A DNA stretch of 64,000 nucleotides from Carcharhinus amblyrhynchos (taxonomy: Eukaryota). The stretch lies in NCBI GenBank assembly GCA_965287045.1, contig OZ336882.1, positions 72,974,001 to 73,038,000 of the forward strand, written 5' to 3'. A program made the translations under genes and the position numbers. Shown here piece after piece: positions 1 to 64,000 of the stretch; positions within the stretch are counted from its first letter, which is position 1; each line of letters starts with the position of its first letter. Under the pieces are notes generated by a model that saw nothing but the letters and a program-made list of their open reading frames with translations, was not told the DNA's origin and did not search any database.

Positions 1-64
1 CAATCTAGACATTTTCTGGTTGAGTCACTACCACAAAGTTGGGAAACATTTTTATAGACATGTT

Positions 65-350
65 TTGTGAGGTGAAGGGCAGAGGGAGCGGGGGAGGGAG
101 GGAATAGAGGGAAGTCATGTGGAAAGAAGGCGGAGCGGAGGGAGGGGCAGGGAAGAGGGATGGACAGGTGTGGAGGGAGAGGAGGGGGGCGTGAGTCGCG
201 GGCTGAGGGAGAGGGTGGAAAGTCTTGAGGGTATGGGGGCGTGAGGGGGGAGTGAAGGGGGAGTGAGTGGGAGGACGGGGGGATGGAGCGGGTGAGCGAG
301 GGGGGAGAGGACGGTCGGGGGAGGAAGGAGATAATGTGTGGGTGAGTGGT
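65..350 (+). repeat. G/purine-rich low-complexity tract (homologs 15010-15290 and 49355-49630)
   Basis: Dense GGG/GGAG runs; the source of the spurious Pro-rich minus-strand ORFs. Confidence 0.85.
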
Positions 351-879
351 TGGTGGTTGGTGATAATGTATTGGTGAACGTCACAGTGAACTGTGTTCAT
401 GCATTTTGAAAGAGAGTAAGGAAGGTACTGCATCCATAAACTATCTGAAAATGATGTTAAGGAATAATGCCAAACGTTTGATGTTCCAACATGGCTAACA
501 AGTGGTCCTGCAAACCAGCAGAGACAGTTTAGTAAATACTTCGAATCGAACAAAGACAATTCTGGAAGGGCAGCTTACATAAAAGGTGGCTATCAAATTT
601 CAAATTAAATGAAGTGCTGAAGCAGGCAATGTTGAAATCGGTAATTCAGGGTCACAGATTCCGGGTGACCATCCAATGACATTGATATAGGTGTCGATTT
701 GCAGCATTACTTTGAACTAAGCCAGGTTTCCAAATCAGTCCGGATTGCTGACGACTTCCAGTCCAGCCTCCTCCCAGCTTTCCTTGTCTGATTCTCGTAT
801 CACACTCCACATTTTCCTTCTCGCTCACATACCTATACAACTCTCTCCTCATTGCCCATTCACCTTAGCTTGGCATGGA

Positions 880-1720
880 TTGAGAATTGTTCAGCAGGCT
901 GAACCACAGGTGGGGATAAATGAATAATTTCGAAGTTACAGGCGGTGATTTTGGTGAGACCACGACAGAAGTATTGCGTGCAGTTTTGGCCTCATGATCT
1001 GAGAAAGGAGTGGAGCTAATTTACAACAGACTGATTTCTGGGAAAGCGTGATTCCAGTATGAGATGAGAATCAGTTGAATGTACATGCATTAGCTGTAAA
1101 TTAGAATAATTTGAAAATACAAATATATCTGACCTGTTTGGAAAGATTGGATGTTGGGATGCCATTTCGATGGCAGAGTGGGAAGGGGCTCAATAATAAG
1201 ATGTCACGACTTTCGTGCACTGGTGGGCCATTAACGATTGAGATGAGGAGAAAAGTCTTCACTCAGAGAGTGGTGAGCCTGCGGAATTCTCTACTACAGA
1301 TGATGGTGGTGGTAAATAAACTGAATATATTTAATAGCAACATGTAGGCAGACCAGAATAAGTTCAGGAGGTTGAAACCAGATAGGGTGGGATTTTCGTG
1401 TGAGGAGACGTTGAGCAGCTTGTGCCTGTTTAAAAGAATGAGAGACGACCTTATTGATACATATAATACTCATCGACCTTCTTGACACATATAAGGGGCT
1501 TGACAGGATGGATGCTGAAACAGTGGTTCTCCTTGTGGGACGGTCTTGCACTAAGGGGCATTATCTCAACGTAAGGGGTCGTCCGTTTCAGACAAAAGTG
1601 AGGTGTAATTTCTTCTTCCAGGAAATACTGAATCCATGGAACACTTCAATGCACGGGCTTATCGAGGCTGTCTCGTTAAATATACCCAAAGTTGAAAAAA
1701 AGCTCATTGTAAGAGGGCTT
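880..1720 (+). mobile_element. Highly decayed CR1 fragments upstream of gene A (homologs ~16000-17270 and ~50350-51610)
   Basis: Translated remnants FTQRVVSLRNSL, DLLDTYKGLDRMD and NFFFQ.ILNPWN; gtattgcgtgcagttttgg (YCVQFW). Confidence 0.7.
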
Positions 1721-2158
1721 CAGTGCAGAAAAAAAAGATATCTGATTGGAGCTGTATATGGCTTTGTTGAAACCACAGCGGTGTTAGTGTTTAGTCGCTG
1801 CTATTAGCATCGCTATAAGATGAGCAACAGAGATGTTAAACAAACTTCAAAATAGTCATGTTAGAGACACATAACTATCAGCGAAAACAGCGTTAGGTTG
1901 TACCAGTCACATTTTTATTGAGTTAGCACCAAGGACAGAATCATTTAATGCCAATGCTGACACTTTTAAGCATTTTCTATCAAGCTTTTTTTTTGCGAAA
2001 ATATCAAACCCAGAAGCCGAGACACTTCAGCTCCGGGGATTTTGGTGCGTCAGGAGTGCACTTCCTCTGAGATTCCAATGATTCGCTTGGTGACTTCAAA
2101 GGGGGTCTGGACCCGGGTGCGATGAGGGAAAAAAAAACCTTTATTTGTTCAGTTACAA

Positions 2159-2215
2159 TAATTAATCACGTGCAACATTATGTCACGAGCAGAGACTAGA
2201 TTGTTACATAAATGG
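2159..2215 (+). promoter_or_regulatory. Putative proximal promoter of gene A: TAATTA + E-box CACGTG + TATGTCAC + CATAAAT
   Basis: Motifs visible 75-130 nt upstream of the ATG; the E-box is also present at 17766 and 52080. Conservation partly reflects recent duplication. Confidence 0.3.
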
Positions 2216-2290
2216 GGCTCATTGATACTTGAGAGATCTACTTTGCGTGGAACATAAGAATTCGGAGGGAAATCCCCGCCTCTTCGTGAA

Positions 2291-2360
2291 ATGGTGCGCG
2301 CCGCAATCCTGCAAATAAAGGACATTTACTATCCTCTGCTTGCGACCTTTGGTGTTCCAG
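2291..2360 (+). CDS. GPR139-like: GPR139/GPR142-like GPCR gene A, coding exon 1 (MVRAAILQIKDIYYPLLATFGVP)
   Basis: ATG at 2291; 70 nt (23 codons + 1 nt) ending CCAG|GTAAGT. The phase-1 intron splices in frame to the acceptor at 3981, giving FGVP-ANIMTIVILS, which matches the TM1 of GPR139 (LGLPANILTVIILS). Too short for the ORF track. Confidence 0.9.
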
Positions 2361-3349
2361 GTAAGTCCGAGTATATCCTGTCGATGAATAGGTATGAGAC
2401 TATCTGACGTGTTGTCACTGATTATTTTTTAACAACTTGCCCATCATAATATCATAAAGCGCTACTCCAGTAGGCAGCTCTTCTCTCTTCCCAATAATAA
2501 CTTTAAAAGCTTTATATGCAATGAATGATTATTCGAGCTACAGTCACTTCCATCCCACCTCTTGGAAACATAATTTGTCGATCATTTGTTTAAAGAACAA
2601 CAAATGCTTCAATGCGCATCCGGAGATTCCTCCATGTGGCTTAACTCACCACTGAAGATCTGGTCATGTTATTGTGGGATGTACTCAGGCTCTTACAGTT
2701 CAAGATGGAGTACACCATCAGCTGTATCTAGCGCTCAGGCAGCCTTTAAGGTGGCTGTCGATGTTAAAAGTGCATCTTCAGGCGACAAAGAAGAGCATGT
2801 CCTCAGGCTTCTTTGCCGAGCTGCTATGTTACTCTACAATGAAACGATGCAACATGAAAACAATTCCTGGCCATCTCAATGGGCCAGGGGAATTTCATGA
2901 GCATCAGCGGGCATGAGCAATATAAAACGTAGTTTTGGAGTAATTTCCACGATTTCACACACGTAGGTATAAGTACAGTCAGTGAAAAAAATCTTAAATG
3001 TCGTCATTTGCTTCCGGTTGTGCCACAGAATAGATGACGTGGCATCCATGGCTTTCAAATTGTTTTTGCAGTGATTCGAACTCAACATGAGGAAATCCCT
3101 CTTTTTTTTGCTCTGATGCCAACTGCCAGAAATGAATATCTACTTCAGCCTTTTAGCTCTTCCCAGTAATGGCACAAATTATTCCGGGCCGTTATTTGGA
3201 ATTGCAAATGTAAGCTGGAAAAAAAATTGACAAGGAAACACATTACAGCCCAGTTGAGGTTTCCCCATAAGCCTTGACTAGTGATTAATCCCCGCTCCAT
3301 TATTCAGCTTTACGGATATGTACAAAAAAAAATCTTCATGGTTCGGACA

Positions 3350-3630
3350 GGAATGCTGAAATCAAGCAGTCAGCGTTGGAGATAAGCAACACGTCAGGTG
3401 GCACATGGTGGTCAGGAGACAGGGGAGGACAGTCACCAAGCATAAATGAGTATCGGACAGCACCATGGTGACGCTAAATGTGGGACTGCAAGGACGCTAA
3501 ACAAGTGATGTAATGAGAAAAGAAAGAATTAGCGTTTATACTTCTATTGACATCCCACAAAATTGAAAGGTTACCTCTGCTTCTCTTTCCACGCAGGCTG
3601 CCTGACTTGATTTCCAGCATTTCTGCACTG
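3350..3630. mobile_element. Palindromic Penelope-type repeat remnant in the receptor intron (homologs ~19075-19350 and ~53250-53530)
   Basis: Arms atgctgaaatcaagcagtcagc (3354) and gctgcctgacttgatttccagcat (3597) are reverse complements. A related element lies at 46760-46940. Confidence 0.55.
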
Positions 3631-3980
3631 CGCTCACTGTTAAGGAAGAATCTCCCGCTTGTGAGTCGCTGTTGAATATTCCCCTTCAATTGGTGCTTAA
3701 AACTTATAATACTCCTCCCCCACCACACCCGACCTTCTTCCACGCCCCCCATGGCTTTCCTCTGCTCGTTTGTTCCTTTATGTTCTCCAACACAGTCGAT
3801 TCCCTTTTCTTCTGGGATAGATTATTTAATTTGGTATTGATTTTTATCCGTTTATTCCCTCATTCCCATTAAAGTGTTCTGTTTACTTGGCACATGCAGA
3901 CACTCTGCTAAGTAGTCAAAGAGACAAACTTTTCTTTCAGATTGACTGAAGTGCTCTTATTTTCCTTCTTCATCTTCCAG

Positions 3981-4885
3981 CGAACATTATGACCATCGTG
4001 ATCCTCTCCAGAGGAAATTGTGGTCTCTCCAAATGTATCTCCGTCTACATGGTGGCTATGGCTGTAGCGGATCTGCTGATCATGGTGTTCAATGTAGTCG
4101 TGTATCTGATCTTCAATTACCACTTTCCGCACTCCATTCTGTCCTACACTGCTGTGTGTAAGTTCATTCTGTACATTACTTTTGTTAATTTGGATATGTC
4201 AGTGTGGTTCACAGTTTCATTTACATTTGACCGCTTTGTTTCCATCTGTTGTCCGAACTTTAAAGAGAAATATTGCACGAAGAGAACTGCAACTACGATT
4301 ATAGTAACGGCCGCCGCTTTGACCTATTTAAAAGGTGTCCCTATGTTCTTTTCGTACGAAGCTGAACAAAGCATTGACAATGTGCACTGGGGCTGTCGGA
4401 CAACGCAGGCCGTTTATACATTGCCCGCATGGTCTGTGTACAGCTGGATGCAGTCAAGCTCACTTGTGCTGCTGCCTTTTGCTCTCATGATGCTGTTTAA
4501 CTCTTTAACCGTCAGACGTATTTTGTTGGCAAATCGTGTACGCAGAGGCCTCCGGATTAGTGGAAATGAGAATCAGAATGATGCAGAAGTGAAGAGCCGA
4601 AGAACATCCATCCTCCTGCTCTTCACGATAACAGGCAGCTTCATAATTTTGAGGTTAACAGCTGTTGGGAGTTTTGCAGCCACCAGAATGACGAACAGCG
4701 TTTACCATCAAGGAGATTACTCCAATCCGGGATATATCGCCACTGAGAGTGGATATCTGCTCATGTACCTGAGTTCTTGTTCTAACACCTGCATTTATGC
4801 AGCGACCCAAAGGAAATTCAGAGGAGAACTAAAGACTGTGCTTAAATTTCCTTGGGCATATTTTTCCAAATTGGTGAAAGGTTAG
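3981..4885 (+). CDS. GPR139-like: GPR139/GPR142-like class A GPCR gene A, coding exon 2 (TM1 end to C-terminus; spliced protein 324 aa)
   Basis: Polypyrimidine tract plus CAG acceptor at 3980; contains the 298 aa ORF 3989-4885. Motifs: TM2 AMAVADLL, TM3 Cys (AVCKF), TFDRF (DRY motif), ECL2 Cys (WGCRT), LLPF..FNSLTVRRI, SNTCIY (NPxxY variant) and helix 8 RKFR. Confidence 0.92.
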
Positions 4886-5017
4886 AAAAAATTTAAGACA
4901 ATAAATGATTTCTCTCCAAACTGAAGCATTATTTTTCATATGTTTTCCTGTACAATAATGCTCCCCTTCTTAGAATCTGACAATGCGATATGTTGTTAAA
5001 TGATATAAATGATGTTG

Positions 5018-5023
5018 AATAAA
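5018..5023 (+). terminator. Putative polyadenylation signal of gene A
   Basis: AATAAA about 130 nt after the stop codon, kept at 20882 (gene B) and 54926 (gene C). A second AATAAA at 4900 is lost in C. Confidence 0.45.
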
Positions 5024-5489
5024 AGTTGATGAAAGCAAACACTTGACGTGATCACCAAAGCACAACACCCTCAGAGATCATGTGGTGCCACTGGAGAATG
5101 GATGTGTGAACTCATCAACTACGATAGTGCAGTCAATGTTCATTCTTACACCTTGCCTATTAATGGAATAAATTAGTTGCTCTATTAATGCTTGTTCGGA
5201 TAAGGAACCGTTGCTAAAATTGTATGTGGGGGGAATTATGGCCGAAACGTTTTCTCTTTCAATGCAGGGATAAAGATCAGCACGAAAGGCGACTGAATAT
5301 TTGTTCGATAGATGCATGTGAGTACACCACATTGCACAGAGAGCTAGGGAGAGACTTGTTGTTATCGAAAAGGAAAGGTACTTATGCAAAATGCTTAAGA
5401 AATGCAGCGCATCAACGAGAGATGCTGGGCCAGCATGATATTACATGGGTGGCGTTGGTTGGAGGGCGTGGGGTGGAATTGGGCTTAGG

Positions 5490-6070
5490 ATGTGGTGAAT
5501 AGGTAGAAATGTGGCACACTTACATTTATTCACCGAGATGTAGAATATAAGGGCAGGGAGCTTACGATGGAGCTGAATAAAGCAAACTTCAAGGCATAGT
5601 TCGTGTTGTGTCTGCATTTCTGGTCATCACACCAGATAAAGGTTGTGTGGCGAGAGAGGGCGTAAAGGAGATTTACGATGCTGCCTGCTCAAGGGAATTA
5701 CCACTACAAAGAGAAGCTCAGCTTGGCTTGTTTGTTTTCCCTAGAACAGTGAACGCTGGGGCGGGGGATGGGGGTGAGGAATAGGGGTGGGGTAACGATC
5801 GGAGTGTACAGATTTTGAGGTACATAGGTGGGCAATTATCAAATTCTTAAAGCTGTCAATGACCAGAGGACATAGGTTCAAATATTTAAATATAAGGTTC
5901 TGGCGGGAGATTTGGAGGAAATTTGAGGAAAATGCTCTGTCTCGCAAGGGGATGATGGAGAGTCAGAAATCATAGACTGAAATTGTTGTAGAATTGGGGA
6001 ACATCACGGTATTAAAAACACACACACACATTTAGAGGAGCACTTAAAATGCCATAATATATCAGGCTAA
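5490..6070 (+). mobile_element. Highly decayed CR1 3' fragment downstream of gene A (homologs ~21450-22010 and ~55410-55980)
   Basis: Recognisable CR1 3' ORF2 sequence (tagaatataagggcaggga, ttctggtcatcacacc, accagaggacataggtt, gatttggaggaaa). Confidence 0.55.
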
Positions 6071-6829
6071 AACTCTACGAGATAAGAGGTTTGAGTGTGC
6101 GGAAAGAGCACCGACTGCCAAAGCACTTCATTCAAATCAGAATGTCGGAACCAGAGGTAATGTGTTGGTGAAAAACATTAGTAGCCACATGCGCCTGGGA
6201 CAATGATAAGGAAATGACAAAAGAGCCAGAAAGGATTGGAAAAAAAATGCATATAACAGCGCTAAATTCGGCTGGGCCGGGGTGGGGCGCGGGGTGGGGG
6301 TAGGCTGGAAACGACCTGGTTACGCTGGGAGAGAAACAGAGGCGTTACTGTTACTGAAGTTTTAAAGAAAGGCCGTGGAGAAGGAATGTTAAATTTGGGG
6401 GGAACGTTACACCTTCGACAGAGCGATTGATTTAATTTAGTATTCTCAGGAAACATAAAAAGTTGGGAGAATCAGGAAATAGAGGGAAAATAACCATTTG
6501 ATTTACTTACAGAACTGGGGAAATTTATAAAAAGAACTCAAAATTTTGTAAACACCAACAAAGGTGTTTAACATCAATAAAACAATTAAAAATCTAGTTA
6601 TGTTTTCTGTGTTAAAAAAGGGGCACATTGTCAAAAAAATGTTGTAAACAAGCCAAGTTTGAAACAACCAGAACGTTAAGCCATTCAGTTCTATTCAGGG
6701 TGATTCTTCGTATTTTAAAAATTTGCATCAAATGATAGGAATTGTTAATTCAAATCGAAATACAATCTGAAAGGGGAAAATGTTTATTCGAAGTTGCACA
6801 AAAGAAAGTGGATGGCGCAATTTAAACAC

Positions 6830-9150
6830 AAGAAAATAAGAACTCAGAGTTCGAGGAGACCATCCGGCCCGTCGTGCATGGTCCCCCATCAGCAAGATCA
6901 TGGGTGATTTTTTCGAGGACTCGGCTCCACTTACCAGCCCACTAACCATGGCCCTTCATTCCTTTACTGTTCAAAAAATTATTTATCCTTGCCGTTTAAA
7001 AAAAATGTCAATGAGGTAGCCTGAACTGCTTCACTGGGCTGGAAATTCCACAGATTCACAACACTTTGTGTGAAGAACTTCGTCCTCAGCTCAGTCCGAA
7101 ATCTGTTCCCCCTTATTTTGAGACCATACCCCAGTTCTAATTTCATCTGCACTGGAAATATTTTTCCTGTTTCTACCATAGCTAATCCCTTCATAATCCC
7201 ATATGTTTCTAAAAGATCTCCCCTGATTCTTCTCAATTCTAATGAGTCTAGTCCCAATCTACTCAATCTCTCTTCATAAGCCAAACTTCTCAACTTCGAA
7301 TTCAACCGAGTGAATCTCCTCTGCATCCCCTCCAGTGCCAGTACGTTCTTTCTCAAGTAAGGAGACCAAAACTGTACACATTACTTCAGGTGTTGTTTCA
7401 CCAGAACCTTATATAGCTGCAAAGTAGCCTCACTGTTTTTTAAACTCCATCCCTCCAGGAATGAAAGATAACATATCATTTGTCATCTTAATGACTTGCT
7501 GCACCTGCACAACAACTCCTTGCGATTCATGCACAAGGATACCCAGGTCGCTCTGCACAGCAACATGCTGCAATATTTTACCATTTAATAATAATCAGTT
7601 GTGCTGTGTTTTCTGTTCTTACCAAAGTAGATGACGTCACATTTAGCAATATTGCTCTCCATTTACCAGATTCTTGCCTATTCATTCGAGTATTATAGCC
7701 CTTTGCAGACTTTCAGCGTTCTCTGCACACTTTGCTCTGCCACTCATCTGAGTGTCATCTGCAATTTTCTTGACACACGACATCTGGTCCCCAACTCCAA
7801 ATCATCTATGTAAAGCGTAAACAAGTGTAGTCCCATCACTGATCCCTGAGGCACATCACTCGCCACCGATTGACAATCTGAAAAACAACCATTTATGCCC
7901 ATTCTTAGCTTACTGTTAGTTAACCAATCTTCTATCCGTGCTAATACATTACCCACAACACGGTGCACTTTTATCTGATGCAGCAGTCTTTGGTGCAGCA
8001 ACTTGTCAAATGCCTTCTGGAAATCCAGAAACATCACATCCACAGGTTCCCTATTGTCCACCGCACGTGTAAAGTTCTCAACGAATTCCACCAAATTAGT
8101 CAAACATGACCCTCCCTTCATGAACCCGTGCTATGCCTTACTGATGGGACAATTTATACCCAGATGTTTCGCTATTTTTTCCTTGGTGATCGATTCAAAC
8201 ATTTTGCCTAGAATAGAATTTAAGCTAACTGACCTATAATTACCCGCCGTTCGTCTAACTTTTTTAAAACAATGGCGTCACATATGCTATATTTTGACTC
8301 AAAATACTGCTCTACTCCTCAGGAATTTTCTCATTTTCAGTTAGTGCATCTCCCTTCTCATCCGCTCAAGGATCAATGATTATTTTAGCCACCCTTTTTC
8401 ATTTCATATATTACCAGAAATTTTTGCTCTCTTTTTATACTCTGAGGGAATATGAGAGTAAATTATCTCAGAGTCTTACCTTTCTTTCTACCTTTTTCAT
8501 GGCATTATGGACCCTTAAATATTTCCCAATCCTCTAGTTTCCCACTAATCTTTGACACTCTGTATGTATTTTCTTTCAATTTAATACCTTCCTTTCTTTG
8601 CTTCGATGTCCATGGCTAATTGTCTCTTTTTCTGCAGTCCTTCCTAATCACTGGTAAATACCTTTGTTGTGTACTGTGAGAAATCTCTTTGTAAGTCCTC
8701 CACTGTTCCTCAATTGTCCCACCATAGTTTTTTGCTCCCATTCTACCTGAGTCAATTCCTCCTTTATTCCATTGTATTCTATTCTGTCTTACGCACAGCC
8801 ACGGGTATTGGATTTTACCTTCTCACACTCCATCTGTATTTTAAATTCAAGAATACAGTGATTGCTTCTTCCGAGGGGATTATTGTAAGATCAATAATTC
8901 TTCCTGTCTCATTACACAGGACCATGTCTACGTTAGCTTGCTCTCTCATAATTTCCATTACAAACTGTTCAAGGAAGCTATCACAGATACATTCTGTGAA
9001 CTCCTTCTCAAGGCTGCCTTAACCGACTTGGTGTGAACATTGACATATAAATTAAAATCCCGATGATAATGAGTGTCCTTTTTTTTACTATTTTTCAAGA
9101 TTACATTTATCATTATTGACTATTCCGCGATAACAGCGCCAACTCATTTC
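6830..9150 (-). mobile_element. Old, decayed CR1 LINE (endonuclease-linker-RT-3'UTR), copy A
   Basis: Minus-strand ORF pieces FLDFQKAFDK, VPQGSV.G..LF..YIDDL and LEGMQRRFTR; tail AAGAAAATAAGAAC at ~6830. Confidence 0.88.
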
Positions 9151-9899
9151 GGGCTATTCAGAAATGGCAGTGACCTCACAGTAGTTTCGTGACATTGTGA
9201 GGAGTGGAAATTTAAAATCAGCAAAATAATCATAAGAATGAGATAAGTGGTCCAAAAAACAGTGCGGATTTAAACATGAATAGCGTCTTGTTTCGGACAA
9301 CTGCTGATAAAATGCAACCTGCATTCACTCGAAATGTTGTCCTCTGGAATGCAAGCACTATCTCATTCTTCATCTCCACAAGGCCTGCTGAGTTTTGCCG
9401 TTGTCTGAAACGTTCACACAATGTCACTAAAATGAAATTGCGTCCACTTTATAAATTCAATATTCATGTTTTAAATGAGAAATAGTTTTTATTCATATGG
9501 TGCTGTTTGTTAAACAACAGCCCATGTCAGGCCTCTCCATAACCTAAGATCGTTTACTCTCAAGTCAGTTTAGTTAGTGTCAGTAAACCTTTGGTCCTGT
9601 GTTTTACAAGCCTATTCCACTCTTCCTGCCCCACCTGCCCCCGCCCACATCATTTGCCGCTCTCGGTCGTTGGGCAAAGACCTCTTGAAGCAACTAAATG
9701 GATATTTCTCAGTATCTAAACTTAGTTCTTACTACTTCTTTCGAATTTCCTATTTCTCCCTTCCTTACCCTATCTGCTGCCACTGATGCTGTAACGTCCG
9801 TGCATTTAGAAAGTCGTGCAAATCAATTTGTGATTAGATGTACAATCACGGCTAACATTAGGATCACAATTCAATAATAAAGTTCCGTGAAGGAACGGT

Positions 9900-11400
9900 G
9901 AATTCAGAGAGACTATCCAGCCTGGAAGCCAAGCACCTAAGGTAAATAGTGCAAGGTCTTTGTGTTTCCTACCTCCATCTTCATGGATACAACTAGATTA
10001 CTTGCGTTTTCTGAACTGCCTTGTATATAAGTGCAAATACTCTTCCAATTACTGCACATGTCCCTCCTCTTACTGCCTAGATTCAATCCAATGTCATACA
10101 TTGTTGAAGTCCCTCTGTACACATGACAACCATCTCATGAATGATCATCTTGAGGGCAGTTCCTGTATTGACAATTTGTTCCCAATGTAGCTCAGCTTTG
10201 TAATTTCTTGGATTGTTCGAAACACTCCATATTGGAGAAACGTTATGCCAAAACCCGGGCACCTTCTATCATAGCTCGCCAGCATCTTGGTATATGAGTG
10301 AGTTTATATATTTACAAAGCTTTCTTCGCTTAACAAATATCCCTGTGAAGTTGGTTCCCAGATCAGAATCCAAGTGTAGAGGCATGCCTGAACGAAGTAT
10401 TATTTCATTTATCAATCAAAACCATTGTTTTTGGCTGTAGCATCTTTGCACGGGAATGCTTCAGCCTAACATGGAGACTGATAAATGATCACCAGATAAG
10501 AGGTCTTTCCTTACACTTTGTTTAAGGGCCCTATCAAATCCATCTGCTTATTTCTCCATGGCCCTTTAGGTCATGTCGTTTTACCCATCTTGACTCTGCA
10601 GCGATGACATAATTCTACTCGGATGTTTTACAGGTACCTCTGAGCATCTCGCAATATCTCCTCCTTGTTGTATATGTGGTCCTCCTCTGTGTGCACTAAT
10701 CTGTGATATGTCTCCAATAAGTTTTGTTGTCCTACTTCCGGGGCTGTTATTTAGCGTTCCCTTCTCCATACACCATTTTGACCTCTCTTCCCTCCCCGTT
10801 TTCCCATTCCTGTTTCTCTTCCTCTGTGGCCTGTTCCTGTATCTCTTTCACATGAATATCTGTGATTCCCTGGCTTGTGCTGGTTTCCTGGACAGGTTTA
10901 TTGGATTCTCTTTCAGTACCCACTGTCATTTGCAACACGTATTGGATTAGGCACAAAATATATCACATTCGAATATTCATGTGTGAGCAGAAATTTCAGA
11001 TAATGGAATCCACATTCCAACTTGATTCCAGCATTTCGGTACAAGTGCCATCCATCTAACGAGTATGGCATCTCTTCATATCAATGAAATTCAAAATCAA
11101 AGGAGATTGAAATAAGGCAGGGTGAGAAGGTAGCATTCCACCCAATCGATTGTTTGCTTCCCTTGCGAAAACTTTTGAAATTTGACTTGGCTCTGCTCCC
11201 AAAAATTGAAATGGATCACTAGATTGTGTGAGGGTTCTGAACTCTTTCTGCAGACCATCTTATGACTCTTCATTCTTTCGCATTGAAGTTTCATCATCAT
11301 TTTCTGAGTAAATGTACAGTACAATCTGTACATCACAAGTGGTAGACTTCGGTTATTGGTGGCATTGGTGAGTCCCAGCTACTGAGTGCAGTGCTGGCTT
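9900..11400 (-). mobile_element. Decayed endogenous retrovirus pol fragment (connection/RNase H linker to integrase), copy A
   Basis: The minus strand translates to QMDLIGPL...YLVII...AEAFPCKDATAK and LINEIILRSGMPL.LDSDLGTNF (integrase core); the linker DIHVKEIQEQATEEEKQEW (ORF 10747-10956) is typical of class I/epsilon-like ERV pol. Confidence 0.75.
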
Positions 11401-11439
11401 AAACTATGGAAACTCCTCTGATCGGCCTCCAATGCCAGT

Positions 11440-11880
11440 ATGATTTCCCCTCGATAAAACAAATGAAGGCATTCATAATATTCAAGGGGTTGTGAAAATT
11501 ACCTGTTGCACAGTTTTAATGTGCCTTCCCTCATTTTTTCTTCATTCTGTTGGAAATAAAGGCAGACATTCCGTTTATCTTCCCAATTATCTGCTGAATC
11601 TGCATGCTTGTATTTGTGATGTATATACAAGGACGCCTAAATCCTTCTGTGTTGTAATTTTCTGCAGAATGTCTTCAGTTAAATAATAATCAGCTTATCT
11701 ATTGTTTCCGAGTGAAGCACAAAAGCTCACGTTGTTTTTGCATTATATTCCATCTGCCAAGTTTATCCCATCTGTCGCAACGAGTCCATACGTCTCTGTT
11801 GACTCCTTGTGTCATCACAGTAACTTGCTTTCCCATTTTTTGTGTCATCTGCAAACTTGACAAAAAATCCATTCACTTCC
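11440..11880 (-). mobile_element. Decayed CR1 RT fragment (homologs ~29310-29750 and ~62360-62800)
   Basis: gtgtcatctgcaaacttga encodes KFADDT on the minus strand; adjacent CR1-like sequence. Confidence 0.6.
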
Positions 11881-12559
11881 ATCTTCCATTTTAGTTTGTC
11901 ACTTCACTGAACTTCATGAAAATTAGGCTTGTTGTAAGTAACATGTCTGATTCTGTATCATTCGTCCACCATATATTGGCACTGCACACAGCACTAAATG
12001 CTGTGATGCTTGGCATGGATCACACTGCTATTCACCAAACACAACGTGTTCCTTTCCCAATGGGTCACACAACTTGTCTTCTCATTTTTTTCTGCTTCAT
12101 GAATAAGGTTTTACATTTGGATTGCCACTCAATGAGGTTCTGAATTTATGTTATGGAGCTTAACTGGTTATTGTATAAAATTAATATTATGCTTATATTG
12201 GTGTATTGACGGTTTACATTACGCCCCAGTTTAAGGATGGTGGAGTAAAATCTCATGAATTGCTTACCTCTCCCCCTACCTAACACGCCTGGGCTTCAGC
12301 TCTCATTCTCGCTGTCTTCATCACTCTCTTTCTAACTCGGTTTCTTTTTCTCCCTCGCTTTTACTGCATCTGTTTTATTCAAACAAAGCCAGAAGATAAG
12401 GTATTCTCCCTCATTTCACTGAATTTCCCACTGACACATTTCCAATTCTTTTTGCACTTCTTCTCCCTTCATACAGTCCTCAGCTTAACCTATGTGAAAA
12501 AATCTATATGTTGCCTCACTTACTTCACTCCTAACTTCCTCTTTCCACTGCGATGCAAA

Positions 12560-13020
12560 TGCATATTGCCACTTGTCAGCACAAGCATGGATATAATGTA
12601 AACATTTCTGCACTTGTCCTGCTTCATTATGCGAGGAGTTGGAAGAGGAGCTGGGAATTGTGCAATCATTTGCAAGCCACTTCTGATTTGTTGATGGACA
12701 GAACGTCACTGACGAAGGAATTGAAGATAGTTGGTCCGTGAACACTACCCTGAAGAACTTCCACAGCGATGTCCTGGAAATGTAACCACCTAAACCACTT
12801 TCATTTGTGTGAGGTATGATTCCTACTAGCAGAAAAGTTGACCTTGATTCCCATTGACACCAGTTTTGTTGGTGATTCTTCAGCTGATACATGGTCAACC
12901 ACTCTCTTTCTGACAAGAGAAGTCACCCTCAACATGCTTCTTTGTAACGTCACGTTATTGTCTCTCATGCGGGCTGGATCAGACACTATCAGAAATTCAT
13001 GGCGTCTGATTGACAGCCCT
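12560..13020 (-). mobile_element. Decayed non-LTR RT fragment, same family as 44900-46640 (homologs ~30420-30870 and ~63450-63925)
   Basis: The reverse complement resembles 45600-45910 (catcttcagctg...aggtcagaa...gctgacaagtggcaa). Confidence 0.6.
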
Positions 13021-13274
13021 GGTCTATAACGAAGAGATAAAGAAAGAGACAGGAGGTAAAAGTAGAATATGACGTCCCTTTAATGTCCCACATCATAAAA
13101 GATCCATCAGCAACCAAAAGTAATGTTAAGTTTCACTGCTTCCAATTCCATTGGCTTCCAGTGAACCAGTAAATTGTTTGGAATAATAATTGTGACCCTT
13201 TTGGAACCTTCCCTGCCCTGATTTGCCTTCTTGTAATCCCAAAGCATACAATTTTGTATGTTCTGTTATTTTTT

Positions 13275-13545
13275 TGGTCGCAAAATTGTTAGCACTGAAA
13301 TCTCACAGCGCCAGAGACCCTCGTTTTATTCCTCTCTTGGGTCAGGTTCTCTCCACGCCTGTATGCTTTCCTTCAGATGCTCTGGTTTCCTCCTAATAGG
13401 AATGACATATTGGTTAGATGCATTGGCGATGTTAAGTTCAGCCTCCCTGTCCCTGAGAACGCGCCAGCATGTAGCTTCTAGGTGATTTCCACAGCAACAT
13501 CATTGCAATGTTAATGTTAGCCGACTCGTGATACTTATAAATAAC
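13275..13545 (+). mobile_element. Old decayed tRNA-derived SINE (homolog 47820-48082)
   Basis: gttagcactg..ctcacagcgccagagaccc head, ctctggtttcctcc core, and a tail similar to the SINE at 35650-35935. Confidence 0.65.
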
Positions 13546-16500
13546 CTTAAAACTTTTCAGGCCCTTGCTGTGACAGAGATTTTCAAATTATTCACAGCAT
13601 AGCACAGTCGCAGACATCTTTCACTCAATGTACTCCGGCATCAGGGATTCAAAGTAACATACATTTAGACTAATCAATGGAATTTGTTTTGCCATTCAAA
13701 GATCTCATAATTAATTTGTGCCCAACTCTATAGACATACGTATTACAATTCCCCATTCTTGACCTTTAAAATATATACAGATAAAGCCATCCTTCTTGCT
13801 AACTGATGAAAACTCTAACACTCTTAACCATCTCTCTATCGTTCTTTACATCTGAAGTTTCCGAGATATCTAACGCAGATAGCTGGAAGTTGGCATTGCT
13901 GAAATGAGCACCCAGTCTGTGCTGTGCATGCATGTGTTAATGCATCACACGGTGCGGTCACAGATCCTAGGTTGACTCTAAGATTCCTCAATCAGTTGAC
14001 CTGCTGCTGTTCGGAAACCTGCCCAGAGGATGAGCAGACAGATGGAGACTTGCTGCACTGCAAAATGTAGCGGCAAATTATGATCAGAATTCTGCCTCTG
14101 GTTTGCAAGAGGAGTATTCTTAAAAGCTTAGTTTTGTCCATTCCTCGATATCAATAATTTAAATGCCAGAATTCAAAATTATTTCATTAACTCGGCTCAA
14201 ATTGTAGTGAAGTTCAGCTTGTAAAGATTTCAGAGCTGGAGACAAAATGCATTAAAAATTGTGTGTTCCCTATAAAAGCTGATATTTTGTTAAAAGTACT
14301 CGGAGTTTTAAAATGAGAAGTACATCTGATAGTCAAGATGAAACATTTGTATCTCAGTGTCAGACAATAATCTTGAATAGTAACCTGTTTGTGTTTGAAT
14401 GTTGTCTAATTGATTTAAAGCAGACACTCAGCGAGCAAAAGCCTGTAAGATTTGAAATTGATGTTACTGATAATGGTGGACGATTCCGATTGTAGGAAAG
14501 TTGATCGTTCATGGTAGGTGCAGAAGAGATTGCAAGGGGTGGGGGTGGGGGGGCAAAAAAAACATTTGGCTGGCAACTGCCATCTTTCAATCCTTGAGGG
14601 AGACAGAGCACACAAATGCCACTTGCCAAGAGCAAAGGGTTTTAGGCTCGACACACTTTGCCAGATTCAGATATCTCCCAAGTGAACACATAATCTAACC
14701 AGTGAAAGGTGCCGAACCATAAATAACTCACAGACAGAAAACTCAACCGAAAAACTTAGAAGATTCCAAAGGATACCAAACCTTTGCATACTTACTGGGA
14801 GTGAGAAAACTATTGTTTTGTTGTTAATGAATGGACATTGGTTCTCTCAGATGAATGGACAACTGGCCTTAATGTGGAGTAACACGAATTAGTGTGGGTT
14901 CAATTCTAATATCGGCGGTGTTATTCAAAAATAATGGCCTTCCCAATCTTGACATTTTCTGGTTGAGTCACTACCACAAAGTTGGGAAATATTTTTACAG
15001 ACATATTTTGTGGGGTGAAGGGCGGAGGGAGAGGGGGAGGGAGTGAGTGTAGGGAAGGGGTGTGGAAGGAGGGAGGAGCGGAGGGAGGGGCAGGGAAGAG
15101 GGATGGAAAGTTGTGGAGGGAGGGGAGGGAGAGAGGAGGGGGACGGGAGTGGCGGGGTGAGGGAGGGGGAGGGAAGTGTTGAGGATATGGGGGAGTGAGG
15201 GGGGTGTGAGGGGGAGGGTGGGGCGATGGAGGGGGTGAGCGAGGGGCGAGAGGATGGTCGAGGGAGGAAGGAGATAATGTGTGGGTGAGTGGCTGGTGTT
15301 TGGGTTTCAAGCGGGTAAGTGGAAACTGGATATGAGTCCATAATCCGATCATTCACGCTTCTATATGTCACAATGTAAATTCCCCATAATGTTCCAGTAA
15401 TGTTTCAGTGTGTGAGAATTCTTAGAGAGTACTGGACTGAACTACTGTAATGCCAGTCTTGCAAAACAGAAAGTTGTTGATAATGTATTGGTGAATGTCG
15501 CAGTGAAATGTGTTCATACATTTTGAAAGAGAATATAGAAGGTGATGCATCCCTAAACTATCTGAAAATGATACTAAGGAATAATGCCAAGTATTTGAAT
15601 TTCCAACATGGCTGACACGTGGTACTGCAAACCAGCAGAGACAGTTTAGTAAATACTTCGAATCGAACAAAGACAATTCTGGAAGGGAAGCTTACATAAA
15701 AGGTGGCTATCACATTTCTAATTAAATGAAGTTAAAGTGCTGAAGCAGGTAATGTTGAAATCGCTAATTCAGGGTCACAGGTTCCGGGTGACCATCCAAT
15801 GACATTCATATAAGTGTCGATTTGAAGCATTACTTTGAACTAAGCCAGGTTTCCAAATCAGTCCATATTGCTTACCACTTCCAGCCCAGCCTCCTCCCAG
15901 CTTTCCTTGTCTGATTCTGGTATCACACTCCACATTTTCCTTCTCGCTCACATACCTATACAATTCCCTCCTCATTGCCCATTCACCTTAACTTGGCATG
16001 GATTAAGAATTGTTTAGCAGGCTGAAACCAAAGGGTAGGGACAAATGGACATTTTCGAAGTTACAGGCAGTGATTTCGGGAACCCTCAGGGATCTGGGCT
16101 GGGCCCAGCTATTTAAAAGATGCTTCAGTGATTTCGATGAGGGAAGCGGAAATAACATTGGCAACGTTTCTCTCACAAAACGCGAGCGGAACCTGAGTGG
16201 TATGGAGGATTCTTAGAGATAGAAGTTGATTTAGGCAAGTTAAGTGTGCGGGAAGACACATTACAGATGCCGTACAATGTGGGCAAATGTAATGTAAATA
16301 ACGTTGGACAGAGAAAAAGAATGTTAGAATATTATTTATATCGTGATAGACGGGGAAGTGTCGACAAAGAAAGAGACCTCGATGTCGTTGCCTACTAGAT
16401 ATTAAAGAAATCATGCAGGCAAGGCAAGCAGACAGGTGGTAATTGATAGGCTGGCCTTCATTGAAAGAGGACTTCAGTGAAGGAACAAGAATGTCAGACT

Positions 16501-17899
16501 GGAGATGTCCAAGGCATTGCTGTGAACACTACAGAAGTATTGTGTGCAGTTTTGGCTCATGATCTGAGAAAGGAGTGGAGCTAATTGACACCAGACTGAT
16601 TTCTGGGAAAGCGTGTTTCCAGCATGAGATGAGAATGAGTTGAATGTACATGCATCAACTGGAAATTAGAACAATTTGAAAATGCAAAAAATATTTGACA
16701 TGTTTGGAAAGATTGGATGTTGGGATGCCATTTCGATGGCAGAGTGGGAAGGGGATCAATAATGAGATGTCACGACTTTTGAATATTGGTGGGCCATTAA
16801 CGATTGAGGTGAGGAGAGACGTCTTCACTCAGAGGGTGGTGAGCCTGCGGAATTCTCTACTACAGATGATGGTGGTGGTAAATAAGCTGAATATATTTAA
16901 TAACAACATGTAGGGAGACCAGAATAAGTTCAGTAGGCTGAAACTAGATAGGGAGGGATTTTCGTATGAGGAGACGTTGAGCAGCTTGTGCCTGTTTAAA
17001 AGAATGAGAGACGACCTGATTGATACATATAATACTCATCGACCTTCTTGAGACACATAAGGTGCTTGACAGGATGGTTGCTGAAACAGGGGTTCTCCTT
17101 GTAGGACGGTCTTGGAGTAAAGGGAATTATCTCAGCGGAAGGGGTCGTCCGTTTAATACAAAAATGAAGTGTAATTTCTTCTCCCAGAGAATACTGAATC
17201 CATGGAATACTTCAATGCGTCTGCTTTCAAGGCTGTCTCGCTGAGTATGCCCAAAGTTGAAAAAAAGGCTCATTGTAAGAGGGCTTCAGTACAAAAAAAA
17301 GATATCTGATTGGAGTTGTGTAAGTCTTTGTTGAAACCACAACAGTGTTAGTGTTTAGTCGCTGCTATTAGCATCGCTATAAGATGAGCAACAGAAATGT
17401 TAAACTAACTTCAAAACAATCATGTTAGAGTCGCATAACTATCAGCGAAAGCAGCGTTGGTTTGCACCAGTAACTTTTTTTTTATTGAGTTCGCACCAAT
17501 AACAGAATCATTTAATGCCAGTGATGACACTTTTAAACATTTTCCATCAAGCTATACTTTTTTTCGAAAATATCAAACACAGAACCTGAGACACTTCAGC
17601 TCCGGGGATTTTAGTTCGTCAAGAGTGCACTCCCTCTGAGATTCCAATCCATTCCGCTTGGTGACTTGGAAGCTTGGAGCTGAGGGGCATCATTACCGAA
17701 TATCTGGACCCGGGTGCAATGAGGCAAAAAAATGCATCTTTATTTGTTTAGTGACAACGACTAATCACGTGCAAGATTATGTCACCTGATTTTATTAGCA
17801 GAGTCTCGATTGTTACATAAATGGTGCTCATTGACACTTGAGAGATCGACTTTGCGTGGAATATAAGAATTCGGAGACAATTCCCCTCCTCTTCCTAAA

Positions 17900-17969
17900 A
17901 TGGTGCGAGCCGTAATCCTGCTCATAAAGGACATTTACTATCCTCTGCTTGCGGCCTTTGGTGTTCCAG
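17900..17969 (+). CDS. GPR139-like: GPR139-like gene B, coding exon 1 (MVRAVILLIKDIYYPLLAAFGVP)
   Basis: 70 nt exon from ATG 17900 to CCAG|GTAAGT; paralogous to 2291-2360; phase 1. Confidence 0.9.
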
Positions 17970-19490
17970 GTAAGTCCGAATATATCCTGTCGATGAATAG
18001 TTATGAGACTATCTGACTTTTGTGTCGTCACTGATCATTTTAACAACTTGCCCATCATAATATCATAAAGTGCTCCTCCAAAATTTCATGCAGGAGGCGA
18101 GACATCATCCAGGTGAACAAATCGCGGACAACGGCAGCTTGAAATTTATTTCCCTGGCCCAGAATTGTCTTCCTATGTGTACAGTAGGCAGCTCTGCTCT
18201 GTTCCCAATTATAACTGTAAAGGCTTTATATGCAATTAACGATTATTCGAGCTACAGTCATTTCCATCCCACCTCTTTGAAAGATAATTTGTCCATCATT
18301 TGTTTAAAGAACAACAAATGCTTCAATGTGCATCCGGAGATTCCTCCAGGTGGCTTAACTCGCTACTGAAGATCTCGTCATGTTATTGTGGGATGTACTC
18401 AGGCTCTTACTATTCAAGGTGGAGTACATTATGCAGCCAGGGGTAAACCATCGGCTGTATCTAACGCCCTGGCAACCTTTGAGGTGGCTGTCTATGTTAA
18501 AAGTTCATTTTAAGGCGATAAAGACCAACATGTCCTCAGCTTCTTTGCCGAGCTGCTATGTTATCCTATAATGAAACGATGCAACATGAAATCAATTGCT
18601 AGTCATCTCAATGGGCCAGAGGGATTTCACGAGCTTCACCAGGCATAAGCAATATAAAACATAGTGTTGCAGTAATTTCCACGATTTGATACACGTAGGT
18701 ATAGTGACAGTAAGTGAAAATAAAATCTTATATGTCATCACTGGACTCCACTTGTGCCACAGAATAGACGATGTGGCATCCATGTCTCTCAGATTGTTTT
18801 TGCACTGATTCGAACTCAATGTGGGGAAATGCCTTTTTTTGCTCCGATGCCAACTGTGAGAGATGAATATCTACTTCACCCTTGAAGCTCTTCCCATTAA
18901 TGGTACGAATTATCTGGAATTGCAAATGTCAGCTGAAAAAAAAATGACAATGGAAATCATTGGAGCCCCGTTGAAGTTTCCCTGTAGGCCTCCGCTGGTG
19001 ATTAACCCCCGTCCATCATTCAGCTTTACGGACATATACAAGAACAACAAAAAAAAACATTATGGACAGGACAAGAATGCTGAAATCAAGCAGAAAGCGT
19101 TGGAGATAAACACCACGTCAGGTGGCACATGGTGCTCAGGAGAACAGGGGAGGATAGTCACCCAGCATACCCGAGTGTCGGCAGCACCATGGTGACGCTA
19201 AATGTGGAACTACATGCACGCTAAACAAGTGATATAATGAGAAAAGAAAGAATTAGCGTTTATACTTCTATTGACAGCCCACAGAATTGAAAGGTTATCT
19301 CTGCTTGCATTTCCACATAGGCTGCCTGACTTGATTTCCAGCATTTTTGCACTGCGCTCACTGTTGAGGAAGAATCTCCCGCTTGTGTGTCGCTGTTGAA
19401 TATTCCCCTTCAATCGGTGCTTAAAACTTATAATACTCCTCCCCCACCACCCCCCCAGCCATCTTCCACGCCCCCCATGCCTTTCCTCTG

Positions 19491-19640
19491 ATAAGAGAGG
19501 GGATTAAGGGTTATGGGGAGAGGGCGGGAAAGTGGAACTGAGCCACGACAGATCAGCCATGATCTTATTGAATGGCGGGGCAGGCTCGAAGGGCCAGATG
19601 GCCTACTCCTGCTCCTATTTCTTATGTTCTTATGTTCTTA
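19491..19640 (+). mobile_element. 150 bp 3' end of the same young CR1 LINE in the intron of gene B
   Basis: Reads identical to ~27022-27169; absent from the introns of A (~3765) and C (~53670). Confidence 0.92.
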
Positions 19641-19844
19641 TTTATGTTCTCCAACATAGTCGATTCTCTTTTCTTCTGGGAGAGATTATTTAATTTGGTA
19701 TTGATTTTTATCCTTTTATTCCCTCATTCCCATTAAAGTGCTCTGTTTCCATGGCACATGCACACACTCTGCTAAGTAGTCAAATAGATAATCCTTTCTT
19801 TTAGATTGACTGAAATGTTCTTATTTTCCTTCCTCTTCTTGCAG

Positions 19845-20749
19845 CGAACATTATGACCATCGTGATCCTCTCCAGAGGAAATTGTGGTCTCTCCAAATGT
19901 ATCTCTGTCTACATGGTGGCTATGGCTGTAGCGGATCTGCTGATCATGGTGTTCAATGTAGTCGTGTATCTGATCTTCAATTATCACTTTCCGTACTCCA
20001 TTCTGTCCTACACTGCTGTTTGTAAGTTCATTCTGTACATTGCTTTTGTTACTTTGGATATGTCAGTGTGGTTCACAGTTTCATTTACATTTGACCGCTT
20101 TGTTTCCATCTGTTGTCCGAACTTTAAAGAGAAATATTGCACGAAGAGAACTGCAACTACGATTATAGTGACGGCCTCAGCTTTGACCTATTTAAAAGGT
20201 GTTCCTATGTTCTTTTCGTACGAAGCTGAACGAATCATTGACAATGTGCACTGGGGCTGTCGGACAACGCAGGCCGTTTATACATTGCCCGCATGGTCTG
20301 TGTACAGTTGGATGCAGTCCAGCTCAGTTGTGCTGTTGCCTTTTGCTCTCATGATGTTGTTTAATTCTTTAACTGTCAGACGTATTTTGCTGGCAAATCG
20401 TGTACGCAGAGGTTTCCGGAATAGGGGAAGTGAGAGTCAGAGTGACCCAGAAGTGAAGAGCAGAAGAAAATCCATCCTTCTACTCTTCACGATATCAGGC
20501 AGCTTCATAATTTTGTGGTTAACAGCTGTTGGGAGTTTTGCAGCCACCAGAATGTCGAACAGCGTTTACCATCAAGGAGATTACTCCAATCCGGGGTATA
20601 TCGCCACCGAGAGTGGATATCTGCTCATGTACCTGAGTTCCTGTTCTAACACCTGCATTTATGCAGCGACCCAAAGGAAATTCAGAGGAGAACTAAAGAA
20701 TGCGCTGAAAATTCCTTGGGCATATTTTTCCAAATTGGTGAAAGGTTAG
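19845..20749 (+). CDS. GPR139-like: GPR139-like gene B, coding exon 2 (spliced protein 324 aa)
   Basis: ttcctcttcttgcag| acceptor; intact 298 aa ORF 19853-20749; about 21 amino-acid differences from gene A exon 2 by hand count. Confidence 0.92.
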
Positions 20750-21084
20750 AAAGAATTTAAGGCAATAAATGATTTCTCTCCAAACTGAAGCATTATTTTT
20801 CGTATGTTTTCCTGCACAAGAATACTGCCCATCTTAGAATCTGACAATGAGAGATGTTGTTAAATGACATAAACGATGTTGAATAAAAGTTGATGAAAGC
20901 AAACACTTGAAGTGATCACCAAAGCACAACACCATCAGAGATCATGTGGTGCCACTGGAGAAGGGATTTGTGAACACATCAACTACGATAGTGTAGTCAC
21001 TGTTCATTCTTACCACTTGCCTATTAATGGAATACTATAGTTGCTCTACTAATGCTTGTTCGGATAAGGAACCGTTGCTAAAAT

Positions 21085-21180
21085 TGTGTGTGTGTGTCTG
21101 TGCCGGGGGGCGGGGTGGGGGGGGGGTGGTGGGGGGGGGGGGGGTCGGGGGGTGGGGGGATGGTGGGGGGGGGAGGGGGA
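21085..21180 (+). repeat. (TG)n plus expanded G-run tract, copy B only
   Basis: ~80 nt of near-pure G runs where A has only tgtatgtgggggg (5221-5233). Confidence 0.85.
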
Positions 21181-22379
21181 ATTATGGCCGAAACGTTTTC
21201 TCTTACAATTGAGAGTTAAACTTCAGCATGAAAAGAGACTGAATATTTGTTCGATAGATGCATGTGAGTGCATCACATTGCACAGAGAGCTAGGGAGAGA
21301 CTTGTTGTTCTCGAAAGGGAAAGGTACTTATGCAAAATGCTTAAGAAATGGAGCGCTTCAACGAGAGATGCTGGGCCAGCATGACATTACATGGGTGGCG
21401 TTGGTTGGGGGGGAGTGGGATGGAATTGGGCTTAGGATGGGTGAATAGGTAGGAATGTGGCACACTTGCATTTATTCACCGAGATATAGAATATAAGAGC
21501 AGGGCGCTTACGATGGAGCTGAATAAAGCAAACTTCAGGGCATAGCTCGTGTTCGTTCTGCATTTCTGGTCATTACACCATATAAGGGTTGTGTGGCGAG
21601 AGAGGGCGTAAAGGAGATTTACGACGTTGCCGGACCAAGGGAATTACCACTACAAAGAGAAGCTCCGCTTGGCTTGGTTGTTTTCCCTAGAACAGTGAAC
21701 GCTGAGGCGGGGGACGGGGGTGAGGAATAGGGGTGGGGTAACGATCGGAGTGTATAGATTTTGAGGTACATGGGTAGGGAATTATCAAATTAATAAAGCT
21801 GTCAATGACCAGAGGAGATAGGCTCATATATTTAAATATAAGGTTCTGGCAGGAGATTTAGAGGGAATTTGAGGGAAATCCTCTTTCTACTAAGAGGATG
21901 ATGGACAGTCGGAAATCATAGACTGAAATTGTTGTAGGATTGGGGAACATCACGTTATTAAAACACACACACATTTAGAGGAGCATTTAAAATGTCATAA
22001 CATATCAGGCTAAAACTCTACGAGATCTGAGGTTTGAGTGTGCGGAAAGAGTACCGACTGCCAAAGCACTTCATTCAAATCAGAATGTCGGAACCAGAGG
22101 TAATGTGTTGGTGAAAAACATTAGTAGCCGCATGCACCTGGGACAATGATAAGGAAATGACAAAAGAGCCAGAAAGAAATGGGAAGAAAATGCTAATAAC
22201 AGTACTGGGCTAATTTTCTGGAATCCTAGAACGAAGATCCATGAAATTTTGTTCCTGTCCTTGCATGGTACTGGGAAATTTACATTCAACGAATTATTCC
22301 ATGTTGATTTTTTTTAAATGTCCCAAAAATAACATACATAATATCAAATATTTTATAAAAAAGTACATAGATGGTTAAA

Positions 22380-22892
22380 GTGGGGAATTCTGGTTCTGGT
22401 GGCCGGAAAGAAAAAAAAAGTTACTTTGATCAGTAAACTCTTGCGAAAGTAAAAGCAACTTAGTCTTCAAAGTGTAATAAACGTTTATTTTAATGACTAG
22501 ATTTATTAAACATTGGAATGTTGGAATCAAAAACATTGCAAATTAAAATTATTCAGATAATACAAACACGCAATTAAGACAAGACAAATTTCTTTTGACC
22601 GAGAATGCTTCCACGCTCATTTGCTGTGTCGATGAAATCATAAATGTCCCCTTCGGTTGAAGTAAGTTTGCCTTGTCTTAATTGCATGTTTGCATATTCT
22701 GAATATTGTTACTTTGCAATGGTTTTGATTTTAAAATTTCAATGTTGAAATAAAAGTAGTTTTAAATAAAATTTTATTACGCATTGAGGATTGAGTTTCG
22801 TTGACCTTTGCAAGCGTTTCAATTTTAAATCAAATTTGGTTTCCTTAGAACTCTCTGATGTTATCCAGCTACCAAAATAGAATTCTCTACTC
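22380..22892. repeat. ~510 bp imperfect palindrome (MITE-like), intact only in copy B
   Basis: Left arm aaacacgcaattaagacaagacaaatttcttttgaccga pairs with right arm tcggttgaagtaagtttgccttgtcttaattgcatgttt; pairing continues outward to gaattct at both ends; loop ~22605-22650. Confidence 0.8.
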
Positions 22893-23696
22893 CAGTTTAG
22901 CAACAGTGCGGGATGTCCTTGGAACATCGACGATCCGCTAACTGTATCTTCCAGAACGGGGTGAGTATATTTTGATTAAAAAAAAACAAAACATGTTCAC
23001 CTTACATTTCAATCAGGAGGTGCACCATAGATTGTCAAAATTCAGGATATACCTCAACTCTTGTGGGGTCGGAAAGGTAAAACTGATTGCTGTTGTTCTG
23101 CACTTACAGGGAATGAAAGTGTTACAGTAAAGAGGCGCGCTTAATTCGGGTGGGGGTTGGGTGGGGCAGGGTGGAAACGATCTGGTTACGCTGGGAGAGA
23201 AACAGAGGCGTTCCTGTTGCTGAAGTTTTTAAGAAAGGCCGTGGGAAGGAATGTTAAATTAGGGGGGTAACGTTACACCTTCGACAGGAGCAATTGGTTT
23301 AATTTAGTATTGTCAGAAAACAAAAAAAAGTTGGGGGGAGCAGGAAATAGAGGTAAAATAACCACTTAATTTACTTATAGTACTCGGGAAATTAATAAAA
23401 AGGACTCAAAATTTTGTGGGCACCAACAAAGGGTTTAACATCAATAAAACACTTAAAAATCAAGTTATGTATTCTGTGTTAAAAAAGGGCACATTGTCAA
23501 AAAAAGAAATGCTGTAAACAAGCCAAGTTTGAAACAACCAGAACGGTAAGCCATTCAGTTCTATTCAGGATGAATCTTCGTGTTTTAAAAAATTGCAGCA
23601 AATGATAGGAATTTTTCATTCAAATCTCAATACAATCGGAAAGGGGAAAATGTTTATTCGAAGTTACAAAAAAGAAAGTCGGTGGCGAAGTTTAAA

Positions 23697-26030
23697 CACA
23701 AGAACATAAGAACGAAGAGTTCGAGTAGACCATCCGGCCCCTCGTGCATATTCCCCCTTCAGCAAGATCATGGGTGGTTTTTTTCGAGGACTCGGCTCCA
23801 CGTACCAGCCCACTAACCATGGCCCTTCATTCCATTACTATTCAAAAAATTACCTATCCTTGCCGTAAAAAAAAGTGAATGAGGTAGCCTCAACTGCTTC
23901 ACTGGGCTGGAAGTTCCACAGATTCACAACACTTTGTGTGAAGAAGTTACTCCTCAACTCAGTCCGAAAGCTGTTCCCCCTTATTTTTTAGGCCACACCC
24001 CCAGTTCTAATTTCATCTGCGCCTGAAATAATTTCCCTGTTTCTACCATATCTAATCCCTTCATAATCCCATATCTTTCTACATGATCTCCCCTGATTAT
24101 AATGAGTCTCGTCCCAATCTACTTAATCGCTCCTCATAAGCCAAACTTCTCAACTTCGAAATCAACCAAGTGAATCTCCTCGGCATCCCCTCCAGTGGGA
24201 TTAAATTCTTTCTCAGGTAAGGAGATCAAAACTGTACACAGTACTTCGGGTGTAGTAGTCTCACCAGAACCTTATATAGTTGCAACATAACCTCGCTTTT
24301 TTTTAAACTGCATCCCTCCAGCAATGAAAGATAACATATCATTTGTCTACTTAATGACTTGCTGCACCTTCAAAACAACTCCTTGCGATTCATGCACAAG
24401 GGTACCCAGGTCGCTCTGCACAGCAACATGCTGCAATATTTTACCATTTAATAATCATCAGTTGTGCTGTGTTTTCTGTTCTTACCAAAATGGATGACGT
24501 CACATTGAGCAATATTCCTCTCCATCTACCAGATCCTTGCCTATTCATGAGACTATTATAGCCCTTTGCAGACTTTCAGAGTCCTCTGCACACTTTGCTC
24601 TGCCACTTATCTGAGTGTCATCTGCAATTTTCTTGACACACTACACCTGGTCCCCAACTCCAAATCATCTGTGTAAAGCGTCAACAATTGTAGTCCCATC
24701 ACTGACCCCTGAGGCACATCACTCACCACCGATTGACAATCTGAAAAACAGCCATTTGCCCCCAGTCTGTGCTTCCTGTTAGTTAACCAATCTTCTATCC
24801 GTGCTCATACATTACCCACAACACGGTGCACTTTTATCTCATGCAGCAGTCTTTGGTGCAGCAACTTGTCAAATGCCTTCTGGAAATCCAGAAACATCAC
24901 ATCCACAGGTTCCCCATTGTCCACCGCACGTATAACGGTCTCAAATAATTCCACCAAATTAGTCAAACATGACCCTCCCTTCATGAACCCGTGCTATGCC
25001 TTACTGATGGGACAATTTACACCCAGATGTTTCGCTATTTTTTCCCTGGTGATAGATTCAAACATTTTCCCTACTATTGAATTTAAGCTAACCGGTCTAT
25101 AATACTCGCCGTTTATCTACCGCCTTTGTTAAAACAATGGCGTCACATATGTTATGTTTTGACACAAAATACTGCTCAATTCCTCAGCCATTTTCTCACT
25201 TTCAGTTAGTGCATCTCCCTTCTCGTCCACGAATGGATCAATAATTATTTTAGCCACCCTTTTTCGTTTTATATATTAACAGAAATTTTGGCTCCCTGTT
25301 TTTATACTCTGAGCTCATTTACTCTCATATTCTATCTTACCTTTCGTTCTAACTTTTTAATGCCATTATGGATACTTAAATATTTCCCAATCCTCTAGTT
25401 TCCCACTAATCTTTGACACTCTGTATGTATTTTCTTTCAATTTAATACCATCCTTTCTTTGCTTCGATGTCCATGGCTAATTATCTCATTATCTCTTTTT
25501 CTGCAGTCCTTCCTTATCACTGGTAGATACCTTTGTTGTGTACTGTGAAAAATCGCTTTGAAAGTCCTCCACTGTTCCTCAGTTGTCACACCATAGCTTT
25601 TTGCTCCCAGTCTACCTTAGTCAATTCCTCCTTTATTCCATTGTATTCTATTCTGTCTTACGCACAGCCACGGGTATTGGATTTTACCTTCTCACACTCC
25701 ATCTGTATTTTAAATTCAAGAATACTGTGATTGCTTCTTCCCAGGGGATCCCTAACTGTAAGATCAATAATTATTCCTGTCTCATTATACAGGACCATAT
25801 CTACGATAGCTTGGTCTCTCATACCTTCCATTACAAACTGTTCAAGGAATCTATCACAGATACATTCTGTGAACTCCTTCTCAAGGCTGCCTTAACCGAC
25901 TTGGTGTGAACATTGACATATAGATTAAAATCCCGATGATAATTAGTGTACTTTTTTAAAACTATTTTTCAAGATTACATTTATCCCTATTGACTATTTC
26001 GTGATAACAGCGCCAACTAATTTAGGGCTA
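23697..26030 (-). mobile_element. Old decayed CR1 LINE, copy B
   Basis: Duplicate of 6830-9150. Confidence 0.85.
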
Positions 26031-26177
26031 TTGAGAAATGGTCGTGACCTCACAGTAGTTTCGTGACATTGTGAGGAGTGGAAATTTAAACTCAGCAAGA
26101 TAGTCATAAGAATGAGAATAGTGGTCCAAAAAACAGTGCGGATTTAAACATGAATAGCCGTCTTGTTTCGGACAACT

Positions 26178-27169
26178 ATTTACCATTTATATAGATGATC
26201 TGGAGGAGGGAACCGAGTGTAGGGTGTCGAAATTTGCTGATGACACCAAGATTGGGGGAAAGGCAAATTGTGCGGAGGGTGTGGAGAGTCTGCAGAAGGA
26301 TCTAGATAGGCTGGGCGAATGGGCCAGGAAATGGCAAATGGAATTTAATGTTGGCAAGTGTGAGGTGGTCCACTTTGGTAGGAAGAATGGTAGGAAGGAC
26401 TATTACTTACGTGGCGAAAAACTGCAGCAGGCGACGGTGCAGAGGGACCTCGGGGTCCTTGTGCATGAGTCGCAAAAACCCAGCCTGCAGGTGCAGCAGG
26501 TGGTCAGGAAGGCGAATGGGATGCTGGCCTTCATAGCGAGGGGGATTGAATATAAAAGTAGGGAGGTCTTGCTGCAGCTGTATAGGGCACTGGTGAGGCC
26601 GCAGCTGGAGTACTGTGTGCAGTTTTGGGCGCCGCACCTGCGCAAGGATATTTTGGCCTTGGAGGGAGTGCAGAGGAGGTTTACTAGGCTGATACCGGAG
26701 TTGAGGGGGTTGAGCTATGAGGAGAGGCTGAATAAACTAGGCTTGTACTCGTTAGAGTTTAGAAGAATGAGGGGAGATCTCATTGAGACGTATAAGATGA
26801 TGAATGGGATGGATAGGATAGAGGTGGAAAGACTCTTCCCGCTCAAAAAAGACAGTAGGACTAGGGGGCACAGCCTCAAGATAAAGGGGGGGCGGTTCAG
26901 AACGGAGTTGAGGAGGAACTTCTTCACTCAAAGGGTGGTGAATCTCTGGAATTCTCTGCCCGTTGAAGTGGTGGAGGCTGCCTCGCTAAATATTTTTAAG
27001 AAGCGGGTTGATGGGTTTTTGATAAGAGAGGGGATTAAGGGTTATGGGGAGAGGGCGGGAAAGTGGAACTGAGCCACGACAGATCAGCCATGATCTTATT
27101 GAATGGCGGGGCAGGCTCGAAGGGCCAGATGGCCTACTCCTGCTCCTATTTCTTATGTTCTTATGTTCT
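26178..27169 (+). mobile_element. Young 5'-truncated CR1-clade LINE (HER1-like) with intact RT C-terminal frame
   Basis: 282 aa open frame with SKFADDTK, WQMEFNVGKC, YCVQFW and FFTQRVVNLWNSLP; 3' tail (CTTATGTT)n; AACT duplicated at 26174-26177 and 27170-27173; absent at the homologous sites in A (~9300) and C (~60243). Confidence 0.95.
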
Positions 27170-27779
27170 AACTCCTGATAATGCAACCTGCATTCACTCG
27201 AAATATTGTCCTCTGGAATGCAGGCACTGTCTCATTCTTCATCTCCACAAGGCCTGTTGTGTTTTGCTGTTGTCTGAAAAGTTCACACAATGTCACTAAA
27301 ATGAAATTGCGTCCACTTTATAAATTCAATGTTCATGTTTTAAATGAGAAATATTTTTTATTCATACGATGCTGTTTGTTAAACAACAGCCCTTGTCAGC
27401 CCTCTCCATAACCTAAGATCGTTTACTCTCAAGTCAGTTTAGTTAGTGTTAGTAAACCGTTGGCGCTGTGTTTTACAAGCCTATTCCGCTCTTTCTGCCC
27501 CCACCTGCCCCATCATTTGCCGCTCTCGGTGGTTGGGCAAAGACCTCCTGAAGCAACTAAATTGATATTTCTCAGTACCTAAACTTAGTTCTTACTACTT
27601 CTTTCGAATTTCCTATTTCTCCCTTCCTTACCCTATCTGCTGTCACTGATGCTGTAACGTCGGTGGATTTAGAAAGTCGTACAAGTCAATTTGTGATGAG
27701 ATGTACAATTCCTCCTAACATTAGGATCACGATTAAATAATAAAATTCTTTGAAGGAAAGGTGAATTCAGAGAGACTAT

Positions 27780-29270
27780 CCAGCCTGGAAGACAAATACC
27801 TAAGGTAAATAGTGCAAGGTCTTTGTGTTTCCCACCTCCATCTTCATGGATACAACTAGATTACTTACGTTATCTGAAGTTTCTTGTGTATAAGTGCAAA
27901 TACTCTTCCCATTACTGCACAAATCCCTCCTCTTGCTGCCTAGGTACAATCGAATGCCATACAACGTTGAAGTCCCTCTGTACGCATGACAACCATCTCA
28001 TGAATGATCATCTTGAGGGCAGTTCCTGTATTGACAATTTGTTCCCAATGTAGCTCAGCCTTGTAATTTCATGCATTGTTCGAAACACTCCATATTGGAG
28101 AAACGTTATGCCAAAACCTGGGCTCCTTCTATCATAGCTCGCCAGCTTCTTGGCATGTGAGTGAGTTTATATATTTACAAAGCTTTCTTCGTTTCACAAA
28201 TATCCCTGAGAAGTTGGTTCCCAGATCAGAATCCAACTGTAGAGGCATGCCTGAACGAAGTATTATTTCATTTATTAACCAAAACCATTGTTTTTGGCTG
28301 TTGCATCTTTGCACGGGAATGCTTCAACCTAACATTGAGGCTGCTAAATGATCACCACATAAGAGGTCTTTCCTTGCACTTTGTGTAAGGGCCCTTTGAA
28401 ATTCATCTGCTTATTTCTCCATGGCCCTTTAGGTCATGTCGGATTACCCATCTTGACTCTGAAGCGATGACGTGATTCTACTCGGATTTACTACAGATAG
28501 CTCTGACCATCTCGCTATATCTCCTCGTTGCTATATATGTGGTCCTTCTCTGTTTGCACTAATCTGTGATATGTCTCCAATAAGTTTTGTTGCATTACTT
28601 CAGGGGTTGTTATTTCGTGTTCCCTTCTCCATATGCCATTTTGATCTCTCTGCCTTCCCCGTTTTCCCATTCCTGTTTCTCTTCCTTTGTGGCCTGTTCC
28701 TGTATCTCTTTCACATCAGTATCTGTGATTTCCTGGCTTGTGCTGGTTTCCTGGACAGGTTTATTGGTTTCTCTTTAAGTACCCTCTGTCATTTGCAACA
28801 CGTATTGGATTAGGCACAAAACATAACACATTGGAGTATTAATGTGTGAGCAGAAATTTCAGATAATGAAATCCACATTCCAACTTGATTTTCAGCATTT
28901 TGGTACAAGTGCCACACACCTAACGAATGTGGCATATCTTCGTATCAATGATATTCAAAATCAAATGAGATTGAAATAAGGCAGGGTGAGAAGGTGGCAT
29001 TCCACCCAATCCATTGTTTGCTTCCCTTCCGAAACCTATTGAAACTTGACCTGGGTCTGTTCTTAAAAATTGAAAAGGATCAGTAGATTGTGTGAGTGTC
29101 CTGAACTGTTTCTGCAGACCATTTTATGACACTTCACTCTTTCGCATTCAAGTTTCATCATCATTTTCTGAGTAAATGGACAGTGCAATCTGTACATCAC
29201 AAGTGGTAGACTTCGGTTACTGGTGGCATTGGTGACTCCCAGCTACTGAGTGCAGTGCTGGGATTAAACT
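27780..29270 (-). mobile_element. Decayed ERV pol fragment, copy B
   Basis: ORF 28132-28314 LINEIILRSGMPLQLDSDLGTNF; duplicate of 9900-11400. Confidence 0.75.
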
Positions 29271-30999
29271 ATGGAAACTCCCCTGATCTGCCTCCAATGC
29301 CAGTATGGTTTCCCCTCAATAAAACAAATCAATGACATTCATAATATTCAAGGGGTGGTGAAAATTATCTTTTGCACCGTTTTATTATACCTTCCCTCTT
29401 TTTTTCTTCATTCTGTTGGAAATAAAGGCAGACATTCCATTTATCTTCCCATTTATCGGCTGAATCAGAATGCTTGTATTTGTGATGTATACACAAGGAC
29501 GCCTAAATCCTTCTGTGTTGTTATTTTCCGCAGAATGTCTTCAATTAAATAATAATCAGCTTATTTATTGTTTCAGACTGAAACACAAAAGCTCACAACT
29601 TTTTTGCATTATATTCCAGCTGCCAAGTTTATCCCACCTGATGTAACGAGTCCATATCTCTCCGTTGACTCCTTGTGCCATCACAATAACTTGCTTTCGC
29701 ATTTTTTGTGTCATCTGCAAACTTGTCAAAAAAATCCATTCACTTCCATCTTCCATTTTAGTTTGTCACTTCATTGAGTTGCATGAAAAATAGACTCGTT
29801 GAAAGTAACATATCTGATTCTCTATCATTCGTCCACCACATATTATCATTACACACAACACTAAATGCTGCGATGCTTGGCATGGATCACACTGCTATTC
29901 ACCAAACACAACGTGTTCGTTTCCCAATGGATCACAGAACTTGTCTTCTCATTTTTTTCTGCTTAATGAATAAGGTTTTACATTTGGATTGCCACTCAAT
30001 GAGGTTCTGAATTTCTGTTATGGAGCTTAACCAGTTATTCTATAAAATTAATATTATGCTTATATTGGTGTATTGACAGTTTACATTATGCCCCAGTTTA
30101 AGGATGGTGGAGTTAAAACTCATGACTTCCTTACCTCTCCCCCAACCTAACACGCCTGGGCTTCAGCTCTCATTCTCGCTGTCTTCATCGATCTCTTTCT
30201 AACTCGGTTTCTTTTTCTCCCTCGCTTTTACTGCATCTGTTTATGCATACAATGCCAGAAGATAAGATATTCTCCCTCATTTCACTGAATTTCCCACTGA
30301 CACATTTTCAATTCTTTTTGTACTTGTTCTCCCTTCATGCAGTCCTCAGCTTAACCGATGTGAAAAAATCTATATGTTGTCTCACTTACTTCACTCATAA
30401 CTTCCTGTTTCCACTATGCAAATGCATATTGTCAGTTGTCAGCACAAGCTCTGTACTTGCACTGTTTCATTATGCGAGGAGTTGGGAGAGGAGCTGGGAA
30501 TTGTGCAATCATTTGCAAACAACTTCTGATGACACTTATGGACAGAAGTCACTGATGAAGCAATTGAAGATAGTTGGCCCGTGAACACTACCTTGAAGAA
30601 CTTCCACAGTGAGGTCCTGGAAATGTAACCACCTAAACCACTTTCATTTGTGTCAGGTATGATTCCTACTAGCAGAAAACATGACCTTGATTCCCATTGA
30701 CACCAGTTTTGTTTGTGTTTCTTCAGCTGATACATGGTCAAGCACCCCTTTTCTGACAAGAGAAGTCGCCCTCAACTGGCTTCTTTGTAACGTCACGTTA
30801 TTGTCTCTCATACAGGGTGTATCAGACACTATCAGAAATTCATGGCGTCTGATTGACAGCCCTGGTCAAGAAAGAAGAGATGAAGAAAGAGACCGGGAAA
30901 TATAAAAATAAAATATGAATATAAAATAGAATATATTGCCTGAATCGTTGCATATGTAATGAGGAACAAGAAAAGTTTTGTACAACATTGCCTTTCAAT

Positions 31000-33600
31000 G
31001 AACCCAGGAAGACAGAAACAAGAAGATGTTGAAATTGCTGCTCTTAGGGAAACAGGAAATCTATGATGTGGTTATGGAGGATGGGCCCCAGTATGTTGAA
31101 GGAGTAAGATATTGCTTCTGAGCAAACGGGATAGAATAGGATAACTGGCTAAATGCCATCTTCCTAACCACTGTTGAGGCCCCGACTTACGACATCATAA
31201 GAAGTTTAGCCTAGCCCTGGATTCAAAAGCTTTCATTGAATTGATTGATATGGTATCAGACCACAATGTTCCTAAGCTGTCTGTTATGTTACAATACTAC
31301 AGGTTTATCATGGCAAATTGACTCCTTGGGGAAACAGTCACTATATTATTGATGAGACTGCAAAAAATTGGCAGTATTTTCCTATCCTGCCCACCACGGG
31401 AATCATTGCGGGGCTGGTGCAGATCCTGCCCAGATCTATTAACCTCAGACGGGGTTTTCCAGATTTGGAGCAGAAAACCCCACACTTTGAGTCCCTGTCA
31501 ACACGTCCAGAAATGCTAAGGGATCAATTAGTATCAGGAATTAATAATATTGCAATCCAAAGAAAGCTACTGACTGAACAAATTCTGGACATCAAGAAAG
31601 CCATATAATTGGCCCTTTTGCATGAGAGAAATGTGGAGAAAAGGGCCCAGGAGAGTCTGGGGTTCATGGATGGGTGACCACTATACCACAAAAACAATTG
31701 CCCAGTGGATAATACTTGCATTGTCCATTTGCTGCCAAGAAAGGGTGATTTGGAGTTGAAGGGTGCAGAAGTGGATGGGAAGCCTCTCATCAATACAGTG
31801 AGGAGCTGCACTTGTAGTCATAGGGTCCACCTCAGAGAAGGCTACTGATAAAGGCCAGACTAAAGGGTGAAGCCACCTCATGACAAGGCTTTGCAAACAA
31901 ACCAGCCCAAGAATGAGGAATTGATTATTAAAATTGCTTCACCACCGCGAAAGTGGCTCTTATCAAAATTAAACTCCAGGCAAATGGCCATGCCGGAAAT
32001 ATGGTCATGAACATGAAACATTGTCATGAACATGGGAGCTGCTGTATGTATTATTAAGGAGCAATCCTTGAAACAGCTCTGATTGGACATCTTGCCTTTA
32101 AGCCTTTGGGACACAGTGGTTGGATTTGCTATGTACACTGGGAAACCCTTATGTATTGTGACTACTGCAACCACAGTAATGCCTGAGCAACAGACAGTCC
32201 ATCTCCCCCTTATAGTGGTGCAAGGACCAGGACCCAGCATTTTGGGAAGGAACTGGCTACAGAAAATGTGCCTAGATGGGCAACAGATCTTTAAAATTTA
32301 TGCAAACTAATTGGGAAGTATCCTGAAGTTTTTCAGCATTGTCTCAGAAAGAATAAAGGCACTAAGGCTAAGATATACGTGGACTCAGAGTCCTGACCCA
32401 AATCTTCAAGGCACTACCTGTCTTCTATGCCTCACTTGCAAAAATAGAGGCCAAATTAGAATGTTTAGAGGAACTTTGCATATACACCCAGTTCAATTTA
32501 CTGAATGTGCTTGCCAGCATTCCCAGTTTAAAACTTAAAAATTCTGCCCATCTGTGGGGATTATAAATTGAGGGTCAATAAAGCCTCCTGCTTAGACAGA
32601 GACCCTATGCCACACATAGAATACTTCTATGTGAATCTGGCTGGGTGTCACATATTTTCCAGATTGAACATGAGCCATACCTACCTCAGTTGAAGCTAAA
32701 AGTACCATCCAGGAAGTATCATCCAGAAAATACCATCCATAAATATTCGCAAAGGACCGTATGAATGCCCTCTAAATGTCTTCAGCTTGCACCAGTTTTC
32801 AAAGGATGATGGAGGACATCCTTCAAGGGGTGTCCAGAGTGACAGTTTATCTGAATGATGTTTTAATCTGTGGAACTATTGCAAAGGAACATTTGGAAAG
32901 TTTGGAGGAAGTCTTATGACTTTCTTCTGATACTGGCATTTGATTAAAAAGGGGAAGAAATGTGTCCCAGGTCAACAAGATAATGTTCCTCAGGTACAGA
33001 GATGACAAATGTGGATTGCAACCTGTTGAAGAGAAGTTGCAGGCCATAAATGGGGCATAAACTCCGTGGAACACAATAGAGTTGCAGTCTTTCCTAAGTC
33101 TCATAAATTGGTATGGAAGATTCATACCGAATTTGACGACCCTGCTGGCATCCCTCCACAAATTGTTAAGAAAAACAGAAATGGTCAGGAGGGAAAACCT
33201 TTGCAAACATCAACCCACAATTGTTGTCAACAAATATCCTAGCCCATTATGACCAAGGAGACCACTCATTGTAACTTGCAATGCCTCCCACTATGGGATA
33301 GGAACTGTATTATGGGATGTGTTGGGATGATTGGACAGTGCTTCTAATCATGTGCACATCATGAACCCTGATGGATGTCGAGAGGAATTATGCCCACATC
33401 GAAAAACAAAGTTTGACCAAGATGTTCATAAGAAAAATTTGTCCACCAGTATGTCTACGGTTGACGTTTTGCCATAATAATGAGTCACAAACCTCTGTTG
33501 GGCCTCTTGAAGGGAGAAAAGGCAATTCCTCCCATCACATCAGCCCAGATTCAATGCTGGGCTCTTTTATTAGGTGCCTATGCTTATACCTTTGACAGGA
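31000..33600 (+). mobile_element. Decayed Ty3/Gypsy LTR-retrotransposon internal region (gag-protease-RT-RNase H)
   Basis: gag EMLRDQLVSGINNIAIQRKLL; protease LPLIVVQGPGPSILGRNWL; RT YLNDVLI; RNase H CNASHYGIG and ERNYAHIEK; many stops and frameshifts; no clear LTRs. Confidence 0.85.
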
Positions 33601-34487
33601 GAAATCATTGCATGCCCGTGATGAAAGTTTTTTAGTTTTTAAAAATAAAACATTCATTGCTCACATCTTATTTGGTTAAACAGTAAATACCAGTTAACTG
33701 GGCTGCAGCATTTCAAGAAGGCACTACTTTCTCAAGGGCAACAAGGAATGATGAGTTCTCAGGGTGAAAGTGATCAATGCCCCATGATCGTATTTTATTT
33801 TAAATTCATTGTGATCCCATACCAAGTGCAGCCTGCAGGTGATTTCAAACTCAGCCTTTCAGTATTTATCTGCCAACAAGGCACTTCCTGAACTTTTCAG
33901 ATCAGTTACACAACCAAAAGTGATAATATTTTATGAGTAAGTCTGATATATTACCAGAGTACACTGAAGCCACAAGTAGTCACTTGTTTATTCAGTCTGC
34001 ACTGAAAGTAACGACATCAACACAAAGCTCCCTGTGGATTATATATAATTAGCTGGTTCTTTCCTCTGTGACACAAAAACTGATCTTGAAACATACAATA
34101 TAAAGCGCTGAGGAAAATCAAAATGCTGCTGAGTTTCTATTCTCCCTTACACTGAGATGCACTTTAGCATCACAAGTCAAAGTAAACTTAGCATAATCTT
34201 TAATCACTTTACAATGAATTGAAAACGAGGATGACCGCATGGAAGATTTCAAATTAGACCACTGTCCACTTTTGCTGACAAACCATAGATCTTGCTCACC
34301 CATCATATTGTTTTACAGCAACATTGCTGTTGACTCAGAGTTTGGCTGTGCATTTTTTAAAAAAAATCAGTGCAGAACTTGGTAGTGTTTGCACACATTT
34401 TAGACCACAGTCAAATGTGAGTTTTTATGTATTCTCAGTCACGCATAAACTCTAATATCTCCCATACACAAAAGTTCAAACTCTCCA

Positions 34488-34510
34488 TCACACACACACA
34501 CATACACACA
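34488..34510 (+). repeat. (CA)n microsatellite
   Basis: cacacacacacacatacacaca. Confidence 0.7.
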
Positions 34511-35649
34511 AAATCCTCTCAAACTCTCTCCCTTACACACGTACATACTCTTTACATTTGTATTGTCAGAGAACTTTAGGTACACTTAGTCAACTCTTAA
34601 TACAAACAACACTGGACATCATGCATCCAATGCAAGGTCTTTAATTACTTGTGCTCAAGGAGAATGGCCATCCCTCCATCAAAATGGCTGGAATGGTTCT
34701 GATGTTACAGAGAAACAACTCAGCATTTATAGTCAATTACAACAAATCAGGAACAAGAGATTTTTCACATCTTTCAGTGACATACATATTTGGCAATTAA
34801 ATCCTGGCCCTTTCTCATTCGATGAAAAATTGACTGCTGCTAATCCTTCATTTTTCATAGCATAACCCAATATCTTGCCTTTGCTATTTGTTATGGAAAA
34901 ATCTGGTCTTGTTCGCCCTCCAGTGAAGATCAAAAAGCAGAATGTTTTGAGTGCTAGGCAACAGAAAATTAGCCTAAAGCAGACAGGCTCCCTTGAAGGT
35001 CTGCAACTAATAACATTCTCCCAGCTGTTATGGAGAAGGCATGTTTTTTTTTAAATCTGAGCATTATAACTTCTACAGTATCAGTATCAGTATCACCCAG
35101 TGGTCTGTAAAAATATCTGATCACTTCTCATTAAAATCACTTAAGCAATATCTGTGAAGCCTGGTCTAACTGAGCTTCTCTCTGTGCAGGAACATTTACA
35201 GTGACCAAATTCATCAATGCTGCATCTCTCGACATGGGAGTGCAAAATTTGACTGAAAACAGAGCACCTTTCAGCAGTTCCCAAACTGGATGTTACATCA
35301 GTAACTAAAGGTGAAATGTCATTTCCAATCAAAAGATTTACTATTTGGTCTGTTTTTACCCCTCTCAAATTTAATTTAGAGTGAGGAGGCATTGACTCCG
35401 ACCGTATATTTATAATTACCAACTTCAAAGCATTCATGGGACAGTGTATCTTAGTGGCTGCTCACATTCTCCTGATGGTGGGTGGTGCGCTATTTTCTCA
35501 ACGTGGCCTTGAATGGTGTTTCTCTTTTTAACCTGGAAATAATGAGCACAGATTTCAAAGGCAAGAAATAAAAACAATGGGTCTTGTTATTTGGCAGTGC
35601 CCTCCATTCAGTTTGAAGTTTCCTTCCTTAGAAACAAAGTTTTGAAAAA

Positions 35650-35935
35650 GTGTCACAAGTAAGCTTACATTAACAGTGCAATGAAGTTCCAGTGAAATTC
35701 CCCGAGTCACCACACTCCAGCAGCTGTTCGGGTACACTGAGGGAGAATTTAGCACGGCCAATGCATCTAACCAGCACGCCTTTTGGACTGTGGGAGGAAA
35801 CTGGAGATCTCAGAGGAAACCCACGCAGATAAGGGAAGAACATGTAGAGTCTACAAAGACACTAACCGAAGCCTGGAATTGATCGCAGGTCCCTGGTGAG
35901 GTAGCAACACTAACCACTGAGCCAACCATGCCGTG
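35650..35935 (-). mobile_element. HE1/V-SINE-type tRNA-derived SINE
   Basis: Minus-strand head ggcatggttggctcagtggttagtgttgct, core ctgcgtgggtttcctc, tail ttcattgcactgttaatgtaagc. Confidence 0.85.
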
Positions 35936-36434
35936 GGGAGATCAGGCACATTCTGAATTTAAATTTAAAAAAGACATTTTATTCTTAAGTTATCGAAGAG
36001 TCAATAGTAGTGATGCAAGAGAGCAAGTTGTAATTTTGAGTGGGTGTTATCAATATCTCGGTACACAATATTCATTACTGCTGACAATTTGTCAAATATT
36101 GGGGCAAATCGAAGGGATTCCTTAACTTGAGCATACATTTTCTTTGTCAGCCTTAATTAAGGAGACAATAGGAGCTGAAATTCAACAATATTAATGTTAA
36201 ATGGGGCAGCTCTGATTGTCAATCATTCTAAATGGGGAATACAACAGTAGCCAAAACGCCTTTGGTTGTAATAATCTCAATGTTGGTGCACCTGTACAGT
36301 GGTGCACTTTCCTTTTCTGGTGAGTGCCTTGATTCAATCAATCTGATTTGGATTTAGTTCGGTGTCCAGTTGCCGCTGTATTGACTACCAGAGTGCAAGG
36401 GCCTTGCTGGAGACTGAAGAACACCTGATTATTA

Positions 36435-36690
36435 GGACGGCACAGTGACACAGTGGTTAGCACAGCTGCCTCACAGCATCCTGGTCCCGGGTTCAATTCC
36501 GGCCTTGGTTGACATTCTGTGAGGAGTTTGAACATTCTTCCATACCTCTGTGCTAAATTGTCCCTTTGTGTCAGGAGGATTTTCAGGGTAAATGCATGGG
36601 ATTACTGAGATGAGTCCTAGGTGGAATTGTTGTCAGTGCAGGCTCGATGGGCTGAATAGCCTCCTTCTGCACTGTATGGATTCTATGATA
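36435..36690 (+). mobile_element. HE1/V-SINE-type SINE with an internal deletion
   Basis: GGCACAGTGACACAGTGGTTAGCAC (A box), GGTTCAATTCC (B box), CR1-derived tail gcctccttctgcactgtatggattctatg. Confidence 0.85.
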
Positions 36691-37409
36691 TTCGTACTTG
36701 ATCTGGATTGGCCACGCAAGTTAATTGCTTAAATGAATACTAATGTTGCCCAGTGTGATAGTGTATGATTATTCCAAAGTATACAACACCCAGGGGTTGC
36801 TCATATTCAGAACTAGGTTAAATAACCTTCTTGATTTTTAAAGAGGCAGTGTACCTTTGGGATAGCACAGAACAATTGATTTTATTTCTGGATGATCACT
36901 GCACAAAATACTGCAAGTTAAGGGAATGTCTGTTCCTGACAATGGACATATTTATTTATGTGATTTGTCACACTGACAGAATTACAACCAATATGTAATT
37001 TCAGTTATAAAAAAATACAGCAAAGACCAGACCTGAGGAATGGCGCCTGAATTGTGTTGGGAAACATGTAACACATCACAGGCATGGGCAAACTTATCGC
37101 CAACAGCAACACAACCTGAAATAAGACAACTCTTTCTCTGCAAAAGTGTAATTTAGATGATAAGTACTCAGCTTGAAAGAACCATCCACAGCCTTCAAAA
37201 TAACTTTGTGAATAAACACATACACCAACGTGATGAGTTGACACGAAACCATTTCTTGTGGGGTTTTTAACTATTTTCCCAACAAGGTAAGCCGAATGAC
37301 ATTTAGCCTCATACAAGTAAGAGATACAAAATGGGTTCAATATCTTTATCACTATTCCGTGCTTTTCAAATAAATCCCTGCAGTCTTCTACCTATACTTT
37401 TCTGTGAAT

Positions 37410-38440
37410 GACAGGAACAAACAGTGCAGAAGATACCCTTCGGCCCATCTAATCTGCACTGTACATGAGAAACAGCCGACCTCCCACCTAATCCCATGTA
37501 TCAGCACTTGGCCCATTGTCTGGAACGTTATGATGTTTCAAGCACTCATCCAGGTATTTTTTAAAGGGTGTGAGGCAACTTGCCTCTGCCATCCACCCAG
37601 GCAATGCAATCCAGATTGTCACCACTCTGGCAAAAATGTTTGGCCTCACAATCTCCTAAACTTCATGTCTTTCGCCTTGAACTTGTGTCCCCTCGTGACT
37701 GACCCTTCAATTAAAGAGGAGGACTGTTCCTTTCCACACTGTTCATTCGGCTCATAATCGTATAAACCTCCACCAGGTCGCCCCTCAGTCTTCTCCGATG
37801 CGAAGAAAACAACCCAAGCGTATTCAGCCCTTCTTTCTTAGCTTAAATGTTATCTCTGAGGCAGCATCCTAGTAAATTGCCTCTGCATCGCTCTCGTACA
37901 ATCACATCCTTCCCATAATGTGGTAACCAGAACTGCACACATTACTCAAGCTATGGCCTCCCCAAAGCTCTATGCAAAGGCAATATGACGTACCTGCTTT
38001 CTGTGCCTCATTTGATTAAGATAGTTGTCCCATTTCCCTTGATCGCTCCCCCACTAATAGGCCCTTCTGCCTTCAGAGATCTATAGACAAATACTTCAAG
38101 GTCCCTTTGTACTTCAGGATTTCCCAGTATGCCGCTGTCGTTTGAATATTTCCTTGTCAAATAAGTTCCTTCTGAAGTGCATCACCTCACGCTTTTCAGG
38201 AATAAATTTCACATGTCACTTATCTGCCCATTTGACCATCCTACTTATATCTTCCTGCCACCCAGTACACCCAGCCTCCCTGTTAACCACCCAGCCAATC
38301 TTTGTGTCATCTACAAACCTACACCACACGTAGTCATCTGTGTTGTTTATATTGTTTGAATGACGAATTAAAAGGGACCCAGCGCAGGCCCGTTCGGTAC
38401 GTCACTGGACACTGGTTTAACTAATAAATCAGACCTCTGT
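37410..38440 (-). mobile_element. Decayed CR1-group LINE fragment
   Basis: accagaactgcacacattactc (EYCVQFW on the minus strand), tttgtgtcatctacaaac (FVDDT), 3' UTR-like start at 37410. Confidence 0.7.
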
Positions 38441-38444
38441 CATT

Positions 38445-38880
38445 GAAACATAGAAACTGGACGCAAGAGCATACCATTTGGCCCTTCGAGCCTGCTCTGC
38501 CATTCATCTTGATCATGGCTATCATCAAATTCAATATCCTGATCCCCTTTTCCTCCCATATCCCTTGATCCCTTTAGAACAGTTAAGCTCAATCAAACAT
38601 TCGTTTTCCTCTGGCTCAGAATCTAGGACGAAGGGCCACAGTGAAAAAAAACACTGAATCCGGAGATTTCAGCATTGAAGTTAGGAAACTATTCAGCACA
38701 CCGTTTTAGAACTTTGGGTCACCCTTCTGATTAAAGTAATTAATGCTTGGCCCATCAATCTCAGATCGATTGGGGTTTGCTAAGATAAGGTATCAATTTA
38801 TATCCAGGAAACGCGATTATATGGAGATAGTTGCCAGTTAACCAAATGTTCTTTGAATTACTGAGCAGGCTGAATATTCT
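38445..38880. mobile_element. Short CR1 3'-end remnants (38445-38580 minus; 38600-38880 plus)
   Basis: gaaacatagaaac...ggcccttcgagcctgctctgccattca...gatcatggct, followed by tctaggacgaagggccacag... Confidence 0.55.
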
Positions 38881-40831
38881 AATTGTTTCAAAAACAGCAA
38901 AGTTCGAGGACGAGCCCCTCAGCTTCCGACTCTATCACTCTCTAAACTCAACATTAAGTTGAAAAATCTATAACATAATGGCCGTCTCTGTGTTGTTTCA
39001 TGCTCGTTTTTGCTGGTTTTTTAAAATTTTCTTACATCTTTAATTATTCCTTTACTTTGCATTACAGGAGCTGTTATTCAGCCATCCGCGCCAATACCTA
39101 AATGGACAGATCTTTCTATCTTTACGATATCCATTGTCAGCTGCTTTGCATTCTGAAACATGGAGCCATTTGACATTTAATCCTCCTCCCATCTCCCCTC
39201 TCCCCTCTACTAATGACCTTATCTGAGGCTCATCACCCCACGCTCGCCGCTTCAGCTCCACATACAGCTGCTCAAAATTTCTTACATTTTTACCGATATT
39301 ATGTCTTTAAGAAATGCAGTTTAATCACGTTTCTCTGCAGGTTTTTCAAGCAGGTCCCAGCATTTAATTGGTACCCTGATGTCTAACTGGGTCGTCTAAT
39401 TGTTACTGAAGTAATATAATGGACATTATAGTTTTTAAAATCTGGTCAGATGCAGTGTTCTGGGTTTTAATGTTTCTTGGGATTGCTGAGTGGAGTTTTA
39501 TTTGGGGATGATTGACAAATGAGGTGATACGCATGGAGGCAGTTTTTTTTATCCACAGAAAAGTCTAAATTTAGTTTCATGTCTCAGTTGCTGATAGAAG
39601 CTGGTGGAAGAAGGTACTGCGTCTCTCTCCCCAGATGCTTGAAACATTTTTATTAGATTTGATTTGACTTTAGAATACTATTATAGTATAGTATTAGTAT
39701 AGTATAGTGTTCGTGAAAAGTAGCTTCTGTTGCATTTACAGACAAAGCATACTGTTCAAACAGAAGGAAAGGAAAGAGTGCACTGGATTACCCATGCTGG
39801 AGAAGCAAATGAAAGTGGATCCAAGATTGTACGATTAGAGAGATCACAGCAATAGTTGATAATAAACATGGTACAGAAAACTCAGAAACCACCTTTAACT
39901 ACAATTGTTGTGACAGAGACACGGTTATATCAAGTTACGCGTAAAAAAAATGCTAATGCGGCAAATAACTGAAAAAAAAGTTTCCATGCAAGACAATGGT
40001 CATCCAACACAGACTTTCAATGCAGAGCTGATTGCAATGCAACAAGATGACTGAGGACATGTGATCTGGTTCTCAGAGCATCGGAATGCTCTGTGAAAGG
40101 AGGAATTCAGGGAACAAATGCTGAGGCAGCTAAGAGAAGTACAATAAGATACAACAAACACCGTGGAAGACTGGTGGAACTGCATGGCCGACATGATTGG
40201 AAAACACTAGTGAAGAAACGTTGTGAACGATGTTCAGGGTGGCTCAGGCTGGGAAAATGGAAAATAAAAATAAAGTAAGTACAGTCAATGAAAAAACTGT
40301 CCCGTTTAAGAAATAGAAACAGTCACTTTCACGGAAGATTACGAAAATTACGAAAAAATAACGAAAAAGTAGTTTGGAGAGAAAGGCTTTGGATGAAACA
40401 TATAAAAGTCTCAAAACCAAAGAGCGACAGAACGTTAGATTGAGAATCGCAATTGTTGGAGATAGATGTGGAAAAATTTGGAAACTGATCCAGCTAAAAA
40501 AAGGTGCAGCTCCGTGATCCTTAGACATGTAGTCCTAACTATGAAATCGTTACCCGCATTTTTCAAGGAAATAAATTCAATTCACATCAAATAATTTTGC
40601 AACATCAAAAATGGTGACATTGAAAACCACAACGAAAACGATGAATGAAACTCCCACCACATAAGGAAACATCTACAAGACATCTATGAGTGAATGTCGT
40701 CATATACTCCAGAAAGTTAAGCAATGGCAAGAAGAAACGACAAGGACGGGATATTAATGAGTTTTGGATGCTGATATGAATGTATGAAAATGAAGAAGAC
40801 TAGGAACCAATATGCAATCGATTAGTTAGGA

Positions 40832-41150
40832 GGAGCGGCATGGTAGCACAGTGGTTAGCACTGCTGCTTCACAGTTCCAGCGTACTGGGTTCGATTCCCG
40901 GCTCGCGTTACTATATGTGTGGAGTTTGCACATTCTCCTCGTGTCTGCGTGGGTTTACTCCGGTTTCCTCCCATAGTCCAAAGTTGTGCGGGTTAGGTTG
41001 ATTGGTCATGGTAAGAAATTGCCCCTTAGTGTGTCCAGGGATGTGTTGATTAGTGGGTGTGATATGGGGATAGGGCCTGGGTGGGATTGTGTTTGATGCA
41101 GACTCGATGGGCCCAAGGGTCTCTTTCTGCGCTGGAGTTTTTTTAAGATT
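40832..41150 (+). mobile_element. HE1/V-SINE-type SINE
   Basis: GGCATGGTAGCACAGTGGTTAGCACTGCTG...GGTTCGATTCCC...GTGTCTGCGTGGGTTT core and LINE-like tail. Confidence 0.9.
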
Positions 41151-41319
41151 ATAGACACTTGAAAGAATTTAGCTGAGACAAAATTGAAATGGTTTGGTGA
41201 TGTGTTTTGGAGAAATAAAGGGACTGTTGTGATGTATCAGAAACGAATATTTGTTAAATGATTGTAAATAATGTCACTGAGGATTACACCTGTTGGGCTC
41301 CCTGGAGCTTTGGTACGAG

Positions 41320-41327
41320 TATAAATA
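41320..41327 (+). promoter_or_regulatory. TATA box upstream of the orphan exon 1
   Basis: TATAAATA about 80 nt upstream of ATG 41401. The paralogs carry TACATAAAT at a similar distance (~2205, ~17815, ~52118). Confidence 0.5.
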
Positions 41328-41400
41328 TAGATTCCCTTCCAGTGCTTCATCATGCGTCAGTGCTTTCAGCTGCTCCAGAAGTCATCCCTTCTCACAGAAT

Positions 41401-41470
41401 ATGAGGAACCCCGTTATTCTGTTGGTGAAAGAGATTTACTACCCGGTTCTCACAGCTGTTGGGCTTCCCG
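41401..41470 (+). CDS. GPR139-like: Divergent GPR139-like exon 1 with no adjacent exon 2 (MRNPVILLVKEIYYPVLTAVGLP); orphan or alternative first exon
   Basis: Exactly 70 nt from ATG to CCCG|GTGAG, the same length and phase as the three paralogous exons; same IL..K(D/E)IYYP.L...G.P motif. No 7TM ORF lies between 41470 and 52204. Confidence 0.8.
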
Positions 41471-41959
41471 GTGAGCCATTGAAACCATTTGTTGTTAATT
41501 GATGTAAACTGTGTATTTTTTATTGCAATTTATTGCATAAGGGAACGTGTTTCCAGCATTTTGTAATGGATAGTTGCCGGGGCGAACTCATAAGCAGTTT
41601 GATCGCACCATCTGTGTTTCTCTTCATCTGGAAACCTTACTAATGTGATCATACTATTCACTGAATGTTCCTTAAATGTGACCGAAATTCTGACTGTCGT
41701 GTCGTCCAGCGCAGAATGAGATCCGCAGTCGCTTATTAAATGTTTGTTTGGGATTCAATTTTTAACACCGTTTTTATTGAGAATATTCAACTTTATATTC
41801 TGCGCGATATGCAGACAAATCCCCAACACAGTGCAGAATGATCATCATTTCACATATATAGATAGAGAAGACAAGCATAGATTAATACAAATAATTCAAG
41901 GAGACAGCAATCATGGTCACTGTCGTTGTTGCCGCGCTTTCTTTTGCATGAATATTGAG

Positions 41960-42500
41960 AGGATAACAAAGAAACATTGCGTGAGAAATCAGGGCAACAT
42001 AGTAAGGCCATAAAAACATTTCACGATGGTGCACACTTTTTCACGGGATAATACAATAAAAGAAAGTCTTTGGGACAAGGCGCGTTGGAAGGCAGCATCG
42101 AAATAGGGGATAACCCTGTATGCTGATTTCCCTCGGCTCAAAGGGGATCCCAGTGCCAAGAAGATACCCCTCCTCCCCCACCCCCCCAGAAAACCAGCAC
42201 AAATATACTCGAAGCTCAAAGACCTATCAACCATGAACGGGCGAGCACCACTACATATCTTCCCCACCCTCTCACTCATCACAAGCGACAAAGGCAAGAA
42301 AAATCCAGACCACCCCTGGTTACCTACATACGCAAACATTGGATAAGCACAGGATTTCTTAGAGGCCGAATTTTTGACAAAGACAACAAAGAAAAAACAA
42401 ATCAATATTCCTAATGGGCTGTCCTCACCAAAAAATATGATTTGAAGCAATTTCAATAATTACTACATCTATCCATTCGACTTCCACCATGCTGTGACGC
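41960..42500 (-). mobile_element. L1/Tx1-like LINE 3' fragment
   Basis: gaaggcagcatcgaaatagggga and aaagaaagtctttgggacaaggcgcgttgg resemble the 3' part of fish L1/Tx1 ORF2 on the minus strand; A-rich flank. Confidence 0.4.
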
Positions 42501-42549
42501 TATTCTTTCTCATTGGTAAAGCAAAGGTCCTGCAAAATAATTAACTCAT

Positions 42550-43585
42550 TCTATGCAATTGGATAGGATATGTAAAATTATACATATGTATCGCATGAGC
42601 TTTAAGACATACAAACTACTCAGAGTGCTGGCCGAGAAGAAAAAAGTAAGAGGGCACACGACCCGCAACGCAGGTCCCCCTCCCCTTCCACTGGCGGATC
42701 ACCCAGAGGAACACCCATCAGTAAGGAAAAAAATGATAGCAATCCAGAATTTACAGGATAACAATGTGTCAGCCAAGGGGAAAAGAGGAAAATGCCAAGC
42801 ATTTATGCTGTGATGATATTTATAATGCCTACAGGAATGCATATTCTTCAAGTAGTCGGTGTGTCTGGGAAGAATGCAGCTCAGGTGCTGTAGATGCAGA
42901 ATAAAAAACATACAGTGTTTGCTTAGGAAGAAGGTAATGGGATTCTGTTTATAAATGGAAATCTCGCATGGCTTCGGTTGAAGAAATGAATTGTATGCTT
43001 AGGTTGGTTGAGAGGGTTATATGATAATATGGTGAGAGGATCTATGTCTGTAGCAAGGATTTTGTGCTGGTTTAGTTTCAGTTTCGAGGTTTTTTCAGTT
43101 GTAGCTAGGGCTTGTTGGAGCTAGCGGTCGGCAAGTTGCCCTGATACTCAATTTCTCTCTGGCACTTCAAGTCAATCTGCATGCCTTTTAGTGAGTATGT
43201 TTATGGTTGCTAATTGTACTTAATGTCTAATTGTTCATCTGTAAGACAATTTTGATGATTTAGAATAGAACAGTAACAAGTGAGAAATTAAAGTTGTTTC
43301 CTTTCATTTTTCAATATTGCTGATTTTTAATGGCAAAACTGTGTCACTTTGTTAGGACTAAATTTAAACTATGTTATGAATAAAAATTATCTTGATATAA
43401 AGATGCCTAATTTATCAGTGAAATTCCTCCTGGAGTGAAGCATCCTGCCCTCATACTTATGCCAAAATAGAAAAAATGCTGTGTTCTGGTCTGGCCTTGG
43501 TGTTCTGATCTATGACAATATCAGCGTGCAATGCATCAACATATCAGGGTAAAATACAACATCACATAATCCGGAGTGTCACAAG
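42550..43585 (+). mobile_element. Probable Gypsy gag remnant followed by LTR-like sequence
   Basis: 42550-42950 resembles Gypsy gag; 43000-43585 has a TG-rich U3-like block and AATAAA (43379) and ends GTGTCACA. Confidence 0.35.
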
Positions 43586-43668
43586 GAAAACATGTTTAAT
43601 ATTACAGATGAACTGTAGGATATAATCCACTCATCGAGCTGGAAAAGGCTGCAACCATGACCATACTG

Positions 43669-43988
43669 AGAGGCACGGTGGCACAGTTGTTTGCACTGCT
43701 CTGCCAGGGCGCCAGGGATCTGGGTTCAATTCCGGCCTCGGGTCACTGTCTGTGTGGAGTTTACACATTTTCCCTGTGTCTGCATGGGTTTCCTCCAGGT
43801 GCTCCAGTTTATCTGCAGAGTCCAAAAAAGTGTGGGTTACGTTGTTTGGCGATGCTAAATTGACCTTAGTGTCAGGGGGATTAGCAGGGTAAATATATGG
43901 GGTAATGGGGAGAGGAATTGGATGGGACTGTAGTCGGTGCAGACTCAATGGGCTAAATATACTCCTTCTACACTGCAGGAATTCTATT
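43669..43988 (+). mobile_element. HE1/V-SINE-type SINE
   Basis: GGCACGGTGGCACAGT...GGTTCAATTCCGGCCTCGGGTCACTGTCTGTGTGGAGTTT...tail ccttctacactgcaggaattctat. Confidence 0.9.
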
Positions 43989-44429
43989 AAAAAAAGGATA
44001 TTATTGAGAAACATCCAGAATCGTGCAGAACTTCACCAAATTCTCCATTCCTCTATGATGCCATAATCCCAGAGCCCAGATTAGGCATAAACCGGGCCCC
44101 TAATGGGCGAGGAACATTGAACACAATCCTGCCTCCCACACTTCTCAACAAGCATTGAGGTTAAGACAAAGCAAAGCCGCTGGCCGAGGTCTCCAGCCGA
44201 ACACAGATATCAAAACTGGATGAAATGGCCTTCATGGAACTCAAGACACCCAGTGCTGAAATCGAGATTATGCAGGCATAGTACGCAGTTCTCAAACTCA
44301 GCTAAGAATCCCACAGCAGCTCTTCCTCCAACTGCGGGCATCAGTTCATGCATCATCTTCATCTGGCGAAGTTCCCTTCATTAAATAGGATGCTCAACAC
44401 ACCATGCAGCAGGATTTCCAAGGTCAAAG

Positions 44430-44860
44430 GTTAGCTTCCACCAAAGAAACAGACTTCGCTGGAGGCCATGCTCCTGTCTACATAAATGGGGATAAAATGG
44501 AAATGGATAGAGGCTTCAATTTCTTGGTGTCCAGATCACTAACTTGTTCAGGTTCCTCCACACTAATGTTTTCTCAGGAAGCTAAGGAAATTTGGCTTGT
44601 CCAGTAAAGCTCTCACTATTTTTTACAGATGCACCATAGAAAGTATCCTTTGCAGCAGTATCACAGCTTGTTATGGCTCCTGTTCTGTCCAAAACGCAAC
44701 AAACTGCAAGGTGTTGTGGACGTTGCCGAGTCCACATAAACCACCCTCCCTTCAATTGACACTGTGTGCACTTCGCGCTGTCTTGATAAAGCACACAGCA
44801 TAATCAAGGACCCTGTGCACCCGAGCCGTACTCTCCTTCACCTTCTTCACTGGAAAAATA
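44430..44860 (+). mobile_element. Rex1/Babar-like LINE fragment
   Basis: ORF 44597 ALTIFYRCTIESILCSSITACYGS and AHSIIKDPVHPS..L.HLL are characteristic of the Rex1 C-terminus. Confidence 0.75.
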
Positions 44861-44899
44861 AACAACAAGTGATAGACAGAGCTAAGCGATCCCGCAACC

Positions 44900-46640
44900 A
44901 ATGTATCAGAGCAAGCTCTGCAGTCCTGCAACATTCTGTCGCACATGGTGGTGGACAATCAAATAATTACTGTTGAAGGAGGCCCCGCAAGCATCTTCAT
45001 CCTCAGTAATGGAGGAGCCCAGCACTCAGTGCAAAATATAAGGTTGACAAATTTGCAGGAATCTTCAGCCATAAGTTCCAAGTGGATGATTCATCCCGGC
45101 CTCGTCCAGTGGCCCCCAACTTCAAATATGCCAGTCTACAGCCAATTCGATTCACTTGACCTGATACCAAGAGCTGGAAGCACAGAATACCTCAAAAGCA
45201 ATGGACCCTGATAACATTCCGGCAATTGTACTGAAAACTCGTGCTGCCAAAATTGCTGTTTCCCAGCCAACTCCTTCTAATGCAATTCAATCATTGGCAT
45301 TTACCTAACAGCTTGGAGAATGTCCTGTGCCCAAATCAGGACAATTTCAATCCCAGCATTTACCACTGCATCGGACAACTCTTGATCATCAGAAAAGCGA
45401 TGGAAGGCGCCATCAACAGAGCTGTCAGGCAGCACTTGCTCGGCAATGACCTGCTCAGTAGAGCCCAGTTTGGCATCAACAGAGTCACTCAGCTCTTGAC
45501 TTCTTTGTTTAAAACATCGAAAAATGGGCTGAATGCCAAAGGTGAGATGAGAGTGGCATTCAATCGAGCGTGTAATCAAACAGCCCTAGCAAAATAGGAA
45601 TCAACGGGCTTTGGTGGTAAAGTCCCAGATGGTTGGAGTCATCCCTGGTGCAGAGGATGATTGTTGTGTTGAGGGGGTCAGTGATCTCAACTCCAGTATT
45701 TCTATGCAGCCATCCATCGGTACAGTGTTCTAGAGCCAAACATCTTCAGCTGTTTCATCAATGACCTTCCCTCTATCATAAGGTCAGAAATGGGGTTGTT
45801 TACGGATGATTCAGCGCTATTCACAACTCATCAAAAACTGGAGTAATCAATGATTAAATGTAACAAAATCTGGCCAATATCCAGACCTGGGCTGACAAGT
45901 GGCAAGTAATAATCTGGCCATACAAATACAGGGCAAAGACCATCACCATTAAGGGGCAATCTAACTACTACCCCTTGGCATAAAATAGTGCCACCATGAT
46001 TAAATCGCCCCGTGAACATCTTTGGGGTTACCATTGACCAGCAAGTCAACTGGATTAGCCACATAAACACAATGGCTACAAGAGAGGGCGTGATGGTGGG
46101 AATAATGCAGCGTATAACTCACCTCCTAACTCCAAAAAAACTATCCACCATCTAAAGGCAAGTCAGGAATGTGATAGAATACTCACCACTTGCCTGGATG
46201 GCTGCAGCTCCAACAACACTCAAGAAACTTGACACCATCCAGGACAAAGCAGTTCGCTTGATTGGCACAAAAATCCACTCCCTCCATCACCGACGCTCAG
46301 TTGCGGTAGCATGTACCATCTACAAGATGCTTTGCAGAAATTTACCAAAGATCCTCTGACAGCACCTTTCAAACCCACGAACGCTTCCATCTAGAATGAC
46401 AAGGGCAGCAGTTATATGGAAATACCACCACCTGAAACTTCCCCACAAGCCTCTCATCACCCTGACCTGGAAATATATTGCCGTTCCTTTACATTGCGGG
46501 GTCAATATCCCTCTGTAACGGTATTGTGAGTCAACCGACAGCACGTGGACTGCAGCGTTTGAAGAAGGCAGCTCACCCACCCCCTGCTCAAAGGCAAAAA
46601 AGGATGGGCAATAAATGTTGGCCCATGTGCCACGAATTAA
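44900..46640 (+). mobile_element. Decayed CR1/L2-group LINE (RT plus 3' UTR)
   Basis: RT pieces AQFG, FINDLP..IRSE.GLFTDD and EYSPLAWMAAAPTTLKKLDTIQDKAVRLIG; 3' end gggcaataaatg...aattaaaaa. Confidence 0.8.
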
Positions 46641-46759
46641 TTAAAAATATTGAGACTGCTCTGAGGAAAATCAAATCCTTGCAGCTCGCTTGTACCCTGA
46701 AAATCTGAATTTGCAAATGCAAAAGTTCTAACATTCCATTTTGTGCGTGATCAGTGAGC

Positions 46760-46945
46760 GAAGAAAAAATGCTGAATTCTCCAGTCAGTGCAAATACGTG
46801 CTTAAAAGGTCCGGGGGCATCTGTGGAGAGAGAAACATAGTTCCTGTTTCAAATCCTTACGAATTTTCTTCAGAACTGCGGGGTATTTTCTTTTTTTATC
46901 TAATTTCAGATTTCCAGCATCCACGGCATTCTGCATTTCCATTAG
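46760..46945. mobile_element. Shark-type Penelope-associated palindromic repeat fragment
   Basis: aaaatgctg...gcatctgtggagagagaaacatagtt...atttcagatttccagcatcc. Confidence 0.55.
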
Positions 46946-49900
46946 CAAATCTACATAACTGTGCGCAGGACTGTGAATGATATAGTAATTTAAATCACAC
47001 ACCGCGGCAGGATTTGGATTAAATCTGTATCCGTCGACCTCTTGCTCTGAATTAATATTGTGAGATTCACACAGTCCCGATCAATTTTATCGCAGATGTG
47101 ATTTGGGCGCTGGGATTCCTGCATAAATCTGTCAATCACACTGATTTGGAGTGAAGTAGAAAAGACGTGTTTCTCTCTTACCCTGTTTGAATGTTAGATT
47201 AAAATATATCCCTGGAATTTGGGAATATCGTGGAATTGACTACTTCTGATGTCAGTGCCTGTGGAACTGATGAGCTGTCTGTGTCGCTGGGTCTCTGTGT
47301 TATGTTGTAGCTAACACGTGTGAGAATAAACTGCTTTCGTTTCCTATTCTTATACCTCAGGTGGAATGTTCAAAAAGAATCAAAGGGAAGGTATGTGATA
47401 TGATGGAGAGTTGGAGAGAGTCAATTAAAAATGCGACAACATGGCTAAAAAAAACCCCTGCATGGTCGAGGGAGGTAATGGGATCAGTAAAGAAACAAAC
47501 AGTAGCCGGATGAATGGCATGTCCCTGAATGGACGAAAGGAAAGAAAATAAGAGATGAAGCATCTTAAAACGGAACAAAATGGTGGTAGATATTACCATG
47601 AATGTTACGGTGTCCCATTAATGTCCCACATCATAAACGATCCATCAGGAACCAAAAGTAATGTTAAGGTCCACCGTTTCCAATTCCTTTGGCTTCCAGT
47701 GAACCAGTAAATTGTTTGGAATAATAACTGTGATCCTTTTGGAACACTCTGTGCCCTGATTTGCCTTCCGGTCATCCCAAAACATCCAACTTTGTATGTT
47801 CTGTGTTTTTTTTTTGTAGCAAAGTTGTTAACACTGAAATCTCACAGCACCAGAGACCCTGGTTTTATTCCTCACTTGCGTCAGGTTCTCTCCACGCCTG
47901 TGTGGCTTTTCTCCAGGTGCACTGGTTCCCTCCTAATAGGGAATGACATGCTGGTTAGGTGCATTGGCGATGTTAAGTTCAGCCTCCCTGTCCCTGAGAA
48001 CGCGCCAGCATGTAGCTTCCAGGTGATTTCCACAGCAACACCATTGCAATGTTAATGTTAGCCTACTCGTGACACTAATAAATGACCTTAAAACTTTCAG
48101 GCCTTTGTTGTAACAGAGATTTTCAAATTATTCACAGCATTGCACAGTGGCAGACATCTTTCAATCAATGTACTCCGGCATCAGGGATTCAAAGTAACAC
48201 AGGTTTAGACGAATCAATGGAATTTGTTCTACCATTCAAAGATCTCATAATTAATTTGTGCCCACCTCTATAGACATACGTGTTACAATTCCCCATTCTC
48301 GACCTTAAAAATATATACAGATAAAGCCATCCTTCTGGCTACCTGATGAAACCTCTAACGCTCTTAACCATCTCTCTATCGTTCTTTACATCTGACGTTT
48401 CCAAGGAGCTGCATTGCAAAATGTACCGGCAAATTATAATCAGAACACTGTCTCTGGAATGCAAGAGGAGTATTCTTAAAAATCTGCTTTTGTCCATTCC
48501 TCGATATCAATAATTTAAACGCCAGAATTCAAAATTATTTCAGTAACTCGGCTCGAATTGTTGTGAAGTTCAGTTTGTAAAGATATAATGGCAGGAGACA
48601 AAATGCATTAACAATTGTGTGTTCCCTATAAAAACTGATATTTTGTTGAAATACCCGGAGGTTTAAAATGCAAAGTACATCCAGTGGTCAAGATGAAACA
48701 TTTGTATCTCAATGTCAGACAATAATCTTGAATAGTAACCTGTTTGTGTTTGAATGTTGTCTAATTGATTTGAAGCAGGCACTCAGAAACCAAAAACCTA
48801 TAAGATTTGAAATTGATGGTACTGATAATGGTGGACGAATCCTATTGTAGGAAAGTTGATCGGTCACGGGAGGTGCAAAAGAGATTGCAAGGGGGGAGAA
48901 GAAAAAACATTTGGCTGACAATGCCATCTCTCAAGCCTTAAGGGAGATAGAGCACACAAATGCCACTTGCCAAGAACAAAGGGTTCTAAGCTTGACACAC
49001 CATGCCAGATTCAGATATCTCTCAAGTGAACAGATAATCTAACCAGTGAAAGGTGCAGAATCATAAATAACTCACAGACAGAAAATTCAACCGAAAAGCT
49101 TCAGAAGACTCCAAAGGATACCAAACCTGGTTGCATACTTACTGGGAGTGAGAAAACTATTGTTTCGTTGTTAATGAATGGACATTGGTTCTGTCAAATG
49201 AATGGACAACTGGCCTTAATGTGGAGTAACACTAATCAGTGTGGGTTCAATTCCAATATCGGCAAGGTTATTCAAAACTGATGGCCTTCTCAATCTTGAC
49301 ATTTTCTGGTTGAGCCACTACCACACAGTTGGGAAATATTTTTTAAACATGTTTTGTGGGGGGAAGGGTGGAGGGAGAGGGGGAGGGAGTGAGTGGAGGG
49401 AAGTGGTGTGGAAGGAGGAGGAGCGAAGGGAGGGTCAGGGAAGAGGGATGGAAAGGCGTGGAGGGAGGGGCGGGGGAGGGGGGGGCGGGAGTGGCGGGGT
49501 GAGGGAGGGGGAAGGAAGTGTTGAGGGTATGAGGAAGTGAGGGGGAAGTGACGGGGAGAGTAGGGGGATGGAGGGGGTGAGCGAGGGGGGAGAAGATGGT
49601 CGGGGGAGGAAGGAGATAATGTGTGGGTGAGTGGCTGGTGGTTGGGTTTAAATCGGGGAAGAGGAAAGTGGATATGAGTCCACAATCCGATCATTCTCGC
49701 TTCTGTATGTCACAATGTAAATTCCCCATAATGTTGCAGTAACGTTCCACTGTGTGAGAATTCTTAGATGGTACTGGACTGAAATATTGCAATGCCAGTC
49801 TTGCAAAACAGAAAATTGTTGATAATGTATTGGTGAATGTCGCAGTGAACTGTGTTCATACATTTTGAAAGAGAATAAGGAAGGCGATGCATCCGTAAAC

Positions 49901-52203
49901 TATCTGAAAATGATATTAAGGAATAATGCGAAGCGTTTGATGTTCCAACATGACTAACACGTGGTACTGCAAACCAGCAGAGACAGTTTAGTAAATACTT
50001 CGAATCGAACAAAGACAATTCTGGAAGGGCAGCTTACATAAAAGGTGGCTATCACATTTCTAATTAAATGAAGTTAAAGTGCTGAAGCAGGTAATGTTGA
50101 AATCGATAATTCAGGGTCACAGTTTCCGGGTGAGCATCCAATGACATTGATACAGGTGTCGATTTGGAGCATTACTTTGAACTAAGCCAGGTTTCCAAAT
50201 CAGTCCATATTGCTTACCACTTCCAGCCCAGCCTCCTCCCAGCTTTCCTTGTCTGATTCTAGTATCACACTCCACATTTTCCTCCTCGCTCACATACCTA
50301 TACAACTCCCTCCTCATTGCCCATTCACCTTAACTTGGCATGGATTGAGAATTGTTTAGCAGACTGAAAACAAAGTGTAGGGACAAATGAACACTTTCGA
50401 AGTTGCAGGCTGTGATTTCGGGAACCATCAGGGATCTGGGCTTGGGTCCAGCTATTTAAAAGATGCTTCAATGATTTTGGTGAGGGAACGAAAAATAACA
50501 TTGACAACTTTACTCTCACAAAACATGTGAGGAATTTGAGTGTTGTGAAGGATGCTCAGAGGCAGCAAATTGATTCAGGCAAGTTCAATATGAGGGAAAA
50601 CACATTACGATGCCGTACAATGTGAGTAAATGTAATGTAAATAACGTTGGACAGAGAAAAAGAATGTTAGAATACTATTTATATCATGATAGATGGGGAA
50701 CGGTCGACAATGAAGGAGACCAAGATGTCGTTGTTTACCAGATATTAAGGAAATCATGCAGGCAAGGCAAGCAGGCAGGTGGCAATTGATAGGCTGGCCT
50801 TCATTGAAAGAGGGCTTTAGTGAAGGAACAATAATGCCTGGCTGGAGATGCCCAAGTCTTTGGTGAGAACACGACAGAAGTATTGTGTGCAGTTTTCGCC
50901 TCATAATCTGAGAAAGAAGTGGAGCCAATTGACACCGGACTGAATTCAGGGAAAGCGTGTTTCCATTATGAGATGAGAATGAGTTGAATGTACATGCATT
51001 AACTGTAAATTAGAATAATTTGAAAATACAAAAATATTTGACATGTTTGGAAAGATTGGATGTTGGGATGCCATTGCGATGGCAGAGTGGGAAGGGGCTC
51101 AATAATGAGATGTCACGACTTTTGAATATTGGTGGGCCATTAACGGTTGAGATGAGGAGAGACATCTTCACTCAGAGGGTGGTGAGCCTGCGGAATTCTC
51201 TACTACAGGTGATGGTGGCGGTAAATAAACTGAATATATTAAATAGCAACATGTAGGCAGAACAGGATAAGTTCAGTAGTTTGAAACTAGATAGGGAGGG
51301 ATTTTCGTATGAGGAGACGTTGAACAGGTTGTGCCTGTTTAAAAGAATGAGAGACGACCTTATTGATGCATATAATACTCATCGACCTTCTTGAGACATA
51401 TAAGGGGCTTGACAGGATGGATGCTGAAACAGGGGTTCTCCTTGTGGGACGGTATTGGACTAGAGGGCATTATCTCAACGTAAGGGGTCGTCCGCTTAAG
51501 ACAAAAATGAGGTGTAATTTCTTCTTCCAGAGAATCCTGAATCCATGGAAGACTTCGATGCGTGGGCGATCGAGGCTGTGTCATTAAGTATACCCAAAGT
51601 TGAAAAAAGGTTCATTGTAAGAGGGCTTCAGTACAGAAAAAAAAATGACATCTGATTGGAGCTGTATATGGCTTTGTTGAAACCACAACATTGTTAATGT
51701 TTAGTCGCTGCTATTAGCCTCACTACAAGATGAGCAACAGAAATGTTAAACTGACTTCAAAACAATCATGTTAGAGTCGCAAAACTATCAGCAAAAGCTG
51801 CGTTAGGTTGTACCAGTCACATTTTTATTGAGTTAGCACCAAGAACAGAATCATTTGATGCCAATGCTGTCACTTTTAAGCATTTTCTATAAGCTATTTC
51901 TTTTTTGAAAACATCAAACCCAGAACCCGAGACACTTCAGCTCGGGGGATTTTGGTGCGTCAAGAGTGCACTTCCTCTGAGATTCCAATACATTCCGCTT
52001 GGTGATTTCAAAGGGGGTCTCGACCCGGGTGCAATGAGGAAAAAAAAACACCTTTATTTGTTCAGTCACAGTAATTAATCACGTGCAATATTATGTCACT
52101 AGCAGAGACTAGATTGTTACATAAATGGGGCTCATTGATACTTGAGAGATCTACTTTGCGTGGAACAGAAGAATTCGGAGGGAAATGCCCGCCTCTTCAT
52201 GAA

Positions 52204-52273
52204 ATGGCGCGCGCCGCGATCCTGCAAATAAAGGACATTTACTATCCTCTGCTAGCGACCTTTGGTGTTCCAG
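52204..52273 (+). CDS. GPR139-like: GPR139-like gene C, coding exon 1 (MARAAILQIKDIYYPLLATFGVP)
   Basis: 70 nt exon ending CCAG|GTAAGT, seen inside ORF 52093-52296; phase 1. Confidence 0.9.
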
Positions 52274-53884
52274 GTAAGTCCGAGTATATCCTGTAGATAA
52301 ATAGGTATGAGACTATTTGACTGCTTGAAATTTATTTCGCTGGCCCAGAATTGTCTTCCTATGTGTACAGTAGGCAGCTCTTCTCTCTTCCCAATAATAA
52401 CTGTAAAAGCTTTATATGCAATGAATGATTATTCGACCTGCATTCATTTCCATCCCACCTCTTGGAAAGATCATTTGTCGATCATCTGTTTAAAGAACAA
52501 CAAATGCTTCAACGCGCATCCGGAGTTTTCTCCACGTGGCTGAACTCGCCACTGAAGATCTCGTCATGTTATTGTGGGATGTACTCAGGCTCTTACAGTT
52601 CAATTTCGAGTACACCATCGGCTGCATTGAGCGCGCAGGCAGCCTTTGAGGTGGCTGTCGATGTTAAAGGTGCATATTAAGGCGGTAACGACCGGCGTGT
52701 CCTCAGGCTTCTTTGCCGAGCTGTTATGTTACTCTACAATGAAACGATGCAGCATGAAAACAATTCCTGGCCATCTCAATGGGCCAGAGGGATTTCATGA
52801 GCATCAGCGGGCATGAGCAATATAAATCGTAGTTTTGGAGTAATTTCCACGATTTGACACACGTAGGTATCATGACAGTAAGTGAAAAAAAAATCTGAAA
52901 TGTCGTCATTCGCTTCCGGTTGAGCCACAGAATAGATGTTGTAGCATCCATGTCTATCAGATTGTTTTTGCAGAGATTCGAACTCAACATGAGGAAATCC
53001 CTTTTTTTTTGCTCTGATGCCAACTGCCAGAAATGAATATCTTCTTCAGCCTTTTAGCTCTTCCCAGTAATGTCACAAATTATTCCGGGCCATTATTTGG
53101 AATTGCAAATATCAGCTGCAAAAAAATGACAAGGAAACACATTACAGCCCAGTTGTGGTTTCCCCATAGGCCTTGGCTAGTGATTAATCCCCGCTCCATT
53201 ATTCAGCTTTACGGAGATGTACAAGAAAAAAAAATCTTCATGGATAGGACAGGAATGCTGAAATCAAGCAGTAAGCGTTGGAGATAAGCAACACGTCAGG
53301 TGGCGCATGGTGCTCAGGAGAACAGGGGAGGACAGTCACCAAGCATAAGTGAGTATGGGACAGGACCATGGTGACGCTAAATGTGGAACTACATGCACGC
53401 TAAACAAGTGATGCAATGAGAAAAGAAAGAATTAGCGTTTATACTTCTATTGGCAGCCCACAGAATTGAAAAGTTACCTCTGCTTGCCTTTCCACATAGG
53501 CTGCCTGACTTGATTTCCAGCATTTCTGCACTGCACTCACTGTGAAGGAAGAATCTCCCGCTTGTGCGTCGCTGTTGAATATTCCACTTCAATCGGTGCT
53601 TAGAACTTATAATACTTCTCCCGCACCACACCCTGAACTTCTTCCACGTCCCCCATGCCTTTCCACTGCTCCTTTGTTCCTTTATGTTCTCCAACACAGT
53701 CGATTCTTTTTTCTTCTGGGAAAGATTATTTAATTTGGTATTGATTTTTATCAGTTTATTCCCTCATTCCCATTAAAGTGTTCTGTTTACACGGCACATG
53801 CACACAATCTGCTAAGTAGTCAAAGAGACAAACCTTTCTTTTAGATTGACTGAAGTGTTCCTGTTTTCCTTCCTCTTCTTGCAG

Positions 53885-54813
53885 CGAACGTTATGACCAT
53901 CGTGATCCTCTCCAGAGGAAATTGTGGTCTCTCCAAATGTATTTCTGCCTACATGATGGCTATGGCTGTAGCGGATCTGCTGGTCATGGTGATTAGTGTG
54001 CTCCTGTGTCAGATCTTCGGTTATCAGTTTCCGAACTCCTTTTTGTCCTACACTTCGGTTTGTAAGTTCATTCTGTACAGTGGTTATGTTAATTTGGATA
54101 TGTCAGCGTGGTTCACAGTTTCATTTACATTTGACCGCTTTGTTTCCATCTGTTGTCCGAAATTTAAAGAGAAATATTGCACAAAGAGAACTGCAACTTG
54201 GATTATAGTAACGGTCTTCGCCTTGACCTATTTAAAAGGTGTCCCTATGTTTTTTTCGTACGAAGCTGAACGAATCATTGACAATGTGCACTGGGGCTGT
54301 CGGACAACGCAGGCCGTTTATACATTACCCGCATGGTCTGTGTACAGCTGGATGCAGTCTGGCTCAGTTGTGCTGTTGCCTTTTGCTCTCATGATGCTGT
54401 TTAATTGTTTAACCGTCAGACGTATTTTGTTGGCAAATCGTGTACGCAGAGGCCTCCGGAGCAGTGGAAATGAGAGTCAGAGTGACCCAGAAGTGAAGAA
54501 CCGAAGACAATCCATCCTTCTACTCTTCACGATATCGGGCAGCTACATAATTCTGTGGTTAACAGCTGTTGGGAGTTTTGCAGCCACCAGAATGTCGAGC
54601 AGCGTTTTCAATCAAGGAGATTACTCCAATCCGGGGTATATCGCCACTGAGACTGGATGCCTGCTCATGTACCTGAGTTCCTGTTCCAACACATGCATTT
54701 ATGCAGCGACCCAAAGGAAATTCAGAGGAGAACTAAAGAATGTGCTGAAATTGCCTTGGACATATTTTTCCAAATTGGTGAAAGATGAGGAAGAACTTAA
54801 GACAAACCAATGA
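53885..54813 (+). CDS. GPR139-like: GPR139-like gene C, coding exon 2 (spliced protein 332 aa)
   Basis: ttcctcttcttgcag| acceptor at 53884; intact 306 aa ORF 53893-54813 with the same 7TM motifs and an 8 aa longer C-terminus. Confidence 0.92.
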
Positions 54814-56675
54814 TTTCTCTCCAAACTGGAGCATTATTTTTCACATTTTTTTCCCTTGTGCAAGAATGCTGCTCTTCTTAGAATCTGACTATGAGAGTTG
54901 TTGTTAAATGATATTAACGATGTTGAATAAAAGTTGATGAAAGCAAACACTTGAAGTGATCACCAAAGCACAATACCATCAGAAATAATGTGGTGCAACT
55001 GGAGAAGGGATGTATGAACTCATTAAATACGATAGTGTAGTCAATGTTCATTCTTACACCTTGCCTGTTAATGGAATACTATAGTTGCTCTATCAACGCT
55101 TGTTCCGAGGAGGAATCGTTGCTAAAATTGAGTGTGTGGCGACTTATGGCCGAAACGTTTTCTCTTACAATGGAGAGATAAAGATCAGCATCAAAGGAGC
55201 CTGAATATTTGTTTGATAGATGCACGTGAGAGCATCACATTGCACAGAGACCTAGGGAGAGACTTGTTGCTGTCGAAAGGGTAAGGTACTTACGCAAAAT
55301 GCGTAAGAAATGCAGCGCTTTAACGAGAGATGACGGGCCAGCATGATATTACAAGGATGGCGGTTGGGGTTGGCGGGGGGCGGGGGGAATGATATTGGAC
55401 TTAGGATGTGGTGAATAGGTAGAAATGTGGCACACTTGCATTTATTCACCGAGATATAGAATATAAGAGCAGCGAGCTTACGATGGAGCTGAATAAAGCA
55501 AACTTCAGGGCACAGTTCGTGTTCTGTCTGCATTTCTGGTCATCCCACCATATAAGGGTTGTGTACGAGAGAGGGCGTAAAGGAGATTTACGATGTTGCC
55601 TAACCAAGGGAGTTACCACTACGAAGAGAAGCTCACCTTGGCTTGGTTGTTTTCCCTAGAACAGTGAACGCTGAGGCGGGGGATGGGGGTGAGGAATAGG
55701 GGAGGGGTAACGGTCGGAGTGTACAGATTTTGAGGTAGATGGGTAGGCACTTTTGAAATTAGTAAAGCTGTCAATGACCAGAGGACATAGGTTCATATAT
55801 TTAAATATAAGGTTCTGGCAGGAGATTTAGAGTGAATTTGAGTAAAATGCTCTTTCTACTAAGAGGATGATGGAGAGTCAGAATTCATCGACTGAAATTG
55901 TTGTAGGATTGAGGAACATCACGGTATTAAAAACGCACACACATTTAGAGGAGTATTTAAAATGTCATAATATATCAGGCTAAAACTCTACGAGATCTGA
56001 GGTTTGAGTGTGCGGAAAGAGCACCGACTGCCAAAGCACTTCATTCAAATCAGAATATCCGAACCAGAGGTAGTGTGTTGGTGAAAATCATTAGTAGCCG
56101 CATGCACCTGGGAGAATGATAAGGAAATGTCAAAAGAGCCAGAAAGGAATGGAAAAATGCTAATAGCAGTACTGGGCTAATTTTCTAGAATCCTAGAATG
56201 AAGATCCATTTCCTTTAGTTCACATTCTGAATATTGTTACTTTGCAGTGGTTTTGATTTTGATATTTCAATGTTGAAATTAAAATAGTTTTCAATAAAAT
56301 TTGATTACGCATTGAAGATTGAGTTTCGTTTAACTTTGCATGCGCTTCTATTTTCAAACAAATTTGCTTTTTTTTAGATCTTTCTGATGTAATCCAGCTC
56401 CCAAAATAGAATTCCCTACTTCAGTTGAGCAACAGTACGGGATGTCCTTGGAATGTCGACGATCCGCTGACTGTATCTTCCAGAACGGGGTGTGCATATT
56501 TTGATTAAAAACAAAACAAAAACATGTTCACCTTACATTTCAATCAGGAGGTGCACAATAGATTGCCAATATTCAGGATCTATCCGAACTCTCGTGGGGT
56601 CGAAAAGGTAAAACTGATTGTTGTTCTGCACTTGCAGGGAATGGAAGTGTTCCAGTGAAAAGGTGCGCTTAATTC

Positions 56676-56775
56676 GGGGGACGGGGGGGGGGGGGGGTGG
56701 CGTTGGTTGGGGGGGGTGCGCGTGGGGTTGGGGGGTGGTGGAGGTGTGGTGGGGGGGTTTCGGTGGTGGTGAGGG
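56676..56775 (+). repeat. Expanded G-run tract, copy C
   Basis: ~100 nt G-rich block versus ~30 nt in A (6270-6302) and B (23148-23172). Confidence 0.85.
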
Positions 56776-56840
56776 CAATATAGGAATAATCTGGTTCCGC
56801 TGCCAAGGCAGTAAGCTGGCCGTTTGGGAGAGAAACAGAG

Positions 56841-57269
56841 AACATAAGAACATAAGAAATAGGAGCAGGAGTAGGCCATCTAGCCCTTTGAGCCTGCCCC
56901 GCCATTCAATAAGATCATGGCTGATCTGTCGTGGCTCAGTTCCACTTTCCCGCCCTCTCCCCATAACCCTTAATCCCCTCTCTTATCAAAAACCCATCAG
57001 CCCGCGTCTTAAAAATATTTAGCGAGGCAGCCTCCACCACTTCAACGGACAGAGAATTCCAGAGATTCACCACCCTTTGAGTGAAGAAGTTCCTCCTCAA
57101 CTCCGTTCTAAACCGCCCCCCCTTTATCTTGAGGCTGTGCCCCCTAGTCCTACTGTCTTTTTTGAGCGGGAAGAGTCTCTTCACCTCTATCCTATCCATC
57201 CCATTCATCATCTTATACGTCTCAATGAGATCTCCCCTCATTCTTCTAAACTCTAACGAGTACAAGCCT
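56841..57269 (-). mobile_element. Young 5'-truncated CR1 LINE, same subfamily
   Basis: ORF 56936-57265 is near-identical to the end of ORF 26224-27072; (AGAACATA)n tail; ACAGAG target-site duplication at 56835-56840 and 57270-57275; absent from A (~6336) and B (~23203). Confidence 0.95.
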
Positions 57270-57765
57270 ACAGAGGCGTTACTGTTGCTGAAGTTTTTAA
57301 GAAAGGCCGTGGGAAGGAAAGTTAAATTAGCGGGGAATGGTTACACCTTCGACAGGAGTCATTGGTTTAATTTAGTATTCTCAGAAAACATAAAAAAAAG
57401 TTGGGGGATTCAGGATATAGAGGGAAAATAACCACTTAATTCACTTACAGAACTCAGGAAATTATTAAAAAAAACTCATATTTTATAGACATGAACAAAG
57501 TGTTTAACTTTAAAAAACACTCAGAAATCAAGTTATGTTTTCTGTCTTAAAAAAAGGGGCACATTGTCAAAAAAAAAGAGGTAAACAAGCTAAGTTTGAA
57601 ACAACCAGAACGTTAAGCCATTCAGTTCTATTCAGGACGAATCTTCGTGTTTTAAAAATTTGCAGCAAATGATAGGAAGTGTTCATTCAAATCTCAATAC
57701 AATCGGAAAGGGGAAAATGTTGATTCGAAGTTACACACAAAAAAAGTGGATGCCGAAATTTAAAC

Positions 57766-60090
57766 ACAAGAACATAAGAACTAAGAGTTCGAGAAGACCA
57801 TCCGGCCGCTCGTGCACGCTCCCAGTTCAGCAAGATCATGGGTGATTTCTTCGAGGACTCGGCTCCACTTACCAGCCCACTAATCATGTCCTTTCGTTCC
57901 ATTACTGTTCAAAAAATTATCTATCCTTGTCGGAAAAAAAAAAGTCAATGAGGTAGCCTCAACTGCTTCACTGGACTGGAAATTCCAGATTCACAACACT
58001 TTGTGTGGAGAGGTTCCTCCTCAGCTCAGTCCTAATCTGTTCATCCTAATTTGGAGGCCATACCCGCAGTTCTAATTTCATCTGCACTGGAAATAATTTC
58101 CCTGTTTCTAGCATATCTAATCCCTTCATAACCCCATAACTTTCTATAAGATCTCCCCTGATTCTTCTCAATTCTACTGAGTCTAGTCCCAACCTACTCA
58201 ATCTCTCCTCATAAGCCAAACTTCTCAACTTCGAATTCAACCTAGTGAATCTCCTCTGCATCCCCTCCAGTGCGAGTAAATTCTTTCTCAGGTCAGGAGA
58301 TCAAAACTGTACACAGTACTTCAGGTGTTGTGTCACCAGAACCTTACATAGTTGCAACAAAACCTCACTTTTGTTTTAAACTCCATCCCTCCAGCAATGG
58401 AAGATAACATATCATTTGTCTTCTTAATGACTTGCTGCACCTTCAAAACAACTCCTTGCGATTCATGCACAAGGATACCCAGGTCGCTCTGCACAGGAAC
58501 ATGCTGCAATATTTTACCATTTAGTAATCATCAGTTGTGCTGTGTTTTCTGTTCTTACCAAAATGGGTGACGTCAAATTTAGCAATATTGCTCTCCATCT
58601 ACCAAATTCTTGCCTATTCATTAGACTATTATAGCCCTTTGCAGACTTTCAGTGTCCTCTGCACACTTTGCTCTGCCACTCATCTGAGTGTCACCTGCAA
58701 TTTTCTTGACACACTACACCTGGTCCCCAACTCCAAATCATCTGTGTAAAGCGTAAACAATTGTAGTCCCATCACTGATCCCTGAGGCACATCACTCACC
58801 ACCGATTGACAATCTGAAAAGCCGCCATTTTCCCCCATTCTTTGCTTCCTGTAAGTTAACCAATCTTCTATCCGTGCTCATAGATTACCCATAACGCGGT
58901 GCACTTTTATCTGATGCAGCAGTCTTTGGTGCAGCAACTTGTCAAATGCCTTCTGGAAATCCAGAAACATCACATCCACAGGTTCCCAACTGTCCACTGC
59001 ACGTGTCATGTTCTCAACGAATTCCACCAAATTAGTCAAACATGACCCTCCCTTCAAGAACCCCTGCTATGCCTTACTAATTGGACAATTTTCACCCAGA
59101 TGTTTCGCTATTTTTTGCCTGGTGATAGATTCAAACATTTTCGCTACTATTGAATTTAAGCTAAACAGCCGATAATTGCCCGCCGTTTGTCTACCTTCTT
59201 TTTTCAAACAATGGCGTCACATATGCTATATTTTGACACAAAATACTGCTGAATTCCTCAGCCATTTTCTCATTTTCAGTTAGTACACCTCCCTTCTCAT
59301 CCGCTAAAGGATCAATAATTATTTTAGCCACCCTTTTTCGTTTTATATATTAACAGAAAGTTTTGCTCTCTGTTTTTCTACTCTGAGCTAATTTACTCTC
59401 ATATTCTATCTTACCTTTCGTTCTAACTTTTTAATGCCGTTATGGACCCTTAAATATTTCCAGATCCTCTAGTTTCCCACTAATCTTTGCCAGTCTGTAA
59501 GTATTTTCTTTCAATTTAATACCCTCCTTTCATTGCTTACATGTCCGTGGCTATTTATCTTTTTTTCTGCAGTACTTACTTCTCACTGGTAGATACCTTT
59601 GTTGTGTACTGTGAAAAATTGCTTTGGAAGTCCTCCACTGTTCCTCAATTTTCCCACCATTTTTTTTGCTCCTAGTCTACCTTCGTCAATTCCTCCTTTA
59701 TTCCACTGTATTCTGTTTTGTCTTAAGCACAGCCACGGGTATTGGGTTTTACCTTCTCACACTCCATCTGTATTTTCAATTCAAGAATACTGTGATTGCT
59801 TCTTCCGAGGGGATCCTTACCTTTAAGGTCAATAATGATTCCTGTCTCGTTATACAGGGCCATAGCAATGATAGCTTGCTCCCTCATACGTTCCATTACA
59901 AACTGTTCAAGGAAGCTATCACAGATACGTTCTGTGAACTCCTTCTCAAGGCTGCCTTAACTGACTTGGTGTGAACAATGACATATAGATTAAAATCCCG
60001 ATGATAATTGCTGTACCTTCTTTTTTTTTACCAATTTTGAAGATTACGTTTATCCCTGTTGACTATTTCGTGATAACAGCGCCAACTAAT
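57766..60090 (-). mobile_element. Old decayed CR1 LINE, copy C
   Basis: Duplicate of 6830-9150; ORF 58046-58261 QRRFTRL...RRIRGDLIE. Confidence 0.85.
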
Positions 60091-60849
60091 TTAGGGCTAT
60101 TCAGAAATGGCAGTGACCTCACAGTAGTTTCGTGACATTGTCAGGAGTGGAAATTTAAAATCAGCAAAATAATCATATAAATGAGATAAGTGGTCCAAAA
60201 AACAGTGCGGATTTAAACATGAATAGCCGTCTTGTTCCGGACAACTGCTGATAATGGAACCTGCATTCACTAGAAATATTGTCCTCTGGAATGCAGGCAT
60301 TATCTCATGCTTCATCCCAACAAGGCCTGCTGTGTTTTGCTGCTGTCTGAAACGTTCACACAATGTCACTAAAATGAAATTGCGTCCATTTTATAAATTC
60401 AATGTTCATGTTTTAAATGTGAAATAATTTTTATTCATGTGGTGTTGTTTGTTAAAAAACAGCCCTTGTCAGCCCTCTCCATAACTTAAGATCGTTTACT
60501 CTCAAGTCAGTTTAGTTGGTGTTAGTAAACCTTTGGTCCTGTGTTTTACAAGCCTATTCCGCACTTTCTGCCCTCACCCGCCCCCGCCCCCGCCCAAATC
60601 CTCTGCCGCTCTCGGTCTTTGGCCAAAGACTTACTGAAGCAACTAAATGGATATTTCTCAGTATCTAAACTTAGTTCTTACTACTTCTTTCGAATTTCCT
60701 ATTTCTCCCTTCCTTACCCTATCTGCTGTCACTGATGCTGTAACGTCGGTGGATTTAGAAAGTCGTGCAAATCAATTTGTGATTAGATGTACAATTACTA
60801 CTAACATTAGGATCACAATTAAATAATAAAATTCCATGAAGGAACGATG

Positions 60850-62320
60850 AATTCAGAGAGACGATCCAGCCTGGAAGCCAAGCACCTAAAATAAATAGTG
60901 CTGGGTCTTTGTGTTTCCCACCTCCATCTTCATGTATACAACCAGATTACTTACGTTTTCTGAACTGTCTAGTATATAAGTACAAATACTCATCCAATTA
61001 ATGCACGTGTCCCTCCTCTTGCTGCCGAGATTAAATCCAATGCCATGCAATGTTGAAGTCCCTCTGTACGCATGATAACCATCTCATGAATGATCATCTT
61101 GAGGGCAGTTCCTGTATTAACAATTTGTTCCCAATGTAGCTCAGCTTTGTAATTTCTTGCCTTATTCGAAGCACTCTATATTGGGGAAATGTTATGCCAA
61201 AACCCGGGCTCCTTCTGTCATCGCTTCTATGAAAGCTTTCTTCGCTTAACAAATATCCCTGCGAAGTTGGTTCCCAGGTCAGAATCCACCTGTAGAGGCA
61301 TGCCTGAACGAAGTATTATTTCATTTACTATTCAAAACCATTGCTTTTGGCTATAGCATCTTTGCACGGGAATGCTTCAACCTATCATGGAGACTGATAA
61401 ATGGTCACCAGATAAGAGGTCTTTCCTTGCACTTTGTGTAAGGGCCCTATCAGATCCATCTGCTTATTTCTCCATGGCCCTTTAGGTCATGTCGGATTAC
61501 CCATCTTGACTCTGCAGGGATGACGTGATTCTATAGGAGGTACGACAGATATCTCTGACCATCTCGCTATATCTCCATGTTATTCCACATGTGGTCCTTC
61601 TCTGTATGCATTAATCTGTGATATGTCTCCCATAACTTTTGTTGTACCACTTCCGGGGCTGTTATTTAGTGTTCCCTTCTCCTTACGCCATTTTGACCTC
61701 TCTGTCCTCCCCGTTTTCCCATTCCATTTTCTCTTCCTCTGTGGCCTGTTCCTGTATCTGTCTCACATCAATATCTCTGATTCCCTGGCTTGTGCAGGTT
61801 TCCTGGACAGTTTTATTAGATTCTCTTTAAGTACCCACTGTCATTTGCAACACGTATTGGATTAGGCACAAAATACAACACATTGGAGTATTCATGTGTG
61901 AGCAGAAATTTCAGATAATGGAATCCACATTCCAACTTGATTTCCAGCATTTCAGTACAAGTGCCACCCACCTAACGAATGTGGCATCTCTTCATATCAA
62001 TGATATTCAAAATCAAAGGAGATTGAAATAAGGCAGGGTGAGAAGGTGGCATTCCACCCAATCCATTGTTTGCTTCCCTTGTGAAACCTATTGACATTTG
62101 ACCTGGGTCTGTTCCCAAAAATTGAAATGGATCACTAGATTGTATGAGGCTTCTGAACTCTTTCTGCAGACCATCTTATGACACTTCATTCTTTCGCATT
62201 CAAGTTTCATCATCATTTTCTGAGTAAATGGACAGTACAATCTGTACATCACAAGTGGTAGACTTCGGTTATTTGTGGCACTGGTGACTCCCAACTACTG
62301 AGTGCAGTGCTGGGATTAAA
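60850..62320 (-). mobile_element. Decayed ERV pol fragment, copy C
   Basis: Duplicate of 9900-11400. Confidence 0.72.
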
Positions 62321-63972
62321 CTATGGAAACTCCTCTGATCTGCCTCCAATGCCAGTATTATTTCCCCTCGATAAAACAAATGAAAGGCGTTCATAATATT
62401 CAAGGGGTGGCGAAAATTATCTCTTGCACAGTTTTAATCTACCTTCCCTCTTTTTTCTTAATTCTGTTGGAAATAAAAGCAGACATTCCATTTATCTTCC
62501 CAATTATCTGCTGAATCTGCATGCTTGTATTTGTGATGTATACACAAGGACACCTAATCCGTCTGTGTTGTGACTTTCTGCTGTTTGTCTTCAATTAAAT
62601 AATAATCAGCTTATTTATTGTTTCCGACTGAAGCACAAAAGCTTACAATTTGTTTGCATTATATTCCATCTGCCAAGTTTATCCCATCTGACGTAACGAG
62701 TCCATATCTCTCTGTTGACTCCTTGTGTCATCACAATAACTTGCTTTCCCATTTTTTGTGTCATCTGCAAAATTGACAAAAAAATCCATTGACTTCCATC
62801 TTCTATGTCAGTTCGTCACTTCATTGAGCTGCCTGAAAAATACACTTGTTGAAAGTAACATATCTGATTCTCTATCATTCGTCCACCACACATTATCATT
62901 GCACACAACACTAAATGATGTGATACTTGGCATGGATCACACTGCTATTCACCAAACACAACGTGTTCATTTCCCAATGGATCACACAACTTGTCTTCTC
63001 ATTTTTTTCTGCTTAATGAATAAGGTTTTACATTTGGATTGCCACTCATTCAAGTTCTTAATTTATGTTATGGAGGTTAACCAGTTATTCTATAAAATTA
63101 ATATTATGCTTACATTGGTGTATTGACAGTTTACATTATGCCCCAGTTTAAGGATGGTGGAGTTAAAACTCATGAATTGCTTACCCCTCCCCCTACCTAA
63201 CACGCCTGTGCTTCAGCTGTCATTGTCGCTGTCTTCATCGCTCTCTTTCTAACTCGGTTTCTTTTTCTCCCTCTCTTTTACTGCATCTGTTTTATTCATA
63301 CGAAGCCAGAAGGTAAGGTATTCTCCCTCATTTCACTGAATTTCCCACTGACACATTTCCAATTCTTTTTGCACTTGTTCTCCCTTCATATTGTTCTCAG
63401 CTTAACACATATGCTGCCTCACTCACCACTCCGAAGTTCATTTTTCTACTGCGATGCAAATGCATACTGTCACTTGTCAGCACAAGCATGGATATAATGC
63501 AAACATTTTTGTTCTTGTACTGCTTCATTATGCGAGGAGAAGAGAGAGGAGCTGGGAATTGTGCAATCATTTGCAAACCACTTCTGATCTGTTGATGGAC
63601 AGAAGGTCACTGATGAAGCAATTGAAGATAGTTGTTCCGTGAAAACTACACTGAAGAACTTCCGCAGTGATGCCCTGGAAATGAAACCACCTAAACCGAT
63701 TTCATTTTTGTCAGGTATGATTCCTACTAGCAGAAAACTTGAACTTGATTCCCATTGACACCAGTTGTGTTTGTGTTTCTTCAGCCGATACATGGTCAAC
63801 CACTCCCTTTCTGACAAGAGAAGTCACCCTCAACTGGCTTCTTTGTAACGACACGTTATTGTCTCTCATACAGGGTGGATCAGATACTATCAGAAATTTA
63901 TGGCGTCTGATTGACAGCCCTGGTGAAGAAAGAAGAGATAAAGAAAGAGACAGGAGATAGAAGTTGAATATG

Positions 63973-64000
63973 ACGTCCCTTTAATGTCCCACATCATAAA
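63973..64000 (+). repeat. Start of a further unit copy (D)
   Basis: gaatatgacgtccctttaatgtcccacatcataaa reproduces the A/B junction at 13066-13100. Confidence 0.8.

What the first reader, a model, noticed from the sequence alone, without database searches (positions are those of the whole stretch)
2291..54813. Tandem, actively duplicating array of GPR139/142-like receptors: a candidate lineage-specific chemosensory (amino-acid) receptor repertoire
Seen in the sequence: three intact two-exon 7TM genes and a fourth exon 1 within 64 kb, very short N-termini with no N-glycosylation sequon, clustered divergence between paralogs, and a likely damaged copy. Established: mammalian GPR139 and GPR142 are single-copy receptors for aromatic amino acids (Trp/Phe), and cartilaginous fish have small classical OR repertoires. 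Inference: tandem birth-and-death evolution of short-N-terminus class A receptors is the genomic pattern of chemoreceptor families, so this may be a largely uncharacterised sensory receptor family. An immune or gut sensing role fits equally well.
Basis: partly seen in the sequence, partly recalled or inferred. Interest (0 to 1): 0.85.

Follow-up and report, generated by a model that had tools for sequence, protein, structure and literature searches.

The report
Overlooked shark receptor gene family cluster
This stretch of shark-like DNA holds several copies of a cell-surface receptor from a large, unstudied family in sharks and rays whose ligand pocket varies strongly between copies, so it may be a missing set of chemical sensors, although where it is expressed and what it detects are unknown.

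Summary
Confirmed: three open two-exon class A GPCR genes (324, 324, 332 aa), an orphan fourth exon 1, and a Trp6.48-to-Arg change in copy A. They sit in tandem units about 9% diverged, and a fourth unit starts at the window end. The duplication is real and lineage-specific but not fresh.

The genes belong to a large shark and ray radiation: at least 37-38 distinct proteins each in three sharks, against 8-43 V2Rs reported per cartilaginous-fish genome. They are not GPR139 orthologues. Their sister group is a single-copy amphibian/sturgeon orphan gene, and human GPR139 scores lower than amphibian, teleost and some invertebrate-like relatives.

Pocket-lining sites are the most variable part among shark and ray paralogues (2.08 bits against 1.50 and 0.82) but nearly invariant in amphibian orthologues (0.04). 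GPR139's Trp/Phe anchors are mostly gone (Arg/Lys6.51 in 1 of 136). A diversified sensor repertoire is therefore supported; the amino-acid ligand is not. The short, unglycosylated N-terminus is ancestral and not diagnostic.

No expression data were reachable. Sensory use is my best guess (0.45); immune or barrier sensing is the main rival. None of the papers I could search describes the family.

The parts
2291..2360 (+). Gene A exon 1 (ATG, 23 codons plus 1 base; short N-terminus and first half of TM1)
   Evidence: GT donor follows
3981..4885 (+). Gene A exon 2 (rest of the 7TM; protein 324 aa); likely impaired copy
   Evidence: 7tm_1 73.5 bits, cut-off 30.5; end branch 0.055 against 0.017 for B
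4652..4654 (+). Codon 248 of gene A: Arg in place of the conserved Trp6.48
   Evidence: Trp in 133 of 136 relatives; W241H abolishes Trp/Phe responses of GPR139 (PMC5430874)
17900..17969 (+). Gene B exon 1
19845..20749 (+). Gene B exon 2 (protein 324 aa); the least changed copy
   Evidence: (model of the exon-2 protein, mean pLDDT 84)
41401..41470 (+). Orphan exon 1 (D) of a different subfamily; no exon 2 of its own in the window
   Evidence: 17 of 23 residues match a Scyliorhinus torazame paralogue (P0109), a different clade from A/B/C
52204..52273 (+). Gene C exon 1
53885..54813 (+). Gene C exon 2 (protein 332 aa) with derived changes clustered in outer TM2-TM3
1..13072 (+). Duplication unit A (begins before the window)
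   Evidence: self-BLAST; junctions
13074..30918 (+). Duplication unit B, head to tail after A
30919..47611 (.). Non-duplicated spacer: repeat remnants and exon D
   Evidence: only dispersed-repeat matches to the rest of the window
47612..63973 (+). Duplication unit C
63974..64000 (+). First bases of a further unit: the junction matches the A/B junction, so another copy probably follows the window
   Evidence: the gene itself is inferred, not seen

Best explanation
The window is part of a cluster of a large shark and ray family of two-exon class A GPCRs. The family grew from one orphan receptor of the GPR139/GPR142/MIP-receptor branch, which survives as a single conserved gene in amphibians and sturgeon. 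Shown: repeated tandem duplication, a conserved cytoplasmic face, a hypervariable pocket, and loss of the Arg6.51/Asn7x38 anchors. Locally, a unit of about 14-18 kb was doubled head to tail and the pair was probably copied again as a larger block, which cut off neighbouring gene D after exon 1. B stayed close to the orthologues, C changed its outer TM2-TM3 pocket, and A lost Trp6.48 and is probably decaying. Inferred: each paralogue binds a different external small molecule or peptide and signals through a shared G protein, so the family works as a chemical-sensing repertoire in sensory cells (nose, taste, skin or sensory neurons). Conserved Asp3.37 and Glu7.36 and an often charged 5.42 hint at basic ligands (amines, basic peptides) more than at aromatic amino acids; this last step is weak. 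I put the genomic and evolutionary part at about 0.9; the figure below is for the whole statement, sensory use included.
For: All 120 listed hits of gene B's search are 51-83% identical to it; 119 are named shark, ray or skate proteins and 1 is unnamed. Named rows from three searches give 169 clusters in 17 species, with 37-39 each in Heptranchias, Heterodontus and Pristiophorus. A, B, C form their own clade (100/99) inside an orthologue group with one cluster each in six other sharks and three in Heptranchias. The amphibian/sturgeon gene is sister to the radiation (100/99), with one row per species in 20 amphibians. Pocket entropy in 136 paralogues is 2.08 bits (27 sites) against 1.50 for other outer-half sites (p 0.003) and 0.82 for the inner half. 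In 20 amphibian orthologues the order is reversed: 0.04 against 0.43 and 0.34. dN/dS is 0.33-0.57 between A, B, C, so the genes are under constraint. Precedent: nematode srw chemoreceptors are closest to peptide receptors, and 29 of 90 Aplysia chemosensory-like genes score best to srw (PMC3963977 passages). Cartilaginous fishes have only about 10-50 known olfactory receptors despite large organs (PMC10116579 passages).
Against: No expression or ligand data for any member were seen. A variable pocket with tandem gain and loss is equally typical of immune receptor families (own knowledge). Catshark olfactory neurons are nearly all Go- and TRPC2-positive microvillous cells, and V2Rs are shown to be expressed there (PMC10116579). 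C's clustered changes are not significant positive selection (pN/pS 0.78-1.27 in TM2-TM3) and could be relaxation. In 72 teleost orthologues the pocket is not significantly more conserved than the rest (p 0.12), so the control works in one of two outgroups. The pocket list is recalled from general class A knowledge, and paralogues are not independent samples. Monophyly of the radiation has 84/92 support, below the starred level.
Confidence: 0.45

Rival explanations
1. An immune or barrier surveillance repertoire: the same diversified receptors sit on granulocytes, mast-like cells or epithelia and detect microbial or damage-derived peptides, as formyl peptide receptors and MRGPRs do in mammals.
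For: Same genomic and pocket signature. Nearest solved folds and sequences are peptide receptors. MAS1 and its relatives are reported lacking in cartilaginous fishes (PMC8455134 passage), which leaves room for a functional stand-in (inference; MRGPR biology is recalled).
Against: No expression data. The GPR139 branch is described as neuronal or neuropeptide-related (PMC8557429, PMC5430874 passages). The one readable supplement of a nurse shark spleen paper had no mention, but it is 4,750 characters long and so uninformative.
Confidence: 0.25
2. Aromatic amino-acid sensors with a GPR139-like pocket, tuned to different amino acids, in nose or gut.
For: GPR139 is the best solved-structure match by profile (112 bits against 86 for the next). 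Trp6.48 is kept in 133 of 136, and His at 5x43 is the commonest residue, 49 of 136. B and C keep an aromatic residue at 3x33.
Against: Arg/Lys6.51 in 1 of 136, Asn7x38 in 13 of 136, Phe or Tyr at 3x33 in 39 of 136. N271A and F109A strongly cut Trp/Phe responses in GPR139. R244 is the modelled anchor, but its mutants did not reach the surface, so its role was not measured. GPR139 is a distant relative (88 bits).
Confidence: 0.1
3. Receptors for internal signals (neuropeptides, or gut or reproductive ligands, pheromone-like peptides included) that diversified along with a peptide family.
For: The branch's protostome members bind amidated aromatic peptides, and GPR139 responds to ACTH and MSH peptides (PMC8557429 passages). 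The invariant pocket of the amphibian gene implies one fixed ligand in the ancestor.
Against: Dozens of paralogues with species-specific gains and a hypervariable pocket are hard to square with a fixed endogenous ligand.
Confidence: 0.12
4. Mostly neutral copy-number drift in a repeat-rich, duplication-prone region; the extra copies are redundant or decaying.
For: A has lost Trp6.48, D is truncated, dN/dS is raised (0.33-0.57), the units are full of LINE remnants, and relationships switch along the units as expected from gene conversion or unequal crossing-over.
Against: All three frames are open after about 9% flanking divergence, with dN below dS (Fisher p 0.0001-0.02). Many subfamilies are shared between distant sharks, and some between sharks and rays. 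Variation is concentrated in the pocket.
Confidence: 0.08

Closest known systems
Human GPR139 (PDB 7VUG and related entries)
   Same: Best solved-structure match by profile; similar TM1 start and TM3 motif, Trp6.48, acidic 7x35.
   Different: Only 37 bits by single sequence, level with the CCK-B receptor. The window genes have Thr at 6.50, Ala at 6.51, Tyr or Cys at 7x38, a Cys3.25 that GPR139 lacks in the alignment, and a longer third intracellular loop. They are multi-copy.
Single-copy amphibian/sturgeon orphan receptor, auto-named 'probable GPR139' (P0216 group)
   Same: Sister group (100/99); same 24-26-residue N-terminus without sequon; similar intracellular loop 3.
   Different: One row per species in 20 amphibians; pocket nearly invariant, with Lys6.51 and Asn7x38 in 20 of 20. 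About 33% identical to gene B.
GPR210A/GPR210B, fish, gar and coelacanth orphans next to GPR139/142 (PMC6504862 passage)
   Same: Same neighbourhood of the tree; the single-copy teleost gene and the unnamed P0225/P0234 pair are plausible matches.
   Different: That survey's text does not mention sharks (0 occurrences) or an expansion. Its accessions could not be compared, so the match is unproven.
Shark V2R/OlfC repertoire (PMC10116579, PMC6368271)
   Same: Tandem, dynamic, lineage-specific copy number of similar size (8-43 genes).
   Different: Class C receptors with a large extracellular domain (own knowledge) and shown olfactory expression; unrelated in sequence.
Nematode srw and Aplysia chemosensory-like receptors (PMC3963977); mammalian MRGPRs and FPRs (recalled)
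   Same: Sensor repertoires recruited from peptide-receptor-like class A ancestors.
   Different: Independent expansions. The window genes have no srw match and only a sub-threshold Srx score.

Membership tests
Class A (rhodopsin-like) GPCR | 7tm_1 profile above the curated cut-off and a seven-helix fold | tested here: met
   73.5-77.6 bits against cut-off 30.5; model with the TM helices and helix 8, pLDDT 84; Foldseek hits are class A receptors
GPR139/GPR142 branch, broad sense | GPR139 is the nearest characterised relative | tested here: met
   Top PDB hit for both profiles: 112 bits against 86; only hit at E<=1e-19. Only solved structures were compared.
GPR139 orthologue or direct paralogue | Closer to GPR139 than to other vertebrate orphan lineages | tested here: not met
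   Shark-and-ray-only profile: GPR139 88 bits, amphibian gene median 234, teleost gene 142, unnamed invertebrate-like rows up to 121 (local rebuild of the same alignment)
GPR139 orthologue or direct paralogue | Trp/Phe pocket F3x33, H5x43, W6x48, R6x51, N7x38 | tested here: not met
   A: F,Q,R,A,Y; B: F,Q,W,A,Y; C: Y,Q,W,A,C; family counts
GPR139/GPR142 | Placement on a tree that holds true GPR139 and GPR142 sequences | not testable with these tools
   No search returned either as a stored sequence; GPR142 was never compared
GPR210A/B (PMC6504862) | Orthology to the named coelacanth accessions | tested here: inconclusive
   Distribution of the outgroups fits; sequences not available
OR, V1R/ORA, V2R, T2R | Match to their Pfam families | tested here: not met
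   Only 7tm_1 and a weak Srx match at E<=0.01
TAAR / amine receptors | Asp3.32 (recalled hallmark) | tested here: not met
   3.32 is Thr, Ala, Gly in A, B, C; Thr and Asn commonest in the family
Nematode-type Srw/Srx chemoreceptors | Score above the curated cut-off | tested here: not met
   Srx 18.2 and 22.5 bits against 23.8; no Srw match
Chemoreceptor repertoire (works-like test) | Tandem clusters with lineage-specific gains and damaged copies | tested here: met
Chemoreceptor repertoire (works-like test) | Pocket variable among paralogues, conserved among orthologues | tested here: met
   met against amphibian orthologues, not significant against teleost orthologues
Chemoreceptor repertoire (works-like test) | Sparse expression in sensory cells and activation by external chemicals | not testable with these tools
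   No expression table could be read

The most novel reading that the evidence does not exclude
This is an unrecognised olfactory receptor family of its own origin, as large as or larger than the V2Rs in many sharks and rays and expressed sparsely in olfactory neurons. It would explain why sharks seem to have so few smell receptors, and would be another independent vertebrate recruitment of a peptide-type GPCR for smell.
Probability: 0.22. Interest if true: 0.92.

Novelty: new variant of a known kind. Interest (0 to 1): 0.68.

Why it matters
Sharks are said to get by with about 10-50 olfactory receptors and few GPCRs overall (PMC10116579, PMC8455134 passages). A family with at least 37-38 members in each of three sharks, hidden under the automatic label 'probable GPR139' and with the pocket pattern of a sensor repertoire, lies outside the four families those olfactory counts cover. 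One look at existing catshark organ transcriptomes would show whether it fills the gap in smell, or serves skin, gut or immune sensing. The single-copy amphibian sister gene offers a way to find the ancestral ligand and to see how a fixed-ligand receptor became a repertoire.

Tried and rejected
Assembly artefact (haplotype duplication): rejected; the units differ by about 9% and carry separate LINE insertions.

An exon 2 for D inside the window: none. D as an alternative first exon for C's exon 2 is phase-compatible and not excluded, but there is no evidence for it; the one S. torazame isoform with a shared exon 1 (P0039) is an internal deletion of the same gene.

Positive selection on C: not shown. 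Promoter likeness between D and A/B/C: weak (global alignment matched or beaten by 10-30 of 1000 random windows, local by 53-190 of 1000). Foldseek does not discriminate among peptide-type class A receptors (GPR139 rank 6). Rfam: 0 matches. The ESM Atlas gave the same automatic names.

Literature: searches (GPR139, GPR142, receptor 139 or GPR210 with shark or expansion terms) listed no paper on this family, judged from listings. One search was too loose to inform. Term look-ups in main texts and supplements found no mention. Unseen and possibly relevant: the supplement of PMC11979771 (too large), files 13-24 of PMC8455134, the figures and supplement of bioRxiv 10.1101/2025.06.08.657570 (Fig. 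5A, Fig. S3 and Table S4 label tandem clusters in ray genomes and might name this family), and subscription journals.

Names for several unnamed representative proteins (P0225, P0234, P0242, the invertebrate-like outgroup) stayed unknown. No eukaryotic genome collection was available, so flanks, synteny and genome-wide counts are unchecked. No chimaera, lungfish, coelacanth or lamprey row appeared in the 265 listed rows, which does not show absence.
Full report
What is in the window. Six-frame translation gave three long receptor frames on the + strand. Each is exon 2 of a gene whose 70-base exon 1 lies 1.6-1.9 kb upstream, joined by a phase-1 GT-AG intron: A (2291-4885, 324 aa), B (17900-20749, 324 aa), C (52204-54813, 332 aa). 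All three pass Pfam 7tm_1 (73.5-77.6 bits, cut-off 30.5), and B's exon-2 protein folds as a 7TM bundle with helix 8 (pLDDT 84). A fourth exon 1 (D, 41401-41470) has ATG and donor but no exon 2 anywhere in the window. Its 23 residues best match another subfamily (17 of 23 to S. torazame P0109). Copy A has Arg for Trp6.48; 133 of 136 relatives have Trp, and changing this residue in GPR139 abolishes Trp/Phe responses (PMC5430874 passages).

How the array arose. Self-BLAST shows three units: A (to 13072), B (13074-30918) and C (47612-63973), 85-94% alike, with a 16.7-kb spacer before C. The end of C repeats the A/B junction almost letter for letter, while B's end and C's start run into different flanks. 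The simplest reading (inference) is that a unit was doubled head to tail and the pair was copied again as a larger block, which stranded exon D; a fourth copy should follow the window. Non-coding divergence is about 8-12%, and the closest pair switches along the units: A with C in the intron, A with B over exon 2 (2.8% in its first 360 bases). This suggests gene conversion or unequal crossing-over. LINE ends 98-100% alike sit at different places in B and C, so the units are true paralogues and older than those insertions. 'Actively duplicating' is not shown. dN/dS is 0.33 (A-B), 0.57 (A-C) and 0.54 (B-C), each below 1. C's changes cluster in TM2-TM3 (13 of 31 in 40 residues, p 0.001) and are mostly derived (22 of 31), but pN/pS there is 0.78-1.27, which does not prove positive selection.

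The family. Gene B found 1404 proteins among 2107 candidates. Only the best 120 were listed; 119 are named shark, ray or skate proteins, mostly auto-named 'probable GPR139', and 1 is unnamed. The other 1284 were not seen. The 50%-cluster library held 102 representatives at E<=1e-30. Pooling named rows gives 169 clusters in 17 species: 39 Heptranchias, 38 Heterodontus, 38 Pristiophorus, still 37-38 after merging near-identical pairs. These are lower bounds from 265 listed rows, though a few rows are isoforms or faulty gene models. Heterodontus rows come from seven contigs over 19 Mb, 15 of them from the contig that holds B's closest match. On trees, A, B and C form their own clade (100/99) inside an orthologue group with one cluster each in six other sharks and three in Heptranchias. 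The host is therefore a shark by inference; no listed protein is its own. For scale, cartilaginous fishes have 6-13 ORs and 8-43 V2Rs (PMC10116579 passages).

Is it GPR139? Only loosely. By single sequence GPR139 scores 37 bits, level with the CCK-B receptor. By profile it is the best solved relative (112 against 86 bits). A profile built only from shark and ray proteins gives GPR139 88 bits, below an amphibian gene (median 234), an unnamed pair (215-235), a teleost gene (median 142) and unnamed invertebrate-like receptors (up to 121) (local rebuild). The amphibian gene has one row per species in 20 amphibians, plus a sturgeon row, and no amniote row. It is sister to the shark and ray radiation (100/99); the radiation itself has 84/92 (41 rows, without GPR139 or GPR142, which I had no sequence for). 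PMC6504862 (passages) names fish and coelacanth orphans next to GPR139/142 as GPR210A/B; these may be the outgroups here, which I could not test. PMC8557429 (passages) places GPR139/142 as sister to protostome MIP, proctolin, FMRFamide and myosuppressin receptors.

The pocket. GPR139 uses F109, H187, W241 and N271 for Trp/Phe responses, with R244 as modelled anchor (PMC5430874 passages). Mapped through the HMMER alignment, B has F,Q,W,Y,A at these five sites, C has Y,Q,W,C,A and A has F,Q,R,Y,A. Across 136 named paralogues (33 of 169 dropped for length outside 285-350 aa), Arg/Lys6.51 occurs once and Asn7x38 13 times. The amphibian (20 of 20) and teleost (72 of 72) genes keep both. With a recalled list of 27 class A pocket positions, entropy in paralogues is 2.08 bits against 1.50 for other outer-half sites (p 0.003) and 0.82 for the inner half. 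In amphibian orthologues it is 0.04 against 0.43 and 0.34; in teleosts 0.30 against 0.36 and 0.40, not significant (TM2, 3, 5, 6, 7 only). So the ancestor had a fixed pocket, and the radiation diversified it while keeping the G-protein side. Asp3.37 (90 of 136) and Glu7.36 (113 of 136) persist, a weak hint of basic ligands. The short N-terminus is ancestral: median 24, 25 and 27 residues before Asn1.50 in sharks and rays, amphibians and teleosts, with a sequon in 1 of 110, 0 of 18 and 1 of 66.

What it most likely does. The pattern is that of a sensor repertoire. I favour sensory cells (0.45) over immune or barrier cells (0.25), internal peptide signalling (0.12), GPR139-like amino-acid sensing (0.10) and drift (0.08). 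For: the branch is neuronal or neuropeptide-related, peptide-type receptors gave rise to srw and probably Aplysia chemoreceptors (PMC3963977 passages), and shark noses have oddly few known receptors. Against: no expression was seen, V2Rs are already shown in catshark olfactory neurons, and immune families evolve the same way (own knowledge). The top-50 list of a catshark brain and olfactory library held no GPCR of any kind (PMC11979771 section 11), which tells nothing either way.

Novelty. The genes are annotated automatically in databases, so their existence is public. Searches and term look-ups found no paper that describes the expansion. The library lacks most subscription journals, and a preprint's figure and supplement on tandem clusters in rays could not be seen. 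What I saw of each paper: passages of PMC11979771 (plus section 11), PMC8455134 (plus 12 of 24 supplements searched), PMC6504862, PMC8557429, PMC5430874, PMC12208981, PMC10116579, PMC3963977 and two bioRxiv preprints; the abstract of PMC6368271; supplement searches only for PMC13188829 (plus its search listing), PMC10115646, PMC11589584 and PMC10529500.

Verdict. The window is an ordinary-looking piece of a tandem array, but it points to a large, apparently undescribed receptor radiation with a testable link to an open question. It is a new variant of a known kind; interest 0.68.

Noticed in passing
window 26158-27169 (+), 19489-19638 (+), 56839-57270 (-): Young LINE (CR1-like by recall) 3' ends, 98-100% alike, inserted separately after the duplications; the longest keeps an open 304-codon reverse-transcriptase end.
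   Followed up: partly
window 63974-64000: The A/B junction sequence recurs at the very end, so another receptor unit probably follows the window.
   Followed up: partly
window 41231-41400 against 2121-2290: Upstream of exon D and of A/B/C there are collinear short motifs (forkhead-like, homeodomain-like, TATA-like by recall) about 80-150 bases before the ATG; overall likeness is weak.
   Followed up: partly
proteins P0216, P0272-P0291: A single-copy orphan receptor conserved across 20 amphibians and sturgeon, with a nearly invariant pocket (Tyr3.32, Lys6.51, Lys6.55, Asn7x38) and no amniote row; a good target for finding the ancestral ligand.
   Followed up: partly
proteins P0263 and 71 teleost rows: A second conserved orphan, one row per teleost species, with Ser at 6.48 but Arg6.51 and Asn7x38 in 72 of 72; it is mislabelled 'probable GPR139' and scores 60 bits against GPR139.
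   Followed up: partly
window 3981-4340 against 19845-20204: A and B are only 2.8% apart here against about 9% in the flanks, a possible gene-conversion tract.
   Followed up: partly
window 31276-33600 and 44567-46356: Broken frames that look like LTR-element and other LINE remnants in the spacer; Pfam gave only an ALKBH8_N match at 44567-44800, probably repeat-derived.
   Followed up: no
family-wide: Pro6.50 is replaced by Thr in 107 of 136 and Pro7.50 by Thr in 111 of 136, so both classic helix kinks are missing in most members.
   Followed up: no

Follow-up and report, generated by a model that had tools for sequence, protein, structure and literature searches.

A stranded promoter and first exon in a shark receptor cluster, probably left by a 3'-truncated segmental duplicate

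What is the status of a receptor first exon that has no second exon behind it? The question is raised by a 64,000-nucleotide stretch of the Carcharhinus amblyrhynchos genome (contig OZ336882.1, positions 72,974,001 to 73,038,000 of the forward strand; this whole stretch is called the window), in which three class A GPCR genes of two exons each, A, B and C, lie in tandem units that are ~90% identical. Between genes B and C lies one further first exon with a promoter of its own, called the orphan exon here (Table 1). An earlier note on this DNA had proposed a variable first exon, spliced onto a downstream exon 2 and allowing combinatorial use of promoters and N-termini, and had named as the alternative a relic that had lost its exon 2 by deletion. 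The evidence set out below makes it probable that the orphan exon and its promoter derive from the 5' end of a gene of another receptor subfamily, were carried in by a 3'-truncated segmental duplicate and are an unselected relic.

Table 1. Positions of the receptor genes, the inserted copy and the elements of the orphan exon (window coordinates; C13 marks coordinates of the source locus)
Feature	Position	Strand	Remarks
Gene A	exon 1 at 2291, exon 2 near 3980
Gene B	exon 1 at 17900, exon 2 near 19844
Insert dividing the tandem unit between genes B and C	30919-47611		16.7 kb, one entry point
5' block of the segmental copy	31343-44861	+	source C13:73593851-73608320; blastn 96.2-96.4%
TCCCTGGAG promoter motif	41299-41307	+	source-subfamily type; not in A/B/C-type promoters
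TATAAATA box	41320-41327	+	same letters in the source gene
Orphan coding exon 1	41401-41470	+	ATG 41401; 70 nt = 23 codons + 1 nt
GTGAG phase-1 donor of the orphan exon	41471-41475	+	usual donor in the source subfamily
Deletion junction	44858-44861	+	4-nt microhomology ATAA common to both ends
3' block of the segmental copy	44862-47625	+	source C13:73611390-73614170; 93.2% identity
Gene C exon 1	52204-52273	+	GTAAG donor, CATAAATG box; between the orphan exon and gene C exon 2
Gene C exon 2	53885-54813	+	class A GPCR, 7tm_1

The coding exon is real, and its peptide is as the earlier note gave it; the GTGAG donor and the TATAAATA box are likewise both present. However, neither element was kept from genes A, B and C, as had been supposed, because the donors of these genes are GTAAG and their TATA-like box is CATAAATG. 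Over its last 64 nt, the orphan exon matches the exons of genes A, B and C at 38-40/64 nt and A/B/C-type exons in general at 37-40, but the first exon of a gene at C13:73604845 at 61/64, and the two neighbors of that gene reach 59 and 57. This closer nucleotide match argues that the orphan exon is not derived from an A/B/C exon, although it had been described as a diverged one. A tree of 27 first-exon regions places it as the sister of the C13:73604845 exon, with a support of 98/89, inside the subfamily of that gene, referred to here as the source subfamily. Judged by these comparisons, K-E, V-G-L-P, GTGAG and TATAAATA are source-subfamily characters that were inherited and had been shaped by selection on intact genes. 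Selection on the orphan exon is therefore not supported by the conservative changes, because all the features listed were inherited from a source gene that is 96% identical. The case carries a warning that the conservative divergence of a stray exon can simply mean an origin from another subfamily.

The surroundings of the exon explain how it came to lie between genes B and C. In a self-alignment, unit A aligns to unit B until A:13072/B:30918 and resumes at A:13074/47612, and units A and C are unbroken across this site. Because the B unit stops at 30918 and resumes at 47612 while unit A is continuous there, a 16.7-kb piece entered at a single point; no target-site duplication at the insert is evident by eye. 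A search of the same genome with positions 41270-41800 returns 15 matches, of which the best besides the window itself is at C13:73604714, 96% identical over the full length. This source locus is located ~590 kb downstream of the window and holds an intact gene, whose first exon is C13:73604845-73604911 and whose second exon, at 73609393, is open for 309 codons and lies 4.48 kb past the first. Homology to it spans window 31343-47625 (C13:73593851-73614170; 16,204 aligned columns, 3.3% substitution), so that the insert is mostly a 93-96% copy of the source locus. The 5' block, which comprises exon 1 with its promoter and the DNA upstream of it as well as ~3.4 kb of the source intron, shows 380 substitutions in 13,448 columns (2.8%), and the 3' block, which corresponds to a part of the source downstream of the stop codon of the gene, shows 162 in 2,756 (5.9%). 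The first 424 nt of the insert (30919-31342) are a dispersed repeat at 69-74% identity, for which no close source appears among 40 scored of 192 candidates, and the reading frame overlapping them has no Pfam match. Because the divergence of 2.8-5.9% from the source is smaller than the ~10% between the A, B and C units, the segmental copy is inferred from the sequences to be younger than the duplications of these units.

Exon 2 was lost inside the copied block. The copy in the window skips from source position 73608320 to 73611390, and the absent 3.07 kb (about 73608321-73611389) holds the entire source exon 2 plus ~1.07 kb on each side. Whether the window lost this piece or the source gained it is decided by an outgroup paralog at 73.64 Mb. 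Its exon 2 lies at 73645565, in the interval that matches the deletion: window 44587-44858 corresponds to 73644203-460, and window 44867 onward to 73647554 onward. The dedicated exon 2 foreseen in the relic alternative thus did exist and was deleted here, as the source paralog in the same genome reveals, and only the proposed site was wrong: the break lies at the deletion junction listed in Table 1 and not at 47.6 kb, which is the right edge of the insert. The absence of an exon 2 after the orphan exon also holds. No remnant in any frame is found by tblastn between the orphan exon and gene C, on either strand of the interval 41.5-53.8 kb, and the only matches obtained are exons 2 of genes A, B and C. 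There is no repeat longer than ATAA common to the two ends of the absent piece. A shared sequence of only 4 nt points to microhomology-mediated repair or a template switch, which would have acted during or after copying. The copy, its source, the single insertion point, the deletion and the 4-nt microhomology are direct observations. Long non-coding homology of more than 90% to the source locus, together with a complete source gene of which the window copy keeps the promoter and the 5' exon and lacks the 3' exon, identifies the insert as a 3'-truncated segmental duplicate. The junction also makes an AATAAA (window 44857-44862) that is absent from both parent ends and is a candidate poly(A) signal for the stranded promoter.

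Precisely at the deletion junction, the divergence from the source jumps from 2.8% to 5.9% (P ~8e-16), evenly between the two lineages, and a search for the 3' block in which 40 of 12,773 candidates were scored finds no source closer than the 73.61-Mb locus. Two templates may have contributed to the insert, or gene conversion may later have homogenized its 5' block. This step, and junctions that are known from the assembly alone, speak for a misjoin of the 73.6-Mb locus in the insert or at the deletion junction. However, the 542 substitutions and 39 indels are distributed along 16.2 kb and are about even between the lineages, unlike a duplicated read set, and the host unit, broken at one point only, retains both of its halves. 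An assembly artefact is therefore a very improbable reading of the locus. This verdict makes no use of sequencing runs, among which no RNA run is listed for the stretch; the DNA runs with the largest shares of its words (0.84, 0.82, 0.56 and 0.54) belong to a single study and may include the sample behind the assembly, and two other organisms reach 0.32 and 0.29.

The intact state of the exon can be compared with neutral expectation. When changes are polarized with four outgroups, the orphan lineage has acquired two replacements, K3N and I16V, as well as one silent change at codon 4 and an A-to-T change at -1, and the orphan-specific bases are 41400, 41409, 41412 and 41446; the source lineage has no substitution in the same exon and one 3-nt deletion, by which one codon was lost. 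The coding substitutions of the orphan exon comprise 2 replacements and 1 silent change, in 70 nt that give little power to detect selection, and their number is slightly above expectation (P 0.08), not below it. When neutral evolution is simulated at the rates measured for each lineage (substitutions 1.4%, indels 0.11%), TATAAATA, the ATG, the frame and GTGAG all survive together in ~71% of 100,000 runs. The promoter core and 5' UTR (41291-41399) have no difference from the source in 109 nt, and the stretch 41447-41562 has none in 116 nt. A difference-free promoter was considered as a sign of selection and rejected: the 13.4-kb block contains 14 identical runs of at least 109 nt, which makes such a run unremarkable. 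Promoter, exon and 5' intron together carry 17 changes on the orphan side and 10 on the source side, whereas the flanking stretches are split 18/18, 48/49 and 15/15. The 17 to 10 split, a matter of small counts, fits relaxed constraint on the orphan copy.

These observations can be drawn together. A 16.7-kb copy of a locus ~590 kb away entered the B-to-C unit at one point, and the 3.07-kb deletion cut the copied promoter and exon 1 off from their own exon 2. A transcript from the intact promoter would in most cases stop at a cryptic poly(A) signal or be spliced to a cryptic acceptor, and would encode a short peptide only. As a relic of this kind, the orphan exon is an ordinary, cleanly resolved piece of birth-and-death debris.

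The main alternative to a relic is that the stranded promoter is active and that its donor is spliced over 12.4 kb to the acceptor of gene C, giving a full-length receptor with the expression pattern of the source subfamily. Promoter, ATG and donor are intact, and joining the orphan exon to gene C exon 2 (acceptor 53884|53885) produces an open frame of 332 aa, in which 12 of the first 23 residues are not those of native C; no other acceptor tested yields a full receptor frame when joined to the orphan exon. The first exon of gene C itself has no acceptor that could intercept the orphan donor, and introns of up to 6.1 kb occur in the family. The promoters also differ, with TCCCTGGAG and TATAAATA at the orphan exon and TAATCACGTG and CATAAATG at gene C. 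Because the frame is kept and the promoter type differs from that of gene C, the predicted fusion amounts to a promoter swap plus a 12-residue change at the N-terminus. On the other hand, 22 A[AT]TAAA hexamers, one of which overlaps gene C exon 1, stand between the orphan donor and the C acceptor; 41735, 42055 and 44857 are candidate transcript ends. The earlier note had called 53885 the next compatible acceptor. It is indeed the next receptor acceptor and is in frame, but 7 acceptor-like sites come first by a crude AG/pyrimidine rule, opening frames of 26-101 aa only. The intron would be twice as long as the longest of the 25 measured in the family, and the orphan exon shows no sign of constraint, although 70 nt offer low power. 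Splicing to gene C is thus an unlikely reading, but one that retains some weight. If it were correct, receptor C would be made in cells that normally choose another subfamily, and the locus would illustrate how expression can be rewired while most of the receptor stays as it is, possibly a first step to a variable-first-exon layout. A real fusion splice would also turn the locus into a natural experiment on promoter swapping within a large receptor family, one in which four bases are diagnostic.

Human 3'-truncated duplicates are among the closest known parallels. SRGAP2B/C, ARHGAP11B and NOTCH2NL are likewise incomplete copies with a promoter and 5' exon and no downstream coding exon, and their possible fates are likewise truncation or fusion with neighboring exons (PMC6169893). 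According to the same work, human duplicates of this type that keep their promoter are all transcribed and fusion transcripts are common, accounting for 5-49% of transcripts in the named cases, with the reading frame rarely altered (PMC6169893). Silence of the stranded promoter in the window can therefore not be assumed. Unlike the human duplicates as they are portrayed there, the copy in the window keeps only 23 codons, owes its truncation to a deletion inside the copied block, and is known from sequence alone. Its downstream neighbor, again unlike theirs, is a paralog of the same intron phase, which is the reason why a fusion would keep the frame.

The proposal of a selected variable-first-exon system requires a different architecture. 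In the PCDH, UGT1 and GCNT2 clusters, tandem variable exons are combined with one set of constant exons, an arrangement conserved across vertebrates (PMC1885805, PMC3325998). The window resembles these clusters in that the orphan first exon, with its own promoter, lies upstream of a frame-compatible acceptor: it has a TATA-like box and a phase-1 donor, and the predicted join is open. The 27 catalogued first exons are all phase 1, as the earlier note had stated of first exons in general, and all of them end at one and the same codon, so that cross-splicing across the cluster would be frame-compatible. However, the common phase is the ancestral intron of the two-exon family and not a variable-exon design. 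The census covers 424 kb of fetched DNA, from which 29 exon-1-like tblastn rows were obtained and two without an ATG were dropped, and its stretches were picked around exon-1 or exon-2 matches, so that it is a sample and not genome-wide. In this sample, 26 of the 27 ATG-bearing first exons have an exon 2 of their own, full length and 122-6,095 nt downstream in 25 cases and cut at residue 149 in one; the orphan exon alone has none. In a less biased subset, the exon-1 matches in the same genome besides the window, all 12 have an exon 2 within 4.7 kb (two 40-nt intron matches were left out of this count). Because nearly every first exon has its own exon 2, there is no variable-exon array, and combinatorial promoter and N-terminus use is not supported. 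Two defining features of such clusters are lacking: a tandem array of first exons devoid of their own downstream exons, of which the 424-kb sample holds a single one, and shared constant exons, since every gene has an exon 2 to itself and gene C, in addition, an exon 1 of its own at 52204. The same subfamilies emerge from the exon-1 and exon-2 trees, exon 1 encodes 23 residues only, with the rest of the receptor in exon 2, and the single orphan exon has a dated, accidental origin. It is hardly credible, on this evidence, that protocadherin- or UGT1-like combinatorial splicing to downstream second exons has been selected cluster-wide.

Two promoter types are found among the 27 members of the cluster. 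The A/B/C subfamily has TAATCACGTG and CATAAATG, and most others have a TCCCTGGAG-like motif and TATAAAT. With an ad hoc search pattern, the TCCCTGGAG motif is present in 12 of the 26 promoters with a located TATA-like box and in 0 of 9 of the A/B/C type. The motif presumably resembles O/E (EBF) sites. The two types suggest different regulation within one cluster.

The receptors encoded by the cluster belong to a very large family. Gene C exon 2 and source exon 2 match Pfam 7tm_1 with 77.0 and 74.9 bits, respectively (cut-off 30.5). A 12-sequence exon-2 profile has GPR139 as its best PDB match (E 1.1e-11; 7vug and 9m42 are the entries for GPR139/GPR142-related receptors), in an alignment that begins with residue 1 of exon 2; the protein alignment omits one paralog that carries an internal stop. 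With a single exon-2 sequence, GPR139 ranks tenth in the PDB and other peptide receptors rank higher, and 'probable G-protein coupled receptor 139' is the name given automatically to the nearest Atlas clusters. By this distant, best-hit match, the receptors appear to be related to GPR139/GPR142. They share the 7tm_1 domain and the PDB profile match with these orphan class A GPCRs but differ in the size of the family: at least 128 exon-2 matches were scored among 3,383 candidates in the genome, a number that argues against single-copy orthologs of GPR139/GPR142. GPR210A/B and further orphan clades stand beside GPR139/142, and sharks are not mentioned in the available text of that work (PMC6504862). 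No account of the locus or of the receptor family was found in the literature on cartilaginous fish, as covered mostly outside subscription journals.

Other broken receptor units occur nearby. Just upstream of the window, L031 (C13:72969024-72971208) has an intact exon 1, frame-compatible with the gene A acceptor, and an exon 2 cut at residue 149. L036 (C13:72886634-72887316) is an exon-1-like piece without an ATG beside an inverted exon-2 fragment, and L041 (73251434) is an exon 2 with stop codons, with no exon 1 found in 7.4 kb upstream. Within the A/B/C subfamily at C13:72.93-73.29 Mb (L031-L034, L038-L043), exon-1 type and exon-2 clade are mismatched: at 73061091 and 73265400, the first exons are B-like and the introns longer, but exon 2 of these two genes falls in the clade of gene C and 72952583. 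This mismatch suggests mosaic genes formed at the DNA level by unequal crossover. Finally, young reverse-transcriptase fragments that are 98-100% alike and presumably LINE-like lie in different tandem units of the window, at 26158-27169 (+), 56839-57270 (-) and 19489-19638 (-). In the source, a 91% copy of their tail begins within the deleted piece, ~45 nt from its left end.
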